The notes beneath the pieces are model-generated. The model made no database searches and was not told the DNA's origin. It saw only the letters and a program-made list of their open reading frames with translations. A program made the position numbers and the translations under genes. Below, piece by piece: positions 1 through 64,000 of a stretch of DNA of 64,000 nucleotides. The stretch lies in the NCBI GenBank assembly GCA_964187785.1, contig OZ076409.1, positions 75,084,001 through 75,148,000 on the forward strand, written 5' to 3'. Every line of letters starts with the position of its first letter. Position 1 is the first letter of the stretch. The DNA comes from Amphiscolops sp. MND2022 (taxonomy: Eukaryota).

Positions 1-645
1 AAACCTTGCAAACTGTCTCAGGAATGCTGTGTGAAATTTTCAGCTCAATCGGACCTAAACTCGGGGAGATATAGCGTTTTTCCGGAGCGGGGGGGTTTCA
101 TTTTTCTAACGGTCCAGCTTATCTTTGCCATTTTTTCGAAAATGCACTCGCCTAAAGGCCTCCCCTGGCCGGTTTTATTCCCAACAAAACCATTTGGCCC
201 TAAATACGGAGTTTCAGCGTTCCAGCATTCCCGGGCGAAAAGTTGTGGGACTTAGAAAAGTTCAAAAATTTTCAAAAAAAATTTTTCCGTTATTTGGGCC
301 CTCAAAGTGGGGGAAGAGACCCCCCAACCAGTAAAGCAAGTGAATGCATGTGGAAAGCCCTTGTTTAGACGAGAAAAATGCCGTTTAGAACGTCTTTTTA
401 TCTTAACTTGACATTGACTTTTGTCGTTTTGAAGGTGACCGTTAGATACGGAAAATTGATGTTTTGAGTATTTATCCCATCTGAAAGCCATTGAGATACA
501 ACATGTTTTGCTCAAAACGTGTTTCATTGCAGTTTCGCTGTCCATTATCACCCTTTGGTGTCTTTTCACGTAATTTTCGTTTCTATAATAACAATTTTTT
601 TGTGTATTTATTCATTTTTTTCTCATCAAATAACTTGAAACAGTT

Positions 646-689
646 GAGTACATTCCATCTCCCTTCCCGGGGGAGATGAGAATGTACTC
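646..689 (+). other. Long internal stem-loop of families A and C (representative copy)
   Basis: GAGTACATTC-CATCTCCC ... GGGAGATG-A-GAATGTACTC: ~18-bp stem with a 1-nt bulge; present in every complete A unit and, degenerate, in C. Confidence 0.9.
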
Positions 690-870
690 GCTAAAGGTCA
701 GGAACTACGGTCTTTATCTTCCACAACACAAAAGGGATTGCAAATGGTTTCAGTTTGTCGCAGAAAATTTCTTTTTGCCCTCTGTGACTCGACAAAATGA
801 ACGTTTCTTACTTACTTTGAAACTCAGCCTACCACAACTCATCTCTAACGTCAGCGCCCCCCTACTTGCA

Positions 871-920
871 TCAACGCCCACCGTCCGTGGGCATGCCGAG
901 GCATGCCCTTCGACGACGTA
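871..920 (+). repeat. Conserved subterminal palindromic box (first of 39 intact or near-intact copies, one per unit end except unit 5)
   Basis: TCAACGCCCACCGTCCGT-GGGCATGCC-GA-GGCATGCCC-TTCGACGACGTA; 9-bp inverted repeat at 889-908, extendable by CGTC/GACG. Confidence 0.95.
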
Positions 921-954
921 TACCAAGATATACCTGGAGCGCGGTAGCCGCTAG

Positions 955-2234
955 GTGGCCGTGTCTTTTCGACGTGCTTTTGCATTGAGGAGTGGGTAGG
1001 GCCCCGCGACGACCTAGAAGAATTGGATGCTCACCGAAACGTGCAGAATTCTACGAGATCTCATAGTTTGAGCCATACGATTTTTCTGAAATTTGGCATG
1101 TGGCCTGGAATTGGTGAGTAGGTAAAACGTGTAGGAGGTAATTTTTCCCAAATTCCATTGTGAGAGGAGATATGGGCAAATAACGGACCCAAAAATGGGG
1201 AAAATGCACTTTTTTCAAGTTTGTCAGCCAATATCTCATTTCCAGGTGCCCGTAGCGTTCCGCACGTGGACATCAATATTGCTCAGCGCTGTTAGAAGAG
1301 TGCGTGGACAAATTTTGGTTCAAATCGGACTGAAACTTGGCGAGAAATTAACGGTTTTTTGGGCGTTTCCGGGGTAAATTTTTTAACGGTCCAGCTTATC
1401 TTTGCCATTTTTTCGAAAATGTACTTGCCTAAAGGCCTCCCCCTGGCCGAATTTCCTCCCAGCAAACCCATTTGGCCCTAAATACGGAGTTTCAGCGTTC
1501 CAGCATTTCCGGGCGAAAAGTTGTGGGACTTAGAAAAATTTCAAAATTTTTCAAAAAATTTTTTTTCCGTTTTCCGCCCCCCCCAGAGGGGAAAAGACCC
1601 CCCAACCAGTATTTTGAGGGATTGCATGTCGAAAGCCCTTGTTTTGACGAGAAAAATACCGTTTAGAACATCTTTTTATTTTAACTTGACGTTGACTAAT
1701 GACGTTTTGAATGTGATGTTTGGACGTGTGAGGCATCTGAAAAGTTGATGTTTTGAGTCTTTATCTCATGTGAAAGCGATTGAGATGCAAGCTGTACTGC
1801 TCAAAACGTCTTTCGTTGTAGTTTTCCAGTGCCGCAATAACCTTTGATGTCATTTGAATATACTTTTCTTCGATATATTAACAATTTTATTGTATTTATT
1901 CCAATTTTTGTTATCTTATAACTCAAAACAGTTGAGTACATTTCATCTCCCTTTCGGGGGAGATGAGAATGTACTCGCTAAAAACCTAGTGCTATTGCGC
2001 CGCAATGATTGCAAAAGTTGTTTTTACTGCTGTTCCACAAGCATTTTTAAACTGACTTTTTTAAAACTATTAATTAACTTAAAGTACATTACTTGAACTT
2101 ACTACTAATACCACCTATCTCTAACGTCAACGCCCCCCTGCTTGCATCAACGCCCACCGTCCGTGGGCATGCCGAGGCATGCCCTTCGACGACGTATGCC
2201 AAATGCCCAGTGCCACGCAGTCTTTTCCCGCTAG
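955..2234 (+). mobile_element. Unit 2, family A subtype A2 (1280 bp)
   Basis: Starts GTGGCCGTGTCTTTTCG, ends TTTTCCCGCTAG; near-identical to unit 20. Confidence 0.7.
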
Positions 2235-3516
2235 GTGGCCGTGTCTTTTCGACGTGCTTTTGCATTGAGGAGTGGGTAGGGCCCCGCGACGACCTAGAAG
2301 AATTGGATGCTCACCGAAACGTGCAGAATTCTACGAGATCTCATAGTTTGAGCCATACGATTTTTCTGAAATTTGGCATGTGGCCTGGAATTGGTGAGTA
2401 GGTAAAACGTGTAAAAGGTAATTTTTCCCAAATTCCACTGTGAGAGGAGATATGGGCAAATAACGGACCCAAAAATGGCAAAAATGCACATTTTTCAACT
2501 TTGTCAGCCAATATCTCTTTTCCAGGTGCCCGTAGCGTTCCGCACGTGGACATCAATATTGCTCAGCGCTGTTGGAGGAGTGCGTGGACAAATTTTGGTT
2601 TAAATCGGACTTAAACTTGACGAGAAATTAACGGTTTTTTGGGCGTTTCCGGGGTAAATTTTTTAACGGTCCAGCTTATCTTTGCCATTTTTTCGAAAAT
2701 GTACATGCCTAAAGGCCTCCCCCTGGCCGAATTTACTCCCAGCAAACCCATTTGGCCCTAAATACGGAGTTTCAGCGTTCCAGCATTCCGGGGCGGAAAG
2801 TTGTGGGACTTGGAAAAATTTCAATTTTTTTTCAAAAATTTTTTTTCCCGTTTTCCGGGCCCCCAATGAAGGGGAACGACCCCCCAACCAGTATTTTGAG
2901 TGAATTCATGTGGAAAGCCCATGTTTGGAGGAGAAAAATGCCGTTTAGCACATCTTTTTATCTTAACTTGACATTGACTTATGACGTTTTGAATGTGATG
3001 TTAGGATATATGAAGCATGTTAAAAGTTGAAGTTTTGAGTCTTTATCTCATCGGAAAACCATTGAGATACAAGCAGTTTTGCTAAAAACGATTTTCATTG
3101 TAGGTTAGCAGAGTATTAGTACACTTTGATGTCATTTGAGTATATTTTTCTTCTATATAATAACTGTTTTTATGTATTTATTCCAATTTATCTCATCTTT
3201 TAACATCAAGCAGTTGAGTACATTTCATCTCCCTTTCGGGGGAGATGAGAATGTACTCGCTAAAAACCTAATGCTATGGCGCCAATGTTTGGATGGGAAG
3301 TTTTCTATGCTTTGAAAAAAGTTATTTTTAATTACTTGATTTTTTAAAACAATAATTAACATGAAGTACATTACTTGCTCCTACTACTACCACCATACAT
3401 CTCTAACGTCAACGCCCCCTGCTTGCATCAACGCCCCATCGTCCGTGGGCATGCCGAGGCATGCCCTTCGACGACGTATGCCAAATGCCCAGTGCCACGC
3501 AGTCTTTTCCCGCTAG
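2235..3516 (+). mobile_element. Unit 3, family A subtype A2 (1282 bp)
   Basis: Same head and terminal tip as unit 2, diverged 3' body. Confidence 0.7.
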
Positions 3517-4788
3517 GTGCCGGTGTATTTTTACACAATGGGGGATGTTGCGCGTGTGGGGAGGGTCCCTGACGCGCTTCCGTGGTTTCGGGTCTTCTAA
3601 CCTATGATAGCGTGACACCTGACTTCGATCTCGTAAACTAGCCGTACGATTTGGCTGAAATTTGGCACACGTACCCCCCTCGGCACGGTGAAGATGATTT
3701 CCTACTGACGTTTTTCCCGCTAAACATTTTTTGTTGACCAAAATAACGGTTTTTGGGGTAAAATTTTCAACTTTTTTTAAATTTCATCTTATATCTCGCC
3801 ACGGGTACACGCTAGCGCTTCCAAATCCTGCTGACGAAAGCTGGCAAACTGTCTGAGGAATGCTGTGTGAAATTTTCAGCTCAATCGGACTCAAACTCGG
3901 GGAGATATAGCGTTTTTCCGGAGCGGGGGGGTTTCATTTTTCTAACGGTCCAGCTTATCTTTGCCATTTTTTTGAAAATGCACTTGCCTAAAGGCCTCCC
4001 CTGGCCGGTTCTATTCCCAGCAAAACCATTTGGCCCTAAATACGGAGTTTCAGCGTTCCAGCATTCCCGGGCGAAAAGTTGTGGGACTTAGAAAAGTTCA
4101 AAAATTTTCAAAAAAATTTTTTCCGTTATTTGGGCCCTCAAAGTGGGGGAAAAGACCCCCCAACCAGTAAAGCAAGTGAATGCATGTGGAAAGCCCTTGT
4201 TTAGACGAGAAAAATGCCGTTTAGAACGTCTTTTTATCTTAACTTGACATTGACTTTTGTCGTTTTGAAGGTGACCGTTATATACGGAAAATTGAAGTTT
4301 TGAGTATTTATCCCATCTGAAAGCCATTGAGATACAACATGTTTTGCTCAAAACGTGTTTCATTGCAGTTTCGCTGTCCATTATCACCCTTTGGTGTCTT
4401 TTCACGTAATTTTCGTTTCTATAATAACAATTTTTTTGTGTATTTATTCATTTTTTTCTCATCAAATAACTTGAAACAGTTGAGTACATTCCATCTCCCT
4501 TCCCGGGGGAGATGAGAATGTACTCGCTAAAGGTCAGGAACTACGGTCTATATCTTCCACAACACAAAAGAGATTGCAAATGGTTTCAGTTTGTCGCAGA
4601 AAACTTCTTTTTGCACTCTGTGACTCGACAAAGTGAACGTTTCTTACTTACTTTGAATCTCACCATACCACAACTCATCTCTAACGTCAGCGCCCCCTAC
4701 TTGCATCAACGCCCACCGTCCGTGGGCATGCCGAGGCATGCCCTTCGACGACGTATAACAAAATATATTCGAACGCGGTAGCTGCTAG
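3517..4788 (+). mobile_element. Unit 4, family A subtype A1 (1272 bp)
   Basis: Starts GTGCCGG, body near-identical to unit 1, conserved box, ends GCGGTAGCTGCTAG. Confidence 0.7.
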
Positions 4789-5858
4789 GTGGTCAAGGGG
4801 GATGCCCATCAGAAAATATTGCGAGGCCGGGGAGGGTCCCGAGAGCCGAGCACATTCTATCAATTCCTACCTTCAGGATTGCGAAGTATTTTAACCGATC
4901 TCGAAATTCACCCGTAGGATTTGTCTGAAACTTTGCATGTGGCTTTATCTAAAAAATTTAAGAATTTTTTTCTTCTGACGTTTTTCCAGGAAAATTCATT
5001 TTGTAGGGTTTTTTTGCGTTTTTTTGGTTTTTTTCATCTTTTTTCATCTTTGATTAATCAATGACCGAATCAAAGGCCATTTCCACCATGAAGGAAAGCC
5101 CGTAGCGGCAAAGTGCACATTTATGAAAATCATCAACGGTCAACGGTCTTTCGAACGGTCCGAAAAAATTTTCCCCCGGGGGAAACCAAAGTGCCGAAAA
5201 GTGCCAAAATTATTTTTTTGACTGAATCACTTTGATCAAATTGATGATTTGAGCAGCCGGAACGGTCCGCACGGTCTCGGACAATAAGGTTAAAAATTGT
5301 CAGCATCCAATGGGGGTTCCAGAAATGTAATTCGTTCACCTGTAGGAGACATCAGAAAAAAGTTGATTTTTTGGGGTATATGTCATTATGAGTGATTGGA
5401 TGAGAAATAATTGTATCACTTTCAGTTGGATATGATGCAGCACAGGAAGCAGCTGCAGCAAACTTGAAACTGATTATGGGGCTGGGGTTTACCCTCTGTA
5501 TCGAGCAAAATAGCCCTAGGGCATAAGTTGTGCCAAAAAATGCCTCAAAGTGATGATTTGGTTATTGCAAATCGATCAGCAAAATTTATTGTCACCGGTG
5601 TTCCGAGAGTTGCGCAGCATCTCGCAGGAACAACGGTGCTTGCTTAGAAAGCAAAAAACCACAAAATCCCTTGAGTTAAGTTGACGGCAGTCACAATAGA
5701 CATTCACTCGTCAGGGTGATGATATTTATCGTTCAATCCCAGAATAACTTACAAAAAATTGCTAGCCTCAATATTTCTTTTTCATACTCCATTAGCAAAG
5801 GTTGCGCTGTTAAGTTTAGGCCTTTTACTAGCAGTGCTCTAAATCGCTCCATCGCTAG
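4789..5858 (+). mobile_element. Unit 5, singleton family E (1070 bp), lacks the GGGCATGCC box
   Basis: Bounded by CTAG|GTG on both sides; keeps the 5' motifs GGGGAGGGTCCC (4829-4840) and GATCTC...TGAAACTTTGCA; body otherwise unique. Confidence 0.65.
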
Positions 5859-7124
5859 GTGCCGGGATTTCCATTCGATAAGGAATTCTGCGCGTGTGGG
5901 TAGGGCCCCTGGCGCGCTCCTGTGTTTTCGGTTTTCCTACTCCTAAATAGGCCCCCTGAATTCCGGGATCTCCTAAACTATCCATACGATTTGGCTGAAA
6001 TTTGGCACACAGCCCCGTTGGAACATTGTAAGAACAAATCCCTACTGACGTTTTGCCCGCTAAACATTTTTTGTTGGTCAAAAATGCAATTTTCCGACAA
6101 AATTTTTGACTTTTTTTCAAGTTACAGTCTATATCTCGTCCCAGGGTTACGCTAGCGGTCCCAAACCCCAGTCGGAAAAGTTCGTAAACTGTCTCAGGAA
6201 TGCGGTGTCAAATTTTCAGGTCAATCGGACTTAAACTCAGCGACTTAGAGCGTTTTTTAGGTGCATTTTTTGACATTTTTTGCGTTTTTCGATTTATCTC
6301 TGCCGTTTTTTGCCCAGATTTTTTTTGAGACACTCTCCTAAAGACCTCCCCTGGCCGGTTTACCTCCCAGCAAAACCATTTGGCCCTAAATACGAAGTTT
6401 CAGCGTTCTAGCATTCCTGGGCGAAAAGTTGTGGGACTTAGAAAAATTTTTTGGGTACGCAAAATGTGTAAAGTCAACTTCAGGCCTCCCAAAGTCAAGA
6501 AACTTCCACACAACTAGTATTGCAAGTGAATGCATGTGGAAAGTACTCGGATAGACAAGAAAAATGAGCTATAGAACGACTCTGTAGCTCAACCTGACGT
6601 TGACTTATGATGTTTTGAATGTGTGCTTGCTAAGGGGTCCGAAACTGAAAATTTTTAAAGAAAATTAATATCGTCAAAAATTCATCGGAATGCCTGCAAT
6701 ATACAGTAGAGCGTGATCAATTGTAGCTGACTAATGCATCAACGCCGTTCAAGGTCTTTTAACTCAGTTTCAAATTTTTTTACACTGTATTATTCATCCG
6801 AGAGCACAAAACAGTTGAGTACATTCCATCTCCCCTCCGTGGGAGATGAGAATGTACTCGCTAAAGTCCAGGTGCTACAGCCCATATTTGTTTTTTTTGC
6901 GGCGCTATTTATGCTAGTGCGCACACGTATTAACTTTTTACCTGATTTTACTTTTGTCAGTACTTTTACTTTGACTTGACATATACTGAACATTATGTCC
7001 TTCTATCATACACATGACTAACGTCAACGCCCCATCCTTGCTTCAACGCCCACCGTCCGTGGGCATGCCGAGGCATGCCCTTCGACGACGTATGCCAAAG
7101 ATATTCCCGAGCGCGTTAGCCTAG
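5859..7124 (+). mobile_element. Unit 6, family A mosaic (1266 bp)
   Basis: A1-like 5' part (AAACTGTCTCAGGAATGC), 3' body like units 10, 11 and 22; box and CTAG end. Confidence 0.7.
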
Positions 7125-8397
7125 GTGGCCGCGTCTTTTAGATGGACTTTTAGCCCTGAGGCGCGGGTAGGGTCCTGCGCCGACCTGGTGAAAATATACT
7201 CCTGGCAAATGGCCCGAATCGGAGACGATCTCAAAACTGGCCCGTACGATTTTCCTGAAAATTTGCATGTGGCCCCCAATTGGCGAGCAATGAAAAAGTG
7301 TAGGAGGTCATTTTCTCCTGGTTTCATTGTGAGACGAGATATATGAAAAAAAATGACCCCAAAATGACGAAATTTTCACTTTTTGACCAAAAATGTGACA
7401 TTATCTCCTCAGACAAGGCTCGGAGCAAAATTTGTCAGAACCCAAACCTGCAGCAGACTGTTAGAGCAGTGCACACAGTAAGTTTGAAGGAAATCGGATA
7501 ATCACATGTGGAGAAATTGACGTTTTTCCGGCGAAATTTTTCGCAAATGCAGTCTATCTCTGCCGTTTTTTGCCCAAAATTTTTCCGAGACCCTCTCCTA
7601 AAGGCCTCCCCTGGCCCATTTTCCTCCCAAAAAAACCATTTGGCCCTAAATACGAGGTTTCAGTGTTGCAGCATTCCCCAGTGAAAAGTTATGGGACTTA
7701 GAACTTTTTCAAAAATTTTCAAAATTTTTCTAAAAAAGATCAGGCCGCCCAAAGTGAAGAAACTTCCACACAACTAGTATTGCAAGTGAATGCATGTGGA
7801 AAGCCCTGCACTTGACGAGAAAAATGCCGTTTAGAACGTCTTTTTATCTTAACTTGATGTTGACTTATGATCTTTTGAGTAGCGTATAACACGTGATCAC
7901 AGTAGTGAAAATCCTAATTTTCAATAATTTTCCAACAATAACGCATGAAAAAAACCTGGAAAAGGTTCCGATGGGTCAATTGGGATGTCTGAAGCATGTG
8001 TACATTCCCGTAGTGTATACTGGATGTATTTGGGACTTATTAGAAATTGTGATACATTTTATACAAGTCTTTGTTTCTCTTAGAATCTTATGCAGTTGAG
8101 TACATTGCATCTCCCTCTCAGGGGAGATGTGAATGTACGTTTGCCAAATGCCTTGTGAAGTGCACATGTTTGATGGACTTAACTAAGTAATCAAGTGTGA
8201 GTCGCGTTTGCCGCATCGCTACAGCAAAAAAAAACTAAAACTTTAGTCAGATTGAATGGTTTTTGTCGTTAGTGTTTCTTCTTGTATAGCCGACTTCCAC
8301 ATCCAATTATCAACGCCCACCGTCCGTAGGCATGCCGAGGCATGCCTTTCGACGACGTATGCCAAATACCCAATGCCACACAGTCTTTCCCCGCTAG
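7125..8397 (+). mobile_element. Unit 7, family A subtype A3 (1273 bp)
   Basis: Starts GTGGCCGCGTCTTTT; close relative of unit 35; box variant AGGCATGCC-GA-GGCATGCCT. Confidence 0.7.
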
Positions 8398-10384
8398 ATG
8401 GGCGGGGGTAATTCCCCTTCAAAAAATTCGGCCGGCGGGTTGGGTCCTGCCGGACGTCAAATAGTGTGAAACATCCAGTAGGAAACGGCGACATAAATCA
8501 GCGATTTTAAAATTTAACCGTTAGAATTCGGACTTGGAGTGCATGCGGCCCCAAAATTCCCATACGAATCGAAGTTCCTGCTGACGTTAAGCGATAAAAA
8601 CATTTTATAAAAAGTTATGGCCCATTTTACGTTCACCTATGAGGGTAAAATGAGGAAAATTTTTACAAAGTCGCTGATAACTCAAAATACATTGTTTTTT
8701 GGCTTTTGACTGTGAAACAAGCTTATAACCTTCATTTCGTGGCTGTGGCATTGCACTGAACACAAAAGATGTAAAGTTTTTACATTTTTCGAAAATTCGA
8801 CATTTTTGATTTTTTTTTCACTACTATCAGTACACTATATGTCAAAAACACCTCTGAAAAAGTTTTTTATTTGCTTTAAATTGGAAACCTTGGTATCCAT
8901 GGTTTCTGTCGGAATCTACTCGCTGCCAAACACCCAACAGTTTGCATCCAATGTGAATTTAAAATTTTTTTCGAGGTCATAAGGGTTTCACAAGGTTTTC
9001 ATAACATAGTATTAAACTACAAACTGGTCATTTTCAACATAATATCTTTGTCGAGGCATGTCGGATATAGTCCTATTGCTCACGAACGGTCCTACTGGCA
9101 ACGTAATAACCATTTATAGAAATGTAAAGTTATAAAAAAAATTTTTCACCCGGTCTTCAGTCATTTTTCAGTCATTCGGAACTTAACTTAGAAAAATTTC
9201 GACCAAAATATCCATTTTTTGTCAGGTCGAAAAATCAAATTCAGATTTTTAAGCAAAATTATTAACTCTGACGTAACCCATGGGGCTCATGATACTCAAA
9301 ACAACGATTGACACTGGTATCAATGGCTCCAATAACATATGAGTCGCGATAAGACGTTATTTTGAGCATTACGTCTCAATTGAGGTAAAGATCTCGCAAG
9401 CCAGCGATCACTGTGAAATGTAATTTCATCAAAAATTTACTCTTTTTTGTCAATCACTATGTGCACAGAATGCGTAGGGTGCGTTTCAGCACTATAATGA
9501 GGTTTTTGAAGGCATCGAGTTGCTCAAGGGGTGGTATGAGACACTTTTGTCCCATATACTACTGTATTTTCCAAAATTTTTAGCCCAATATCTGGAAATA
9601 CAAACTTGACAAAATACTTTCAACTACTTTATTCAAAGGTTACAATATAGATGAACACTGTGGTTGATCAGAAACTTTCATCTCTTTCGTTTTCCGAAAT
9701 ATTTCCCTTCGCATGTGTTACATTCGTAGCAGAAAAAAAAATCGAAACTGAAAAATACGCAATTTTGCTAATATAGAATCGCAATGATTGTGCCTAAAAA
9801 CTCTTTAAACACTTCTAACGCAACCTTACGCACCCAAAATGATCGAAAATGCTATTCACAATGGTGACATGTGCTCTTTCTACGATCCTGGCTGGACAAG
9901 GTTTGCATATTTTTCAAGTACCTGTCAGCTAAATCTTGTGATAGCCTTTTCAGTTGGCCTTGTGTCAACTTGGGAAGGCTATCACATCAAAAAACCATCA
10001 ACAAAAATAATTTTTGTTTATTGGATCTTACAGTCGATACTTTTTTTCGTGATTCTATACTACCGTTAGTAAATTTCCTCAGGTCACCTTACGATTGCAT
10101 TCAGTCTTTGATAAAAACCTCTGAACTCAAAGTCACATTTTTATATTTTTTTGCCAAAAAATAACATCAAAAATATCTAAAATATATAAAATAGAGTCTT
10201 TAACATTTTTACGTTTCAAGTTTTTGCCGTTATTAGGTCAATCAACGTCCTAGAGCCACGCTCTCTGTCATACTGTACAACGCCACATAGTGTTTCGACG
10301 TTCACAGTCTGTGGGCATGCCGAGGCATGCCCTTCGACGACGTATGCCGAATACCGCGGGCCTACGCCCGCGCTCCCCGGCTAG
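8398..10384 (+). mobile_element. Unit 8, singleton family F (1987 bp)
   Basis: Starts ATGGGCG (only non-GTG start); unique AT-rich body; conserved box, then perfect hairpin CGCGGGC-CTAC-GCCCGCG (10355-10372) 12 nt before the end of the terminal CTAG. Confidence 0.7.
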
Positions 10385-13300
10385 GTGGTCAGTGCTGTTG
10401 CGTTCATTTTTTTCCGGCCGTGGGGGAGGGCCCCTCTGAGGCCGGTCATTTTTCAGGTAACAGCTTTCCTATACAAAAAAGGGGGAAAAAACCTCAGTGC
10501 TCAAATCCCAACCGTCAGAATGAGCTGAAATTTGGCATGTAGCTAGTGCATTGCAAATGATTAGGATGGGTTATAACGCTATGTTTGGCAAAATTGGTTT
10601 TGTTGCATTTTTTTTGTCATATAGGGCCAAAAATGGCCTTTTTTGCGTATTTTTTGCTTGACTAGCTAATAACTCGCGTTGGGTTGGTACTAGCGATACG
10701 GGTGTGGGGTATGGAATTGTAAGAATACCAAGTACCTTGCTGATCACGTTATTTGATTTCCGCCCACATCACCCCCCACGCCGGAAATGCCCAATTTGTC
10801 ACTACCGGTCGCAATTTTTGACTTTTTTGGATGGAGTCAAAACCCATTTCCGGTGTGAAGGAGTGGGTTGAGCGCTTCGACCCCAATATACTAAAAGTAG
10901 GTTTAGACAAAGTCCTATTAGGAAAAAAGTAATGTAAGCCCGTACCTATCACCCCCTCACCGGAAATAGGGGTCACGCCTCCTTTTTCTGTGTTGCAAAA
11001 GTGGCATGTGCACATTTGTCCAACTCCGAAGCCCCGGAGCACTGTGGGACCCTCATACTTTCTAAACACCTATCCCACACGCTACCGGAAGTGACCGGAA
11101 GTTTCACCGGAAATGACATCCTTGGACCGGAAATGGTCAAAAAAGGACTTTTTCAATAAAAAATAGACACTTTTGGTGCAATTTTTAGGCAAAAAGCATA
11201 ATTCGTGATACGCTTGTTGCAGTTGAAAGGGCCATTGTTCAGCAAGAATGCATACAGCATTACGTAGCACATCAAGTGGTTGATAATTTTTCGTCCATAA
11301 TATCCATAGGACCGGAAATGGCCATTTTTGAATCGGAAATTTCTTCAGCTTGATTTTTAACAAGTTTTTCCACAATATTAGTGTAGGAATTGCTCGTCGG
11401 ATGCTTTAGGTCTATTTTAAAACTAGCTGACTGCTTCTTAGAAATGTATTTCAGAAATCCCAACCAATTCCAGATTACCGGAAATGGGAGTAATTGCCTC
11501 CTTTATGACCTTTGAATGATAAATTGTTAAAATCCGCAAATTATTTTATTCCACAACTGTTGCTCAGGTTATATCTAAGCAATAACATCTGCTTGTTTTG
11601 AAGTGCTGTATTGTGGGAGATACAAATATTGCTTTTTAATAGTAATACATACGTGATATTCGCCGCAAAAAAGATTTTTCAAATCAACCATTTTGAAGTC
11701 CTACTGGTGTTCCGCACACCCGAAATAATTTAAGTTTCTAGTTTCGATTTTCAGGCTTCCGCGACTATTGAGTTGAGATGATAGTTTTCACGTTCTCTGC
11801 AAAACGGGCATTTCATTGTGTATGTGACATTTATTGGGTTGTTTCACATGGTAATTCAAAACTAATTGATCATACAATTTAGAACAATTGAAAATTTTCA
11901 ATTGAACAATAAATGTTTTAATATTTTCTCTTTCGTTAAAGATACTCTTTTGTGGCCATTAGAACAGGTTGAATTGGTTGAATAAGTAACCAGTGCGATA
12001 CATCGTTTAATACATAGCGTTTGACATCGTTTTCTTGCGAACAAAGACAAGCATGATTTGTTGGAAGTTTTTACCATATCGCTTCAAATCGGTCGTGACA
12101 AACAATGAATTTCTCGTTTTAATTGCTACTTCGAAAGCAGCCTGAAAACGCAAATCGATCTATTGAGTTATGGAGATGCAACTAAGCATTTCAAGTCTGG
12201 GTTTCAATTTAATTCTATCACTCCGGACTATTTTTATGTCGCAAAAGTGATAAAGGGTGTTAGCAAGGTTAAAAACATCGAACAATTTTAAAAAATTAAT
12301 GCCTCCGGAAAGGGAAGAAAAATGAGTTTTCCTGTCAAAACAATGACAACCACGTACGAAACATCAAGTATTTGTATTGTTCAATAGTCCAAAACATTAA
12401 TGAAGTTTTTAAATATCCAAGAGTTTCTAATCAAGCATGCGTTTCGAATGTCTCACAGGGCAGCATCGTTTTCAAAAAACAGTGCTTTCAATGTGGTTTC
12501 ATACCAGCAAAACGAACGCAGGCACAACCACATTCTCAAAATTCTTGCACAACAACCAATTTCTTTGAAAATCCTATTTGATTCCTCAAGGTATATGGTG
12601 AGAACCCTGTTGGGTTCCAAAGTTGATGTGCTGTTTTCTTGGGTTTGCGAGATAAGTTACAACGGAAATCTGAAAGCAGGTCGTCTCAATAAAATACCTG
12701 TTGCTCTTTAAACGATTGGACTTAAGTAGTCGAAATTTATTCTCAGACACTTTCGATCAGAGAATGTTTGAGTCCTAACGTTCGAATCAGGTTGGTTTCA
12801 GGTGGCTCGAAGTGCCAGCTGAACCAACCTTTCAAATAAAGAAAAACCCCACACCTCCCTTCATGCCACGCTACCCCGTATAGCGTTTCAACTTGACAGA
12901 AATTGGAACGTTTGATTTTGGCGTCGCTTGGGATTGACACACCAGTGTTGATACTAAATTTGGCAAAGAGAAATCGCAGAAATGATTGTTTCTGTTTTTC
13001 CCTTTGATTTAGTGTGTCGAGCGTACAAAGCAGTTTGGGAAACTAACTTGCATTTCCACTGAACGAAAAGCAAAAGTAGTAACATTGAAAACTTCCGGAA
13101 TAAATTTAATCAGGTTTCCGTATTTGTGAGATCAGCTGCCACTCAGTTATCAGTTACATCTTTCAAATTTTTAAGAACAACTAATCTAACTTTGCTCGAC
13201 TCTCTTGGATAAGGCAACAATAGTTTACTAATCTGTACTCGTGGAAAAAAGTCAACTGCCGGGTGAAAAACAATCTGTATGTAACTTTTCTCTCGTGCAA

Positions 13301-13458
13301 AGTTATTTTTTACCCCCTCTGACTCAACTATAGCATGTACGTAATGAAACCAATAACACCTTCAACTGTTAATCAACGCCCACCGTCCGTAGGCATGCCG
13401 AGGCATGCCTTTCGACGACGCGCGCCAAAAACAATATAACGGCGCCACCCGCTTCTGG
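10385..13458 (+). mobile_element. Unit 9, family D (3074 bp)
   Basis: Starts GTGGTCAGTGCTG, ends GCTTCTGG; full-length homology to units 30 and 31. Confidence 0.7.
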
Positions 13459-14762
13459 GTGGCCACGACCATGGTTTCTTGCGTATCTTGTCGAATCTTT
13501 TGTCGTTGCCGGCCGGGGAGGGACCCGTTTGCCGGCGTGTGTAGTGTGGGGCCCCCATACCCAAAAAGTGGTATTTTTTTCAGAGATCTCAAAATCGGCC
13601 CGTCAGAATTGCCTGAAATTTGGCATGATGCTCCCAATTGGGGAAAAAATAAGAAGTGTAGGAGGCGACTTGTTCGGGTAAATATTGTATGTTGACTTTT
13701 GGCCAAAATAGTGTTCCCCCCCAACATGGGCAAAATCACATGAGGTGTAAAAATATGATCACAACTTTTGAACCTTTGGATTTAGGGGTACGGTCGTGGA
13801 CCACATTAAGCAAGAGCTTTGGTGAGCGGGTAGGATAGATGGGTTTTGATCCCAGTACCTTCAACCACTTTTGAGAAATTAACGTTTCAAACAAACATCC
13901 GGGAGGTATCTGTTGCCCCTGAAGGCAGGTTTTTCGCCATTTTCAATGTGAAGGAGTGGGTTTAGCGTAACGTGTGTGGGGTGCTTTTTTGTTGCCCGTG
14001 TGCGGAGCGTTGTATAGAGGTGCTGGTTGTTGAAATTGGAAAAGCTGCTAAAAAGTTATACCTATACCCCCCCTACTGTCTCTGCCATTCAATTTTTTTT
14101 TCAACTTCAGGCCTCCCAAAGGTGAGAAACTTCCACACAACTAGTATTGCAAGTGAATGCATGTGGAAAGTACTCGGATAGACGAGAAAAATGAGCTATA
14201 GAACGACTCTGTAGCTTAACCTGACGTTGACTTATGACATTTTGAGTGTGAGCTTGCTACGAGAGAAAAAAATTTAAAATTGAAAATCGAAGCTAAGTCT
14301 CATCCAAAACTCATCGAAATACGTTCAATCCATACCAAAGCGGTCAAACTCCAGCTATATAGTGCAACAACACTATTCAAGACCATTTGACACAATTTTA
14401 TTAGTTTTGACATTGTATTATTCATCCGAGAGCACAAAACAGTTGGGTACATTCCATCTCCCTTTCGGGGGAGATGAGAATGTACCCGCTAAATGACACG
14501 CACCATGGCCTAATTTTTACCTTTATGCGACGTTTTCTAGGCTTTCGCGCAAGCCCACTAATATTTAGACTGGTTTCTTTTTCTTTCACTCCAAACATTC
14601 CGTCCGTACTAACCACCTTACACACCACCAGCAGCTCAACGACACATCTGTAACGTCAACGCCACATACTCGCATCAACGCCCACCGTCCGTGGGCATGC
14701 CGAGGCATGCCCTTCGACGACGTATGCCCGTTGTCACAACAGGGCGCCCCTACATTCTCTAG
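13459..14762 (+). mobile_element. Unit 10, family A mosaic with unique 5' half (1304 bp)
   Basis: Starts GTGGCCACGACC; 3' half like unit 11; terminal hairpin GCCCGTTGT-C-ACAACAGGGC before CTAG. Confidence 0.7.
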
Positions 14763-16043
14763 GTGCCGGGATTTTCTATTCGATAAAGTAAGTTGCGCGG
14801 TTGGGTAGGGCCCCGTGAGCGCGCCCGTGTCTGTGTTTTTTGAACCTGAATTTGCGGGTGCCAAAATAGACGATCTCCTAAACTATCCATACGATTTTGC
14901 TCAAATTTGGCATACGGGTTCCTGAGACAGATATAAGAACTAATTCCTACTGGCGTTTTGCCCGGAAAATTTTTTTTGTTGCGCAAACTTGAAATTTTTG
15001 ACAAAAAAATGCGATTTTTTTTGAAAAAATTTTTTTGAGAGGCCATATCTTTTTTCAGGGAGCCCGGAGCGGGACGCGTTAAACTGATTATAAACTCTAC
15101 GGTTCACGGGCTGTACGGGGAACCTATTTTTGTTGGAATCCGACTTGTAGATTTTGAGATATATTATCAAATTTGGGTGTTTTTTTTCCAATTTTTCGAA
15201 AAACCTGGTTTATCTCTGCCGTTTTTTGCCCAGATTTTTTTCTAGACCCTCTCCTAAAGGCCTCCCCTGGCCGGATTACGTCCCAGCAAAACCATTTGGC
15301 CCTAAATACGAAGTTTCAGCGTTCTAGCATTCTCGGGCGAAAAGTTGTGGGACTTAGAAAATTTTTTTTTAAAACGCAAAATGTGTAAAGTCAACTTCAG
15401 GCCTCCCAAAGTCAAGGAACTTCCACACAACTAGGATTGCAAGTGGATGCATGTGGAAAGTGCTTGAATAGACGAGGAAAATGAGCTATTATAAAACTCT
15501 GTAGCTTAACCTGACGTTGACTTATGACAATTTTAGTGTGAGCTTGCTATGTGAGAAAAAATTTCAAAAATTGAAAATCGAAGCTAAGTCTCATCCAAAA
15601 CTCATCGGAATACGTTCAATCCATTCCAAAGCGGTTTACTTCCAGCTATAGACTGCAGCAACACTATTCAAGACCATTGTACCCCTTTATATTAGTTTTG
15701 ACATTGTATTATTCATCCGAGAGCACAAAGCAGTTGAGTACATTCCATCTCCCTTTCGGGGGAGATGAGAATGTACTCGCTAAAGAACAGGTACTACAGC
15801 CAATTTTTGTATTTATGCGAAGCCATTCTTTGCTATTGCACATAACAACTATGCTATTGACTTAATTTTGCCTACACTTTGCTATGACATATGCTAAACG
15901 TTTGGTCCTTACAACAACATACACATGACTAACGTCAACACCACATACTGTTACCAACGCCCACCGTCCGTGGGCATGCCGAGGCATGCCCTTCGACGAC
16001 GTATGCCAAATACCTTCCAGCGACGCTCGCGCTCCCCGGCTAG
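14763..16043 (+). mobile_element. Unit 11, family A mosaic (1281 bp)
   Basis: Middle module CCCGGAGCGGGACGCGTTAAACTG shared with unit 16; body like unit 6; ends CGCGCTCCCCGGCTAG like unit 8. Confidence 0.7.
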
Positions 16044-17329
16044 GTGCCGGGATTTCTATTCGATAAAGTATGTGGCGCGTGTGGGTAGGGTCCCTGGCGC
16101 GCTCTTGGGTATGGTGTTCACCAGCTAGGAAATAGGGGTCGATTTTTCGGGATCTCCTAAACTAGCCACACGATTTGGCTGAAATTTGGCACACGTACCC
16201 CCCTCGGCACGGTGAAGATGATTTCCTACTGACGTTTTTCCCGCAAAATTTTTTTTGTTGTCCAAAATAACGGTTTTTGGGGTAAAATTTTGAATTTTTT
16301 TTAAATTTTATCTTATATCTCGCCACCGGTTTACGCTAGCGCTTGAAAACCCTGCTAAAGAAAGCTTGCAAACTGTCTCAGGAATGCGTTGTGAAATTTT
16401 CAGCTCAATCGGACTTAAACTCGGGGAGATATAGCGTTTTTCCGGAGCGGGGGGGTTTCATTTTTCTAACGGTCCAGCTTATCTTTGCCATTTTTTCGAA
16501 AATGCACTCGCCTAAAGGCCTCCCCTGGCCAGTTTTATTCCCAGCAAAACCATTTGGCCCTAAATACGGAGTTTCAGCGTTCCAGCATTCCCGGGCGAAA
16601 AGTTGTGGGACTTAGAAAAGTTCAAAAATTTTCAAAAAATTTTTTTTCCGTTTTCCGCCCTCCCCCCCTAGGGGAAAAGACCCCCCAACCAGTAATTTGA
16701 GTGAATTCATGTGGAAAGGCCATGTTTAGAGGAGAAAAATGCCGTTTAGAACGTCTTTTTATTTTAACCTGTCGTTGACTTATAACGTTTTGAAGGTGAT
16801 GTTTGGAGGTGTGAAGCACGTGAAAAGTAAACGTTATGAGTATTTATCTGATCTGAAAGCCATTGAGATGCAATCTGTTTTGCTCAAAACGTAATTCATA
16901 TCCGTTTGGTAGTCAATCAACACCCTTTGTTGTCATTTGACATCTTTTTTTGTTGATATAAGAAAAAATTTTGTGTATTTATTCATTTTTTTCTCATCAA
17001 ATAACTTGAAACAGTTGAGTACATTCCATCCCCCCCTTCCGGGGGAGATGAGAATGTACTCGCAAAAAGCACCGAACTACGGCCCTTACCTTCCCGAGCT
17101 ACGCAGTATAAGGATTACATATTGGTTCCGACATTTTCTAGAGTTAAATCTTGGTAATCTGTCTGGATATGCAGAAAAATCAGCACGTGCCTTTTAATAC
17201 CAAGTTGCTTACAACGACAATTATTTTATATCAACGCCCCCATATTTATCAACGCCCCCCGTCCGTGGGCATGCCGAGGCATGCCCTTCGACGACGTATA
17301 CCAAGATATGTTCGAGCGCGTTAGCCTAG
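16044..17329 (+). mobile_element. Unit 12, family A subtype A1 (1286 bp)
   Basis: GTGCCGGGATTTCTATTCG head, hairpin, box, ends GCGCGTTAGCCTAG. Confidence 0.7.
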
Positions 17330-18619
17330 GTGCCGGTATTTCTATTCGTTCGAGTATGTGGCGCGTGTGGGTAGGGCCCCTGGCGCGCTCTTGTGTTTGG
17401 GGGTTTCCTACTTCTAAATCACGTTCAGATTTCCGGGATCTCGTAAACTATCCATACGATTTGGCTGAAATTTGGCACACGTACCCCCCTCGGCACGGTG
17501 AAGATGATTTCCTACTGACGTTTTTCCCGCTAAACATTTTTTGTTGACCAAAATAACGGTTTTTGGTGGAAAATTTTTGATTTTTTTTAAATTTTATCTT
17601 ATATCTCACCACGGGTCCACGCTAGCGCTTCCAAACCTTGCTGACGAAACCTCGCAAACTGTCTCAGGAATGCTGTGTGAAATTTTCAGCTCAATCGGAC
17701 TTAAACTCGGGGAGATATAGCGTTTTTCCGGAGCGGGGGGGTTTCATTTTTCTAACGGTCCAGCTTATCTTTGCCATTTTTTCGAAAATGCACTCGCCTA
17801 AAGGCCTCCCCTGGCCGGTTTTACTCCCAAAAAAACCATTTGGCCCTAAATACGGAGTTTCAGCGTTCTAGCATTCCGGGGCGAAAAGTTGTGGTAATTA
17901 GTAAATTTCAAAAATTTTCAAAAATTTTTTTTTCGTTATTTGGGCCCCCAAAGTGGGGGAAAAGACCCCCCAACCAGTAATTTGAGTGAATTCATGTGGA
18001 AAGGCCATGTTTAGCGGCGAAAAATGCTTTTTAGATCGTCTTTTTATTTTAACCTGTTGTTGACTTATGTTGTTTTGAAGGTGATGTTTGGATGTGTGAA
18101 GCATGTGAAAAGGTAATTTTTTGTGTCTTTATCTCTTCTAAAAGCCATTGAGATGCAATCTGTTTTGCTCAAAACGTAATTCAATGCAATTTGGCAGTCA
18201 ATGAACACAATTTGGTGTCTTTTGTTATATTTTTCTGTTGATATAATAAAAAATTTTGTGTCTTTATTAATTTTTTTTAAATAAAATAACTTGAAACAGT
18301 TGAGTACATTCCATCCCCCCCTTCCGGGGGAGATGGAAATGTACTCGCTAAAAGCCGCGAACAAGAGCCCATACCTTCCTGCGCTACGCAGTATAAAGAT
18401 TGCATGTTGGTTCCGACTTTTTGGTAGTGTTATATCTTGGTAATTTGACTGAATATGGAGAAAAATCAGCAAGTGCTCTTTTATAGCAAATTGCTGACAA
18501 CGACAATTTTTTTATATCAACGCCCCCATATTTATCAACGCCCCCCGTCCGTGGGCATGCCGAGGCATGCCCTTCGACGACGTATACCAAGATATACTCC
18601 CGAGCGCGGTAGCCGCTAG
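17330..18619 (+). mobile_element. Unit 13, family A subtype A1 (1290 bp)
   Basis: Near-identical to unit 39. Confidence 0.7.
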
Positions 18620-19889
18620 GTGCCGGGATTTTCTATTCGACAAGTTTGCGCGCCTTGGGGAGGGTCCCTTTGCGCGCTTTAAGATCCAGGTGTTTCCAAC
18701 TCCTAAACGGGCATGTGATTTCGACGATCTCCTAAACTAGCCATACGATTTGGCTGAAATTTGGCACACGTACCCCCCTCGGCACGGTGAAGATGATTCC
18801 CTACTGACGTTTTTCCCGCTAAACATTTTTTGTTGACCAAAATAACGGTTTTTGGGGTAAATTTTTGAACTTTTTTTAAATTTCATCTTATATCTCGCCA
18901 CGGGTACACGCTAGCGCTTCCAAACCTTGCTGACGAAAGTTTGCAAACTGTCTCAGGAATGCTGTGTGAAATTTTCAGCTCAATCGGACTCAAACTCGAG
19001 GAGATATAGCGTTTTTCCGGAGCGGGGGGGTTTCATTTTTCTAACGGTCCAGCTTATCTTTGCCATTTTTTCGAAAATGCACTCGCCTAAAGGCCTCCCC
19101 TGGCCAGTTTTATTCCCAGCAAAACCATTTGGCCCTAAATACGGAGTTTCAGCGTTCCAGCATTCCCGGGCGAAAAGTTGTGGGACTTAGAATTTTTCAA
19201 AAATTTTCAAAAAAATTTTTTTCCGTTATTTGGGCCCCCAAAGTGGGGGAAAGCACCCCCCAACCATTAAAGCAAGTGAATGCATGTGGAAAGCCCTTGT
19301 TTAGACAAGAAAAATGGCGTTTAGAACGTCTTTTTATCTTAACTTGACATTGACTTTTGTCGTTTTGAAGGTGACCGTTAGATACAGAAAATTGATATTT
19401 TGAGTATTTATCCCATCTGAAAGCCATTGAGATACAACATGTTTTGCTCAAAACGTGTTTCATTGCAGTTCCGCTGTCTATTGACACCCTTTGATGTCTT
19501 TTGACGTAATTTTCTTTTCTATAATAACAATTTTTTGTGTATTTATTCATTTTTTTCTCATCAAATAACTTGAAACAGTTGAGTACATTCCATCTCCCTT
19601 CCCGGGGGAGATGAGAATGTACTCGCTAAAGGTCAGGAACTACGGTCTATATCTTCCACAACACAAAAGCAATTGAAAATTGTTTCAGTTTGTTGCAGAA
19701 AACTTTTCTTTTTGCACTCAGTGACTCGGCAAAGTGAACGATTTTGACCCATATTGAATCTTACTTTACCACAACTCATCTCTAACGTCAACGCCCCCCA
19801 CACACATCAACGCCCCCCGTCCGTGGGCATGCCGAGGCATGCCCTTCGACGACGTATAGCAAAATATGTTCGAACGCGGTAGCAGCTAG
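18620..19889 (+). mobile_element. Unit 14, family A subtype A1 (1270 bp)
   Basis: 3' body like units 1 and 4; box; ends GCGGTAGCAGCTAG. Confidence 0.7.
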
Positions 19890-21177
19890 GTGCCGGGATT
19901 TCTATTCGATAAAGTATGTGGCGCGCCTTGGGTAGGGTCCCTTGCGCGCTCTTGGGTATGGTGTTCACCAGCTAGGAAATAGGGGTCGATTTTTCGGGAT
20001 CTCCTAAACTAGCCACACGATTTGGCTGAAATTTGGCACACGTACTCCCCTCGGCACGGTGAAGATGATTTCCTACTGACGTTTTTCCCGCAAAATTTTT
20101 TTTGTTGTCCAAAATAACGGTTTTTGGGGTAAAATTTTGAACTTTTTTTAAATTTCATCTTATATCTCGCCACGGGTTTACGCTAGCGCTTCTAAACCCT
20201 GCTAAAGAAAGCTTGCAAACTGTCTCAGGAATGCGGTGTGAAATTTTCAGCTCAATCGGACTTAAACTCAGGGAGATATAGCGTTTTTCCGGAGCGGGGG
20301 GGTTTCATTTTTCTAACGGTCCAGCTTATCTTAGCCATTTTTTCGAAAATGTACTCGCCTAAAGACCTCCCCTGGCCGGTTTTATTCCCAGCAAAACCAT
20401 TTGGCCCTAAATACGGAGTTTCAGCGTTCCAGCATTCCCGGGCGAAAAGTTGTGGGACTTAGAAAATTTCACAAATTTTCAAAATTTTTTTTTTCGGTTT
20501 TCCGCCCTCCCCCCCGAGGGGAAAAGACCCCCCAACCAGTAATTTGAGTGAATTCATGTGGAAAGGCCATGTTTAGAGGAGAAAAATCCCGTTTAAATCG
20601 TCTTTTTATCTTTATTCAACGTTGACTTATGACGATTCGAAGGTTATGTTTGGAGGTGTGAAGCACGTGAAAAGTTAACGTTATGATTATTTATCTGATC
20701 TGAAAGCCATTGAGATGCAACCTGTTTTGCTCAAAACGTAATTCATATCAATTTGGTAGTCAATCAACACCCTTTGTTGTCATTTGACATCTTTTTTTGT
20801 TGATATAAGAAAAAATTTTGTGTATTTATTCATTTTTTTCTCATCAAATAACTTGAAACAGTTGAGTACATTCCATCCCCCCTTCACGGGGGAGATGAGA
20901 ATGTACTCGCAAAAAGCCCCGAACTACGGCCCTTACCTTCCTGAGCTACGCAGTATAAAGATTGCATATTGGTTCCGACATTTTGATAGAGTTATATCTT
21001 GGTAATCTGTCTGGGTATGCAGAAAAACCAGCACGTGCTTTTTTATACCAAGTTGCTCACAACGACATTTATTTTATATCAACGCCCCCATATTTATCAA
21101 CGCCCCCCGTCCGTGGGCATGCCGAGGCATGCCCTTCGACGACGTATACCAAGATATGTTCGAGCGCGTTAGCCTAG
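19890..21177 (+). mobile_element. Unit 15, family A subtype A1 (1288 bp)
   Basis: Body near-identical to unit 38 but with a different ~130-nt head. Confidence 0.7.
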
Positions 21178-22491
21178 GTGCCCGGATTTCTATTCATTAA
21201 AGTATGTTGCGCGTGTGGGTAGGGCCCCTGGCGCGCTCTTGTGTCCCTGTTCTCATAACTGCAATTTCCGGCAGCATTCTGAGCGATTTTCTAAACTATC
21301 CATACGATTCGGCTGAAATTTGGCATGTGAGTTCCTATGACAGTTCTAAGAAACATTTCCTACTGGCGTTTTGCCCGGAAAATTTTTTTTGTTGACTTAT
21401 AACGGTTTTTTTGGCCAAAAAATGCAATTTTTTCAAAAATTTTTTTTTCGGAGCCCATATCTTTTTTCAGGGTGCCCGGAGCGGGACGCGTTAAACTGAT
21501 TATAAACTCTACGGTTCATGGGCTTTACGGAGAACCTAGGCTCGTTTCGATCAGACAAATAGTCTTGGAGATATAACGGCATTTTTTGGGAATTTTTTGA
21601 AAATTTTTCTAACGGTCCAGCTTATCTTTGCCATTTTTTCGAAAATGTACTCGCCTAAAGACCTCCCCTGGCCGGTTTTAATCCCAGCAAAACCATTTGG
21701 CCCTAAATACGGAGTTTCAGCGTTCCAGCATTCCCGGGCGAAAAGTTGTGGGACTTAGAAAAATTTCAAAATTTTTCAAAAAAATTTTTTCCGTTTTCCG
21801 CCCTCCCCCCGAGGGGAAAAGACCCCCCAACCAGTAATTTGAGTGAATTCATGTGGAAAGGCCATGTTTAGAGAAGAAAAATGCCGTTTAGATCGTCTTT
21901 TTATTTTAACCTGTCGTTGACTTATGTTGTTTTGAAGGTGATGTTTGGATGTGTGAAGCATGTGAAAAGGTAATTTATTGTGTCTTTAGCTCTTCTAAAA
22001 GTCATTGAGATACACGGTGTGTGACTCAGAACGTGTTTAATTCTAATTTAGCAATGCATCAACACTTTTTTGTGTCTTTTGACTCTGTTTTAAAAAATTT
22101 TTCCGACTAAAATCAAAAATTATTTATAATTATTCACATTTTTTTTCTGATCTCATGACTCGAAACAGTTGAGTACATTCCATCTCCCTTCACGGGGGAG
22201 ATGAGAATGTACTCTTTAGAGACCAGGTACTACAGTAATTACCTTCCCCGAGCAACGCCCCATAAAAATTGCGTTTTGATCCAGATATTTTGACATAATT
22301 TTATCTTTGTAATTTGACTGGAAATGAAGAAAATGCCGCACGTGCTCTTTTATATCAAGTATCTTAACAACGCCATCTCTTTTACGTCAACGCCCCATAG
22401 TTCACATCAACGCCCACCGTCTGTGGGCATGCCGAGGCATGCCCTTCGACGACGTATGCCCAAGATATACATCGAGCGCGGTAGCCGCTAG
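21178..22491 (+). mobile_element. Unit 16, family A mosaic (1314 bp)
   Basis: Head as in units 36 and 38, middle as in unit 11, then A1-type body. Confidence 0.7.
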
Positions 22492-23803
22492 GTGCCGGGA
22501 TTTCTATTCGATAAAGTATGTGGCGCGTGTGGGTAGGGTCCCTGGCGCGCTCTTGGGTATGGTGTTCACCAGCTAGGAAATAGGGGTCGATTTTTCGGGA
22601 TCTCCTAAACTAGCCACACGATTTGGCTGAAATTTGGCACACGTACCCCCCTCGGCACGGTGAAGATGATTTCCTACTGACGTTTTTCCCGCAAAATTTT
22701 TTTTGTTGTCCAAAATAACGGTTTTTGGGGTAAAATTTTGAATTTTTTTTAAATTTTATCTTATATCTCGCCACCGGTTTACGCTAGCGCTTCAAAACCC
22801 TGCTAAAGAAAGCTTGCAAACTGTCTCAGGAATGCGGTGTGAAATTTTCAGCTCAATCGGACTTAAACTCGGGGAGATATAGCGTTTTTTCGGAGCGGGG
22901 GGGTTTCATTTTTCTAACGGTCCAGCTTATCTTTGCCATTTTTTCGAAAATGCACTCGCCTAAAGGCCTCCCCTGGCCGGTTTTATTCCCAGCAAAACCA
23001 TTTGGCCCTAAATACGGAGTTTCAGCGTTCCAGCATTCCCGGGCGAAAAGTTGTGGGACTTAGAAAAGTTCAAAAATTTTCAAAAATTTTTTTTCCGTTT
23101 TCCGCCCTCCCCCCCTAGGGGAAAAGACCCCCCAACCAGTAATTTGAGTGAATTCATGTGGAAAGGCCATGTTTAGACGAAAAAATTGCCGTTTAGAACG
23201 TCTTTCTATCTCAACCTGACATTGACTTATGAAGCTTTAAAGGTGATGTTTGGACGTGTGAAGCATGTAAAAAAAGGAATTTTTTTGATTTTATTTCATC
23301 AGAAAGTCATTGAATCACACGCTGTGAAGCCCAGAGCGTGGTTTCTAATAATTTGGTATCGTTTAAACGCATTTTGGTGTCTTTTTACTCTATTTAAAAA
23401 ACTTTGCTCCTGAAAATTAGTAAAATTTTGATTACTTTTCTTACTTTCCATTAATTTTTTTTCTTATATTTTTACTTGAAACAGTTGAGTACATTCCATC
23501 TCCCTTCCCGGGGGAGATGAGAATGTACTCGCAAAAAGCCGCGAACTACGGCCCATACCTTCCCGAGATACGCAGTATAAAGATAACATAATGGTCCAGA
23601 CATTTTAATGGAGTTGTATCTTGGTAATATGTCTGGATTTGAAGAAAAATCAGCACGTGCCATTTTATACCAAGTTGCTCGCAACGACAATTAATTTAAA
23701 TCAACGCCCCCCACAAAAATCAACGCCCCCCGTCCGTGGGCATGCCGAGGCATGCCCTTCGACGACGTGCACCAAAATATGCCCCGAGCGCGTTAGCAGC
23801 TAG
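22492..23803 (+). mobile_element. Unit 17, family A subtype A1 (1312 bp)
   Basis: 5' half near-identical to unit 12, distinct 3' half; box and CTAG end. Confidence 0.7.
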
Positions 23804-25192
23804 GTGGTTGGGGCGGTCCCCAGAACGCACAAGGAGGCGCGGGGAGGGTCCTGCGCCGACGTAGAATAATTTCATATAATACTAGTATCCTACATGGGTG
23901 TTTTAGAGGCGATTTTGGAATCTAACCGTAGGATTTGGATAATTTTTTGCATGCGGCCATAACTCGAAATTCTAAGAACTTTTTCCTACTGTCATTTTCC
24001 CCGCAAATTGTTTTTTGTTGACTTATGGCCGAAAAACCGGAAATAACGTCCTTTTTAGACGTTATATCCGAAGTGTCGTCATAACTTTTTTCCAGGGCAT
24101 GCTAGCGTTCTTCTTCACTTTTACACTTAGTTGCAGCATCTCAAAATACAACTGGTGGAAACTTTTGGTTGCATTCGGATCACCCCCCACCGAGATAGAA
24201 GGCTTCCCCCCTCCAGATTTACCCCCCAAATTTGCAAAAAAAGCCAATTTTGAGCATGAAGCCGAGGATTTAGCGTACCCGCACCCTCCTGATGTTTTGT
24301 TGTACGTATTGGGGTCAATCTGACGACATGTGCGGTTTTCACCCCCAACCCCCCCTTGGACCGGAAATGACACTTTTTTGTGTTTTTTGGCAGAATTTAG
24401 CCTTTTTCATTATTAGGCAGTCGTTTTAGGGACTCCTAGCAGGATATCGAAATTGAAATACAACCTGATCACAACCCAGTGACAACATGTTGGCCACTTG
24501 GAGGTATCATCATGATCGGAAGTGGGGTCAACCCCCCTTTTTGTGACCGCTTTTTGACCTTGTGCACCAAAATGCCAACATCTTGAGGCCTAATGAGGCA
24601 TTCAAATCTGACAAAGATAAAATGTTAGACAACCGAAGTCCCGGAAGATCTTTAGCATATACCGGAAGTTACCCCCCATGACCGGAAGTTACCCAATGTG
24701 ACCGGAAATGGTCCAAAAATTAATGTAAAGTTGAATTTTTCACTATTTCAAGACCACTTAATTGAAACTTTTCAATCTCAAAACTAGCGTACTGGCTTGT
24801 TTTGCTGAATTTATGGAAATTGATGAGCTCTATCGCCCCCGATAGCCTTCGAAGTTGACCTTGCGTCAACTTTGGAGGCTATCGATAAAGAAAAATGAAC
24901 AACAAAGTACATTGTTGCTCTCGTTTTTTTCCCGTTGTTTTTCCTCAAACATTCTTGAGACATATACATGGCCGTTAGTTGAAATCAATATTTAGCCCAT
25001 GTTATAGCTGGAGCAGCGAAGCGTTACACAGACTAGTGTGGTTTTGAAATCACACTATTTAAATTAACAACTGACCGTCTTAGTCAACTCCACACATTCA
25101 TACCAACGCCCACCGTCTGTGGGCATGCCGAGGCATGCCCTTCGACGACGTATGACGAATCTAATCCAACGACACCCGCAGTCCTCAGCTAG
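23804..25192 (+). mobile_element. Unit 18, family B (1389 bp)
   Basis: Starts GTGGTTGGGGCGGTCCCC, ends GCAGTCCTCAGCTAG; near-identical to unit 27. Confidence 0.7.
24840..24884 (+). other. Long internal stem-loop of family B (representative copy)
   Basis: CGATAGCCTTCGAAGTTGAC-CTTGC-GTCAACTTTGGAGGCTATCG: 20-bp stem with two G-T wobbles. Confidence 0.85.
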
Positions 25193-26581
25193 GTGGTTGG
25201 GGCCGTCCCCAGAACGCACAAGGAGGCGCGGGGAGGGTCCTGCGCCGACGTAGAATAATTTCATATAATACTAGTATCCTACATGGGTGTTTTAGAGGCG
25301 ATTTTGGAATCTAACCGTAGGATTTGGATAATTTTTTGCATGCGGCCATAACTCAAAATTCTAAGAACTTTTTCCTACTGTCATTTTCCCCGCAAATTGT
25401 TTTTTGTTGACTTATGGCCGAAAAACCGGAAATAACGTACTTTTTAGACGTTATATCCGAAGTGTCGTCATAACTTTTTTCCAGGGCATGCTAGCGTTCT
25501 CGTTCACTTTTACACTTAGTTGCAGCATCTCAAAATACAACTGGTGGAAAAGTTTGGTTGCATTCGGATCACCCCCCACCGAGATAGAAGGGTTCCCCCC
25601 TCCAGGTTTACCCCCCAAATTTGCAAAATAGCCAATTTTGAGCATGAAGCCGAGGATTTAGCGTACCCATACCCTCCTGATGTTTTGTTGTACGTATTGG
25701 GGTCAATCTGACGACATGTGTGGTTTTCACCCCCAACCCCCCCTTGGACCGGAAATGACACTTTTTTGTGTTTTTTGGCAGAATTTAGCCTTTTTCATTA
25801 TTAGGCAGTCGTTTTAGGGACTCCTAGCAGGATATCGAAATTGAAATACGACCTGATCACAACCCAGTGACAACATAGTGGCAACTTGGAGGTATCATCA
25901 TGACCGGAAGTGGGGTCAACCCCCCTTTTTGTGACCGCTTTTTGACCTTGTGCACCAAAATGCCAACATCTTGAGGCCTAATGAGGCATTCAAATCTGTA
26001 CCAAGATAAAATGTTAGACAACCGAAGTCCCGGAAGATCTTTAGCATATACCGGAAGTTACCCCCCATGACCGGAAGTTACCCAATGTGACCGGAAATGG
26101 TCCAAAAATTAATGTAAAGTTGAATTTTTCACTATTTCAAGACCTCTTAAGTGAAACTTTTCAATCTATAAACTAGCGTACTGGCTTGTTTTGCTAAATT
26201 TATGGAAATTGATGAGCTCTATCGCCCCCGATAGCCTTCGAAGTTGACCTTGCGTCAACTTTGTAGGCTATCGATAAAGAAAAATGAACAACAAAGTACA
26301 TTGTTGCTCTCGTTTTTTTCCCGTTGTTTTTCCTCAAACATTCTTGAGACATATACATGGCCGTTAGTTGAAATCAATATTTAGCCCATGTTATAGCTGG
26401 AGCAGCGAAGCGTTACACAGACTAGTGTGGTTTTGAAATCACACTATTTAAATTAACAACTGACCGTCTTAGTCAACTCCACACATTCATACCAACGCCC
26501 ACCGTCTGTGGGCATGCCGAGGCATGCCCTTCGACGACGTATGACGAATCCACTCCAACGACACCCGCAGTCCTCAGCTAG
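25193..26581 (+). mobile_element. Unit 19, family B (1389 bp)
   Basis: Full-length homology to unit 18. Confidence 0.7.
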
Positions 26582-27860
26582 GTGGCCGTGTCTTTTCGAC
26601 GTGCTTTTGCATCGAGGAGTGGGTAGGGCCCCGCGACGACCTAGAAGAATTGGATGCTCACCGAAACGTGCAGAATTCTACGAGATCTCATAGTTTGAGC
26701 CATACGATTTTTCTGAAATTTGGCATGTGGCCTGGAATTGGTGAGTAGGTAAAACGTGTAGGAGGTAATTTTTCCCAAATTCCATTGTGAGAGGAGATAT
26801 GGGCAAATAACGGACCCAAAAATGGGGAAAATGCACTTTTTTCAAGTTTGTCAGCCAATATCTCATTTCCAGGTGCCCGTAGCGTTCCGCACGTGGACAT
26901 TAATATTGCTCAGCGCTGTTAGAAGAGTGCGTGGACAAATTTTGGTTCAAATCGGACTGAAACTTGGCGAGAAATTAACGGTTTTTTGGGCGTTTCCGGG
27001 GTAAATTTTTTAACGGTCCAGCTTATCTTTGCCATTTTTTCGAAAATGTACTTGCCTAAAGGCCTCCCCCTGGCCGAATTTCCTCCCAGCAAACCCATTT
27101 GGCCCTAAATACGGAGTTTCAGCGTTCCAGCATTTCCGGGCGAAAAGTTGTGGGACTTAGAAAAATTTCAAAATTTTTCAAAAAATTTTTTTTCCGTTTT
27201 CCGCCCCCCCAGAGGGGAAAAGACCCCCCAACCAGTATTTTGAGGGATTGCATGTCGAAAGCCCTTGTTTTGACGAGAAAAATACCGTTTAGAACATCTT
27301 TTTATTTTAACTTGACGTTGACTAATGACGTTTTGAATGTGATGTTTGGACGTGTGAGGCATGTGAAAAGTTGATGTTTTGAGTCTTTATCTCATGTGAA
27401 AGCGATTGAGATGCAAGCTGTACTGCTCAAAACGTCTTTCGTTGTAGTTTTCCAGTGCCGCAATAACCTTTGATGTCATTTGAATATACTTTTCTTCGAT
27501 ATATTAACAATTTTATTGTATTTATTCCAATTTTTGTTATCTTATAACTCAAAACAGTTGAGTACATTTCATCTCCCTTTCGGGGGAGATGAGAATGTAC
27601 TCGCTAAAAACCTAGTGCTATTGCGCCGCAATGATTGCAAAAGTTGTTTTTACTGCTGTTCCACAAGCATTTTTAAACTGACTTTTTTAAAACTATTAAT
27701 TAACTTAAAGTACATTACTTGAACTTACTACTAATACCACCTATCTCTAACGTCAACGCCCCCCTGCTTGCATCAACGCCCACCGTCCGTGGGCATGCCG
27801 AGGCATGCCCTTCGACGACGTATGCCAAATGCCCAGTGCCACGCAGTCTTTTCCCGCTAG
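26582..27860 (+). mobile_element. Unit 20, family A subtype A2 (1279 bp)
   Basis: Near-identical to unit 2 but flanked on both sides by family B units. Confidence 0.7.
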
Positions 27861-29531
27861 GTGGTTGGGGCGGTCCCAAGAACGCACAAGGAGGCGCGGG
27901 GAGGGTCCTGCGCCGACGTAGAATAATTTCATATAATACTAGTATCCTACATGGGTGTTTTAGAGGCGATTTTGGAATCTAACCGTAGGATTTGGATAAT
28001 TTTTTGCATGCGGCCATAACTCAAAATTCTAAGAACTTTTTCCTACTGTCATTTTCCCCGCAAATTGTTTTTTGTTGACTTATGGCCGAAAAACCGGAAA
28101 TAACGTCCTTTTTAGACGTTATATCCGAAGTGTCGTCATAACTTTTTTCCAGGGCATGCTAGCGTTCTCGTTCACTTTTACACTTAGTTGCAGCATCTCA
28201 AAATACAACTGGTGGAAAATTTTGGTTTCATTCGGATCACCCCCCACCGAGATAGAAGGGTTCCCCCCTCCAGTTTTACCCCCCAAATTTGCAAAATAGC
28301 CAATTTTGAGCATGAAGCCGAGGATTTAGCGTACCCATACCCTCCTGATGTTTTGTTGTACTTATGGCCGAAAAACCGGAAATAACGTCCTTTTTAGACG
28401 TTATATCCGAAGTGTCGTCATAACTTTTTTCCAGGGCATGCTAGCGTTCTCGTTCACTTTTACACTTAGTTGCAGCATCTCAAAATACAACTGGTGGAAA
28501 ATTTTGGTTTCATTCGGATCACCCCCCACCGAGATAGAAGGGTTCCCCCCTCCAGTTTTACCCCCCAAATTTGCAAAATAGCCAATTTTGAGCATGAAGC
28601 CGAGGATTTAGCGTACCCATACCCTCCTGATGTTTTGTTGTACGTATTGGGGTCAATCTGACGACATGTGTGGTTTTCACCCCCAACCCCCCCTTGGACC
28701 GGAAATGACACTTTTTTGTGTTTTTTGGCAGAATTTAGCCTTTTTCATTATTAGGCAGTCGTTTTAGGGACTCCTAGCAGGATATCGAAATTGAAATACG
28801 ACCTGATCACAACCCAGTGACAACATAGTGGCAACTTGGAGGTATCATCATGACCGGAAGTGGGGTCAACCCCCCTTTTTGTGACCGCTTTTTGACCTTG
28901 TGCACCAAAATGCCAACATCTTGAGGCCTAATGAGGCATTCAAATCTGTACCAAGATACAATGTTAGACAACCGAAGTCCCGGAAGATCTTTAGCATATA
29001 CCGGAAGTTACCCCCCATGACCGGAAGTTACCCAATGTGACCGGAAATGGTCCAAAAATTAATGTAAAGTTGAATTTTTCACTATTTCAAGACCACTTAA
29101 TTGAAACTTTTCAATCTATAAACTAGCGTACTGGCTTGTTTTGCTGAATTTATGGAAATTGATGAGCTCTATCGCCCCCGATAGCCTTCGAAGTTGACCT
29201 TGCGTCAACTTTGTAGGCTATCGATAAAGAAAAATGAACAACAAAGTACATTGTTGCTCTCGTTTTTTTCCCGTTGTTTTTCCTCAAACATTCTTGAGAC
29301 ATATACATGGCCGTTAGTTGAAATCAATATTTAGCCCATGTTATAGCTGGAGCAGCGAAGCGTTACACAGACTAGTGTGGTTTTGAAATCACACTATTTA
29401 AATTAACAACTGACCGTCTTAGTCAACTCCACACATTCATACCAACGCCCACCGTCTGTGGGCATGCCGAGGCATGCCCTTCGACGACGTATGACGAATC
29501 CACTCCAACGACACCCGCAGTCCTCAGCTAG
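27861..29531 (+). mobile_element. Unit 21, family B with internal 282-bp tandem duplication (1671 bp)
   Basis: Family B ends; 28079-28360 repeated at 28361-28642. Confidence 0.7.
28079..28642 (+). repeat. 282-bp direct tandem duplication inside unit 21
   Basis: CTTATGGCCGAAAAACCGG begins at both 28079 and 28361; the ORF track repeats with a 282-nt offset. Confidence 0.95.
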
Positions 29532-30803
29532 GTGGCCGGGAATTTTTTTTCTGCTCAATTCTTTGCCAACTGGGGGAGGGGCCCCTGGTGGCTGTTACCC
29601 AAATTACATACCTACTAAATTCCGGTGCTCTGAGTACGATCTCGAAAACCACCCGACAGATTTTTCTGAAAATTTGCATACAGGCCTAGAATCAAATCCT
29701 AAGAACTATTTCCTCCTAGCGTTTTTCCGAATTTTTTCAAAAAGTTGGTCAAAAATGCAACAAAAGTTGCCAATGGACATAAGAAACGCAACTTTTCGAC
29801 TTTGAGGGCCTATAACTTTTTCCAGAGCGCCCGGAGCGGTTCGCACGTGGACCACAACATTGCTCAGCATTGTCGGAGGAGTGCGTGGACAAATTTTGGT
29901 TAGAATCGGATGAACATTGACTGAGAAATAAACGCAAATTTTCGTGCATTTGTTGCAAATACCAGTCTATCTCTGCCATTTTTGCCCAAAATTTTTCCCA
30001 GAGCCTTTACAGGAGGCAACCCCTGCCCAAATTTCTGCCGAGCGAACCCATTTGGCCCTAAATACGAGGTTTCAGCGTTCTAGCATTTCCGGGCAAAAAG
30101 TTGTGGGACTTAGAAAAATTTCAAAAAACCGCAAAAAATGTAAAAAGTAACTTCTGGCGTCCCAAAGTCAAGAAACTTTCACACAACTAGTATTGCAAGT
30201 GAATGCATGTGGAAAGTACTCGGATAGACGCAAAAAATGAGCTATAGAACGACTCTGTAGCTTAATCTGACGCTGACTTATGACATTTTGAGTGTGAGCA
30301 TCCTATAGGATTTTAATGTCAAAAATGAGATTTTGTAAGTCATGTCTCATCAAAAACTCATCGGAATACGTTCAATCATCCCCATAGCTGTTCAATCACC
30401 GTGGTTTAGTAGAGCAACGCCATTTAATGTCTTTGGACCCATTTTGAAAATTTTCTTTACCGTCTTATTCGTCCGATATCACGAAACAGTTGAGTACATT
30501 CCATCTCCCCCTTGGGGGGAGATGAGAATGTACTCGCCAAAGACCTAATACAATGGCCCATATTGGTTTTTATTTGACCATTCTCACGATATTGCACACG
30601 AATAACTGTGTTTGGTAAAAGTTTTCCTTTGCACCATGTCTCCAGAAGCTAAACCACTTCTTCAGCTGACTACTTCTACTCAAACATCACTAACGTCAAC
30701 GCCACATACTCGCATCAACGCCCACCGTCCGTGGGCATGCCGAGGCATGCCCTTCGACGACGTATGCCAAATAGCGCCACCTGGCGCCCCCAATTTCCGC
30801 TAG
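29532..30803 (+). mobile_element. Unit 22, family A subtype A4 (1272 bp)
   Basis: Starts GTGGCCGGGAA; A2-like middle, unit 6/11-like body; terminal hairpin GCGCCA-CC-TGGCGC. Confidence 0.7.
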
Positions 30804-32080
30804 GTGGCCGGAAATTTTTTTTTTCAGCAAAATCTTTGCCATTGGGGGAGGGGCCCCGGATGGCCAGTAGTTCGGCTTGGCTACCTGCAAAATCAGGTAC
30901 AAAAAAACACGATCTCAAAATTGGCCCGTCAGAATTCGCTCATTTTTTGCATGCGGCCCTAGAATCAATATATAAGAACAAAGTCCTGCTGACGTTTTGC
31001 CGAAAAAACATTTTTTGTTGACCAAAAATAACATTTTTCATGCCAAAATGACCGTTTTTTCACATTTTTCAACTTTGAGAGCTCATATCTCGTTCCCAGG
31101 TGCCCGGAGCCGTTCGCACGTGAACTGCAATATTGCTCAGCGTTGTTAACGGAGTGCGTGGACAAATTTTGGTCCAAATCGGACTTAAACTCGGGGAGAT
31201 ATAAACGGATTTTTGGGAGTTTCCGGGGTAAATTTTTTAACGGTCCAGCTTATCTTTGCCATTTTTTGGAAAATGTACTCGCCTAAAGGCCTCCCCCTGG
31301 CCGAATTTACTCCCAGCAAAACCATTTGGCCCTAAATACGGAGTTTCAGCGTTCTAGCATTTCCGGGCGAAAAGTTGTGGGACTTAGAAAAAATTCAAAA
31401 TTTTTCAAAATTTTTTTTTCGTTTTCCGGCCCCCCAATGAAGGGGAACGACCCCCCAACTAGGATTTTTGGTGAATCCATGCGAAAAGGTCTTGTTTAGT
31501 GGAGAAAAATGCCGTTTAGAGCGACTTTTTATCTTAACTTGACGTTGACTTATGTCGTTTTGAATTTGATATTAGTATGTGTTGAGCATGTGAAAAGTTG
31601 AATATTTCAGTTGTTCTTTCGTGTTAGCCATTGAGATACAAGCTGTAGTGATCAAATTGTGATTTTTTGCAATTTCGTGGTGCTTTTGGTGTATTTTGAT
31701 TCTTTTGATAAAAAAGTTGTTCTTTATATATTGACAATTTTGGTGTATTGATTCAAATGAACATGAAACAGTTGAGTACATTTCATCTCCCTCTCGGGGG
31801 AGATGAGAATGTACTCGCTAAAGTCCTAGTACTATGACCCATTTTTGTTTTTATCAGACGCAGATACTGCCAACGGATACTTTTTGTTGGTGCAACTTTC
31901 CCCTGCACAATGTCTTTAGAAGCTAGAAAATTCTATGTCTCTAGCTTACTTCTCCTACAAATTCGTCACCAACGTCAACGCCACACACTCTCACTAACGC
32001 CCACCGTCTGTGGGCATGCCGAGGCATGCCCTTCGACGACGTATGCCAAATAGCGCCACAGGGCGCCCAATTTTGTCTAG
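30804..32080 (+). mobile_element. Unit 23, family A subtype A4 (1277 bp)
   Basis: Starts GTGGCCGGAAA; unit 3-like body; terminal hairpin GCGCC-ACAG-GGCGC before CTAG. Confidence 0.7.
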
Positions 32081-34258
32081 GTGGATGGTATTTTATAACA
32101 ATTAAAATGTTTTTTTCCGGAGTTTGTGGCTTTGGAAAAAACAAAAGGCGAGAAATTGGGCACTCCAGGCTGAACCTAAAAACACCCTAAAATTCGCCCG
32201 ATTTTTTTACGATCTCGAAACCCAACCGTACGATTTGGCTGAAAATTTGCATGTGGCTCCTAATCAATGAGTAATGAAAAAGTGTAGAAATGACTTTTCC
32301 TGGGAAAATTGTTTTTGTTGCACTTTTTGCGCAATTTTTGACCGATTGTTGCGTTTTTTATGTCACTTTTGACTTTTCAGGCAAAAAACTCATGGATGCT
32401 TTGATCCTAGCGCATCCAGTGTTTCGACCAAAAAGTTGCAGCATGTTCTTTTACGTATGTTGAGAAAATTTGGTTGCCATCGTATTACCCCCCACTGAGA
32501 TAGAGGGGGACTTCCGGTGGATTTTAGCACCCTAAAAACAAGGACCTCCTAAATTTCAGCATGAAGCGGTAGTTTTAGCGTGCTCATACCCTGCTGAAAC
32601 TTTGTTGGGCATAATGAGATTGTCCTGATATCATGTGTTCAGTTCACCCCCCATCACCCCCTGGACCGGAAATGAGCTTTTTTTGCACTATCATACCGGA
32701 AGTCTCCAATTTCACCGTTAAGCAGTCCTTGTACGAGCAACTACCAGGACATCAAAATTGAAGTACCACCTGAGGTCAACATAGTGACCACGTGTTGTCC
32801 AGTCATAGGTTCCGCTATGACCGGAAATGGGGTCAAAACCCCCTTTTTTGGTTGTTTTTTAACAATTTGACTAGTGTTTGGTCCACATTCAAGTCGCGTA
32901 AGTCAATTGAATCAGCGTGAGCATAAACTGTATGTTCACTGCGTAGACGTAACTGACACTGACAGATACCGGAAGTAACCCCCCGTGACCGGAAGTTGTC
33001 ATTTTTGACCGGAAATGGTCCAAAATGTACCGTAAAATCAGTTTTTCACTGCTTTTTAAAGTCAACTTATTACTTTTTCAATCTCCGCGAGCTTGTATTC
33101 AGGTTCGTTTTTGTTACCCGTGCACTTTGCAACAAGTATACATCTGTAAAATTTTCTCTATGATATCTTCGGATAGAGAAATAACATATTTTTGAGACTT
33201 TTTTCAAAAATATTAGACTATATCTGTCATTTTTACCCAAAGTTTTTCAACAGTACAACCACAGTGGTTAGTCTCTGCCCAAATTTATGCCTAACAAAAC
33301 TATTTGGCCCATTGGCCTCAGTTTGAGCGTTCCAGCTTTGCGTGATCATAAGCTAAGGGACATGAAAAATTTTCGAACTTTTTTCAAAAAAAAATCTCAC
33401 ATTCATGTCTCCCAAAGTGAAGAAACTTCCACACAACTAGGATTGCAAGTGGATGCCTGTGGCAAGCCCTATAATTGAAGAGAAAAATGCCGCTTAGAAC
33501 GTCTCTTTATCGTAACTTGACGTTAACGTATGGTGTTTTGAATGTGAGCTTGATAAGGCGTCGAGAAGTCAAAGTGTGTAAATGGAACGTACGTCTCGTC
33601 GAAAACTCATCGGAATTCATGCAATGAACCCCAATTGTCCTCAATGGCAGTTGCCTACTGCAACAACGTCTTTCTGGTACTTTTCACCCACTTTCATAAG
33701 TGTCAAAATTCTTTTTAAATTCAGTTAGCAAGAAGTACTTGAGTACATTTTCATCTCTCCCCAGCGGGTGAGATGAGAATGTTCTTGCTTAATGCCAGGT
33801 ACTACGGCCCCCTTTTGTTTTAATGCGACGCATTCTCTGCTTTAGCACATAGATATTTCATTTCGCCTGGTTTTTTGTATACTCTCTGACTTGTTATTAT
33901 AAAGTTCTCGTCATTACTTTACATAAATTTACAACCATAAATCGTTATCGGCAACGCCACATACATTTAGACGCCCACCATTCTGTAGGTATGTCGAGGC
34001 ATACCTTTCGATTACCTATGTCATAACGCAAACGCGATAAAAAGTGCTGAAATTCAGAAACAGTGAGAAACAATTTTCACTATTTGACATATGGTAGGTT
34101 TCTATAGGGAACTTACACATCACTGACATTTCACAACATTCCAGCTGACGCCCACATACCAACATCAACGCCCACCGTCCGTGGGCATGCCGAGGCATGC
34201 CCTTCGACGACGTATGCCAAATTTTTTAAAATCTACACCCAATTGCGGTAGCTGCTAG
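32081..34258 (+). mobile_element. Unit 24, family C (2178 bp)
   Basis: Starts GTGGATGGTATTTT; same length as and near-identical to units 29 and 33; carries relic and intact terminal boxes. Confidence 0.7.
33971..34012 (+). repeat. Relic second copy of the terminal box inside family C (also near 37565, 41130, 43305, 51637, 53811)
   Basis: ACGCCCACCATTCTGT-AGGTATGTC-GA-GGCATACCT-TTCGA, 196 nt upstream of the intact box at 34183-34202. Confidence 0.85.
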
Positions 34259-35646
34259 GTGGTTGGGGCGGTCCCCAGAACGCACAAGGAGGCGCGGGGA
34301 GGGTCCTGCGCCGACGTAGAATAATTTCATATAATACTAGTATCCTACATGGGTGTTTTAGAGGCGATTTTGGAATCTAACCGTAGGATTTGGATAATTT
34401 TTTGCATGCGGCCATAACTCGAAATTCTAAGAACTTTTTCCTACTGTCATTTTCCCCGCAAATTGTTTTTTGTTGACTTATGGCCGAAAAACCGGAAATA
34501 ACGTCCTTTTTAGACGTTATATCCGAAGTGTCGTCATAACTTTTTTCCAGGGCATGCTAGCGTTCTCGTTCACTTTTACACTTAGTTGCAGCATCTCAAA
34601 ATACAACTGGTGGAAAATTTTGGTTGCATTCGGATCACCCCCCACCGAGATAGAAGGGTTCCCCCCTCCAGTTTTACCCCCCAAATTTGCAAAATAGCCA
34701 ATTTTGAGCATGAAGCCGAGGATTTAGCGTACCCGCACCCTCCTGATGTTTTGTTGTACGTATTGGGGTCAATCTGACGACATGTGTGGTTTTCACCCCC
34801 AACCCCCCCTTGGACCGGAAATGACACTTTTTTGTGTTTTTTGGCAGAATTTAGCCTTTTTCATTATTAGGCAGTCGTTTTAGGGACTCCTAGCAGGATA
34901 TCGAAATTGAAATACAACCTGATCGCAACCCAGTGACAACATGTTGGCCACTTGGAGGTATCATCATGACCGGAAGTGGGGTCAACCCCCCTTTTTGTGA
35001 CCGCTTTTTGACCTTGTGCACCAAAATGCCAACATCTTGAGGCCTAATGAGGCATTCAAATCTGTACAAAGATAAAATGTTAGACAACCGAAGTCCCGGA
35101 AGATCTTTAGCATATACCGGAAGTTACCCCCCATGACCGGAAGTTACCCAATGTGACCGGAAATGGTCCAAAAATTAATGTAAAGTTGAATTTTTCACTA
35201 TTTCAAGACCACTTAATTGAAACTTTTCAATCTCAAAACTAGCGTACTGGCTTGTTTTGCCGAATTTATGGAAATTGATGAGCTCTATCGCCCCCGATAG
35301 CCTTCGAAGTTGACCTTGCGTCAACTTTGGAGGCTATCGATAAAGAAAAATGAACAACAAAGTACATTGTTGCTCTCGTTTTTTCCCGTTGTTTTTCCTC
35401 AAACATTCTTGAGACATATACATGGCCGTTAGTTGAAATCAATATTTAGCCCATGTTATAGCTGGAGCAGCGAAGCGTTACACAGACTAGTGTGGTTTTG
35501 AAATCACACTATTTAAATTAACAACTGACCGTCTTAGTCAACTCCACACATTCATACCAACGCTCACCGTCTGTGGGCATGCCGAGGCATGCCCTTCGAC
35601 GACGTATGACGAATCCACTCCAACGACACCCGCAGTCCTCAGCTAG
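34259..35646 (+). mobile_element. Unit 25, family B (1388 bp)
   Basis: Full-length homology to units 18 and 19. Confidence 0.7.
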
Positions 35647-37829
35647 GTGGAGGTTATTTTATAATAATTAAAGTGTTTTTTTCCGGAGTTTGTGGCTTTG
35701 GAAAAAACAAAAGGCGAGAAATTGGGCACTCCGGGCTGAACCGTAAAGGCCGATTTTATACTGTAAAAAACGCCCATTCTAACTACGATCTTGAAACCCA
35801 GCCGTACGTTTTTGCTGAAAATTTGCATGCGGCTACAAAATCAGATTCTAAGAACTTTTTTCTGCTGACTTTTTTTTGGAATTTTTTTGTACGTTTCCCC
35901 CCCGCCCCCTAAAGGGGTCAATTTTCCCCAATTTTGTACTTATGAGTCATATTCTCAAAACTGGTTGATCTGAGAGCAATCCTTGTGGAGAGAACTTTTG
36001 TAGAGCGCTCTTCAGTTGACTTTTTGGAGTTTTTACTTTGGTGGTACGTTCACCCCCCACAGCGGAAATAGCGTTTTTGTAACTTCCGGTCGAGCAATTT
36101 TCCACCCAAAAATTAGAATTATGCCAGTTTAGAGCACGAAGCAGTAGTTTTAGCGTGTTCATACTCTCCTGAAGTTTTGTTGGGCGTATTGAGGTAGACA
36201 TGATATCAAGTGTTCAGTTCACCCCCATCACCCCCTGGACCGGAAATGAACTTTCTTTTTTCCCCTTTCTTACAGGAAGTGTCGATTTTCACCGATAAGG
36301 AGTCCTTGTACGAGCAACTAGCAGGGCATCAAAATTGACGTACCACCTGGGGTCAACTTAGTGACCACGTGTTGTCCAGTCATGGGTACCGCCATGACCG
36401 GAAATGGGGTCAAAACCCCCCTTTTAGTTGTTATTTTATCAATTTGACTAGTGTTTGGTCCACATTCAAGTCGCGTAAAACAATTGAACCTGTGTGAGCA
36501 TAAACTGCATGTTCACTGCGTAGACGTAACAGACACTGCCAGATACCGGAAGTAACCCCCGTGACCGGAAGTTGTCATTTTTGACCGGAAATGGTCCAAA
36601 AAATAGCGTAAATGCAGTTTTTCACTGCTTTTTAAGGTCAAGTTATTACTTTTTTCAATCTGCACGAGCTTGTCTTCAGGTTCGCTTTTGTTACCCGTGC
36701 ACAGCGCAACAAATATACATCTGTAAAATTTTCTCTATAATATCGTCGGAGAGAGAAATAACGGGTTATTGGGGCTTTTTTTCAAAAATATTAGTCTATA
36801 TCTGTAATTTTTGTCCAAAGTTATTCAACAGTACTACCACAGAGGTTAGTCTCTGCCCAAATACATGCCTAACAAAACTACTTGTCACATTCGTCTCAGT
36901 TTGAGCGCTCCAGCTTTGCCTGGTCATAAGTTAAGTGACATAGAAAATTTTCATTTTTTTTCAAAAAAAATTTCTCGCCTTCAGTTCCTCCAAAGTAAAG
37001 AAACTTCCACACAACTAGGATTGCAAGTGGATGCATGTGGCAAGCCCTATAATTGAAGCACAAAAAACCGCTTAGGACGTCTCTTTATCGTAATTTGACG
37101 TTAACGTATGGTGCTTTGAATGAGAGCTTGCTAAGGGGTCGAGAAGTCAAAGTATGTAAATGGAACGTATGTCTCGTCGAAAAGTCATCGGAATACATGC
37201 AATGAACCCCAATTGCCCTCAATTGCAGCTGCCTAGTGCAACAACGTCTTTCAGGGACCTTTAACCTATTTTTATTAGTGTCAAAACTATTTTAAATTCA
37301 GTTAGCAAGAAACACTTGAGTGCATTCTCATCTCTCCCCAGCGGGTGAGATGAGAATGTTCTTGCTAAAAGCCAGGTACTACGGCCCACTTTTGTTTTAA
37401 TGCGACGCATTCTCTGCTTTAGCACATAGATATTTTTATTTCGCCTGATTTTCTGTATACACTCTGACTTGTTATTATGAGTTCCTCGTCATTACTTTAC
37501 ATAAATTTACAATCATCAAACGTTATCGTCAACGCCATATAGATTTAGGCGCCCACCATTCCGTAGGTATGTCCAGGCACACTTTTCGATTACGTATGTC
37601 AAAACGCAAACGCGATAAAAAGTGCTAAAATTCAGAAACAGTGACAAACAAATTTGACTATTTGACATATGGGAGGTTTTCATATGGAACTTACACATAG
37701 CTGACATTTCACTACATTGCAGCTGACGCCCACATACCAACATCAACGCCCACTGTCCGTGGGCATGCCGAGGCATGCCCTTCGACGACGTATGGCAATT
37801 ACCTTCCACCGACGCGCACTCTCCCCTAG
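35647..37829 (+). mobile_element. Unit 26, family C variant (2183 bp)
   Basis: Starts GTGGAGGTTATTTT like unit 32; C-type body; ends CTCTCCCCTAG. Confidence 0.7.
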
Positions 37830-39218
37830 GTGGTTGGGGCGGTCCCCAGAACGCACAAGGAGGCGCGGGGAGGGTCCTGCGCCGACGTAGAATAATTTCA
37901 TATAATACTAGTATCCTACATGGGTGTTTTAGAGGCGATTTTGGAATCTAACCGTAGGATTTGGATAATTTTTTGCATGCGGCCATAACTCGAAATTCTA
38001 AGAACTTTTTCCTACTGTCATTTTCCCCGCAAATTGTTTTTTGTTGACTTATGGCCGAAAAACCGGAAATAACGTCCTTTTTAGACGTTATATCCGAAGT
38101 GTCGTCATAACTTTTTTCCAGGGCATGCTAGCGTTCTTCTTCACTTTTACACTTAGTTGCAGCATCTCAAAATACAACTGGTGGAAACTTTTGGTTGCAT
38201 TCGGATCACCCCCCACCGAGATAGAAGGCTTCCCCCCTCCAGATTTACCCCCCAAATTTGCAAAAAAAGCCAATTTTGAGCATGAAGCCGAGGATTTAGC
38301 GTACCCGCACCCTCCTGATGTTTTGTTGTACGTATTGGGGTCAATCTGACGACATGTGCGGTTTTCACCCCCAACCCCCCCTTGGACCGGAAATGACACT
38401 TTTTTGTGTTTTTTGGCAGAATTTAGCCTTTTTCATTATTAGGCAGTCGTTTTAGGGACTCCTAGCAGGATATCGAAATTGAAATACAACCTGATCACAA
38501 CCCAGTGACAACATGTTGGCCACTTGGAGGTATCATCATGATCGGAAGTGGGGTCAACCCCCCTTTTTGTGACCGCTTTTTGACCTTGTGCACCAAAATG
38601 CCAACATCTTGAGGCCTAATGAGGCATTCAAATCTGACAAAGATAAAATGTTAGACAACCGAAGTCCCGGAAGATCTTTAGCATATACCGGAAGTTACCC
38701 CCCATGACCGGAAGTTACCCAATGTGACCGGAAATGGTCCAAAAATTAATGTAAAGTTGAATTTTTCACTATTTCAAGACCACTTAATTGAAACTTTTCA
38801 ATCTCAAAACTAGCGTACTGGCTTGTTTTGCTGAATTTATGGAAATTGATGAGCTCTATCGCCCCCGATAGCCTTCGAAGTTGACCTTGCGTCAATTTTG
38901 GAGGCTATCGATAAAGAAAAATGAACAACAAAGTACATTGTTGCTCTCGTTTTTTTCCCGTTGTTTTTCCTCAAACATTCTTGAGACATATACATGGCCG
39001 TTAGTTGAAATCAATATTTAGCCCATGTTATAGCTGGAGCAGCGAAGCGTTACACAGACTAGTGTGGTTTTGAAATCACACTATTTAAATTAACAACTGA
39101 CCGTCTTAGTCAACTCCACACATTCATACCAACGCCCACCGTCTGTGGGCATGCCGAGGCATGCCCTTCGACGACGTATGACGAATCTAATCCAACGACA
39201 CCCGCAGTCCTCAGCTAG
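37830..39218 (+). mobile_element. Unit 27, family B (1389 bp)
   Basis: Near-identical to unit 18, different neighbours. Confidence 0.7.
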
Positions 39219-41398
39219 GTGGATGTTATTTTATAATAATTAAAGTGTTTTTTTCCGGAGTTTGTGGCTTTGGAAAAAACAGAAGTCGAGAAATTTGGCA
39301 CTCCAGGCTGATCCTGTCTAGTCCAAAATATACTATCAAAAATGACCCATTTTTCTCCGATCTCGAAACCCAACCGTAGGATTTGGCTGAAAATTTGCAT
39401 GTGGCTCCAAGTCAATGAGTGATGAAAAAGTGTAGAAGTGACTTTTCCTGGGAAAATTGTTTTTGTTGCACTTTTTGCGCAATTTTTGGCCGATTGTTGC
39501 GTTTTTTATGTCACTTTCGACATTTCCGGCAAAAAACTCATGGATGCTTTGATCCTAGCGCATCAAGTGTTACGACCAAAAAGTTACAACATGTTCTTTT
39601 ACGTATGCTGAGAAAATTTGGTCGCAATCGTATTACCCCCCACTGAGATAGAGGGGAACTTCCGGTGGATTTTAGCACCCTGAAAACGAGGACCTCCTCA
39701 ATTTCAGCAGGAAGCGGTAGTTTTAGCGTTCTCATACCCTGCTGACGTTTTGTTGGGCATATTGAGTTAGTCATGATATCATGTGTTCAGTTCACCCCCC
39801 ATCACCCCCTGGACCGGAAATGAACTTTTTGTGCACTATCATACCGGAAGTCTCCAATTTCAACGTTAAGCAGTCCTTGTACGAGCAACTACCAGGACAT
39901 CAAAATTGAAGTACCACCTAAAGTCAATGCAGTGACTACGTGTTGTCCAGTCATAGGTTCCGCAATGACCGGAAATGGGGTCAAATCCCCCTTTTTTGTT
40001 GCTTTTTAACAATTTGACTAGTGTTTGGTCCACATTCAAGTCACATAATTCAATTGAACCAGTGTGAGCATAAACTGTATGTTCACTGCGTAGACGTAAC
40101 TGACACTGACAGGTACCGGAAGTAACCCCCCCATAACCGGAAGTTGTCATTTTTGACCGGAAATGGTCCAAAATGTAGCGTAAAATCAGTTTTTCACTGC
40201 TTTTTGAAGTCAATTTAATTCATTTTCAATATTGGCGAGCTTGTATTCATGTTCGTTTTTGTTACCCGTGCACTTTGCAACAAATATACATCTGTAAAGT
40301 TTTCTCCATAATATCTTCGGATAGAGAAATAACGTGTTTTCGGGACTTTTTTCAAAAATATTACACTATATCTGTCATTTTTACCCAACGTTTTTCAACA
40401 GTACAACCACAGTGGTTAGTCTCTGCCCAAATGTATGCCTAACAAAACTATTTGGCCCATTGACCTCAGTTTGAGCGTTCCAGCTTTGCGTGGTCATAAG
40501 CTAAGGGACTTGAAAAATTTTCAAACTTTTTCAAAAAAACAATTTCTCACCTTCATGTCTCCCAAAGTAAAGAAACTTCCACACAACTAGGATTGAAAGT
40601 GGATGCATGTGACAAGCCCTATAATTAAAGAAAAAAATGCCACTAAGAACGTCTCTCTATCGTAACTTGATGTTAACGTATGATACTTTGAATGAGAGCT
40701 TGATAAGAGGTCGAGAAGTCAAAGTGTGTAAATGGAACGTATGTCTCGTCGAAAACTCATCGGAATACGTTCAATGAACCCCAATTGTCCTCAATTGCAG
40801 ATGCCTAGTGCAACACCGTCTTTCAGGGACATTTTACACAATTCCATAAGTGTCAAAATTATTTTTAAATTCAGTTAGCAAGAAACACTTGAGTACATTC
40901 TCATCTGTCCCCAGCGGGTGAGATGAGAATGTTCCTGCTAAAAACTAGGTACTACGGCCCACTTTTGTTTTGTTGCGACGCATTCTCTGCTTTACCACAT
41001 ATATATATTTATTTCTCCTGATTTTTTGTACACACTCTAACTTGTTATTATAAACTTCTCGTCATTACTTTACATAAATTTACAACGTTATCGTCAACGC
41101 CACATACATTTAGACGCCCACCATTCCGTAGGTATGTCGAGGCATACCTTTGATTACATGTCAAAACGCAAACGCGATAAAAAATGCTGAAATTCAGAAA
41201 CAGTGACAAACGATTTTGACTATTTGAAGTATGGTAGGTTTTTTTATGGAACTTACACATCACTGACATTTCACAACATTCCAGCTGACGCCCACATACC
41301 AACATCAACGCCCACCGTCCGTGGGCATGCCGAGGCATGCCCTTCGACGACGTATGCCAATTTATTTCATATCTACACCCAACCGCGGTAGCAGCTAG
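39219..41398 (+). mobile_element. Unit 28, family C (2180 bp)
   Basis: Diverged full-length relative of unit 24. Confidence 0.7.
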
Positions 41399-43576
41399 GT
41401 GGATGGTATTTTATAACAATTAAAATGTTTTTTTCCGGAGTTTGTGGCTTTGGAAAAAACAAAAGGCGAGAAATTGGGCACTCCAGGCTGAACCTAAAAA
41501 CACCCTAAAATTCGCCCGATTTTTTTACGATCTCGAAACCCAACCGTACGATTTGGCTGAAAATTTGCATGTGGCTCCTAATCAATGAGTAATGAAAAAG
41601 TGTAGAAATGACTTTTCCTGGGAAAATTGTTTTTGTTGCACTTTTTGCGCAATTTTTGACCGATTGTTGCGTTTTTTATGTCACTTTTGACTTTTCAGGC
41701 AAAAAACTCATGGATGCTTTGATCCTAGCGCATCCAGTGTTTCGACCAAAAAGTTGCAGCATGTTCTTTTACGTATGTTGAGAAAATTTGGTTGCCATCG
41801 TATTACCCCCCACTGAGATAGAGGGGGACTTCCGGTGGATTTTAGCACCCTAAAAACAAGGACCTCCTAAATTTCAGCATGAAGCGGTAGTTTTAGCGTG
41901 CTCATACCCTGCTGAAACTTTGTTGGGCATAATGAGATTGTCCTGATATCATGTGTTCAGTTCACCCCCCATCACCCCCTGGACCGGAAATGAGCTTTTT
42001 TTGCACTATCATACCGGAAGTCTCCAATTTCACCGTTAAGCAGTCCTTGTACGAGCAACTACCAGGACATCAAAATTGAAGTACCACCTGAGGTCAACAT
42101 AGTGACCACGTGTTGTCCAGTCATAGGTTCCGCTATGACCGGAAATGGGGTCAAAACCCCCTTTTTTGGTTGTTTTTTAACAATTTGACTAGTGTTTGGT
42201 CCACATTCAAGTCGCGTAAGTCAATTGAATCAGCGTGAGCATAAACTGTATGTTCACTGCGTAGACGTAACTGACACTGACAGATACCGGAAGTAACCCC
42301 CCGTGACCGGAAGTTGTCATTTTTGACCGGAAATGGTCCAAAATGTACCGTAAAATCAGTTTTTCACTGCTTTTTAAAGTCAACTTATTACTTTTTCAAT
42401 CTCCGCGAGCTTGTATTCAGGTTCGTTTTTGTTACCCGTGCACTTTGCAACAAGTATACATCTGTAAAATTTTCTCTATGATATCTTCGGATAGAGAAAT
42501 AACATATTTTTGAGACTTTTTTCAAAAATATTAGACTATATCTGTCATTTTTACCCAAAGTTTTTCAACAGTACAACCACAGTGGTTAGTCTCTGCCCAA
42601 ATTTATGCCTAACAAAACTATTTGGCCCATTGGCCTCAGTTTGAGCGTTCCAGCTTTGCGTGATCATAAGCTAAGGGACATGAAAAATTTTCGAACTTTT
42701 TTCAAAAAAAAATCTCACATTCATGTCTCCCAAAGTGAAGAAACTTCCACACAACTAGGATTGCAAGTGGATGCCTGTGGCAAGCCCTATAATTGAAGAG
42801 AAAAATGCCGCTTAGAACGTCTCTTTATCGTAACTTGACGTTAACGTATGGTGTTTTGAATGTGAGCTTGATAAGGCGTCGAGAAGTCAAAGTGTGTAAA
42901 TGGAACGTACGTCTCGTCGAAAACTCATCGGAATTCATGCAATGAACCCCAATTGTCCTCAATGGCAGTTGCCTACTGCAACAACGTCTTTCTGGTACTT
43001 TTCACCCACTTTCATAAGTGTCAAAATTCTTTTTAAATTCAGTTAGCAAGAAGTACTTGAGTACATTTTCATCTCTCCCCAGCGGGTGAGATGAGAATGT
43101 TCTTGCTTAATGCCAGGTACTACGGCCCCCTTTTGTTTTAATGCGACGCATTCTCTGCTTTAGCACATAGATATTTCATTTCGCCTGGTTTTTTGTATAC
43201 TCTCTGACTTGTTATTATAAAGTTCTCGTCATTACTTTACATAAATTTACAACCATAAATCGTTATCGGCAACGCCACATACATTTAGACGCCCACCATT
43301 CTGTAGGTATGTCGAGGCATACCTTTCGATTACCTATGTCATAACGCAAACGCGATAAAAAGTGCTGAAATTCAGAAACAGTGAGAAACAATTTTCACTA
43401 TTTGACATATGGTAGGTTTCTATAGGGAACTTACACATCACTGACATTTCACAACATTCCAGCTGACGCCCACATACCAACATCAACGCCCACCGTCCGT
43501 GGGCATGCCGAGGCATGCCCTTCGACGACGTATGCCAAATTTTTTAAAATCTACACCCAATTGCGGTAGCTGCTAG
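41399..43576 (+). mobile_element. Unit 29, family C (2178 bp)
   Basis: Appears identical to unit 24 by eye. Confidence 0.7.
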
Positions 43577-46500
43577 GTGGTCAGTGCTGTTGCGTTCATT
43601 TTTTTCCGGCCGTGGGGGAGGGCCCCTCTGAGGCCGGTCATTTTTCAGGTAACAGCTTTCTTATACAAAAAAGCGGGAAAAAACCTCAGTGCTCAAATCC
43701 CAACCGTCAGAATGAGCTGAAATTTGGCATGTAGCTAGTGCATTGCAAATGATTAGGATGGGTTATAACGCTATGTTTGGCAAAATTGGTTTTGTTGCAT
43801 TTTTTTTGTCATATAGGGCCAAAAATGGCCTTTTTTGCGTATTTTTTGCTTGACTAGCTAATAACTCGCGTTGGGTTGGTACTAGCGATACGGGTGTGGG
43901 GTATGGAATTGTAAGAATACCAAGTACCTTGCTGATCACGTTTTTTGATTTCCGCTCACATCACCCCCCGCGCCGGAAATGCCCAGTTTGTCACTTCCGG
44001 TCGCAATTTTTGACTTTTTTGGATGGAGTCAAAACCCATTTCCGGTGTGAAGGAGTGGGTTGAGCGCTTCGACCCCAATATACTAAAAGTAGGTTTAGAC
44101 AAAGTCCTATTAGGAAAAAAGTAACGTAAGCCCGTACCTATCACCCCCTCACCGGAAATAGGGGTCACGCCTCCTTTTTCTGTGTTGCAAAAGTGACATG
44201 TGCACATTTGTCCAACTCCGAAGCCCCGGAGCACTGTGGGACCCTTATACTTTCTAAACACCTATCCCACACGCTACCGGAAGTGACCGGAAGTTTCACC
44301 GGAAATGACATCCTTGGACCGGAAATGGTCAAAAAAGGACTTTTTCAATAAAAAATAGACACTTTTGGTGCAATTTTTAGGCAAAAAGCATAATTCGTGA
44401 TACGCTTGTTGCAGTTGAAAGGGCCATTGTTCAGCAAGAATGCATACAGCATTACGTAGCACATCAAGTGGTTGATAATTTTTCGTCCATAATATCCATA
44501 GAACCGGAAATGGCCATTTTTGAATCGGAAATTTCTTCAGCTTGATTTTTAACAAGTTTTTCCACAATATTAGTGTAGGAATTGCTCGTCGGATGCTTTA
44601 GGTCTATTTTAAAATTAGCTAACTGCTTCTTAGAAATGTATTTCAGAAATCCCAACCAGTTCCAGATTACCGGAAATGGGAGTAATTGCCTCCTTTATGA
44701 CCTTTGAATGATAAATTGTTAAAATCCGCAATTTATTTTATTCCACAACTGTTGCTCAGGTTATATCTAAGCAATAACATCTGCTTGTTTTGAAGTGCTG
44801 TATTGTGGGAGATACAAATATTGCTTTTTAATAGTAATACATACGTGATATTCGCCGCAATAAAGATTTTTCAAATCAACCATTTTGAAGTCCTACTGGT
44901 GTTCCGCACACCCGAAATAATTTAAGTTTCTAGTTTCGATTTTCAGGCTTCCGCGACTATTGAGTTGAGATGATAGTTTTCACGTTCTCTGCAAAACGGG
45001 CATTTCATTGTGTATGTGACATTTATTGGGTTGTTTCACATGGTAATTCAAAACTAATTGATCATACAATTTAGAACAATTGAAAATTTTCAATTGAACA
45101 ATAAATGTTTTAATAATTTTTCTTTCGTTAAAGATACTCTTTTGTGGCCATTAGAACAGGTTGAATTGGTTGAATAAGTAACCAGTGCGATACATCGTTT
45201 AATACATAGCGTTTGACATCGTTTTCTTGCGAACAAAGACAGGCATGATTTGTTGGAAGTTTTTACCATATCGCTTCAAATCGGTCGTGACAAACAATGA
45301 ATTTCTCGTTTTAATTGCTACTTCGAAAGCAGCCTGAAAACGCAAATCGATATATTGAGTTATGGAGATGCAACTAAGCATTTCCAGTCTGGGTTTCAAT
45401 TTAATTCTATCACTCCGGACTACTTTTATGTCGCAAAAGTGATAAAGGGTGTTAGCAAGGTTAAAAACATCGAACAATTTTAAAAATAATGCCTCCGGAA
45501 AGGGAAGAAAATTGAGTTTTCATGTCAAAACAATGATAACCACGTACGAAACATCAAGTATTTGTATTGTTCAATAGTCCAAAACATGAATGAAGTTTTT
45601 AAATATCCAAGAGTTTCTAATCAAGCATGCGTTTCAAATGTCTCACAGGGCAGCATCGTTTTCAAAAAACATTGCTTTCAATGTGGTTTCATACCAGCAA
45701 AACGAACGCAGGCACAACCACATTCTCAAAATTCTTGCACAACAACCAATTTCTTTGGAAATCCTGTTTGATTCCTCACGGTATATGGTGAGAACCCTGT
45801 TGGGTTCCAAAGTTGATGTGCTGTTTTCTTGGGTTTGCGAGATAAGTTACAACGGAAATCTGAAAGCAGGTCGTCTCAATAAAATACCTGTTGCTCTTTA
45901 AACGATTGGACTTAAGTAGTCGAAATTTATTCTCAGACACTTTCGATCAGAGAATGTTTGAGTCCTAACGTTCGAATCAGGTTGGTTTCAGGTGGCTCGA
46001 AGTGCCAGCTGAACCAACCTTTCAAATAAAGAAAAACCCCACACCTCCCTTCATGCCACGCTACCCCGTATAGCGTTTCAACTTGACAGAAATTGGAACC
46101 TTTGATTTTGGCGTCGCTTGGGATTGACACACCAGTGTTGATACTAAATTTGGCAAAGAGAAATCGCAGAAGGGATTGTTTCTGTTTTTCCCTTTGATTT
46201 AATGTGTCGAGCGTACAAAGCAGTTTGGGAAACTAACTTGCATTTCCACTGAACGAAAAGCAAAAGTAGTAACATTGAAAACTTCCGGAAAAAATTTAAT
46301 CAGGTTTCCGTATTTGTGAGATCAGCTGCCACTCAGTTATCAGTTACACCTTTCAAATTTTTAAGAACAACTAATCTAACTTTGCTCGACTCTCTTGGAT
46401 AAGGCAACAATAGTTTACTAATCTGTACTCGTGGAAAAAAGTCAACTGCCGGGTCAAAAACAATCTGTATGTAACTTTTCTCTCGTGCAAAGTTATTTTT

Positions 46501-46648
46501 TACCCCCTCTGACTCAACTATAGCATGTACGTAATGAAACCAATAACACCTTCAACTGTTAATCAACGCCCACCGTCCGTAGGCATGCCGAGGCATGCCT
46601 TTCGACGACGCGCGCCAAAAACAAATTAACGGCGCCACCCGCTTCTGG
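43577..46648 (+). mobile_element. Unit 30, family D (3072 bp)
   Basis: Full-length homology to unit 9; CTGG end. Confidence 0.7.
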
Positions 46649-49600
46649 GTGGTCAGTGCTGTTGCGTTCATTTTTTTCCGGCCGTGGGGGAGGGCCCCTC
46701 TGAGGCCGGTCATTTTTCAGGTAACAGCTTTCTTATACAAAAAAGCGGGAAAAAACCTCAGTGCTCAAATCCCAACCGTCAGAATGAGCTGAAATTTGGC
46801 ATGTAGCTAGTGCATTGCAAATGATTAGGATGGGTTATAACGCTATGTTTGGCAAAATTGGTTTTGTTGCATTTTTTTTGTCATATAGGGCCAAAAATGG
46901 CCTTTTTTGCGTATTTTTTGCTTGACTAGCTAATAACTCGCGTTGGGTTGGTACTAGCGATACGGGTGTGGGGTATGGAATTGTAAGATTACCAAGTACC
47001 TTGCTGATGACGTTATTTGATTTCCGCTCACATCACCCCCCACGCCGGAAATGCCCAATTTGTCACTTCCGGTCGCAATTTTTGACTTTTTTGGATGGAG
47101 TTAAAACCCATTTCCGGTGTGAAGGAGTGGGTTGAGCGCTTCGACCCCAATATACTAAAAGTAGGTTTAGACAAAGTCCTTCAAAGAAAAAAATAATGTG
47201 AGCCCGCACCTATCACCCCCTCACCGGAAATAGGGGTCACGCCTCCTTTTTCTGTGTTGCAAAAGTGACATGTGCACATTTGTCCAACTCCGAAGCCCCG
47301 GACCACCGTGGGACCCTTATACTTTCTAAACACCTATCCCACACGCTACCGGAAGTGACCGGAAGTTTCACCGGAAATGACATCCCCGGACCGGAAATGC
47401 TCAAAAAATGACTTTTTCAATACAAAATAGACACTTTTGGTGCAATTTTTAGGCAAAAAGCATAATTCGTGATACGCTTGTTGCAGTTGAAAGGGCCATT
47501 GTTCAGCAAGAATGCCTACAGCATTACGTAGCACATCAAGTAGTTGAAAATTTTTCGTCCATATTATCCATAGGACCGGAAATGGCCATTTTTGAATCGG
47601 AAACTTCTTCAGCTTGATTTTTAACAGGTTTTTCCACAATATTAGCGTAGGAATTGCTCGTCGGATGCTTTAGGTCTATTTTAAAACTAGCTGACTGCTT
47701 CTTAGAAATGTATTTCAGAAATCCCAACCAATTCCAGATTACCGGAAATGGGAGTAATTGCCTCCTTTATGACCTTTGAATGATAAATTGTTAAAATCCG
47801 CAAATTATTTTATTCCACAACTGTTGCTCAGGTTATATCTATGCAATAACATCTGCTTGTTATGAAGTGCTGTAATGTGGGAGCTACAAATATTGCTTTT
47901 TAATAGTAATACATACGTGATATTCGCCGCAATAAAGATTTTTCAAATCAACCATTTTGAAGTCCTACTGGTGTTCCGCACACCCGAAATAATTTAAGTT
48001 TCTAGTTTCGATTTTCAGGCTTCCGCGACTATTGAGTTGAGATGATAGTTTTCACGTTCTCTGCAAAACGGGCATTTCATTGTGTATGTGACATTTATTG
48101 GGTTGTTTCACATGGTAATTCAAAACTAATTGGTCATACAATTTAGAACAATTGAAAATTTCCAATTGAACAATAAATGTTTTAATAATTTCTCTTTCGT
48201 TAAAGATACTCTTTTGTGGCCATTAGAACAGGTTGAATTGGTTGAATAAGTAACCAGTGCGATACATCGTTTAATACATAGCGTTTGACATCGTTTTCTT
48301 GCGAACAAAGACAAGCATGATTTGTTGGAAGTTTTTACCATATCGCTTCAAATCGGTCGTGACAAACAATGAATTTCTCGTTTTAATTGCTACTTCGAAA
48401 GCAGCCTGAAAACGCAAATCGATCTATTGAGTTATGGAGATGCAACTAAGCATTTCAAGTCTGGGTTTCAATTTAATTCTATCACTCCGGACTATTTTTA
48501 TGTCGCAAAAGTGATAAAGGGTGTTAGCAAGGTTAAAAACATCGAACAATTTTAAAAAAAATGCGTCCGGAAAGGGAAGAAAATGAGTTTTCCTGTCAAA
48601 ACAATGATAACCACGTACGAAACATCAAGTATTTGTATTGTTCAATAGTCCAAAACATGAATGAAGTTTTTAAATATCCAAGAGTTTCTAATCAAGCATG
48701 CGTTTCAAATGTCTCACAGGGCAGCATCGTTTTCAAAAAACAGTGCTTTCAATGTGCTTTCATACCAGCAAAACGAACGCAGGCACAACCACATTCTCAA
48801 AATTCTTGCACAACAACCAATTTCTTTGAAAATCATATTTGATTCCTCAAGGTATATGGTGAGAACCCTGTTGGGTTCCAAAGTTGATGTGCTGTTTTCT
48901 TGGTTTGCGAGATAAGTTACAACGGAAATCTGAAAGCAGGTCGTCTCAATAAAATACCTGTTGCTCTTTACACGATTGGACTTAAGTAGTCGAAATTTAT
49001 TCTCAGACACTTTCGATCAGAGAATGTTTGAGTCCTAACGTTCGAATCAGGTTGGTTTCAGGTGGCTCGAAGTGCCAGCTGAACCAACCTTTCAAATAAA
49101 GAAAAACCCCACACCTCCCTTCATGCCACGCTACCCCGTATAGCGTTTCAACTTGACAGAAATTGGAACGTTTGATTTTGGCGTCGCTTGGGATTGACAC
49201 ACCAGTGTTGATACTAAATTTGGCAAAGAGAAATCGCAGAAATGATTGTTTCTGTTTTTCCCTTTGATTTAGTGTGTCGAGCGTACAAAGCAGTTTGTGA
49301 AACTAACTTGCATTTCCACTGAACGAAAAGCAAAAGTAGTAACATTGAAAACTTCCGGAATAAATTTAATCAGGTTTCCGTATTTGTGAGATCAGCTGCC
49401 ACTCAGTTATCAGTTACATCTTTCAAATTTTTAAGAACAACTAATCTAACTTTGCTCGACTCTCTTGGATAAGGCAACAATAGTTTACTAATCTGTACTC
49501 GTGGAAAAAAGTCAACTGCCGGGTCAAAAACAATCTGTATGTAACTTTTCTCTCGTTCAAAGTTATTTTTTACCCCCTCTGACTCAACTATAGCATGTAC

Positions 49601-49718
49601 GTAATGAAACCAATAACACCTTCAACTGTTAATCAACGCCCACCGTCCGTAGGCATGCCGAGGCATGCCTTTCGACGACGCGCGCCAAAAACAATATAAC
49701 GGCGCCACCCACTTCTGG
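46649..49718 (+). mobile_element. Unit 31, family D (3070 bp)
   Basis: Full-length homology to units 9 and 30; CTGG end. Confidence 0.7.
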
Positions 49719-51904
49719 GTGGAGGTTATTTTATAATAATTAAAGTGTTTTTTTCCGGAGTTTGTGGCTTTGGAAAAAACAAAAGGCGAGAAATTGGGCA
49801 CTCCGGGCTGAACCGTATACACTCAAAATTCGCCCAATATTTATACGATCTCGAAACCCAGCCGTACGATTTGGCTGAAAATTTGCATGCGGCTAAAAAA
49901 TCAGATTCTAAGAACTATTTCCTGCTGACATTTTTTTGAAATTTTTGTGTACGTTTCCCCCCCGCCCCCTAAAGGGGTCAATTTTCCCCAATTTTGCACT
50001 TATGAGCCAAATTCTCAAAACTGGTGGATCTGAGCGTATTCCCGGCGGGGACAACTTTTAACGCGCGCTCCTCAGTAGACCTTTTTGACTTTTAACTTTG
50101 GTGGTACGTTCACCCCCCGAGGAGGAAATGGCGTTTTTGTGACTTCCGGTCGAGGCTTTTTTCACCCAAAAAATAGAATTAAGCCAACTTTGAGCAGGAA
50201 GGAGTGGATTTAAAGTGCCTGTACCCTGCTAAAAATTTGTTGGGCTTGTAGCGATATATCTCATACCAAGTCTGGTTTTCACCCCCAAACCCCCCTTGGG
50301 ACCAAAATTCACCCAAACTTTTTTTACCTCTGTTTGTAGTTTTTTTTGCAAAATGTCGTCATTTCCATGGGTAAGGAGTTGAATTAGGGGCTCCTAATAG
50401 GGTACCAATGTTCAAGTACACTTGCAGTGCAACTGAGTGACCCTTTTGGGGCCTCTCCTGTGTTCGGCGAGGACCGGAAGTGGTGTAAACCCCCCTTTTT
50501 TGACGTTTGTTGACCTTGAGACTCGCGCTTAGATGACGTTTATGTCGCGCAAATCCTACAAACCAGTATTAGGATGACATGCTAGCCTACTAGAGAGCAC
50601 TAAGGGAAACTATACTATACCGGAAGTAACCCCCCGTGACCGGAAGTTGTCATTTTTGACCGGAAATGGTCCAAAACATAGCGTAAAAGCAGTTTTCATT
50701 GCTTTTAAAGTCAACTTATTACCTTTTCAGTCTGCGCGAGCTTGTCTTCAGATTCGTTTTTGTTGTCCGTGCACACTACAACAAATATACATCTGTAGAA
50801 CTTTTGCTATAATATCGTCGGAGAGAGAAATAACGGGTTTTCGGAATTTTTTTCAAAAATGTTTGTCTATATCTATCATTTTTACCCAACGTTATTCAAC
50901 AGTAGAACCACAGGGGTTAGTATCTGCCAAAATATATGCCTAACAAAACCACTCGTCCCATTGGTTGCAGTTTGAGCGTTCTAGCTTTGCCTGGTCACAA
51001 GTTGAGGGACTTCAAAAAGTTTCAAATTTTTTTGAAAATTTTTTTTTAAACGTCACGTCTCCCAAAGTTAAGAATTTTCCACACAACTAGGATTGCAAGA
51101 GAATGCACATGGTAAGACCTATAAATCGAGAGAAAAATTCCGTTCAGAACGTCTCTTTATCGTTACGTGACGTTAAAAGATGTTGCTTTGAATGTGAATT
51201 TGATAATGCGTCGAGAAGTAAAAGAGTGTGAATGGATCCTATGTCTCGACAAATACTCATCGCAATACATACGATGAACCCCAATTACCCTCACTTTCAG
51301 TTGGCTAGTACATCAGCGTCTTCCAAGGACCGTTTACCTATTTAAAAATTGTCAAATTCATTATTAATATCAGTTAGCAAGAAATATTTGAGTACATTGT
51401 CATCTCTCCCCATCGGGTGAGATGAGAATGTTCTTGCTAAAAGTCAAGTACTACGGCCCATTTTTGTTTTATTGCGACGTTTTCTGTGCCTTAGCACAAG
51501 GATACTTTTATGTCATCTCACTTTTGTTATACAATCTGACTTGTTGTTATAAAATTCTCGTCATTACTTTACCTAAACCTACTACCATGCATCTTTAACG
51601 TCAAAGCCAAATTCATTTAGACGCCCACCATTCCGTAGTTATGCCGAGGTATGCCTTTCGAAGAAGTATGGCAAAACACAAACGGGCAAATGAAAAGGGC
51701 TGAAATTCAGAAACAGTCACAAACAATTTTGACTATTTGACCGATGGTAGGTTTTTATATGGAACTTACACATCACTGACATTTCAAAACATTCCAGCTG
51801 ACGCCCACTTACAAACATCAACGCCCACGGTCCGTGGGCATGCCGAGGCATGCCCTTCGACGACGTATGGCAAATACCTTTTACGACGTCCCAACTTTCC
51901 CTAG
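49719..51904 (+). mobile_element. Unit 32, divergent family C variant (2186 bp)
   Basis: Head like unit 26; most diverged C body; box and CTAG end. Confidence 0.7.
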
Positions 51905-54082
51905 GTGGATGGTATTTTATAACAATTAAAATGTTTTTTTCCGGAGTTTGTGGCTTTGGAAAAAACAAAAGGCGAGAAATTGGGCACTCCAGGCTGAACC
52001 TAAAAACACCCTAAAATTCGCCCGATTTTTTTACGATCTCGAAACCCAACCGTACGATTTGGCTGAAAATTTGCATGTGGCTCCTAATCAATGAGTAATG
52101 AAAAAGTGTAGAAATGACTTTTCCTGGGAAAATTGTTTTTGTTGCACTTTTTGCGCAATTTTTGACCGATTGTTGCGTTTTTTATGTCACTTTTGACTTT
52201 TCAGGCAAAAAACTCATGGATGCTTTGATCCTAGCGCATCCAGTGTTTCGACCAAAAAGTTGCAGCATGTTCTTTTACGTATGTTGAGAAAATTTGGTTG
52301 CCATCGTATTACCCCCCACTGAGATAGAGGGGGACTTCCGGTGGATTTTAGCACCCTAAAAACGAGGACCTCCTAAATTTCAGCATGAAGCGGTAGTTTT
52401 AGCGTGCTCATACCCTGCTGAAACTTTGTTGGGCATAATGAGATTGTCCTGATATCATGTGTTCAGTTCACCCCCCATCACCCCCTGGACCGGAAATGAG
52501 CTTTTTTTGCACTATCATACCGGAAGTCTCCAATTTCACCGTTAAGCAGTCCTTGTACGAGCAACTACCAGGACATCAAAATTGAAGTACCACCTGAGGT
52601 CAACATAGTGACCACGTGTTCTCCAGTCATAGGTTCCGCTATGACCGGAAATGGGGTCAAAACCCCCTTTTTTGGTTGTTTTTTAACAATTTGACTAGTG
52701 TTTGGTCCACATTCAAGTCGCGTAAGTCAATTGAATCAGCGTGAGCATAAACTGTATGTTCACTGCGTAGACGTAACTGACACTGACAGATACCGGAAGT
52801 AACCCCCCGTGACCGGAAGTTGTCATTTTTGACCGGAAATGGTCCAAAATGTAGCGTAAAATCAGTTTTTCACTGCTTTTTAAAGTCAACTTATTACTTT
52901 TTCAATCTCCGCGAGCTTGTATTCAGGTTCGTTTTTGTTACCCGTGCACTTTGCAACAAGTATACATCTGTAAAATTTTCTCTATGATATCTTCGGATAG
53001 AGAAATAACATATTTTTGAGACTTTTTTCAAAAATATTAGACTATATCTGTCATTTTTACCCAAAGTTTTTCAACAGTACAACCACAGTGGTTAGTCTCT
53101 GCCCAAATTTATGCCTAACAAAACTATTTGGCCCATTGGCCTCAGTTTGAGCGTTCCAGCTTTGCGTGATCATAAGCTAAGGGACATGAAAAATTTTCGA
53201 ACTTTTTTCAAAAAAAAATCTCACATTCATGTCTCCCAAAGTGAAGAAACTTCCACACAACTAGGATTGCAAGTGGATGCCTGTGGCAAGCCCTATAATT
53301 GAAGAGAAAAATGCCGCTTAGAACGTCTCTTTATCGTAACTTGACGTTAACGTATGGTGTTTTGAATGTGAGCTTGATAAGGCGTCGAGAAGTCAAAGTG
53401 TGTAAATGGAACGTACGTCTCGTCGAAAACTCATCGGAATTCATGCAATGAACCCCAATTGTCCTCAATGGCAGTTGCCTACTGCAACAACGTCTTTCTG
53501 GTACTTTTCACCCACTTTCATAAGTGTCAAAATTCTTTTTAAATTCAGTTAGCAAGAAGTACTTGAGTACATTTTCATCTCTCCCCAGCGGGTGAGATGA
53601 GAATGTTCTTGCTTAATGCCAGGTACTACGGCCCCCTTTTGTTTTAATGCGACGCATTCTCTGCTTTAGCACATAGATATTTCATTTCGCCTGGTTTTTT
53701 GTATACTCTCTGACTTGTTATTATAAAGTTCTCGTCATTACTTTACATAAATTTACAACCATAAATCGTTATCGGCAACGCCACATACATTTAGACGCCC
53801 ACCATTCTGTAGGTATGTCGAGGCATACCTTTCGATTACCTATGTCATAACGCAAACGCGATAAAAAGTGCTGAAATTCAGAAACAGTGAGAAACAATTT
53901 TCACTATTTGACATATGGTAGGTTTCTATAGGGAACTTACACATCACTGACATTTCACAACATTCCAGCTGACGCCCACATACCAACATCAACGCCCACC
54001 GTCCGTGGGCATGCCGAGGCATGCCCTTCGACGACGTATGCCAAATTTTTTAAAATCTACACCCAATTGCGGTAGCTGCTAG
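51905..54082 (+). mobile_element. Unit 33, family C (2178 bp)
   Basis: Differs from units 24 and 29 by only a few substitutions seen by eye. Confidence 0.7.
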
Positions 54083-55457
54083 GTGGTCGGGGCGGTCCCC
54101 AGAACGCACAAGGAGGCGCGGGGAGGGTCCTGCGCCGACGTAGAATAATTTCATATAATACTAGTATCCTACATGGGTGTTTTAGAAGCGATTTTGGAAA
54201 CTAACCGTAGGATTTGGATAATTTTTGCATGCGGCCTTAACTCGAAATTCTAAGAACTTTTTCCTATTGTCATTTTCCCCTCAAATTGTTTTGTGTTGAC
54301 TTATGGCCGAAAAACCGGAAATAACGTCCTTTTTAGACGTTATATCCGAAGTGTCGTCATAACTTTTTTCCAGGGCATGCTAGCGTTCTTGTTCACTCTT
54401 ACACTTAGTTGCAGCATCTCGAAATACAACTGGTGGAAAATTTCGGTTGCATTCGGATCACCCCCCACCGAGATACAAGGGTTCCCCCCTCCAGTTTTAC
54501 CCCCCAAAATTGCAAAAAAGCCAATTTTGAGCATGAAGCCGAGGATTTAGCGTACCCGCACCCTTCTGATATTGTGTTGTAAGTATTGGGGTCAATCTGA
54601 CCACATGTGTGGTTTTCACCCCCAACCCCCCCTGGGACCGGAAATGACACTTTTTTGTGTTTTTCGGCAGAAATTAGCTTTTTTCATTAGTAGGCAGTTG
54701 TTTTAGGGACTCCTAGCAGGATATCGAAATTGAAATACAACCTGATCACAACCCAGAGACAACATGCTGGCCATTTGGAGGTACAATCATGACCGGAAGT
54801 GGGGTCAACCCCCCTTTTTGTGACCGCTTTTTGACCTCGTGCACCAAAATGCCAACAACTTGAGGCCTAATGACGCATTCAAATATGTACAATGAAAGAA
54901 AGTTAGACAACCGAAGTCCCGGAAGATCTTTAGCATATACCGGAAGTTACCCCCCATGACCGGAAGTTACCCAATGTGACCGGAAATGGTCCAAAAACTA
55001 TTACAAAGTTAATTTTTTCACATTTCGTTGAACATTTTCAATCCCAAAACTAGCGTAATGGCTTGTTTTGCTGAATTTATGGAAATTGGTCAACTCTATC
55101 ACCCCCGATAGCCTTCGAAGTTGACCTTGCGTCAACTTTGGAGGCTATCGATTCTGAAAATGAACAACAAAGTACACTATTGCTCTCGTTTTTTTCTGTT
55201 GTTTTTCTTCAAACATTCTTGAGACATATTCATGGCCGTTAGTTGAAATCAAAAATTTAGCCCATGTTATGGCGGGAGTAGCGAAGCGTTACACAGGCTA
55301 GTGTGGTTTTGAAATTACAATATTTAAAATAACAAATGACCGTCTTAGTCAACGCCACACTTTCATACCAACGCCCACCGTCTGTGGGCATGCCGAGGCA
55401 TGCGTTTCGACGACGTATGCCAAATCCACCCTTCCGACGCCCGCAGTCCTCAGCTAG
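54083..55457 (+). mobile_element. Unit 34, divergent family B (1375 bp)
   Basis: B-type body with more substitutions; box right arm mutated (GGCATGCGT). Confidence 0.7.
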
Positions 55458-56729
55458 GTGGCCGCGTCTTTTTGATGGACTTTTAGCCCTGAGGCGCGGG
55501 TAGGGTCCTGCGCCGAAACAGAGAAATTATACTACTGCACATAGCCCCGGTCCAGACACGATCTCGAAAACTGACCGTTAGAAATTCCTGAAAATTTGCA
55601 TGTGGCCCCCAATTGGCGAGCAATGAAAAAGTGTAGGAGGTCGTTTTTCCCAAATTCCACTGTGAGAGGAGATATATGAAAAAAACGGACCCCAAAATGA
55701 CGAAATTTTCACTTTTTGACCAAAAATGTGACATTATCTCCTCAGACAAGGCTCGGAGCAAAGTTTGTCAGAACCCAAACCTGCAGCAGACTGTTAGGGC
55801 AGTGCACACAGTAAGTTTGAGAAAAATCGGATAGTCACATGTGGAGAAATTGACGTTTTTCCGGCGAAATTTTTCGCAAATGCAGTCTATCTCTGCCGTT
55901 TTTTGCCCAAATTTTTTTCGAGACCCTCTCCTAAAGGCCTCCCCTGGCCCAATTTCCTTCCAACAAAACCATTTGGCCCTAAATACGAGGTTTCAGCGTT
56001 CCAGCATTCCCCAGTGAAAAGTTATGGGACTTAGAAATTTTTCAAAAATTTTCAAACTTTTTCTAAAAAACTTCAGGCCGCCCAAAGTGAAGAAACTTCC
56101 ACACAACTAGTATTGCAAGTGAATGCATGTGGAAAGCCGTGCACTTGACAAGAAAAATGCCGTTTAGAACGTCTTTTTATCTTTACTTGATGTTGACTTA
56201 TGATCTTTTGAGTAACGTATAACACGTGATCACAGTAGTGAAAATCCTAATTTTCAATAATTTTCAAACAATAACGCATGAAAAGAACCTGGAAAAGGTT
56301 CCGATGGGTCAGTTTGGATGTCTGAAGCATGTGTACATTCCCGTAGTGTATAGCGGATGTATTTGGGACTTATTAGAAATTGTGATATATTTTATACAAG
56401 TCTTTGTTTCTCTTAGAATCTTATGCAGTTGAGTACATTCCATCTCCCTCTCAGGGGAGATGTGAATGTACGTTTGCCAAATGCCTTGTAAAGTTCACAA
56501 TATTGATGGATTCGAAGAGTTGAACAAGTGTGATTTGCGTTTGCCGGATCACTGTAGCAAAATTTCATTAATCTTCAAAGAGATTGAATGGTTTTTGTCC
56601 TTAGTGTTTCTTCTTGTATAGCCGACTTCCACATCCAAATATCAACGCCCACCGTCCGTGGGCATGCCGAGGCATGCCCTTCGACGACGTATGCCAAATA
56701 CCATATGCCACACAGTCTTTTCCCGCTAG
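55458..56729 (+). mobile_element. Unit 35, family A subtype A3 (1272 bp)
   Basis: Close relative of unit 7. Confidence 0.7.
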
Positions 56730-58016
56730 GTGCCCGGATTTCTATTCATTAAAGTATGTTGCGCGTGTGGGTAGGGCCCCGTGGCGCGCTCTTGTGTCCC
56801 TGTTCTCATAACTGCAATTTCCGGCAGCATTCTGAGCGATTTTCTAAACTATCCATACGATTTGGCTGAAATTTGGCACACGTACCCCCCTCGGCACGGT
56901 GAAGATGATTTCCTACTGACGTTTTTCCCGCAAAATTTTTTTTGTTGTCCAAAATAACGGTTTTTGGGGTAAAATTTTGAATTTTTTTTAAATTTTATCT
57001 TATATCTCGCCACCGGTTTACGCTAGCGCTTCAAAACCCTGCTAAAGAAAGCTTGCAAACTGTCTCAGGAATGCGGTGTGAAATTTTCCGCTCAATCGGA
57101 CTTAAACTCGGGGAGATATAGCGTTTTTCCGGAGCGGGGGGGTTTCATTTTTCTAACGGTCCAGCTTATCTTTGCCATTTTTTCGAAAATGCACTCGCCT
57201 AAAGGCCTCCCCTGGCCGGTTTTATTCCCAGCAAAACCATTTGGCCCTAAATACGGAGTTTCAGCGTTCCAGCATTCCCGGGCGAAAAGTTGTGGGACTT
57301 AGAAAAGTTCAAAAATTTTCAAAAAAATTTTTTTCCGTTTTCCGCCCTCCCCCCCTAGGGGAAAAGACCCCCCAACCAGTAATTTGAGTGAATTCATGTG
57401 GAAAGGCCATGTTTAGAGGAGAAAAATGCCGTTTAGAACGTCTTTTTATCTTGGCTCAACGTTGACTTATGACGTTTTGAAGGTGGTGTTTGGAGGTGTA
57501 AAGCACGCGAATAGTAAACGTTATGAGTATTTATCTGATCTGAAAGCCATTGAGATGAATATGGTTTGCTCAAAACGTAATTCATGGCAGTTTGGCAATC
57601 AATCAACACCCTTTGTTGTCGTTTGACATACTTTTTTGTTGTTATAATAAAAAATTTTGTGTATTTATTCATTTTTTTCTCATCAAATAACTTGAAACAG
57701 TTGAGTACATTCCATCCCCCCCTTCCGGGGGAGATGAGAATGTACTCGCAAAAAGCACCGAACTACGGCCCTAACCTTCCCGAGCTACGCAGTATAAGGA
57801 TTACATATTGGTTCCGACATTTTCATAGAGTTAAATCTTGGTAATCTGTCTGGATATGCAGAAAAACCAGCACGTGCTTTTTTATACCAAGTTGCTTACA
57901 ACGACAATTATTTTATATCAACGCCCCCATATTTATCAACGCCCCCCGTCCGTGGGCATGCCGAGGCATGCCCTTCGACGACGTATACCAAAATATGTTC
58001 GAGCGCGTTAGCCTAG
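56730..58016 (+). mobile_element. Unit 36, family A subtype A1 (1287 bp)
   Basis: GTGCCCGG head, A1 body, box, ends GCCTAG. Confidence 0.7.
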
Positions 58017-59302
58017 GTGCCGGGATTTCTATTCGATAAAGTATGTGGCGCGTGTGGGTAGGGTCCCTGGCGCGCTCTTGGGTATGGTGTTCACCAGCTA
58101 GGAAATAGGGGTCGATTTTTCGGGATCTCCTAAACTAGCCACACGATTTGGCTGAAATTTGGCACACGTACTCCCCTCGGCACGGTGAAGATGATTTCCT
58201 ACTGACGTTTTGCTCGCAAAATTTTTTTTGTTGTCCAAAATAACGGTTTTTGGGGTAAAATTTTGAATTTTTTTTAAATTTTATCTTATATCTCGCCACC
58301 GGTTTACGCTAGCGCTTCAAAACCCTGCTAAAGAAAGCTTGCAAACTGTCTCAGGAATGCGGTGTGAAATTTTCAGCTCAATCGGACTTAAACTCAGGGA
58401 GATATAGCGTTTTTCCGGAGCGGGGGGGTTTCATTTTTCTAACGGTCCAGCTTATCTTTGCCATTTTTTCGAAAATGTACTCGTCTAAAGGCCTCCCCTG
58501 GCCGGTTTTATTCCCAGCAAAACCATTTGGCCCTAAATACGGAGTTTCAGCGTTCCAGCATTCACGGGCGAAAAGTTGTGGGACTTAGAAAAGTTCAAAA
58601 ATTTTCAAAAAATTTTTTTTCCGTTATTTGGGCCCCCAAAGTGGGGGAAAAGACCCCCCAACCAGTAAAGCAAGTGAATGCATGTGGAAAGTCCTTGTTA
58701 AGAGGAGAAAAATGCCGTTTAGAACGTCTTTTTATCTTGGCTCAACGTTGACTTATGACGTTTTGAAGGTGATGTTTGGAGGTGTAAAGCACTTGAATAG
58801 TAAACGTTATGAGTATTTATCTGATCTGAAAGCCATTGAGATGCAACATGGTTTGCTCAAAACGTAATTCATGGCAGTTTGGCAACCAATCAACACCCTT
58901 TGTTGTCGTTTGACATACTTTTTTGCTGTTATAATAAAAAATTTTGTGTTTTTATTCGTTTTTTTCTCATCAAATAACTTGAAACAGTTGAGTACATTCC
59001 ATCCCCCCTTCCGGGGGAGATGAGAATGTACTCGCAAAAAGCACCGAACTACGGCCCTTACCTTCCTGAGCTACGCAGTATAAAGATTGCATATTGGTTC
59101 CGACATTTTCATAGAGTTATATCTTGGTAATCTGTCTGGATATGCAGAAAAATCAGCACGTGCCTTTTAATACCAAGTTGCTTACAACAACAATTATTTT
59201 ATATCAACGCCCCCATATTTATCAACGCCCCCCGTCCGTGGGCATGCCGAGGCATGCCCTTCGACGACGTATACCAAGATATGTTCGAGCGCGTTAGCCT
59301 AG
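58017..59302 (+). mobile_element. Unit 37, family A subtype A1 (1286 bp)
   Basis: Head as in units 12 and 17, A1 body, box, ends GCCTAG. Confidence 0.7.
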
Positions 59303-60589
59303 GTGCCCGGATTTCTATTCATTAAAGTATGTTGCGCGTGTGGGTAGGGCCCCTGGCGCGCTCTTGTGTCCCTGTTCTCATAACTGCAATTTCCGGCAGC
59401 ATTCTGAGCGATTTTCTGAACTATCCATACGATTCGGCTGAAATTTGGCACACGTACTCCCCTCGGCACGGTGAAGATGATTTCCTACTGACGTTTTTCC
59501 CGCAAAATTTTTTTTGTTGTCCAAAATAACGGTTTTTGGGGTAAAATTTTGAACTTTTTTTAAATTTCATCTTATATCTCGCCACGGGTTTACGCTAGCG
59601 CTTCAAAACCCTGCTAAAGAAAGCTTGCAAACTGTCTCAGGAATGCGGTGTGAAATTTTCAGCTCAATCGGACTTAAACTCAGGGAGATATAGCGTTTTT
59701 CCGGAGCGGGGGGGTTTCATTTTTCTAACGGTCCAGCTTATCTTAGCCATTTTTTCGAAAATGTACTCGCCTAAAGACCTCCCCTGGCCGGTTTTATTCC
59801 CAGCAAAACCATTTGGCCCTAAATACGGAGTTTCAGCGTTCCAGCATTCCCGGGCGAAAAGTTGTGGGACTTAGAAAATTTCAAAAATTTTCAAAAAATT
59901 TTTTTTCCGTTTTCCGCCCTCCCCCCCTAGGGGAAAAGACCCCCCAACCAGTAATTTGAGTGAATTCATGTGGAAAGGCCATGTTTAGAGGAGAAAAATC
60001 CCGTTTAAATCGTCTTTTTATCTTTATTCAACGTTGACTTATGACGTTTTGAAGGTGATGTTTGGAGGTGTGAAGCACGTGAAAAGTAAACGTTATGAGT
60101 ATTTATCTGATCTGAAAGCCATTGAGATGCAACCTGTTTTGCTCAAAACGTAATTCATATCAGTTTGGTAGTCAATCAACACCCTTTGTTGTCATTTGAC
60201 ATCTTTTTTTGTTGATATAAGAAAAAATTTCGTGTATTTATTCATTTTTTTATCATCAAATAACTTGAAACAGTTGAGTACATTCCATCCCCCCTTCACG
60301 GGGGAGATGAGAATGTACTCGCAAAAAGCCCCGAACTACGGCCCTTACCTTCCTGAGCTACGCAGTATAAAGATTGCATATTGGTTCCGACATTTTGATA
60401 GAGTTATATCTTGGTAATCTGTCTGGGTATGCAGAAAAACCAGCACGTGCTTTTTTATACCAAGTTGCTCACAACGACATTTATTTTATATCAACGCCCC
60501 CATATTTATCAACGCCCCCCGTCCGTGGGCATGCCGAGGCATGCCCTTCGACGACGTATACCAAGATATGTTCGAGCGCGTTAGCCTAG
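59303..60589 (+). mobile_element. Unit 38, family A subtype A1 (1287 bp)
   Basis: Head as in units 16 and 36, body as in unit 15. Confidence 0.7.
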
Positions 60590-61878
60590 GTGCCGGGATT
60601 TCTATTCGTTCGAGTATGTGGCGCGTGTGGGTAGGGCCCCTGGCGCGCTCTTGTGTTTGGGGGTTTCCTACTTCTAAATCACGTTCAGATTTCCGGGATC
60701 TCGTAAACTATCCATACGATTTGGCTGAAATTTGGCACACGTACCCCCCTCGGCACGGTGAAGATGATTTCCTACTGACGTTTTTCCCGCTAAACATTTT
60801 TTGTTGACCAAAATAACGGTTTTTGGTGGAAAATTTTTGATTTTTTTTAAATTTTATCTTATATCTCGCCACGGGTCCACGCTAGCGCTTCCAAACCTTG
60901 CTGACGAAACCTCGCAAACTGTCTCAGGAATGCTGTGTGAAATTTTCAGCTCAATCGGACTTAAACTCGGGGAGATATAGCGTTTTTCCGGAGCGGGGGG
61001 GTTTCATTTTTCTAACGGTCCAGCTTATCTTTGCCATTTTTTCGAAAATGCACTCGCCTAAAGGCCTCCCCTGGCCGGTTTTACTACCAAAAAAACCATT
61101 TGGCCCTAAATACGGAGTTTCAGCGTTCTAGCATTCCGGGGCGAAAAGTTGTGGTACTTAGTAAATTTCAAAAATTTTCAAAAATTTTTTTTTCGTTATT
61201 TGGGCCCCCAAAGTGGGGAAAAGACCCCCCAACCAGTAATTTGAGTGAATTCATGTGGAAAGGCCATGTTTAGCGGCGAAAAATGCTTTTTAGATCGTCT
61301 TTTTATTTTAACCTGTTGTTGACTTATGTTGTTTTGAAGGTGATGTTTGGATGTGTGAAGCATGTGAAAAGGTAATTTTTTGTGTCTTTATCTCTTCTAA
61401 AAGCCATTGAGATGCAATCTGTTTTGCTCAAAACGTAATTCAATGCAATTTGGCAGTCAATGAACACAATTTGGTGTCTTATGTTATATTTTTCTGTTGA
61501 TATAATAAAAAATTTTGTGTCTTTATTAATTTTTTTTAAATAAAATAACTTGAAACAGTTGAGTACATTCCATCCCCCCCTTCCGGGGGAGATGGAAATG
61601 TACTCGCTAAAAGCCGCGAACAAGAGCCCATACCTTCCTGCGCTACGCAGTATAAAGATTGCATGTTGGTTCCGACTTTTTGGTAGTGTTATATCTTGGT
61701 AATTTGACTGAATATGGAGAAAAATCAGCAAGTGCTCTTTTATAGCAAATTGCTGACAACGACAATTTTTTTATATCAACGCCCCCATATTTATCAACGC
61801 CCCCCGTCCGTGGGCATGCCGAGGCATGCCCTTCGACGACGTATACCAAGATATACTCCCGAGCGCGGTAGCCGCTAG
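60590..61878 (+). mobile_element. Unit 39, family A subtype A1 (1289 bp)
   Basis: Near-identical to unit 13. Confidence 0.7.
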
Positions 61879-63165
61879 GTGCCGGGATTTCTATTCATTA
61901 AAGTATGTTGCGCGTGTGGGTAGGGCCCCTGGCGCGCTCTTTTATTTCGGGTACACCTACTCCAAATTCACGATGTGATTTCGACGATCTCGTAAACTAG
62001 CCACACGATTTGGCTGAAATTTGGCACACGTACCCCCCTCGGCACGGTGAAGATGATTTCCTACTGACGTTTTTCCCGCTAAACATTTTTTGTTGACCAA
62101 AATAACGGTTTTTGGGGTAAAATTTTCAACTTTTTTTAAATTTCATCTTATATCTCGCCGCGGGTACACGCTAGCGCTTCCAAACCTTGCTGACGAAAGT
62201 TTGCAAACTGTCTCAGGAATGCTGTGTGAAATTTTCAGCTCAATCGGACTCAAACTCAGGGAGATATAGCGTTTTTCCGGAGCGGGGGGGTTTCATTTTT
62301 CTAACGGTCCAGCTTATCTTAGCCATTTTTTCGAAAATGTACTCGCCTAAAGACCTCCCCTGGCCGGTTTTATTCCCAGAAAAACCATTTGGCCCTAAAT
62401 ACGGAGTTTCAGCGTTCCAGCATTCCCGGGCGAAAAGTTGTGGGACTTAGAAAAGTTCAAAAATTTTCAAAAAAAATTTTTTCCGTTATTTGGGCCCCCA
62501 AAGTGGGGGAAAAGACCCCCCAAACAGTAAGGCAAGTGAATGCATGTGCAAAGCCCTTGTTTAGAGGAGAAAAATGCCGTTTAGAACGTCTTTTTATCTT
62601 GGCTCAACGTTGACTTATGACGTTTTGAAGGTGATGTTTGGAGGTGTAAAGCACGTGAATAGTAAACGTTATGAGTATTTATCTGATCTGAAAGCCATTG
62701 AGATGCAATATGGTTTGCTCAAAACGTAATTCATGGCAGTTTGGCAATCAATCAACACCCTTTGTTGTCGTTTGACATACTTTTTTGTTGTTATAATAAA
62801 AAATTTTGTGTATTTATTCATTTTTTTCTCATCAAATAACTTGAAACAGTTGAGTACATTCCATCCCCCCCTTCCGGGGGAGATGAGAATGTACTCGCAA
62901 AAAGCACTGAACTACGGCCCTTACCTTCCCGAGCTACGCAGTATAAGGATTACATATTGGTTCCGACATTTTCATAGAGTTAAATCTTGGTAATCTGTCT
63001 GGATATGCAGAAAAACCAGCACGTGCTTTTTTATACCAAGTTGCTCACAACGACATTTATTTTATATCAACGCCCCCATATTTATCAACGCCCCCCGTCC
63101 GTGGGCATGCCGAGGCATGCCCTTCGACGACGTATACCAAAATATGTTCGAGCGCGTTAGCCTAG
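61879..63165 (+). mobile_element. Unit 40, family A subtype A1 (1287 bp)
   Basis: A1 body, hairpin, box, ends GCCTAG. Confidence 0.7.
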
Positions 63166-64000
63166 GTGCCGGGATTTCTATTCGATAAAGTATGTTGCGC
63201 GTGTGGGTAGGGTCCCTGGCGCGCTCTTGGGTATGGTGTTCACCAGCTAGGAAATAGGGGTCGATTTTTCGGGATCTCCTAAACTAGCCACACGATTTGG
63301 CTGAAATTTGGCACACGTACCCCCCTCGGCATGGTGAAGATGATTCCCTACTAGCGTTTTGCTCGCAAAATTTTTTTTGTTGTCCAAAATAACGGTTTTT
63401 GGGGGAAAATTTTGAATTTTTTTTAAATTTTATCTTATATCTCGCCAACGGTTTACGCTAGCGCTTCAAAACCCTGCTAAAGAAAGCTTGCAAACTGTCT
63501 CAGGAATGCGGTGTGAAATTTTCAGCTCAATCGGACTCAAACTCGGGGAGATATAGCGTTTTTCCGGAGCGGGGGGGTTTCATTTTTCTAACGGTCCAGC
63601 TTATCTTTGCCATTTTTTCGAAAATGCACTCGCCTAAAGGCCTCCCCTGGCCGGTTTTATTCCCAGCAAAACCATTTGGCCCTAAATACGGAGTTTCAGC
63701 GTTCCAGCATTCCCGGGCGAAAAGTTGTGGGACTTAGAAAAGTTCAAAAATTTTCAAAAAATTTTTTTTCCGTTTTCCGCCCTCCCCCCCTAGGGGAAAA
63801 GACCCCCCAACCAGTAATTTGAGTGAATTCATGTGGAAAGGCCTTGTTTAGAGGAGAAAAATGCCGTTTAGAACGTCTTTTTATCTTGGCTCAACGTTGA
63901 TTTATGACGTTTTGAAGGTGATGTTTGGAGGTGTAAAGCACGTGAATAGTAAACGTTATGAGTATTTATCTGATCTGAAAGCCATTGAGATGAATATGGT
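63166..64000 (+). mobile_element. Unit 41, family A subtype A1 (cut by window end)
   Basis: Head and body like units 12 and 37. Confidence 0.7.

Follow-up and report, generated by a model that had tools for sequence, protein, structure and literature searches.

How does a eukaryotic chromosome come to carry long runs of kilobase-sized units that belong to many families, point the same way and meet at one precise site? The window, the 64,000-bp stretch of DNA analysed here, raises this question, and a preliminary description had answered it by analogy with integron and CRISPR arrays. Our analysis points to an apparently uncharacterised, Helitron-like group whose Rep-helicase protein (RepHel) would insert chiefly at existing junctions between elements, each insertion regenerating the target, so that the elements themselves build the array. 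Judging from sequence comparisons, we put the probability of this reading at roughly 70%.

A spacer-free array of many families

The motif CTRG|RTG matches the window 41 times on the + strand and four times on the reverse strand. The + strand match at 8020 is a chance internal site, so 40 junctions are left, bounding 39 complete and two partial units. The 41 co-oriented units first described therefore stand, albeit with two of them partial; a self-BLAST of the window (E ≤ 1e-10), which repeats of 12–17 bp would escape, returned no minus-strand matches. Complete units are 1,070–3,074 bp long, directly abut and are never nested in one another within the window, in agreement with the 1.07–3.07 kb reported initially, and the single precise junction lacking a target duplication was likewise upheld. 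Families had been undercounted: at least six were proposed, and single linkage of the 39 complete units gives 16 at 80% and 20 at 90% identity. Terminal signals had been thought common to all units. This is true of the junction, whereas the 3' palindromic box is present in 38 of the 39 complete units and absent from unit 4789-5858. The box occurs in 39 copies in the window, and its exact 29-mer in 4,733 copies in the genome. Box-less families are frequent outside the window.

The features of the window are as follows.

1..64000, + strand: array segment of head-to-tail Helitron-like elements (G000:C1:75,084,001-75,148,000); all units non-autonomous
1..954, + strand: partial unit of f2, the commonest family (1.27-1.31 kb)
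872..918, + strand: one copy of the conserved 3' box, palindromic at its centre; the box lies some 35-80 bp short of where a unit ends
951..957, + strand: example junction CTAG|GTG, 3' end of one unit and 5' start of the next; putative nick and target site
955..3516, + strand: two f9 units; the first has a 99.7% copy at 26582-27860, with different neighbours
985..1012, + strand: representative 5' subterminal hairpin, roughly 40 bp inside its unit, whose stem varies while the (T/G/C)AGGG loop is conserved
3517..4788, + strand: f2 unit; further f2 units at 16044-21177 (four), 22492-23803 and 56730-63165 (five)
4789..5858, + strand: f10 unit, 1,070 bp, of a box-less family that uses the same CTRG|RTG junction
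5859..7124, + strand: f7 unit
7125..8397, + strand: f11 unit (another at 55458-56729); matches a 15,581-bp autonomous element (L102/L103) with 92% identity over its first 757 bp and 97% over its last 87 bp
8398..10384, + strand: f12 unit, 1,987 bp, starting with ATG in place of GTG
10385..13458, + strand: f13 unit, 3,074 bp (two more at 43577-49718); matches a 14,083-bp autonomous element (L100/L101) with 97% identity over its first 907 bp and 94% over its last 86 bp
13459..16043, + strand: one f14 and one f4 unit
21178..22491, + strand: f3 unit; over its first 876 bp it shares 96% identity with the 12,226-bp autonomous element that lies to the right of the window
23804..26581, + strand: two f0 units, 1.39 kb; also at 34259-35646, 37830-39218 and 54083-55457
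27861..29531, + strand: f0-type unit with a 282-bp internal tandem duplication
29532..30803, + strand: f16 unit; over its first 961 bp it shares 96% identity with an autonomous element of 15,001 bp (L104/L105)
30804..32080, + strand: f5 unit
32081..34258, + strand: f17 unit, 2,178 bp (related unit at 39219-41398); copies at 41399-43576 and 51905-54082 are 99.9-100% identical to it, with different neighbours each time
35647..37829, + strand: f6 unit; another at 49719-51904
63166..64000, + strand: partial f2 unit leaving the window

With 30 kb added on the left and 60 kb on the right, 154 kb of contiguous sequence holds 93 units covering 153,300 bp, and contains no N bases or recognised foreign insertions. 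The units had been called non-coding. This is correct for the window, in which no ORF exceeds 148 aa (the longest stop-to-stop frame), but not for the wider array, since 14.6 kb beyond the window's right edge a 12,226-bp coding unit begins (G000:C1:75,162,576-75,174,801), which carries an open RepHel frame of 2,349 aa.

Long units with the same ends encode a Rep-helicase

Mobilisation in trans and a rolling-circle origin had been proposed for the short units, together with a search for a long unit that has the same ends and encodes an HUH Rep/helicase. Such a unit was found: 13,675 bp long and bounded by CTAG|GTG on both sides, it holds a 2,373-aa ORF with Pfam matches to Helitron_like_N, PIF1 and, at the C-terminus and below the curated cut-off, GIY-YIG. 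Autonomous elements of this kind (12–15.6 kb) lie in the same arrays, end as the short units do, and also encode a separate RPA-like OB-fold protein. The HUH histidines and both Rep tyrosines (HUH-Y2) are invariant in 12 of 12 diverse families. A structural model of the Rep, of mediocre quality (pLDDT 60), had the Helitron transposase 7LCC as its sole Foldseek match at E ≤ 0.001. On the strength of the HUH-Y2 Rep fused to an SF1B/PIF1 helicase, the lack of target duplication and the termini common to both copy types, we assign these elements to the Helitron superfamily. We likewise classify the window's units as non-autonomous partners of the 12–15.6-kb RepHel elements; four of the window's families each align with a different autonomous element, at 92–97% over 757–961 bp.

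With 138 of 430 candidates scored, C1:70.5-76.5 Mb contains at least 35 Rep matches; every one is on the + strand, and at least 28 have open frames of 2,200 aa or longer. An array junction flanks 15 of the 17 autonomous copies whose flanks were fetched; for the other two (L096/97 and L106/107), none was present within 20 kb. Families of intact autonomous elements residing in arrays are about 30–45% alike in protein. Identical copies and dozens of intact frames give the elements a young look, which makes them candidates for natural active Helitron-type transposases.

These findings bear on the integron analogy. Variable units at one recurring site are common to integrons, CRISPR arrays and the window, and an integron-like cassette system, in which a site-specific recombinase acts on the box or junction, would explain the single precise junction, the palindromic ends and the shuffled units. 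However, RepHel is what the long units with matching ends encode, no recombinase emerged when their three ORFs were searched with Pfam and by fold, and the short units are gene-free and present in thousands of copies. In the units examined we saw no integrase, cassette genes, leader or polarity: near-identical units sit at distant loci, and their positions give no sign of growth from one end. The units are selfish and amplified, coding units occur in the array, and duplication or crossover within units accounts for a smaller part of how it is built. We consider an integron or CRISPR mechanism hardly credible.

Element ends and a CTNG target

Elements start with GTG at 241 of 243 called junctions, and so do most full-length solo copies. 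The 3' ends at these junctions are CTAG (221), CTGG (19) or CTTG (3), and the joins are base-precise at 243 of 243, a partly circular figure since junctions were called by pattern. The A in the loop of the 5' hairpin stays unpaired in 57 of the 62 distinct heads, and the hairpin's mean dG is -8.4 kcal/mol, versus -5.0 with shuffled flanks and -6.0 with swapped arms. A strong 3' hairpin is missing from box-less families.

None of 14 solo copies has a target-site duplication. CTNG lies directly upstream in 12 and is absent upstream of the other two; the left flank ends in G in 13. Solo targets thus read CT(T/A/G/C)G, the elements sitting 3' of CTNG and mostly ahead of (G/A/T)T. At three loci (L031, L033, L122) the CTTG on the left is not the tetranucleotide with which the element itself ends. 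Of 28 non-array ends, 23 have T as the second base past the 3' terminus; all these flank counts are biased by the choice of solos via their 3' end, 20 of 28 via a non-G next base.

Probable insertion of single units at existing junctions

The window is 64 kb out of a co-oriented array that we sampled across about 5.5 Mb, and similar arrays occur elsewhere in the 1.07-Gb genome, on several contigs. Near-identical unit copies are spread across 70.9–75.9 Mb and other contigs, with 99.7–99.8% identical units at C1:73.02, C1:75.28 and C7:16.18 Mb. Family make-up differs by region.

Other loci (L025, L106/107) contain two gaps of N and one strand flip, as an assembly or amplification artefact might leave. 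Nevertheless, same-family units differ by 0–20% and have private mutations, joins are precise, arrays recur on several contigs, and solo copies follow the same target rule. Chimeric amplification would not give such data, and we regard an artefact as extremely improbable.

Genome-wide there are at most 4,909 box-bearing ends, and RTGS follows 4,664 of them; at least 95% thus abut another element, and most copies are in arrays rather than solo. Non-junction targets abound by comparison: we estimate 3.7 million CTDG^DT sites in the genome, and none of 500 non-junction sites of this type in the 154 kb was interrupted. The elements' suggested preference for each other's termini thus appears strong, although it is read from copy positions and could be inflated by selection against dispersed copies. 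Breakpoints between near-identical units also fall mostly at junctions, as had been anticipated, and are not scattered: 95 of 114 near-identical pairs from all array loci combined differ on both sides, as do 30 of 34 pairs at least 98% identical in the 154 kb. One or both 250-bp flanks are common to the other 19 of 114 pairs (background 1.5–2.3% per side), some of them forced by how loci were picked.

Alternatively, the arrays may have grown as satellites do: elements inserted by the CTNG rule alone, a few tandems that had arisen by chance or by rolling-circle copying then grew and were reshuffled through unequal crossover, gene conversion and read-through block copying, and dispersed copies were purged. 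Consistent with this, pairs with a common flank exist, one two-unit duplication contains a chimeric unit, mosaics make up 2 of 48 testable units, and families differ regionally. Same-family neighbours are also in excess in the 154 kb (27 of 92 versus 13.6 ± 2.7 expected), which random junction use does not predict. Tandem Helitron arrays arising from rolling-circle concatemers are reported in the portions available of two earlier accounts (PMC5876387, PMC5148889). Crossover, however, would move blocks and break inside homology, whereas the 95 pairs differ on both sides at junctions. Adjacent same-family units are no closer than distant ones (identity 0.879 versus 0.875), the 99.7–99.8% copies sit on different chromosomes beside new neighbours, and the intact autonomous families within arrays are highly divergent. 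We judge satellite-like growth unlikely as the main process.

A model of junction insertion

For the favoured reading, insertion at junctions, we propose that RepHel starts copying a single unit at GTG and finishes at CTAG, where Helraiser goes from TC to CTAG, through an intermediate that is probably a circle closed at CTAG|GTG. RepHel would act at existing junctions much more frequently than at a CTNG on its own, since at a junction the target tetranucleotide is the element's own end, as in the logic of IS91, and both terminal hairpins are on offer. Insertion would leave both neighbours whole and turn one junction into two, so that rare solo insertions could seed arrays that absorb most new copies, from many families. 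Unequal crossover and block copying would contribute a minor share of array structure.

Self-targeting might also proceed by target-primed synthesis, in which GIY-YIG would nick the bottom strand at a junction; the 3' end released there would prime a copy of the displaced element strand, running from CTAG towards that strand's 5' end. LINE and Penelope elements insert by a comparable target-primed geometry; here the template would be DNA. GIY-YIG is present in 16 of 19 sampled RepHel relatives, its Tyr, Gly, Arg and His-Asn positions are conserved in 17 of 19 inspected, and it weakly resembles SLX1 and UPF0213 (E 0.03–0.6). Moreover, three 5'-truncated, 3'-intact pieces (96, 78 and 32 bp) lie immediately 3' of CTAG. 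Yet HUH transfer of a 3' end with a broken 5' end would give the same pieces, and 3'-truncated copies are uncountable among solos found via their 3' ends. Both Rep tyrosines are conserved, and the GIY-YIG region is degenerate in some array-resident families. Target priming therefore seems quite improbable.

A wider extension of junction insertion is tentative, and we lean against it: the lineage could represent a third major branch of rolling-circle transposons, widespread among eukaryotes, in which RepHel-GIY-YIG and an OB-fold partner home to junctions with single-base precision and make their own megabase safe harbours, GIY-YIG possibly cutting the second strand. If so, families would swap common ends, the host might use arrays as a centromere or small-RNA cluster, and the enzyme would amount to a natural integrase for 1–15-kb cargo, one that prefers certain sites and makes no duplication.

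Relation to known rolling-circle elements

Helitrons are sorted as HLE1 or HLE2. Trees of Rep, of the helicase and of both together place RepHel in a third group, distinct from the HLE1 and HLE2 sampled: it lies across a branch from 18 HLE1-like proteins (SH-aLRT 100; unrooted, limited references) and outside 19 HLE2-like proteins (SH-aLRT 99; a sample from one query that may miss subgroups). HLE1 elements, including Helraiser, have the same HUH-Y2 Rep-PIF1 fusion, non-autonomous derivatives, RPA-like passenger gene and 3' CTRR end with subterminal palindrome, and make no target duplication. By contrast, HLE1 starts with TC and inserts between A and T, whereas the window lineage starts with GTG, inserts 3' of CTNG, and has a 5' hairpin, a C-terminal GIY-YIG and at least 95% of its box-bearing ends in mixed arrays. 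HLE2 (Helentron, Helitron2, proto-Helentron) inserts at T^T, unlike this lineage, and its nuclease is an AP endonuclease rather than GIY-YIG. The HLE2 domain DUF6570 was absent from the query and all 19 relatives, and none of its 42 genomic matches falls in C1:70-77 Mb. Replitrons, described in the accessible part of PMC10288648 as having a Y1 Rep, no helicase and short terminal direct repeats, were rejected for this Y2 RepHel lineage.

IS91, as described in the portion of PMC13181058 at hand, also has an HUH-Y2 rolling-circle enzyme, end palindromes and junction circles, and makes no duplication. It targets CTTG and has the ter site CTCG; across the family the target tetranucleotide (CTTG, GTTC, CTCG) resembles the element's own cleavage site. 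The window lineage follows this orientation-specific rule, its CTNG target resembling its own end. The likeness is one of description: IS91 is prokaryotic and has no fused helicase, whereas our lineage is eukaryotic with PIF1 fused, and long mixed IS91 arrays are not reported in that portion of the account.

Helraiser forms and cleaves precise RTS-LTS junctions, according to the part consulted of PMC5876387. Tandem or centromeric Helitron arrays of plants, bats and Meloidogyne share head-to-tail junctions and clustered autonomous and non-autonomous copies (PMC5876387, PMC5148889, PMC13404089); as far as these partial sources go, they are HLE1-type concatemers, partial copies or satellite-interleaved, whereas here at least 16 families alternate as whole units without spacers. 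No description of such self-stacking arrays was found in the literature searched.

Mixed, head-to-tail, co-oriented arrays are also formed by HeT-A, TART and TAHRE in Drosophila, but these are retrotransposons at chromosome ends, and ours are internal arrays of DNA elements. To our knowledge, Helitron target preferences have been taken as dinucleotide only. The locus suggests that there is a third RepHel group, widespread and with a target rule resembling that of IS91, which makes a bacterial-eukaryotic rolling-circle link testable. It also indicates that mixed mobile elements can form megabase tandem domains with no satellite monomer, and an HUH enzyme that favours junctions would be of interest for genome engineering. 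RepHel relatives occur in hagfish and metagenomes, and the lineage might be included among the 'unclassified HLEs' that HELIANO, in the part of its report available, lists from 19 genomes in at least four extra clusters.

The window is an array of Helitron-like units

The description of the window as an ordered array, given in the preliminary description, was borne out: 40 true CTRG|RTG junctions on the + strand, each joining the 3' end of one unit to the 5' start of the next, separate 39 complete and 2 partial units. The motif itself matches 41 times on the + strand and 4 times on the reverse strand; the + strand match at position 8020 is a chance site and was rejected as a junction. Complete units are 1,070–3,074 bp long (n = 39), form 16 families at 80% identity or 20 at 90%, and nearly always (38/39) carry a palindromic box shortly before their end. 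Within the window there was no reading frame longer than 148 aa, self-BLAST gave no inverted matches, and Tandem Repeats Finder reported short internal repeats only. We rejected placing the true junction within the box, since tails belong to the preceding unit and heads to the following one; a hairpin spanning the junction was also considered and proved inconsistent between families.

As read from the assembled sequence, the arrays are real. The window itself covers G000:C1:75.084–75.148 Mb. Continuity was demonstrated for 154 kb (the window with 30 kb to its left and 60 kb to its right), where 93 units tile 153,300 bp. Every sample taken across C1:70.55–76.0 Mb contained + strand array. At C1:76.005 Mb one 3' end is followed by non-head sequence; matches to the related Rep-helicase protein extend to C1:76.46 Mb, and the sample at C1:76.52 Mb was without array sequence. 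Further arrays were found on C1 (3.5, 24.0, 29.5 and 38.0 Mb) and on C2, C5, C6, C7, C8, C10 and C1179. As an exact 29-mer, the box has 4,733 copies in this 1.07-Gb eukaryote genome, versus 0 for a reversed control.

Array regions are each dominated by one class of unit, namely 1.05-kb box-less, 1.3-kb box or 2-kb box units (G000:C1:3.48–3.64, 23.96–24.02, 37.9–38.15 and 72.2–72.5 Mb), and no class order along the array is common to different arrays. At G000:C1:23.977–23.980 Mb (L025) the array switches strand within a stretch containing 200 N, with near-identical units on either side, which is probably an assembly join. A non-coding unit of 6,492 bp with ~900-bp internal repeats (G000:C1:75,198,060–75,204,551; L044) has normal junctions at both ends.

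Long units with the same ends encode a Rep-helicase protein

In the C1:24.0-Mb array, a 15-kb gap between boxes contains a 13,675-bp unit with CTAG|GTG at both ends and a 2,373-aa ORF, in which Pfam recognized Helitron_like_N, PIF1 and a C-terminal GIY-YIG domain, the last with a score below cut-off. Scoring 138 of 430 candidates gave at least 142 genomic matches to the Rep region of this protein (RepHel); in the same scoring, 35 matches fall in C1:70.5–76.5 Mb, all on the + strand, and 28 of these lie in open frames of at least 2,200 aa. Twelve diverse families all keep the HUH histidines and both tyrosines unchanged, and for the modelled Rep region (pLDDT 60) the Helitron transposase 7LCC was the sole Foldseek match at E ≤ 0.001. 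Array junctions adjoin 15 of the 17 autonomous copies with fetched flanks, and 2 are without one. Five autonomous elements were caught with both ends (12,226–15,581 bp). The nearest to the window is:

C1:75,162,576–75,174,801, autonomous element of 12,226 bp, starting 14.6 kb to the right of the window

A candidate junction at C1:75,167,405 falls within a RepHel ORF and was rejected.

Each of four window families (f3, f11, f13, f16) has its own counterpart among the autonomous elements, matched at 92–97% over the first 757–961 bp, and has the 3' box in common with it; short window units are thus non-autonomous partners. The elements are members of the Helitron superfamily, and the earlier suggestion of an integron-like system was not supported: the long units with the same ends encode RepHel, and the array is not an integron.

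A second ORF with ~320 conserved residues and a Cys cluster is shared by 15 of the 17 autonomous loci (L051:5177–6133, L026, L041 and 12 more) and occurs in 8 of 29 metagenome loci (L130, L133, L136, L140, L142, L145, L150 and L151). Its model (pLDDT 78) has a fold like that of RPA-type OB domains (best Foldseek E-value 1.5e-4; VIA Z no higher than 7.9), and this predicted structure resembles the tandem OB folds of RPA/CST. Some autonomous families have a third ORF of ~220 aa (L026:7362–8027, L051:3359–4015, L052:860–1576, L097:7025–7681); one of these has motifs resembling those of an SGNH/GDSL hydrolase, and gave a weak DUF459 match only. Pfam returned nothing above cut-off for the second ORF, the third ORF or the N-terminal 855 aa.

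The Rep regions of the autonomous elements at L100–L105 and of the 12,226-bp element (G000:C1:75,162,576) are only ~33–41% identical to the reference Rep, yet the 3' box that these elements share with the same short units is near-identical, and their 5' regions are partly homologous to those of the units. Such shared ends beside divergent Reps suggest that families exchange ends. Related RepHel elements in G000:C3:3.157–3.177 Mb (L096/L097) and on C1041 (L106/L107) had no recognised junction in 20 kb; at the former, a 220-aa ORF recurs at a spacing of 15.4 kb, a hint of tandem units whose ends are different. Further intact RepHel copies cluster at C2:102–104 Mb and C3:2.4–3.9 Mb, on either strand.

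Ends and target choice

Units start with GTG and have a hairpin ~40 bp inside, whose stem varies by family while the AGGG loop is retained (57 of 62 distinct heads; dG −8.4 versus −5.0 and −6.0 in controls). Both ends were located for 14 solo copies, which lie outside arrays; their left flank was CTTG in 6, CTAG in 3, CTCG in 2, CTGG in 1 and another sequence in 2; two array starts come after CTAG and CTGG, respectively. Past the 3' end, T is the second base in 23 of 28 non-array ends, 20 of the 28 having been picked for a non-G first base. Since the left CTTG is unlike the element's own end at three loci (L031, L033 and L122), there is no target duplication, and because the G is shared, the cut possibly lies one base earlier. 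The target of IS91 (CTTG, GTTC, CTCG) is reported to resemble its terminal cleavage site (PMC13181058), the same arrangement of target and own end as here; in target choice our elements work like IS91, yet they are not IS91.

Among solo copies, an older and more diverged 1.35–1.4-kb family with the same ends (L030, L032, L109, L114, L118, L119, L120) was found only as dispersed solos in the sample taken. Another solo copy (L034:5615–6870) breaks a long reading frame, presumably, from its motifs, of LTR-retrotransposon type.

Box-bearing ends lie mostly at junctions, and units are mostly ordered singly

Sites fitting the short target rule have a density of ~3.4 per kb, or an estimated 3.7 million genome-wide, yet RTGS directly follows 4,664 of at most 4,909 box-bearing ends; the short rule alone therefore does not explain the arrays. 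As the 4,909 include double matches, the resulting 95% is a floor for intact-box ends. In the 154 kb, 0 of 181 plus-strand and 0 of 319 minus-strand non-junction sites were interrupted, counts to be read with the unit tiling.

Sequence differs on both sides in 30 of the 34 pairs at least 98% identical within the 154 kb and in 95 of 114 near-identical pairs across all array loci. Three copies 99.7–99.8% alike (C1:73.02, C1:75.28 and C7:16.18 Mb) likewise have different neighbours. As judged from these flanks, units move singly. Evidence against a pure insertion model comes from the 19 of 114 pairs with a flank in common, one two-unit duplication, mosaics (2/48) and an excess of same-family neighbours, which were twice as frequent as in shuffles (27/92 versus 13.6). 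Same-family neighbours are not more alike, and recent local tandem duplication was rejected as the cause of same-family runs.

Proposed mechanism

Alongside the enzyme, shared ends, target rule, junction enrichment and mostly single-unit order shown here, we propose, with a probability of roughly 0.7, that self-targeted insertion at junctions builds the arrays. Helraiser is reported to form circles with precise end-to-start junctions and to cleave those junctions in vitro; its own insertions, in the available text of the same sources, are at AT and without local clustering (PMC5876387, PMC4778049). A chromosomal junction would combine a perfect target tetranucleotide with a copy of the site that the enzyme binds on its own circle, and could for that reason capture most insertions. 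Every insertion at a junction would then turn one junction into two. Second-strand cleavage or flap trimming may fall to the GIY-YIG domain, which is weakly SLX1-like. Three pieces that sit after CTAG, truncated at the 5' end but intact at the 3' end, are compatible with a target-primed variant of insertion, a fit rather than proof. Besides self-targeted insertion, selection against dispersed copies may contribute to the junction enrichment.

Place among Helitrons

In a profile search with the Rep region, cluster representatives numbered 405 at E ≤ 1e-30 and 916 at E ≤ 1e-10. The relatives inspected came from the best 150 of the profile matches, and weaker matches may include other Helitrons. 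GIY-YIG was present in 16 and DUF6570 in 0 of 19 inspected relatives; 1 of 10 relatives looked up came from hagfish. In unrooted Rep, helicase and joint trees, the new group, HLE2-like and HLE1-like proteins each lie on their own side of a branch (SH-aLRT 100/99/100; IQ-TREE, joint alignment), and FastTree warned of long branches meeting. The 67 proteins (30 new group, 19 HLE2-like, 18 HLE1-like) are a 69-protein subset without mis-cut rows, minus 2 without a Walker A match; the HLE1-like and HLE2-like sets were assembled not from curated families but as neighbours of two Helitrons in this genome, with labels taken from search origin and Pfam. A 98-row FastTree gave the new group a support of 92, with the HLE2 group split by one mis-cut HLE2 row. 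Ordinary HLE1-like and DUF6570-bearing HLE2-like Helitrons also occur in this genome at scattered positions (L157–L201).

HELIANO is reported to define HLE1 by TC...CTRR ends and A^T insertion and HLE2 by inverted repeats, T^T insertion and DUF6570, and its available text mentions unclassified HLEs without describing them (PMC11417382). Our elements differ from HLE1 in start, target and clade, and from HLE2 in target and in the absence of DUF6570. Replitrons, as far as their available description goes, have an enzyme and ends unlike those here (PMC10288648). Known tandem Helitron arrays are reported to consist of concatemers, of partial copies or of Helitrons interspersed with satellites (PMC5148889, PMC5876387, PMC13404089), and the available text of a centromere atlas (10.64898/2026.09.17.752431) and of PMC4588551 held nothing bearing on such arrays. 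We found neither a GIY-YIG RepHel group nor junction-targeted mixed arrays described in the literature searched; Repbase, subscription journals and supplements fell outside its scope, so prior naming is possible. Judged by sequence, the elements probably represent a third group of Helitrons, one that builds arrays by self-targeting.

No relative was found in viral contigs. Metagenome contigs held relatives at 29 loci of 1–21 kb, too short to reveal arrays. A similar AGGG-loop hairpin lies upstream of RepHel in distant metagenome relatives, in 2 distinct elements, and two metagenome contigs 99.8% identical diverge directly upstream of CTGG-GTAG / CTAG-GTAG; both the hairpins and the divergence point (together at the start of L150/L151, L138:55–100, L136:197 and L137:1414) are suggestive only.

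Follow-up and report, generated by a model that had tools for sequence, protein, structure and literature searches.

Canonical Helitrons carry a hairpin and a CTRR end, form head-to-tail junctions and use the hairpin as a terminator, as described in the accessible parts of the cited papers (PMC11417382, PMC4067079, PMC5876387, PMC13085455). In such partly available accounts the hairpin lies approximately 11 bp from the 3' end, and tandem arrays, the terminator role of the 3' hairpin and bypass of the 3' end have all been described. The insertion target of IS91 is a tetranucleotide similar to that at its own end, and a failure of termination leads to read-through, according to the available portion of its description (PMC13181058). 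Replitrons, in the accessible text of the source, are a type of HUH element that carries short direct repeats at its termini and a single hairpin at the right end, and that inserts in one orientation after RG (PMC10288648).

The stretch of DNA analysed here (the window, 64 kb, positions 1-64000) is a mixed head-to-tail array. It comprises 39 complete units of 1070-3074 nt and two partial ones, all in a single orientation, which belong to about 12 families (12 clusters at the loosest threshold; the letters C and D match those of the first-pass annotation). All features described below are on the + strand. The 40 junctions between units all read CTRG|RTG, as CTAG|GTGG in 21 cases, CTAG|GTGC in 15, CTGG|GTGG in three and CTAG|ATGG in one, and conservation around this core stops within approximately 2 nt upstream and 1 nt downstream. 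The tetranucleotide CTRG is that of canonical Helitron ends, as given in the accessible parts of two of the papers (PMC11417382, PMC5876387). One junction, CTAG|GTGG at 951-958, joins the 3' end of one unit, a variable tail (926-954) with CTAG as its last bases, to the first complete unit, a 1280-nt member of family A (955-2234) with an RTG start, a GGGWAGGGYCC motif (994-1005), the shared 5' module, a long internal hairpin (HP2), the box and a tail. The CTRG-RTG motif occurs once more on the + strand, at 8020-8026 inside the unit 7125-8397, where it does not serve as a junction. No terminal inverted repeat was found, the longest reverse match between 5' and 3' ends being 4-8 nt in the 39 units, nor was a unit-specific target duplication found at the array junctions. 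Among individual units, the family-B unit at 27861-29531 contains an internal 281-nt tandem duplication (99% identical), and in family D (10385-13458), which ends in CTGG and not CTAG, numerous ACCGGAAAT/ACCGGAAGT motifs are scattered over the 5' half in either orientation.

The segment flagged by the first-pass annotation (871-920) corresponds to positions -18 to +31 relative to a 20-mer, GGGCATGCC-GA-GGCATGCCC, at 889-908. The conserved terminal box around it extends from 871 to 925 (-18 to +36, approximately 55 bases), and the 20-mer is a dyad composed of two self-palindromic GGCATGCC octamers at a 10-bp period, with 9-bp arms and a 2-nt centre. The 18-nt core was found at 39 terminal sites in the window (38 exact and one with a single mismatch), compared to a mean of 0.01 matches in shuffled sequence, and in 39/39 cases the 20-mer ends 43-56 nt before the junction. 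Mean pairwise ungapped identity across 12 family representatives (11 from the window and the outside relative L001) is 0.94-1.0 at -10 to +29 and 0.25-0.33 beyond. This confirms that the box is almost invariant across families whose bodies differ. It is a near-invariant signal close to the tail end of approximately 40 gene-less elements. A partial repeat of TCAACGCC (851-858) is located upstream, at 18-20 nt from the copy with which the box begins, and is present in 27 of the 38 boxed complete units; the same repeat precedes the relic boxes described below, and may be a second binding site.

Within families, the 20-mer differs at 0/120 sites in C, 0/1100 in G and 0/60 in A, where bodies differ by 15-20%. 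In family E it differs at 2/20 sites against 8.6% in the body, and in the young families B and D the 20-mer comparison gives no contrast between box and body. Six displaced copies of the box were found in addition to the terminal ones: five relic sites in the window scan, each with three mismatches to the 18-nt core, and a sixth, at 37565, in the alignment of family C. The first type (R1) lies inside family C, ahead of the terminal box by 193-196 nt, at 33987-34006, and again at 41130, 43305 and 53811; its sequence, AGGTATGTC-GA-GGCATACCT, the relic form quoted earlier, thus accounts for four of the six. The second (R2, 51637-51656) has one T-C mismatch and two wobbles, and the third (R3, 37565-37584) has one A-C mismatch and an altered loop. 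The change C3>T is common to the relic types, with the partner change added in two of the three, and all relics have lost a core C. Four family-C units have both a terminal box and a relic 193-199 nt upstream of it. In these the terminal 20-mers differ at 0/120 sites and the relics at 21/120, close to the family-C body rate of 19%. The box is therefore kept up only in the terminal position, under a constraint that is strong and position-dependent, and the displaced relics of the same units have not been homogenised. Part of the uniformity of the terminal boxes may nonetheless be due to conversion, since family-C bodies carry two unrelated tails. The earlier proposal of a cis signal that is under constraint and has a constant location close to one end of a mobile unit is supported by this decay upon displacement, and also by L001, where the box is 96.6% identical over 58 nt, in the A..T form, and the body pieces are 69-80% identical.

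The same proposal had taken paired changes in the outer arms as covariation, and hence as pointing to selection on a hairpin or cruciform, or to a symmetric protein-binding site. All of the variants on which it was built are present. The terminal 20-mers comprise 34 of the G..C form, four of the A..T form (8328, 13391, 46581 and 49651) and one G..GT (55386). The A..T form is found in one family-E copy (8328-8347), the other E copy (56660) having the G..C form, and in family D (13391-13410 and the copies at 46581 and 49651), whose units terminate in CTGG. The copy at 55386-55405 has CC>GT at its last two positions, which weakens the main stem; these two adjacent changes convert both mismatches of an alternative stem, formed by the right arm and a downstream partial repeat, to Watson-Crick pairs and so perfect it. 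This copy looks like a product of template switching, a process which, in the available part of the source, can give paired changes in one step with no need for stepwise selection (PMC8794818).

The alignment used to assess covariation comprised L001, the three relic types and 20 of the 39 terminal boxes. Three pairs are doubly changed, a number equalled by 88/500 shuffles. Measures based on cell counts were reached by 0/500 shuffles, but these count sequences, not events. Among the terminal boxes only the outer pair varies, in two haplotypes between which the two family-E copies are divided; the remaining two double changes sit in relics, one of them beside an alignment gap. The strict form of the structural explanation holds that what is maintained in the box is a hairpin or cruciform shape, the paired changes being compensatory substitutions under selection, and we consider it distinctly improbable. 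It can draw on the outer pair, which is G-C or A-T in 12/12 representatives (Fisher p=0.0045, assuming an independence that tail exchange removes, as tails have been swapped within family C and the copies of the box are thus not independent), on the 98% of cells that pair in the 9-bp stem, on the A..T form of L001, and on the partner changes in two of the three relic types that share C3>T. The double changes do not, however, exceed the shuffles, the R2 and R3 relics and the 55386 copy break pairs, and unpaired bases are conserved equally to paired ones; in 12/12 representatives there is no variation in the 2-nt loop, in a T-T mismatch or in the flank TTCGACGACG. Folding of the box region is modest by z-score (-1.3 to -3.4), and it is the - strand that folds better, in contrast to the other hairpins of the units. 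An alternative fold of the box into two hairpins was rejected, as it had no covariation support. The covariation case for the box is therefore weak, and the earlier argument, which had left out the pair-breaking relics, the 55386 copy and the conservation of unpaired bases, does not carry the selection on a hairpin that was drawn from it; a symmetric protein-binding site is plausible. Given the invariant loop and unpaired flank, the relic types that break pairs and the template-switch pattern at 55386, the box is best read as a sequence, beyond mere shape, which may also extrude as a stem. As a caution, when paired changes are seen in the short DNA palindrome that a repeat family carries, template switching and end exchange are possible sources.

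As a sequence, the 20-mer matches two RRRCWWGYYY decamers with spacer 0 at 19/20 positions in 38/39 terminal boxes. The p53 consensus consists of two such decamers separated by 0-13 nt, as stated in the accessible part of the source (PMC3485254). It is possible, but in our view unlikely, that the box serves a host transcription factor, a p53-family tetramer being the most likely one. Such a site, which in an array or circle precedes the next 5' end by 43-56 nt, could drive or time transcription or mobilisation, and would be compatible with the rolling-circle mechanism favoured below. The 39 terminal boxes are the only sites in the window within two mismatches of the consensus, and an arbitrary palindrome with 9-bp arms reaches such a match with a probability of 3.7e-4, which is a figure for a single motif where many factor motifs could have matched. 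The arms are self-palindromic with a 10-bp period, a feature not required of a hairpin; the change between G..C and A..T preserves R and Y, and every relic loses a core C. Sites for p53 are also known, from the available part of the report, in a zebrafish non-autonomous DNA transposon, EnSpm-N6_DR, where they likewise consist of two decamer half-sites. The putative site here differs in being common to all families, at a fixed distance from the end and inside 55 conserved bases. On the other hand, the positions that the consensus leaves free (R, W and Y) are almost invariant, the single mismatch to the consensus is itself invariant, and approximately 35 nt of flank outside the consensus is equally conserved. 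The p53 reading would account for the self-palindromic arms and the 10-bp period, but not for the invariant flanks or the degenerate positions.

Structure seems to be selected elsewhere in the units, namely in HP2. In the unit that ends with the flagged box, HP2 is a hairpin of approximately 20 bp at 646-689, and it has a counterpart in 12/12 families, of about 17-20 bp and 270-680 nt before the unit end, with a folding energy stronger than all 20 shuffles in each of the 12. Its stems are unrelated in sequence between the A-like group, B/F, D and the box-less unit; the examples at 646-689, 9939-9986, 12790-12829, 24840-24884 and 5593-5638 occupy a similar place with unrelated stems. HP2 is a better candidate for covariation than the flagged box, and is possibly a second-strand origin. 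A second hairpin, HP1, is 5' subterminal and surrounds a conserved G-rich loop motif (for example 23836-23857 in family B); its stems are family-variable, and its energy is clearly above shuffles in only 3/12 families. RNAalifold on MAFFT alignments of HP1 and HP2 recovered inner stems only, the stems not being alignable across families. On the + strand, G-T exceeds A-C appositions by 13:1 in HP2 (7:0 for six stem types, p=0.016) and by 17:1 in HP1, in counts that are partly homologous, and the + strand folds at least as well as the - strand in 33/33 hairpins. This wobble bias and better folding point to a single-stranded phase of the + strand, as DNA or RNA. Small tail hairpins are present in some families only. 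The first 200 nt of all units form a shared 5' module, with GGGWAGGGYCC at approximately +40 (family C is without it and has a different hairpin there) and a block GATCTC...CCGTACGATTT...CTGAAATTT.GCATG at about +105 to +150.

The order of units is mixed, with 26 different family neighbour pairs at the 38 internal junctions. Tails that are at least 90% alike were found in 36 of 703 unit pairs; 35 of these pairs also agree in sequence on the upstream side of the box, and 17 have the same downstream unit. Tail similarity correlates with that of the upstream body (Spearman 0.26, p=3e-12) and not with that of the downstream unit (0.06, p=0.10). As the tail follows the upstream body, units reassort at the CTRG|RTG junction and not within the box. 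These data bear on the explanation that the array is an old satellite with diverged monomers, reshuffled through homologous recombination or gene conversion at the box they have in common, or that its units are retro-mobilised, in either case with no dedicated end signal. Exchange within the box does occur, as shown by the two unrelated tails on family-C bodies (eight pairs with upstream identity of at least 0.9 and tail identity below 0.7), and runs of one family (G) are present in the array. Crossovers in the box would however tie tails to the downstream unit, and the relic boxes of the same units have stayed unhomogenised; nor was any 5'-truncated unit found at the 40 junctions, or a poly(A) tail or an HDV-like, hammerhead or Pol III signature. 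We therefore regard this explanation as very improbable. The family-C units at 35647-37829 and 49719-51904 differ from other C units in the tail after the box, which corresponds to an exchange of 3' ends within the box.

Searches for coding sequence and for known RNAs were negative within their scope. The window contains 64 ORFs of 80-135 aa and no convincing gene, and none of 122 reading frames from 11 representative regions reached the Pfam cut-off, so that no transposase or coding remnant was detected. ARAGORN and Rfam gave no tRNA or other family at gathering score in the 64 kb (best Rfam E-value 0.15, in 800-14800), and descriptor tests for a hammerhead core and Pol III boxes were negative, with none consistent. 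An HDV-like P1 was considered and rejected, as a partner was present in 5/13 and showed no pattern. No matches were found in viral contigs with the flank-only, box or HP2 patterns, or in GTDB genomes, and blastn of one unit returned nothing from phages and a single 53-nt match, at chance level, from plasmids. Together with the lack of genes in the array, these negative searches of GTDB, viral, phage and plasmid collections suggest a eukaryotic host. Metagenomes contained one locus, the contig L001, which is a diverged relative. Its junction at 879-886 reads CGAG|GTGC, and CGAG is likewise found at the centre of the box. One outside sequencing run (share 0.11) contains diverged relatives; among the outside-run matches listed none shows an insertion site outside an array, and among the sequencing-run matches listed none is an RNA run. 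In a single outside-run contig (depth 2.1) an A-type tail is joined to a G-type head at the junction, which is a weak observation. A further contig (outside run X1, record 3, window 8393-8569) ends exactly at GCTAG before the unit that starts with ATG, as expected if several tails precede this unit, and gives a weak hint on the position of the cut.

The mixed order of units, reminiscent of a cassette array, also suggests tyrosine-recombinase cassettes of a Crypton- or integron-like kind, in which CTRGRTG would be a crossover core of 6-8 bp, units would excise as circles and integrate at existing junctions, and the box would be an accessory site. A directly repeated 7-nt motif does flank every unit, and Cryptons have terminal direct repeats of 4-6 bp and no long inverted repeats, according to the accessible part of the source (PMC3212892). 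The inverted arms of 11-13 bp expected around a 6-8 bp core are not conserved beside the junction, however, and the two sides of the core vary independently of each other (CTGG, ATG, CGAG). Strand displacement accounts better for the wobble bias of one strand and for the CTRG end, though single-stranded folding is also a property of integron sites. Recombinase cassettes thus seem to us a doubtful explanation.

On balance we favour, by a modest degree of belief, the reading that the box is a sequence-specific 3' subterminal signal for recognition and termination. The elements that carry it would be non-autonomous and of the rolling-circle type (HUH, Helitron-like), with their own junction as the site of insertion. 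As no transposase was found, we infer this mechanism, with its enzyme, nick and terminator role for the box, from the anatomy of the units, their junctions and the constraint. A trans-acting Rep/helicase would nick at CTRG|RTG and displace the + strand. Binding to the box, as a duplex dyad or an extruded stem, would then stop or position the Rep/helicase, and the cut would fall at the next CTRG. It is probably by a rolling-circle enzyme or a host protein that the box is bound, rather than its being a hairpin maintained for shape only. The excised unit would join the same sequence at an existing junction, so that many families could accumulate in one array. A box pushed inward by a new 3' end would fall out of use and decay, and the family-C relics fit such a gain of a new 3' end. 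The paired changes would be rare haplotypes, probably generated in one step by template switching and spread via exchange of 3' ends.

This rolling-circle reading is favoured by the CTRG 3' end at 40/40 junctions, the lack of a terminal inverted repeat or unit-specific target duplication, the 26 neighbour pairs, the tail that follows the upstream body, the position-dependent constraint and the wobble bias of the + strand. Against it, one of the 39 complete units is without the box and yet ends at a normal junction. This unit (4789-5858) is present in a single copy and has a normal 5' end, an HP2-like hairpin (5593-5638) and a CTAG|GTG end. Either its box was lost after insertion, or it co-travels with its neighbour, or the box is dispensable; under the rolling-circle reading it would travel only together with the downstream unit (the two spanning 4789-7124). 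Further points against are that the 5' RTG is never TC, that the flanks are G|R, or R|T with a shifted cut, and not A|T, that the box is at 43-56 nt from the end compared to approximately 11 bp in canonical elements, that L001 ends in CGAG and not CTRR, and that neither a transposase nor an autonomous partner was found, none of the 122 frames reaching the Pfam cut-off. If the enzyme were found, the displaced, decaying box and the unit without a box would serve as natural controls in the sequence, which would make the role of the 3' signal directly testable.

Of the described classes, HLE1 elements (the Helraiser/Helibat type) resemble the units in their 3' CTRG (here CTAG or CTGG at 40/40 window junctions, and CGAG in L001), a 20-nt subterminal palindrome, the lack of terminal inverted repeats and target duplication, head-to-tail junctions, the gain of new 3' ends, and a conserved 3' end with divergent bodies. 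They differ from the units here, which start with RTG and not TC (0/40 junctions with TC) and seem to use their own junction as target and not A|T. An A|T insertion fits 1/40 junctions if the cut is placed one base further right, a count that covers array junctions only, without a unit-specific duplication. The HLE1 palindrome of 16-20 nt lies approximately 11 bp from the 3' end, the one here at 43-56 nt; in addition, the array is made of about 12 families, not one, and an extra long hairpin is present upstream. Helentron/HINE/DINE-1 elements (HLE2), in the accessible parts of their descriptions, are likewise non-coding with a palindromic motif 38-60 bp from the 3' end, and their families are also defined by shared ends with below 70% internal identity. 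They differ in having subterminal inverted repeats of 11-18 nt, for which no match at the 5' end was found here (longest exact match 4-8 nt; 5' end against box flank p=0.31), and in their T-rich ends and T|T target, neither of which was seen at the junctions. Thus the box acts like a Helitron 3' end, but with no TC start, a palindrome too distant, no subterminal inverted repeat and no T|T target the elements are assigned to neither class.

The junctions here also follow RG, as in Replitrons, but the 7-nt motif flanks each unit solely because units abut, and Replitrons are reported, in the accessible text, as dispersed copies from algae, plants and protists, with no mixed self-targeted arrays described there. 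Cryptons may share the short direct repeat at both ends, and they likewise lack long inverted repeats; the units differ from them in having no recombinase gene and no inverted binding arms around a core. IS91 has a CTCG end and a CTTG target in the available part of its description, compared to CTAG, CTGG or CGAG here, and in both systems, judged here by the array junctions, the end resembles the target. Oriented insertion, subterminal palindromes at both ends and read-through upon failed termination are further apparent likenesses, and the IS91-like pattern (an end tetranucleotide similar to the target, orientation and no duplication) matches the array junctions, which are the sole sites seen. 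The array differs from IS91 in being gene-free over 64 kb, with no Y2 transposase, and has no match in GTDB genomes or phages and none beyond chance in plasmids.

No description of mixed self-targeted arrays with these ends was found in the literature searched, including the accessible text of three further reports (10.1101/2021.06.02.446622, PMC5737581, 10.64898/2026.09.17.752431), although repeat databases (Repbase, Dfam) or supplements may already list the families. If the enzyme were found, this would be a site-specific eukaryotic rolling-circle integration system. Elements of this kind would be missed by Helitron finders that are based on structure and require a 5' TC. A more speculative extension, to which we attach a low probability, is that the units belong to an undescribed eukaryotic rolling-circle group with the nick logic of IS91, in which the end motif is the target motif. 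Its members would insert only into each other's junctions to form integron-like arrays, and a dozen non-coding families would share one terminal box, a p53-family site that might have been recruited to bring mobilisation, or transcription of the enzyme driven from the junction, under the control of germline or DNA-damage signalling. The Helitron arrays described in the accessible literature repeat one element, whereas the array here combines many families with a single target in common, which is their own junction, and a single invariant end box.

Follow-up and report, generated by a model that had tools for sequence, protein, structure and literature searches.

Described systems closest to the locus analysed here include Helitrons, Cryptons and integrons; the accounts cited below by identifier were available in part, and what is taken from them refers to those parts. 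Helitron1 elements terminate in CTRR (PMC11417382). In Helraiser, a bat Helitron, the left end is required while the hairpin terminator can be bypassed (PMC4778049), and its circles carry precise end-to-start junctions that are cleaved on the top strand (PMC5876387). Tandem Helitrons have been accounted for as arrays of one family or as minisatellites (PMC13404089; 10.1101/2025.11.06.686955), the first of these accounts also citing a plant-centromere paper on the subject. Cryptons lack terminal inverted repeats (TIRs) and bear, as the presumed substrate of recombination, terminal direct repeats of 4 or 6 bp (PMC3212892). In integrons, the integrase exchanges a single strand over a 3-bp microhomology and leaves resolution to replication (PMC4792948), which also yields a one-bond crossover.

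The 64-kb window (i.e. the whole stretch of DNA that was analysed, 64,000 nt) consists of stacked, non-autonomous mobile elements, which very probably insert into existing junctions between elements (Table 1). The complete units range from 1070 to 3074 nt (n = 39) and all units are linked by CTRG/RTG junctions (n = 40; the slash marks the boundary between units). Both termini of the array lie beyond the window, and no solo copies were found within it. CTRGRTG occurs 45 times in the window, compared to 16.0 ± 4.2 times in 100 shuffles. The + strand carries 41 of these matches: the 40 junctions and one at 8020, which was left out of all counts because it is internal to unit 7 and has no flanking motifs. 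The longest start-to-stop ORF in the window encodes 135 aa and no transposase gene was found there. Of the 40 stop-to-stop ORFs in 8398-14762, 15 were searched against Pfam and gave no match above the cut-off, Rfam gave none at the gathering score across the window and none at E up to 1 across 4700-16100, and ARAGORN returned no prediction. CpG was not depleted (observed/expected 0.83-1.13 in 15 units), and several units resemble patchworks of their relatives. The host is probably a eukaryote, given 64 kb of repeat that codes for nothing and has neither prokaryotic nor viral matches.

Table 1. Positions of the array, its units and their terminal features in the 64-kb window.
Feature	Position	Strand	Description
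Whole array	1..64000	+	41 co-oriented non-coding units, 39 complete, ~14 families (our own grouping)
Unit 5	4789..5858	+	1070 nt; normal head and head hairpin; CTAG end without conserved 3' block
Unit 7	7125..8397	+	1273 nt; ~92% identity to unit 35
Internal hairpin	8096..8142	+	20-bp class, ~260-280 nt before the end in 1.3-kb A-like units
Unit 7 conserved 3' block	8311..8360	+	Palindrome with 9-bp arms at 8328-8347
Junction unit 7/unit F	8394..8400	+	CTAG/ATG; sole A at +1 among 40
4-nt core	8397..8400	+	GGTG in 39/40 junctions; bounds the strand-joining point
Unit F	8398..10384	+	1987 nt; singleton family
F head hairpin	8432..8453	+	8-bp stem including one G.T pair, 6-nt loop; 39 nt from junction
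F 3' block	10296..10345	+	Palindrome intact; 4 private changes in upstream part
Junction F/D	10381..10387	+	CTAG/GTG; A not borne on the tail of F
D unit 1	10385..13458	+	3074 nt; CTGG end; CTAG before it
D unit 2	43577..46648	+	CTGG end; CTAG before it
D unit 3	46649..49718	+	CTGG end; CTGG before it
Unit 35	55458..56729	+	Relative of unit 7; GTG next

Units have moved singly, with both ends precise. Among 14 pairs of units at least 97.5% identical, 13 differ in their neighbour on at least one side; the sole pair with neighbours above 0.9 identity on both sides is 13/39, and pair 24/33 has its downstream neighbour in common. Units 24 and 29 show no difference over 2178 nt, yet their neighbours differ on both sides. 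The 40 junctions comprise 34 distinct combinations of tail and head. Segmental duplication was considered as the source of this variety and was rejected on the comparison of neighbours of near-identical pairs.

The array could alternatively reflect an HUH enzyme that does not target it, with dispersed Helitron-like elements piling up at a short generic target (for example RG or CTRG/GTG), or with rolling-circle concatemers and unequal exchange building the array. Tandem Helitron arrays made by rolling-circle replication have been described (PMC12001565; 10.1101/2021.06.02.446622), the patchwork-like units speak for it, and same-family neighbours are in excess at 13 of 40 junctions (4.6 in shuffles, p = 5e-5, using our own family labels). 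This excess does indicate that the array has further been shaped by re-insertion nearby, by bursts in time or by unequal exchange. However, 27 of the 40 junctions join different families, none of the 249 CTRG sites internal to units holds a nested full unit, and homologous exchange through 4-7 shared letters cannot create new pairs of tail and head; we consider this explanation quite improbable.

The position at which strands are joined was bounded by asking which flanking bases travel with which unit. Across the 40 junctions, the four columns before the boundary read C (40), T (40), A (37) or G (3), and G (40), and the four after it read G (39) or A (1), T (40), G (40), and G (25) or C (15). 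An earlier note on this DNA had held that the third base of CTRG (position -2) belongs to the upstream unit, and this was confirmed: D units end in CTGG in 3/3 cases (13455, 46645, 49715) whatever comes next, while D starts are preceded by CTAG (10381, 43573) or by CTGG (46645), so that two of them follow a tail of the other kind. The linkage draws on 4 informative junctions, all from the D family. A downstream bound, which the earlier note had missed, is provided by position +4. When units sharing 14 nt from +5 onward were treated as head groups, the base at +4 was constant within 8/8 groups and 26/26 junctions despite differing tails, while 5/8 tail groups (defined by identity in the 10 nt that precede CTRG) showed both G and C. 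A pairwise table was ambiguous at this position (identity of 1.00 among 41 same-downstream pairs versus 0.96 among 51 same-upstream pairs) because related units adjoin each other, and explicit tail and head groups were used for this reason. With -2 linked upstream and +4 linked downstream, the joint is confined to the 4-nt core GGTG even when unit F is disregarded; we are all but certain of this interval, which contains five possible bonds.

The earlier note had gone further and placed the joint within about one nucleotide, on one side of a single G. The bases on which it relied are as described, with CTAG (8394-8397) followed by ATG (8398-8400) and with GTG instead after unit 35, which differs from unit 7 by 105 substitutions in 1273 columns. 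The upstream linkage and the 4-nt core stand, while the step to a single G depends on one junction, that with the A at 8398. We consider it probable that the joint adjoins the G at -1. Such a mapping sharpens the cut site and leaves the chemistry undecided.

The A at 8398 was seen once, before the singleton unit F, and it could characterise the F family, characterise unit 7 or have arisen later by mutation. The claim that this base travels with the downstream unit gains from F being more deviant than unit 7, and is held back by the single junction and by the want of a second F copy. At conserved terminal sites, F deviates in 5/52, unit 7 in 0/51 and the 37 other scored units in 12/1841 (units 1, 5 and 41 were left out of the scoring); 6 of these 12 are one paired change common to the D copies. 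Given this higher rate, the A is more plausibly assigned to F than to unit 7. Judged by its sequence, F does not look decayed, with an intact 3' palindrome and an 8-pair head hairpin at the usual distance from the junction. Truncation of the F head by 4 nt at its 5' end was rejected, since the hairpin sits at the usual 39 nt. The claim is weakened by the 105 substitutions between units 7 and 35 and by a private change in the junction of an outside locus (L001, below); moreover, by chance alone, about one private change is expected among 160 core site-copies (1.0-1.17, the upper figure being based on a rate of 12/1638 that is somewhat inflated by a 1-nt indel shift in unit 3). Under a flat prior the rough posterior for the single-G claim spans 0.27-0.88, and under a Helitron-leaning one 0.56-0.96; the spread also depends on F being taken as a divergent family or as a decayed copy.

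Further copies of F, which the earlier note had proposed as a check, were sought. The homology of F to other units is mainly confined to its first ~220 nt and last ~110 nt, and its best partner in the window reaches 5% coverage; there is no second F copy in the window and none came from the database scans. BLAST of F against phage sequences gave no match and scans of viral contigs gave 0 loci. The metagenome scan yielded one locus (L001), which is not an F copy and whose junction, CGAG/GTG, is altered in a column that does not vary elsewhere and is not CTRR. Five bacterial loci from the genome contig scan were discarded as chance 19-mers, as none had a BLAST match to any unit.

A joint confined to so short a core could suit a serine recombinase of the IS607 kind, with a 2-bp core, or other unknown DNA chemistry acting at GG, GT or TG. 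The core of IS607 is GG, and a 2-bp overlap fits within GGTG. If the core were GG or GT, the A at 8398 would have to be a later mutation; furthermore, hairpins kept by structure would be unexplained and no such enzyme was seen in the window, so we give this explanation the lowest probability of those considered, with very little chance of being right.

The same bounds bear on tyrosine recombinases, over which the earlier note had preferred an HUH-type nick. Linkage at -2 and +4 excludes the canonical 6-8-bp identical overlap, as the note had argued; a sharp joint is not enough to single out HUH, and tyrosine recombinases remain compatible because Cryptons have repeats of 4-6 bp and integrons a microhomology of 3 bp. 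In a Crypton-like or integron-like single-strand variant, circles would recombine with chromosomal junctions through the GGTG core, and the A at 8398 would be a later mutation or a mismatch tolerated by one-strand exchange. A firm core of 4 nt resembles the Crypton direct repeats in length, and TIRs are likewise lacking here (the longest inverted match between head and tail was 5-7 nt in 9 units). Integron integrases use folded single strands together with their microhomology (PMC4792948), and co-oriented mixed cassettes are the hallmark of integron chemistry. Against this, the junctions have no sequence-conserved inverted binding sites, as the flanks vary freely at -5 and +5, and CTRR ends together with a unit lacking the 3' block (unit 5) better fit a rolling-circle terminator. 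A possible pairing between the core and the 3' block, seen by eye, is broken in F and in 10 units with C at that column. On balance a tyrosine recombinase appears rather unlikely. Guide pairing of the 3' block with the core, also assessed by eye, was not supported.

Evidence on the form of the substrate comes from a hairpin near the head of each unit. In 33 of the 34 units scored, 37-41 nt separate the junction from the start of the hairpin's conserved motif (56 nt in unit 10); the 6 C units have, in about that place, a hairpin whose sequence is unrelated. The outer stem has several different sequences among units, and between F and unit 7 three stem pairs are altered on both sides. Stems of at least 5 bp form between a unit's own arms in 12/15 cases, compared to 17/180 when arms of different stem classes (as set by us) are combined. 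In an alignment of 14 hairpin rows, 76.8% of cells pair against 66.7% when shuffled (2/500 shuffles as high), and the covariation score, for a structure derived from the same rows, is 0.334 against 0.211 (5/500 shuffles as high); pairs altered on both sides were not above shuffles in the head hairpin (5 versus 4.5; 272/500). Preservation of the hairpin by shape points to recognition of a single strand. That the strand recognised is + rather than - is only suggested by a weak asymmetry: G.T pairs account for 15/163 on the + strand and 0/141 on the - strand, and the + strand is only a little more stable relative to shuffles (-0.62 ± 1.18 kcal/mol, 10/16). Pairing that is kept while sequence changes, along with the CTRR ends, supports a single-strand route better than the sharp joint does, and we regard a single-strand intermediate as likely.

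At the other end, a near-invariant 3' block containing a palindrome with 9-bp arms precedes 39/40 unit ends, with a central 16-nt core that ends 45-58 nt before the end of the unit, a looser spacing than the 37-41 nt between head and hairpin. A paired change from G-C to A-T within the block is found in unit 7, in the 3 D units and in L001, and the G.T bias of the block is opposite to that of the head hairpin (1/188 versus 12/215). In 4/6 C units a decayed second block, located ~240 nt before the end, precedes the fresh one. The internal hairpin listed in Table 1 has a variant in C units at ~470 nt before the end; a pattern search did not recover the internal hairpin in F, D, B or unit 5, using a pattern that also misses the C variant.

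Hairpins of this kind suit RNA as well as single-stranded DNA, and stacked introner-like or retro-elements could have arrived through RNA. Units with GT...AG ends make up 35/39 of the complete set, AG/GT occurs at 36/40 junctions in the manner of zero-length exons, and introners derive from Helitrons, Cryptons and other elements (PMC12130899). However, GT...AG is not present in all mobile copies, since D ends in GG and has nonetheless given 3 copies with different neighbours, and F starts with AT. There is no donor consensus past +3, and the tails are only slightly pyrimidine-rich (0.58 versus 0.52). No poly(A), 5' truncation or Rfam match was seen, nor were split direct repeats of DIRS/Ngaro type among 11 units. 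An RNA route is thus very improbable.

For the enzyme we lean slightly towards an HUH endonuclease, based on the CTRR ends, the structure-conserved hairpins and the non-standard 3' end of unit 5. Several observations weigh on the other side: the window has no transposase gene, units start with GTG or ATG rather than TC, 45-58 nt, rather than ~11, separate the palindrome from the end, and the outside junction in L001 does not conform to CTRR. Strand asymmetry is weak, with the 3' block biased the opposite way, and integron integrases likewise use hairpin recognition.

We propose that these non-autonomous elements are probably of the HUH (Helitron-like) kind and that their circles insert at existing end-to-start junctions, a statement that, taken whole, we hold to be as likely right as wrong. 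A Helitron-like HUH endonuclease supplied in trans would nick after CTRG, upstream of the head hairpin, which most likely positions this initiating nick. One strand would then be copied out to the next CTRG behind a 3' block, the block acting as terminator, and the copied strand would be closed into a circle whose joint reads CTRG/RTG. As a chromosomal end-to-start junction looks like the circle joint, the enzyme would act on both: that which opens the circle would also nick the junction in the chromosome, where the incoming strand would be joined. Each insertion would regenerate two target junctions, and for this reason the mixed array would grow. A more tentative possibility, which we think has a lesser chance, is that the array represents a eukaryotic integron-like system, built on an undescribed enzyme, a single-strand transposase or recombinase, that mainly targets the end-to-start junctions of its own client elements. 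Such an enzyme would cut beside one G and recognise the head hairpin by shape, arrays of tens of kb would be built from many families, and cassette order would record insertion history.

If the elements do target their own junctions, they would be using a safe-harbour strategy, and transposons could become complex satellites by this route. In the literature searched (subscription journals, Repbase and supplements being mostly outside it, and sources available in part), no mixed array targeted to junctions was found described for a eukaryote, and neither was such a safe-harbour or satellite route for eukaryotic rolling-circle elements. The mixed junctions amount to a natural mapping experiment; read across a whole genome, they would settle where the cut falls and narrow down which enzyme makes it. 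Scarless insertion of 1-3-kb units at a site specified by a hairpin plus a 4-7-nt word would also make such an enzyme attractive as a tool.

Compared to integron cassette arrays (PMC4792948), the locus shares co-oriented cassettes of many kinds that are added singly, a sharp crossover and recognition of hairpins. It differs in that the units have no genes, no integrase or attI is present in the window, and the crossover word was not seen in a paired stem, as an attC-like pairing of the core had no consistent partner by eye. IS91 and IS200/IS605 also count among the comparable systems; the tetranucleotide target at one end recalls IS91, as far as the available account goes. The match to a canonical tyrosine recombinase site is poor, with 4 nt left and varying flanks. 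As in Cryptons (PMC3212892), TIRs are lacking, a circular intermediate is proposed and the termini may share a word of 4-6 bp, GGTG being present at 39/40 junctions and broken by F. Structure-conserved hairpins and mixed self-targeted arrays, together with the lack of a recombinase in the window, set the locus apart from Cryptons as described in the available text.

Replitrons (PMC10288648) copy and paste through an HUH enzyme; in Replitron-1 the left end follows RG, as heads do here, and its right-end hairpin has a likeness to the tails. Within the array, a shared 4-7-nt core would look no different from a Replitron-like direct repeat; Replitron-1 has direct terminal repeats, fuzzy ends and target duplications, while here no clear direct repeat extends beyond the core, fuzzy ends and target duplications are not seen and there is no Y1 Rep in the window; stacking of Replitrons is not described in the part of that account available. 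HLE2 elements such as FoHeli have hairpins near both ends, as do the units here, and self-insertion and multiple termini have been reported for FoHeli/HLE2 (PMC5148889; PMC11417382). The units differ from HLE2 in having no terminal inverted repeat of 12-17 nt (the longest found is given above) and no T/T target.

Lastly, the likeness to HLE1 and Helraiser lies in a 3' CTRR terminus at 40/40 junctions in the window, a terminal palindrome, the lack of a TIR and of target duplication, and precise end-to-start junctions, with Helraiser further resembled in a strict start combined with signs of a loose 3' end (unit 5 and the C units). Unlike HLE1, which starts with TC, inserts at A/T and has its hairpin ~10-12 nt before the 3' end, the units start with GTG (39) or ATG (1), lie between G and G (39/40) or G and A (1), have the core of their palindrome much further from the end, and carry an extra hairpin at the head. 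Known tandem Helitron arrays consist of one family or of internal minisatellites in the available parts of their accounts (PMC12001565; 10.1101/2021.06.02.446622), rather than of precisely joined full-length units from ~14 families. The elements of this array work like a non-autonomous Helitron, yet they stand outside both HLE1 and HLE2 by the definitions in the available parts of PMC11417382 and PMC5148889.

Families are clustered along the array, with B, C and D units occupying a middle zone between runs of 1.29-kb A-type units, and neighbouring units belong to the same family in 13 of 40 cases, against 4.6 expected (see table). Judged by sequence similarity, units 16, 17 and 26 look like patchworks, since the closest partner of each switches along its length, suggesting that recombination occurs within units as well. 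The C units look like fusions of a B-like first half (∼130–1005) and an A-like second half (∼1100–1943) with a new end, and four of them carry a decayed second copy of the conserved palindromic 3′ block ∼240 nt upstream of the unit end. Unit 21, a B unit, contains an additional segment of 282 nt whose start is repeated in the sequence directly after it, apparently an internal tandem duplication.

Unit 5, which lacks the 3′ block, terminates in CTAG, and its junction to the following unit is still precise; its end is either a cryptic terminator or that of a family with a different end. The hairpin in the head of unit 10 lies 56 nt from the junction rather than the usual 37–41 nt, and the extra stretch is able to form a small stem of its own. 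In most families, a short CAACG-type word occurs as two or three direct repeats 5′ of the 3′ palindrome, and these are possibly protein-binding repeats. AG/GT (slash, junction) occurs at 36 of the 40 junctions and GT...AG in 35 of the 39 complete units, so that, going by these motifs, splicing could in principle remove most units if the array lay within a transcript.

Features of the array and of the related locus L001
Feature	Position	Details
Unit 5	window 4789-5858	head and head hairpin normal; without 3′ block
CAACG-type direct repeats	e.g. window 7018-7050	60-130 nt before unit ends
Internal hairpin	window 8096-8142; L001 563-609	equivalents in other A-like units
Unit 10 head	window 13459-13530
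A-type runs	window 16044-23803, 56730-64000
Units 16, 17	window 21178-23803
Middle zone	window 23804-55457
Unit 21 additional segment	window 28078-28359
Decayed second 3′-block copy	window 33989, 43307, 51639, 53813	C units 24, 29, 32, 33
Unit 26	window 35647-37829
Related array junction	L001 880-886	CGAG/GTG; metagenome contig

A strong internal hairpin (z of about -6 to -11 versus shuffles) is retained, with a variable loop, in the A-like units and in L001. This locus has both terminal structures plus the internal hairpin, indicating that the system is also present outside the window's assembly.

Follow-up and report, generated by a model that had tools for sequence, protein, structure and literature searches.

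The 64-kb window analysed here, that is, the whole stretch of DNA under study, consists entirely of 41 non-coding units that lie head-to-tail on one strand without spacers (1..64000, +). We consider that these are probably non-autonomous Helitron-like (rolling-circle) elements that have inserted at each other's nick site, the junction between units. The tiling is gapless, the young copies are bounded by junctions and have different neighbours, and the units display a 3' palindrome followed by CTRG and lack terminal inverted repeats. Units range from 1.07 to 3.07 kb and fall into about 13 families; 39 of the 41 are complete, and the array continues beyond both window ends. Over the whole window there are no bases outside units and no minus-strand copies of the conserved 3' box. 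The segment 4789-7124 comprises two units, giving the total of 41. No array end, no empty site and no circle was seen for the 64-kb window, and telomeric repeats of the four types tested are absent from it. The array and the units referred to below are as follows.

1..64000, + strand: array of 41 units with 40 CTRG|RTG junctions; gapless tiling, no 150-aa ORF
4789..5858, + strand: unit 5, box-less; head motifs shared with the other units, body unrelated, end CTAG|GTG
10385..13458, + strand: unit 9, family D, 98.6% identical to unit 30
16044..23803, + strand: A-family block 1, six units, internally mosaic
23804-25192, + strand: unit 18, family B, 1 difference to unit 27
32081..34258, + strand: unit 24, family C, 2178 bp; no difference to unit 29 and 3 to unit 33
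34259..35646, + strand: unit 25, family B, 98.8% identical to units 18 and 27
35647..37829, + strand: unit 26, chimeric C variant; 5' part resembles unit 32, 3' part about 89% identical to unit 24
37830..39218, + strand: unit 27, family B, 1 difference to unit 18
39219..41398, + strand: unit 28, family C, 91% identical to unit 24
41399..43576, + strand: unit 29, family C, 2178 bp, identical to unit 24
43577..46648, + strand: unit 30, family D, CTGG end
46649..49718, + strand: unit 31, family D, CTGG end
49719..51904, + strand: unit 32, divergent or chimeric C variant
51905..54082, + strand: unit 33, family C, 2178 bp
56730..64000, + strand: A-family block 2, six units (the last partial), internally mosaic

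The original prediction held that near-identical units recur between different neighbours and that their identity stops at the junction, and both statements were borne out. Units 24, 29 and 33, each of 2178 bp and located between different neighbours as predicted, differ pairwise in 0, 3 and 3 columns; units 18 and 27 show 1 difference in 1389, units 2 and 20 show 4 in 1280, and units 13 and 39 show 6 in 1290. Fourteen pairs reach at least 97% identity, and these are not independent because only 5 copy groups lie behind them. In 13 of the 14, exact identity extends past the junction by 1-7 nt on the left and 4-6 nt on the right, the exception being 13/39, where it continues for 109 nt to the left and 12 nt to the right. 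Twelve of the pairs are formed by non-adjacent units, and none of their 28 flanks is co-duplicated (neighbours also at least 97% identical). There are 31 diagonals that reach 600 bp and 97% identity; of their 62 ends, 33 fall no more than 12 nt from a junction, where 1.6% would be expected. Multi-unit repeats running through junctions are not routine, since only three diagonals extend more than 100 nt across one, and nor are ends in the box, with a single end falling just behind it (units 1 versus 4); most other non-junction ends lie inside units. The proposed comparison of unit adjacency with a segmental-duplication model was made with a toy model of tandem duplication, which was run up to 3,000 times for each of 5 segment lengths and never gave both 0/28 co-duplicated flanks and 12/14 non-adjacent pairs.

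Among 37 pairs of units with the same head, the unit's own tail is common to 24 and the upstream neighbour's tail to 4, and outside family A (n=27) the figures are 19 and 2. The variable tail behind the box thus remains attached to the unit it belongs to, a pattern that speaks against misassembly and against recombination from one box to another. Families C, B, E and A all have copies less than 0.5% apart, in agreement with the recent activity that had been read from the near identity, and the young copies show no sign of clustering toward one window end. These data support the conclusion that the youngest events copied single units, bounded by the junction rather than by the box.

Movement of single units, which had been proposed as the process at work, accounts for these youngest copies but is not the sole process, given the A-family mosaics, the chimeric C units 26 and 32, the junction-crossing diagonals and the excess of same-family neighbours. 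Recombination inside units also occurs, mainly in the two A blocks of six, whose members are patchworks with breakpoints within units. Adjacent pairs of the same family number 15 of 40, versus 6.2 by chance, and the similarity of neighbours is raised equally for heads and tails (0.654 versus 0.58). One diagonal of 1,240 bp, at 98% identity, is centred on a junction with both ends within units, and the order C-B is seen three times in the window.

All 40 junctions read CTRG|RTG (CTAG in 37, CTGG in 3), so that the CTRR 3' end of the HLE1 type is present throughout. Both ends of unit 24 serve as examples.

32077..32083, + strand: junction CTAG|GTG at the left end of unit 24; identity to units 29 and 33 starts at 32077
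34255..34261, + strand: junction at the right end of unit 24

Unit heads are GTGG, GTGC or ATGG, and shifting the cut by one base gives a TG start; the 5' TC of HLE1 is absent from them. The cut had been placed exactly at CTRG|RTG; identity does end at this junction, but the cut point is bracketed only to G-R-T-G. The host A|T insertion site of HLE1 was not seen, the junction being G|R or R|T with no host DNA between units, and base counts at the junctions revealed neither the T|T insertion nor the T-rich ends of HLE2. No target-site duplication beyond the ambiguous G-R-T-G was found at the 40 junctions. Regarding terminal inverted repeats, comparison of the head with the reverse-complemented tail gave p<0.05 in 2 of 18 units, with no match in common, and no terminal or subterminal inverted repeats were found in 7 units examined.

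Of the 40 units with their 3' end inside the window, 39 have the conserved 3' box and its palindrome, and the palindrome stops 43-56 nt short of the junction. In family C a degenerate second copy of the box precedes the terminal one.

34163..34216, + strand: conserved 3' box of unit 24; its 20-nt palindrome occupies 34183-34202
33987..34020, + strand: degenerate second box, 196 bp before the terminal one; it represents the nested 3' end of family C

Among the folded ends, only some tails have a second small hairpin. The box stem displays compensatory changes (G-C to A-T in 6/15 rows, C-G to T-A in 2/15), which do not prove function because few events or template switching may yield them. Unit 5 lacks the box and still ends in CTAG|GTG, so the box is not needed at the junction; since this unit also sits at exact junctions, the head is more likely to be the target signal.

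Neither an ORF of 150 aa, an Rfam family, a tRNA nor a transposase or its remnant was found in the window. A Pfam search of 97 stop-to-stop frames (at least 62 aa, from 12 of 40 units) gave no match above curated cut-offs, and the weak matches below them, in 6 of the 97 frames, are not transposase-like. Motif scans of viral contigs and prokaryote genomes gave no matches, and blastn of the junction region against plasmids and phages likewise gave none. The scan of metagenome contigs returned one match, contig L001, where box, tail, junction and head follow in the same order between two related units and where the junction is CGAG instead of CTRG. A search of sequencing runs retrieved a single run, with a small share (0.08) and no RNA run among the matches; the contig pieces from this run are short and none is informative on a junction.

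Under the Helitron-like reading, a transposase encoded elsewhere would insert copies at the joint between resident units. An HUH enzyme of the RepHel type would nick the 5' end of a unit within G-R-T-G and peel off one strand; peeling would halt at the palindrome and CTRG, and the resulting circle would close with a joint equal to the array junction. A junction already in the array, being the enzyme's own origin, would then be nicked by the same enzyme. The new copy would be joined by strand transfer, its head to the CTRG end of the unit upstream and its tail to the head that was displaced, turning one junction into two with nothing gained or lost. As each insertion would preserve its target and add another, the array would grow internally and in one orientation. 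Homologous recombination between similar units may then yield chimeras and amplify blocks such as A. Circles of Helraiser, in the accessible part of PMC5876387, have exact end-to-end joints and serve as donors, and a nested 3' end is, according to the text available from PMC4778049, the product expected of 3'-end read-through in Helraiser. By analogy the nested 3' end of family C would support the Helitron-like reading, and so may the related units of L001, judged by their architecture. Counting against it are the missing transposase in the window, the RTG/TG 5' end, the distant palindrome, the lack of an A|T target, the CGAG of L001, the G-R-T-G bracket (a 4-bp direct repeat of the Crypton kind would fit it too), the common in-unit breakpoints of family A and the 3/31 diagonals that cross junctions. 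We tentatively put forward, as a possibility, a eukaryotic rolling-circle transposon lineage that no longer inserts at random in host DNA. Its dedicated attachment site would be the end-to-end junction of its own copies, and insertion there would build integron-like arrays in which the non-coding cassettes are interchangeable; the array would be a safe harbour of the lineage's own making, which a sequence-specific HUH integrase would enlarge and reshuffle by single cassettes. Integrons are polarised arrays that are shuffled one cassette at a time.

HLE1 Helitrons (Helraiser/Helibat), as far as the accessible texts of PMC4778049, PMC5876387 and PMC11417382 describe them, share with these units the 3' palindrome followed by CTRG, the lack of terminal inverted repeats, exact end-to-end joints, a fixed orientation, nested 3' ends and chimeric non-autonomous families. 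They differ in their TC 5' end, which is RTG/TG here (PMC11417382, in part), in the distance from palindrome to 3' end, about 11 nt in Helraiser versus 43-56 nt here (PMC4778049, in part), and in their position at host A|T, whereas the present units always sit at another unit's end, with no RepHel in the window. Dissimilar elements with an exact end-to-end joint are known from the heterologous head-to-tail Helitron pair of maize r1 (Du et al., 2008; PMC2267711), explained by its authors as consecutive insertions, and exact joints also connect three tandem Helitrons in Metarhizium (PMC5148889). Those cases involve two or three elements, with CTAG|TC joints in maize, and were treated as occasional, whereas the present array comprises at least 41 units from about 13 families and has no host DNA over at least 64 kb. 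Plant rolling-circle tandem Helitron arrays (Xiong et al., 2016, as covered in the accessible part of the review PMC12628747) are also long and head-to-tail, but they are described as concatemers of truncated copies, often with many 5' ends for a single 3' end; the present units are complete, adjacent ones come mostly from different families, and the most similar copies do not as a rule lie side by side. The telomere-targeted Helitrons of Paramecium (PMC13085455) show non-canonical termini, a specific target and an absolute orientation bias as well, their target being the telomeric repeat that flanks the copies, in contrast to an element junction without spacer. Integration by the TrwC relaxase into oriT (PMC3264647) belongs to a bacterial plasmid conjugation system and is comparable by analogy alone.

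Cassettes moved by a tyrosine recombinase, Crypton-like or integron-like, would be excised as circles and integrated by crossover in the GGTG direct repeat, an explanation that we regard as unlikely. GGTG can be read as a short direct repeat at 39 of the 40 junctions (CTR belongs to the left unit and the repeat is at most 4 bp), crossover would be possible anywhere in G-R-T-G, and the array is exact and polarised; Cryptons, in the accessible text of PMC3212892, lack terminal inverted repeats, have terminal direct repeats of 4-6 bp and are proposed to form circles. However, the symmetric arms expected of such a recombinase are absent around the junction (2.2-3.9 of 13 matches over all 24 core placements, about chance), and 16 window ends and L001, when folded, showed no conserved hairpin pairing across the junction, unlike attC. 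The R of CTRG always goes with the left unit in family D, all three units of which end in CTGG, the hairpin-plus-CTRG end is Helitron-like, and copy number goes up with no visible loss; moreover, the window holds no recombinase and the cassettes are gene-less, unlike those of Cryptons and integrons. Rather improbable, in our judgement, is a different or undescribed enzyme, either an HUH protein of another group (a Replitron-like Rep, for example) or one domesticated by the host, with the Helitron likeness due to convergence. The termini depart both from HLE1 (TC, A|T) and from HLE2 (terminal inverted repeats, T|T) as given in the accessible part of PMC11417382, and Replitron-1 has a fixed orientation and inserts behind RG, which precedes the head at every junction here; against this, the available text of PMC10288648 gives Replitrons 6-bp terminal direct repeats, where the array has no repeat beyond G-R-T-G, and reports them from algae, plants and stramenopiles.

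Turnover of the satellite type in an old transposon-derived array, by unequal crossing-over, gene conversion and homology-driven reinsertion of circles with no present transposase, is very unlikely to explain the array by itself. The A mosaics, the junction-centred diagonal, the divergence of units 1 and 4 just behind the box, the recurrent C-B order and the surplus of same-family neighbours fit such turnover. Exchange should, however, switch in the box of about 50 nt common to all units and drag the upstream tail along, and the tail stays with its own unit; the 7-bp junction is too short, as 7 bp are insufficient for homologous recombination; unit 5 has exact junctions without a box, and the tandem-duplication simulation failed. 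Co-duplicated neighbours, as in higher-order-repeat satellites, were not found (0/28 flanks at 97%, with 3/31 diagonals crossing a junction). Satellite turnover is disfavoured as the sole cause but probably acts as a secondary process. An assembly artefact, in which collapsed repeat units were shuffled by the assembler, is hardly credible. In its favour, units 24 and 29 show 100% identity along their 2,178 bp, and the contig pieces from the sequencing run are short and none spans the array. An assembler would nevertheless switch in the longest shared exact word, the box, and not in a 7-base joint, most young pairs carry 1-6 private base differences, and the independent contig L001 shows the same architecture.

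To our knowledge, target choice and joining are the least understood step of Helitron rolling-circle transposition. The 40 exact junctions, together with several families having copies 0-6 bases apart, predict that the target is specific and that the enzyme was active recently, so that the integration step would become testable. If the Helitron-like reading is true, transposons would be able to give rise to long heterochromatin-type arrays by a route other than concatemer replication or unequal crossing-over, and a eukaryotic HUH enzyme with scarless integration of kilobase cassettes at a defined site would be of interest for genome engineering. Such elements would escape tools that rely on TC starts or on terminal inverted repeats. 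Heterologous Helitron pairs are already published and the novelty would lie in the pure 41-unit multi-family array with these ends, which was not found in the literature searched; the evidence for this is weak because the coverage lacked most subscription papers and Repbase.

Two further motifs recur inside the units, exemplified by unit 24.

33741..33784, + strand: internal inverted repeat H1, in most families about 300 nt before the end
32226..32251, + strand: 5' motif M1, at about +120 to +155, in all aligned families and in box-less unit 5

H1 lies farther from the end in family C because of the added end. M1 and the internal spacing of 150-170 bp may resemble those of insect and bivalve non-autonomous Helitrons.

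The original prediction held that near-identical units recur beside different neighbours, with identity stopping at the junction (CTRG|RTG, the joint of neighbouring units). Units 24, 29 and 33 differ from one another by 0-3 bases, units 18 and 27 by one and units 2 and 20 by four, all with the neighbours predicted, and units 13 and 39 differ by six. The 14 pairs with at least 97% identity derive from five copy groups, and in 13 of them exact identity ends 1-7 nt to the left and 4-6 nt to the right of the junction; in the exception, 13/39, exact identity extends 109 nt to the left of the junction because the neighbours have in common an A-family tail (the stretch from the conserved 3' box to the junction). 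As anticipated, the neighbours of these pairs are not co-duplicated (0 of 28 flanks), and 12 of the 14 pairs are non-adjacent, a combination that a toy tandem model of segmental duplication, run with five mean segment lengths, never produced. Diagonals (self-comparison stretches of at least 600 bp at 97% identity or more) end within 12 nt of a junction in 33 of 62 cases, compared with 1.6% expected. B unit 21 carries within it a 282-bp perfect tandem duplication (28070-28647), which removes it from the pair set; its head (5' part) and tail follow the same pattern as the set. For 37 pairs the head is the same; in 24 of these the units' own tails match as well and in 4 the tails of the upstream neighbours do, the opposite of what exchange, or assembler switching, within the box should give. 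The junction-bounded feature is real, and there is good support for unit-precise insertion at junctions, a reading we hold with high confidence.

That the single unit is what moves agrees with these young copies and has to be qualified by breakpoints within units and by an excess of kin neighbours (15 of 40 adjacent pairs belong to the same family, versus 6.2 expected by shuffling, p = 7e-5). Three of 31 diagonals run through junctions. In two, 24+25 against 33+34 and 12+13 against 38+39, identity is above 99% before the drop at the junction and about 94-96% after it, and the neighbours are therefore family members rather than co-duplicates; the third (98%), which pairs 36+37 with 40+41, has its two ends within units and looks like ordinary recombination. 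A single diagonal stops just behind the box. A-family units switch nearest relative from one part to the next, and two C units (26 and 32) are chimeras; together with the crossing diagonals and the excess of kin neighbours, these mosaics imply homologous recombination on top of unit insertion, to which local amplification, or an insertion bias toward kin, perhaps adds.

The 41 units leave no base of the window uncovered; we labelled them as about 13 families, arranged AEEAGMFHDIJAAAAAABBEBKLCBCBCCDDCCBFAAAAAA. Head motifs are common to every family aligned and an internal inverted repeat to most. The window has 41.6% G+C without CpG depletion (observed/expected 0.97), and in it we found neither an ORF of 150 aa nor an Rfam match nor a tRNA. 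Searches of prokaryote, phage and plasmid collections gave no match, which together with the lack of genes points to a eukaryotic host. In each of 7125-23803 and 55458-64000, an F unit lies upstream of six consecutive A units. The two F units are 92% alike, four other units separate the first from its A block, and the A order is not collinear between the two regions, which may derive from an ancient block duplication that insertions later broke up. A C-then-B order occurs three times in 32081-55457 (24-25, 26-27 and 33-34), the B partners not being co-duplicates, and may go back to an earlier dimer or to preferential targeting. The motif ACCGGAAR, absent from families A, E and F, recurs every ~155-185 bp in families B, C and D (32663-33018, 34491-35167, 44310-44679), like decayed internal tandem repeats.

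In the window, the + strand has 43 copies of the box (39 terminal and four internal, degenerate ones) and the - strand none. After every terminal box come a variable tail and then CTRG|RTG, as CTAG|GTGG (21), CTAG|GTGC (14), CTGG|GTGG (3) or CTAG|ATGG (1); the remaining junction, the 40th, closes a box-less unit at 5858. Of 41 + strand occurrences of the junction 7-mer, 40 coincide with junctions; the - strand has four. The left unit keeps the R of CTRG and the right unit keeps base +4, which places the cut within G-R-T-G, and the element termini may be RTG..CTRG or TG..CTRGR. The sole CTAG|ATG junction lies at 8394-8400 (units 7|8), and assigning its A to one of these two units would pin down the cut site. 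With a palindrome followed by CTRG, the 3' end of the units is Helitron-like. The palindrome stem carries compensatory changes, likely few independent events. In family C, the live box is preceded by a decayed one 196 bp further upstream, the pattern predicted where a 3' end has been bypassed and a new one has taken its place (PMC4778049). Neither terminal inverted repeats of the units nor recombinase-type arms flanking the junction were found when tested.

The box-less unit is the following:
4789-5858, + strand, unit 5, with the shared head motifs, an unrelated body and no box

Although it has only head motifs in common with other units, its junctions are exact, and for this reason the target signal more likely lies in the head. 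Unit 5 may represent a distinct family that uses this type of junction. By eye, an imperfect inverted repeat is visible at 5793-5830; it was not picked by fold prediction and may substitute for the box. A RepHel-type enzyme (the HUH-type Helitron transposase) would nick a resident junction as if it were an origin, and the incoming strand would be swapped in there, so that the old target stays and one more is added. No transposase remnant was detected in the frames searched (0 of 97, from 12 units, reached the Pfam cut-off). A Helitron-type HUH enzyme is our best guess for the agent, held with moderate confidence overall.

Of the two Helitron groups, TC..hairpin-CTRR termini and A|T targets define HLE1, and terminal inverted repeats together with T|T define HLE2 (PMC11417382). 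The window units resemble HLE1 at the 3' end; they agree with neither definition in TC, target or inverted repeats and were therefore not assigned to either. Cryptons (PMC3212892) and Replitrons (PMC10288648) were weighed as alternative identities. Published sources describe a dissimilar head-to-tail Helitron pair in maize, interpreted as consecutive insertions (PMC2267711), three tandem copies in Metarhizium (PMC5148889), concatemer arrays in plants (reviewed in PMC12628747), head-to-tail arrays of 2-7 copies in Xenopus (PMC12001565), dimers from double insertion in Drosophila (10.1101/158386), oriented Helitrons targeted to telomeres in Paramecium (PMC13085455), Helitron-like subtelomeric expansions in Hydractinia (PMC11934779) and centromeric arrays with Helitrons in between in Meloidogyne (PMC13404089). 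In contrast to the window, none of these cases combines tens of complete multi-family units, no host DNA and non-TC heads. That such an array is absent from the literature can be said only weakly, coverage being incomplete.

A 1,172-bp metagenome contig (L001) contains a unit end with box and tail, a joint and a related head, its bodies being ~70-80% identical to window units in local matches:
880-886 of L001, junction CGAG|GTG

This architecture places the tandem arrangement also outside the window, by one junction that breaks the CTRG rule. The L001 head matches positions 33-59 of unit 35 in 27 of 27 bases.
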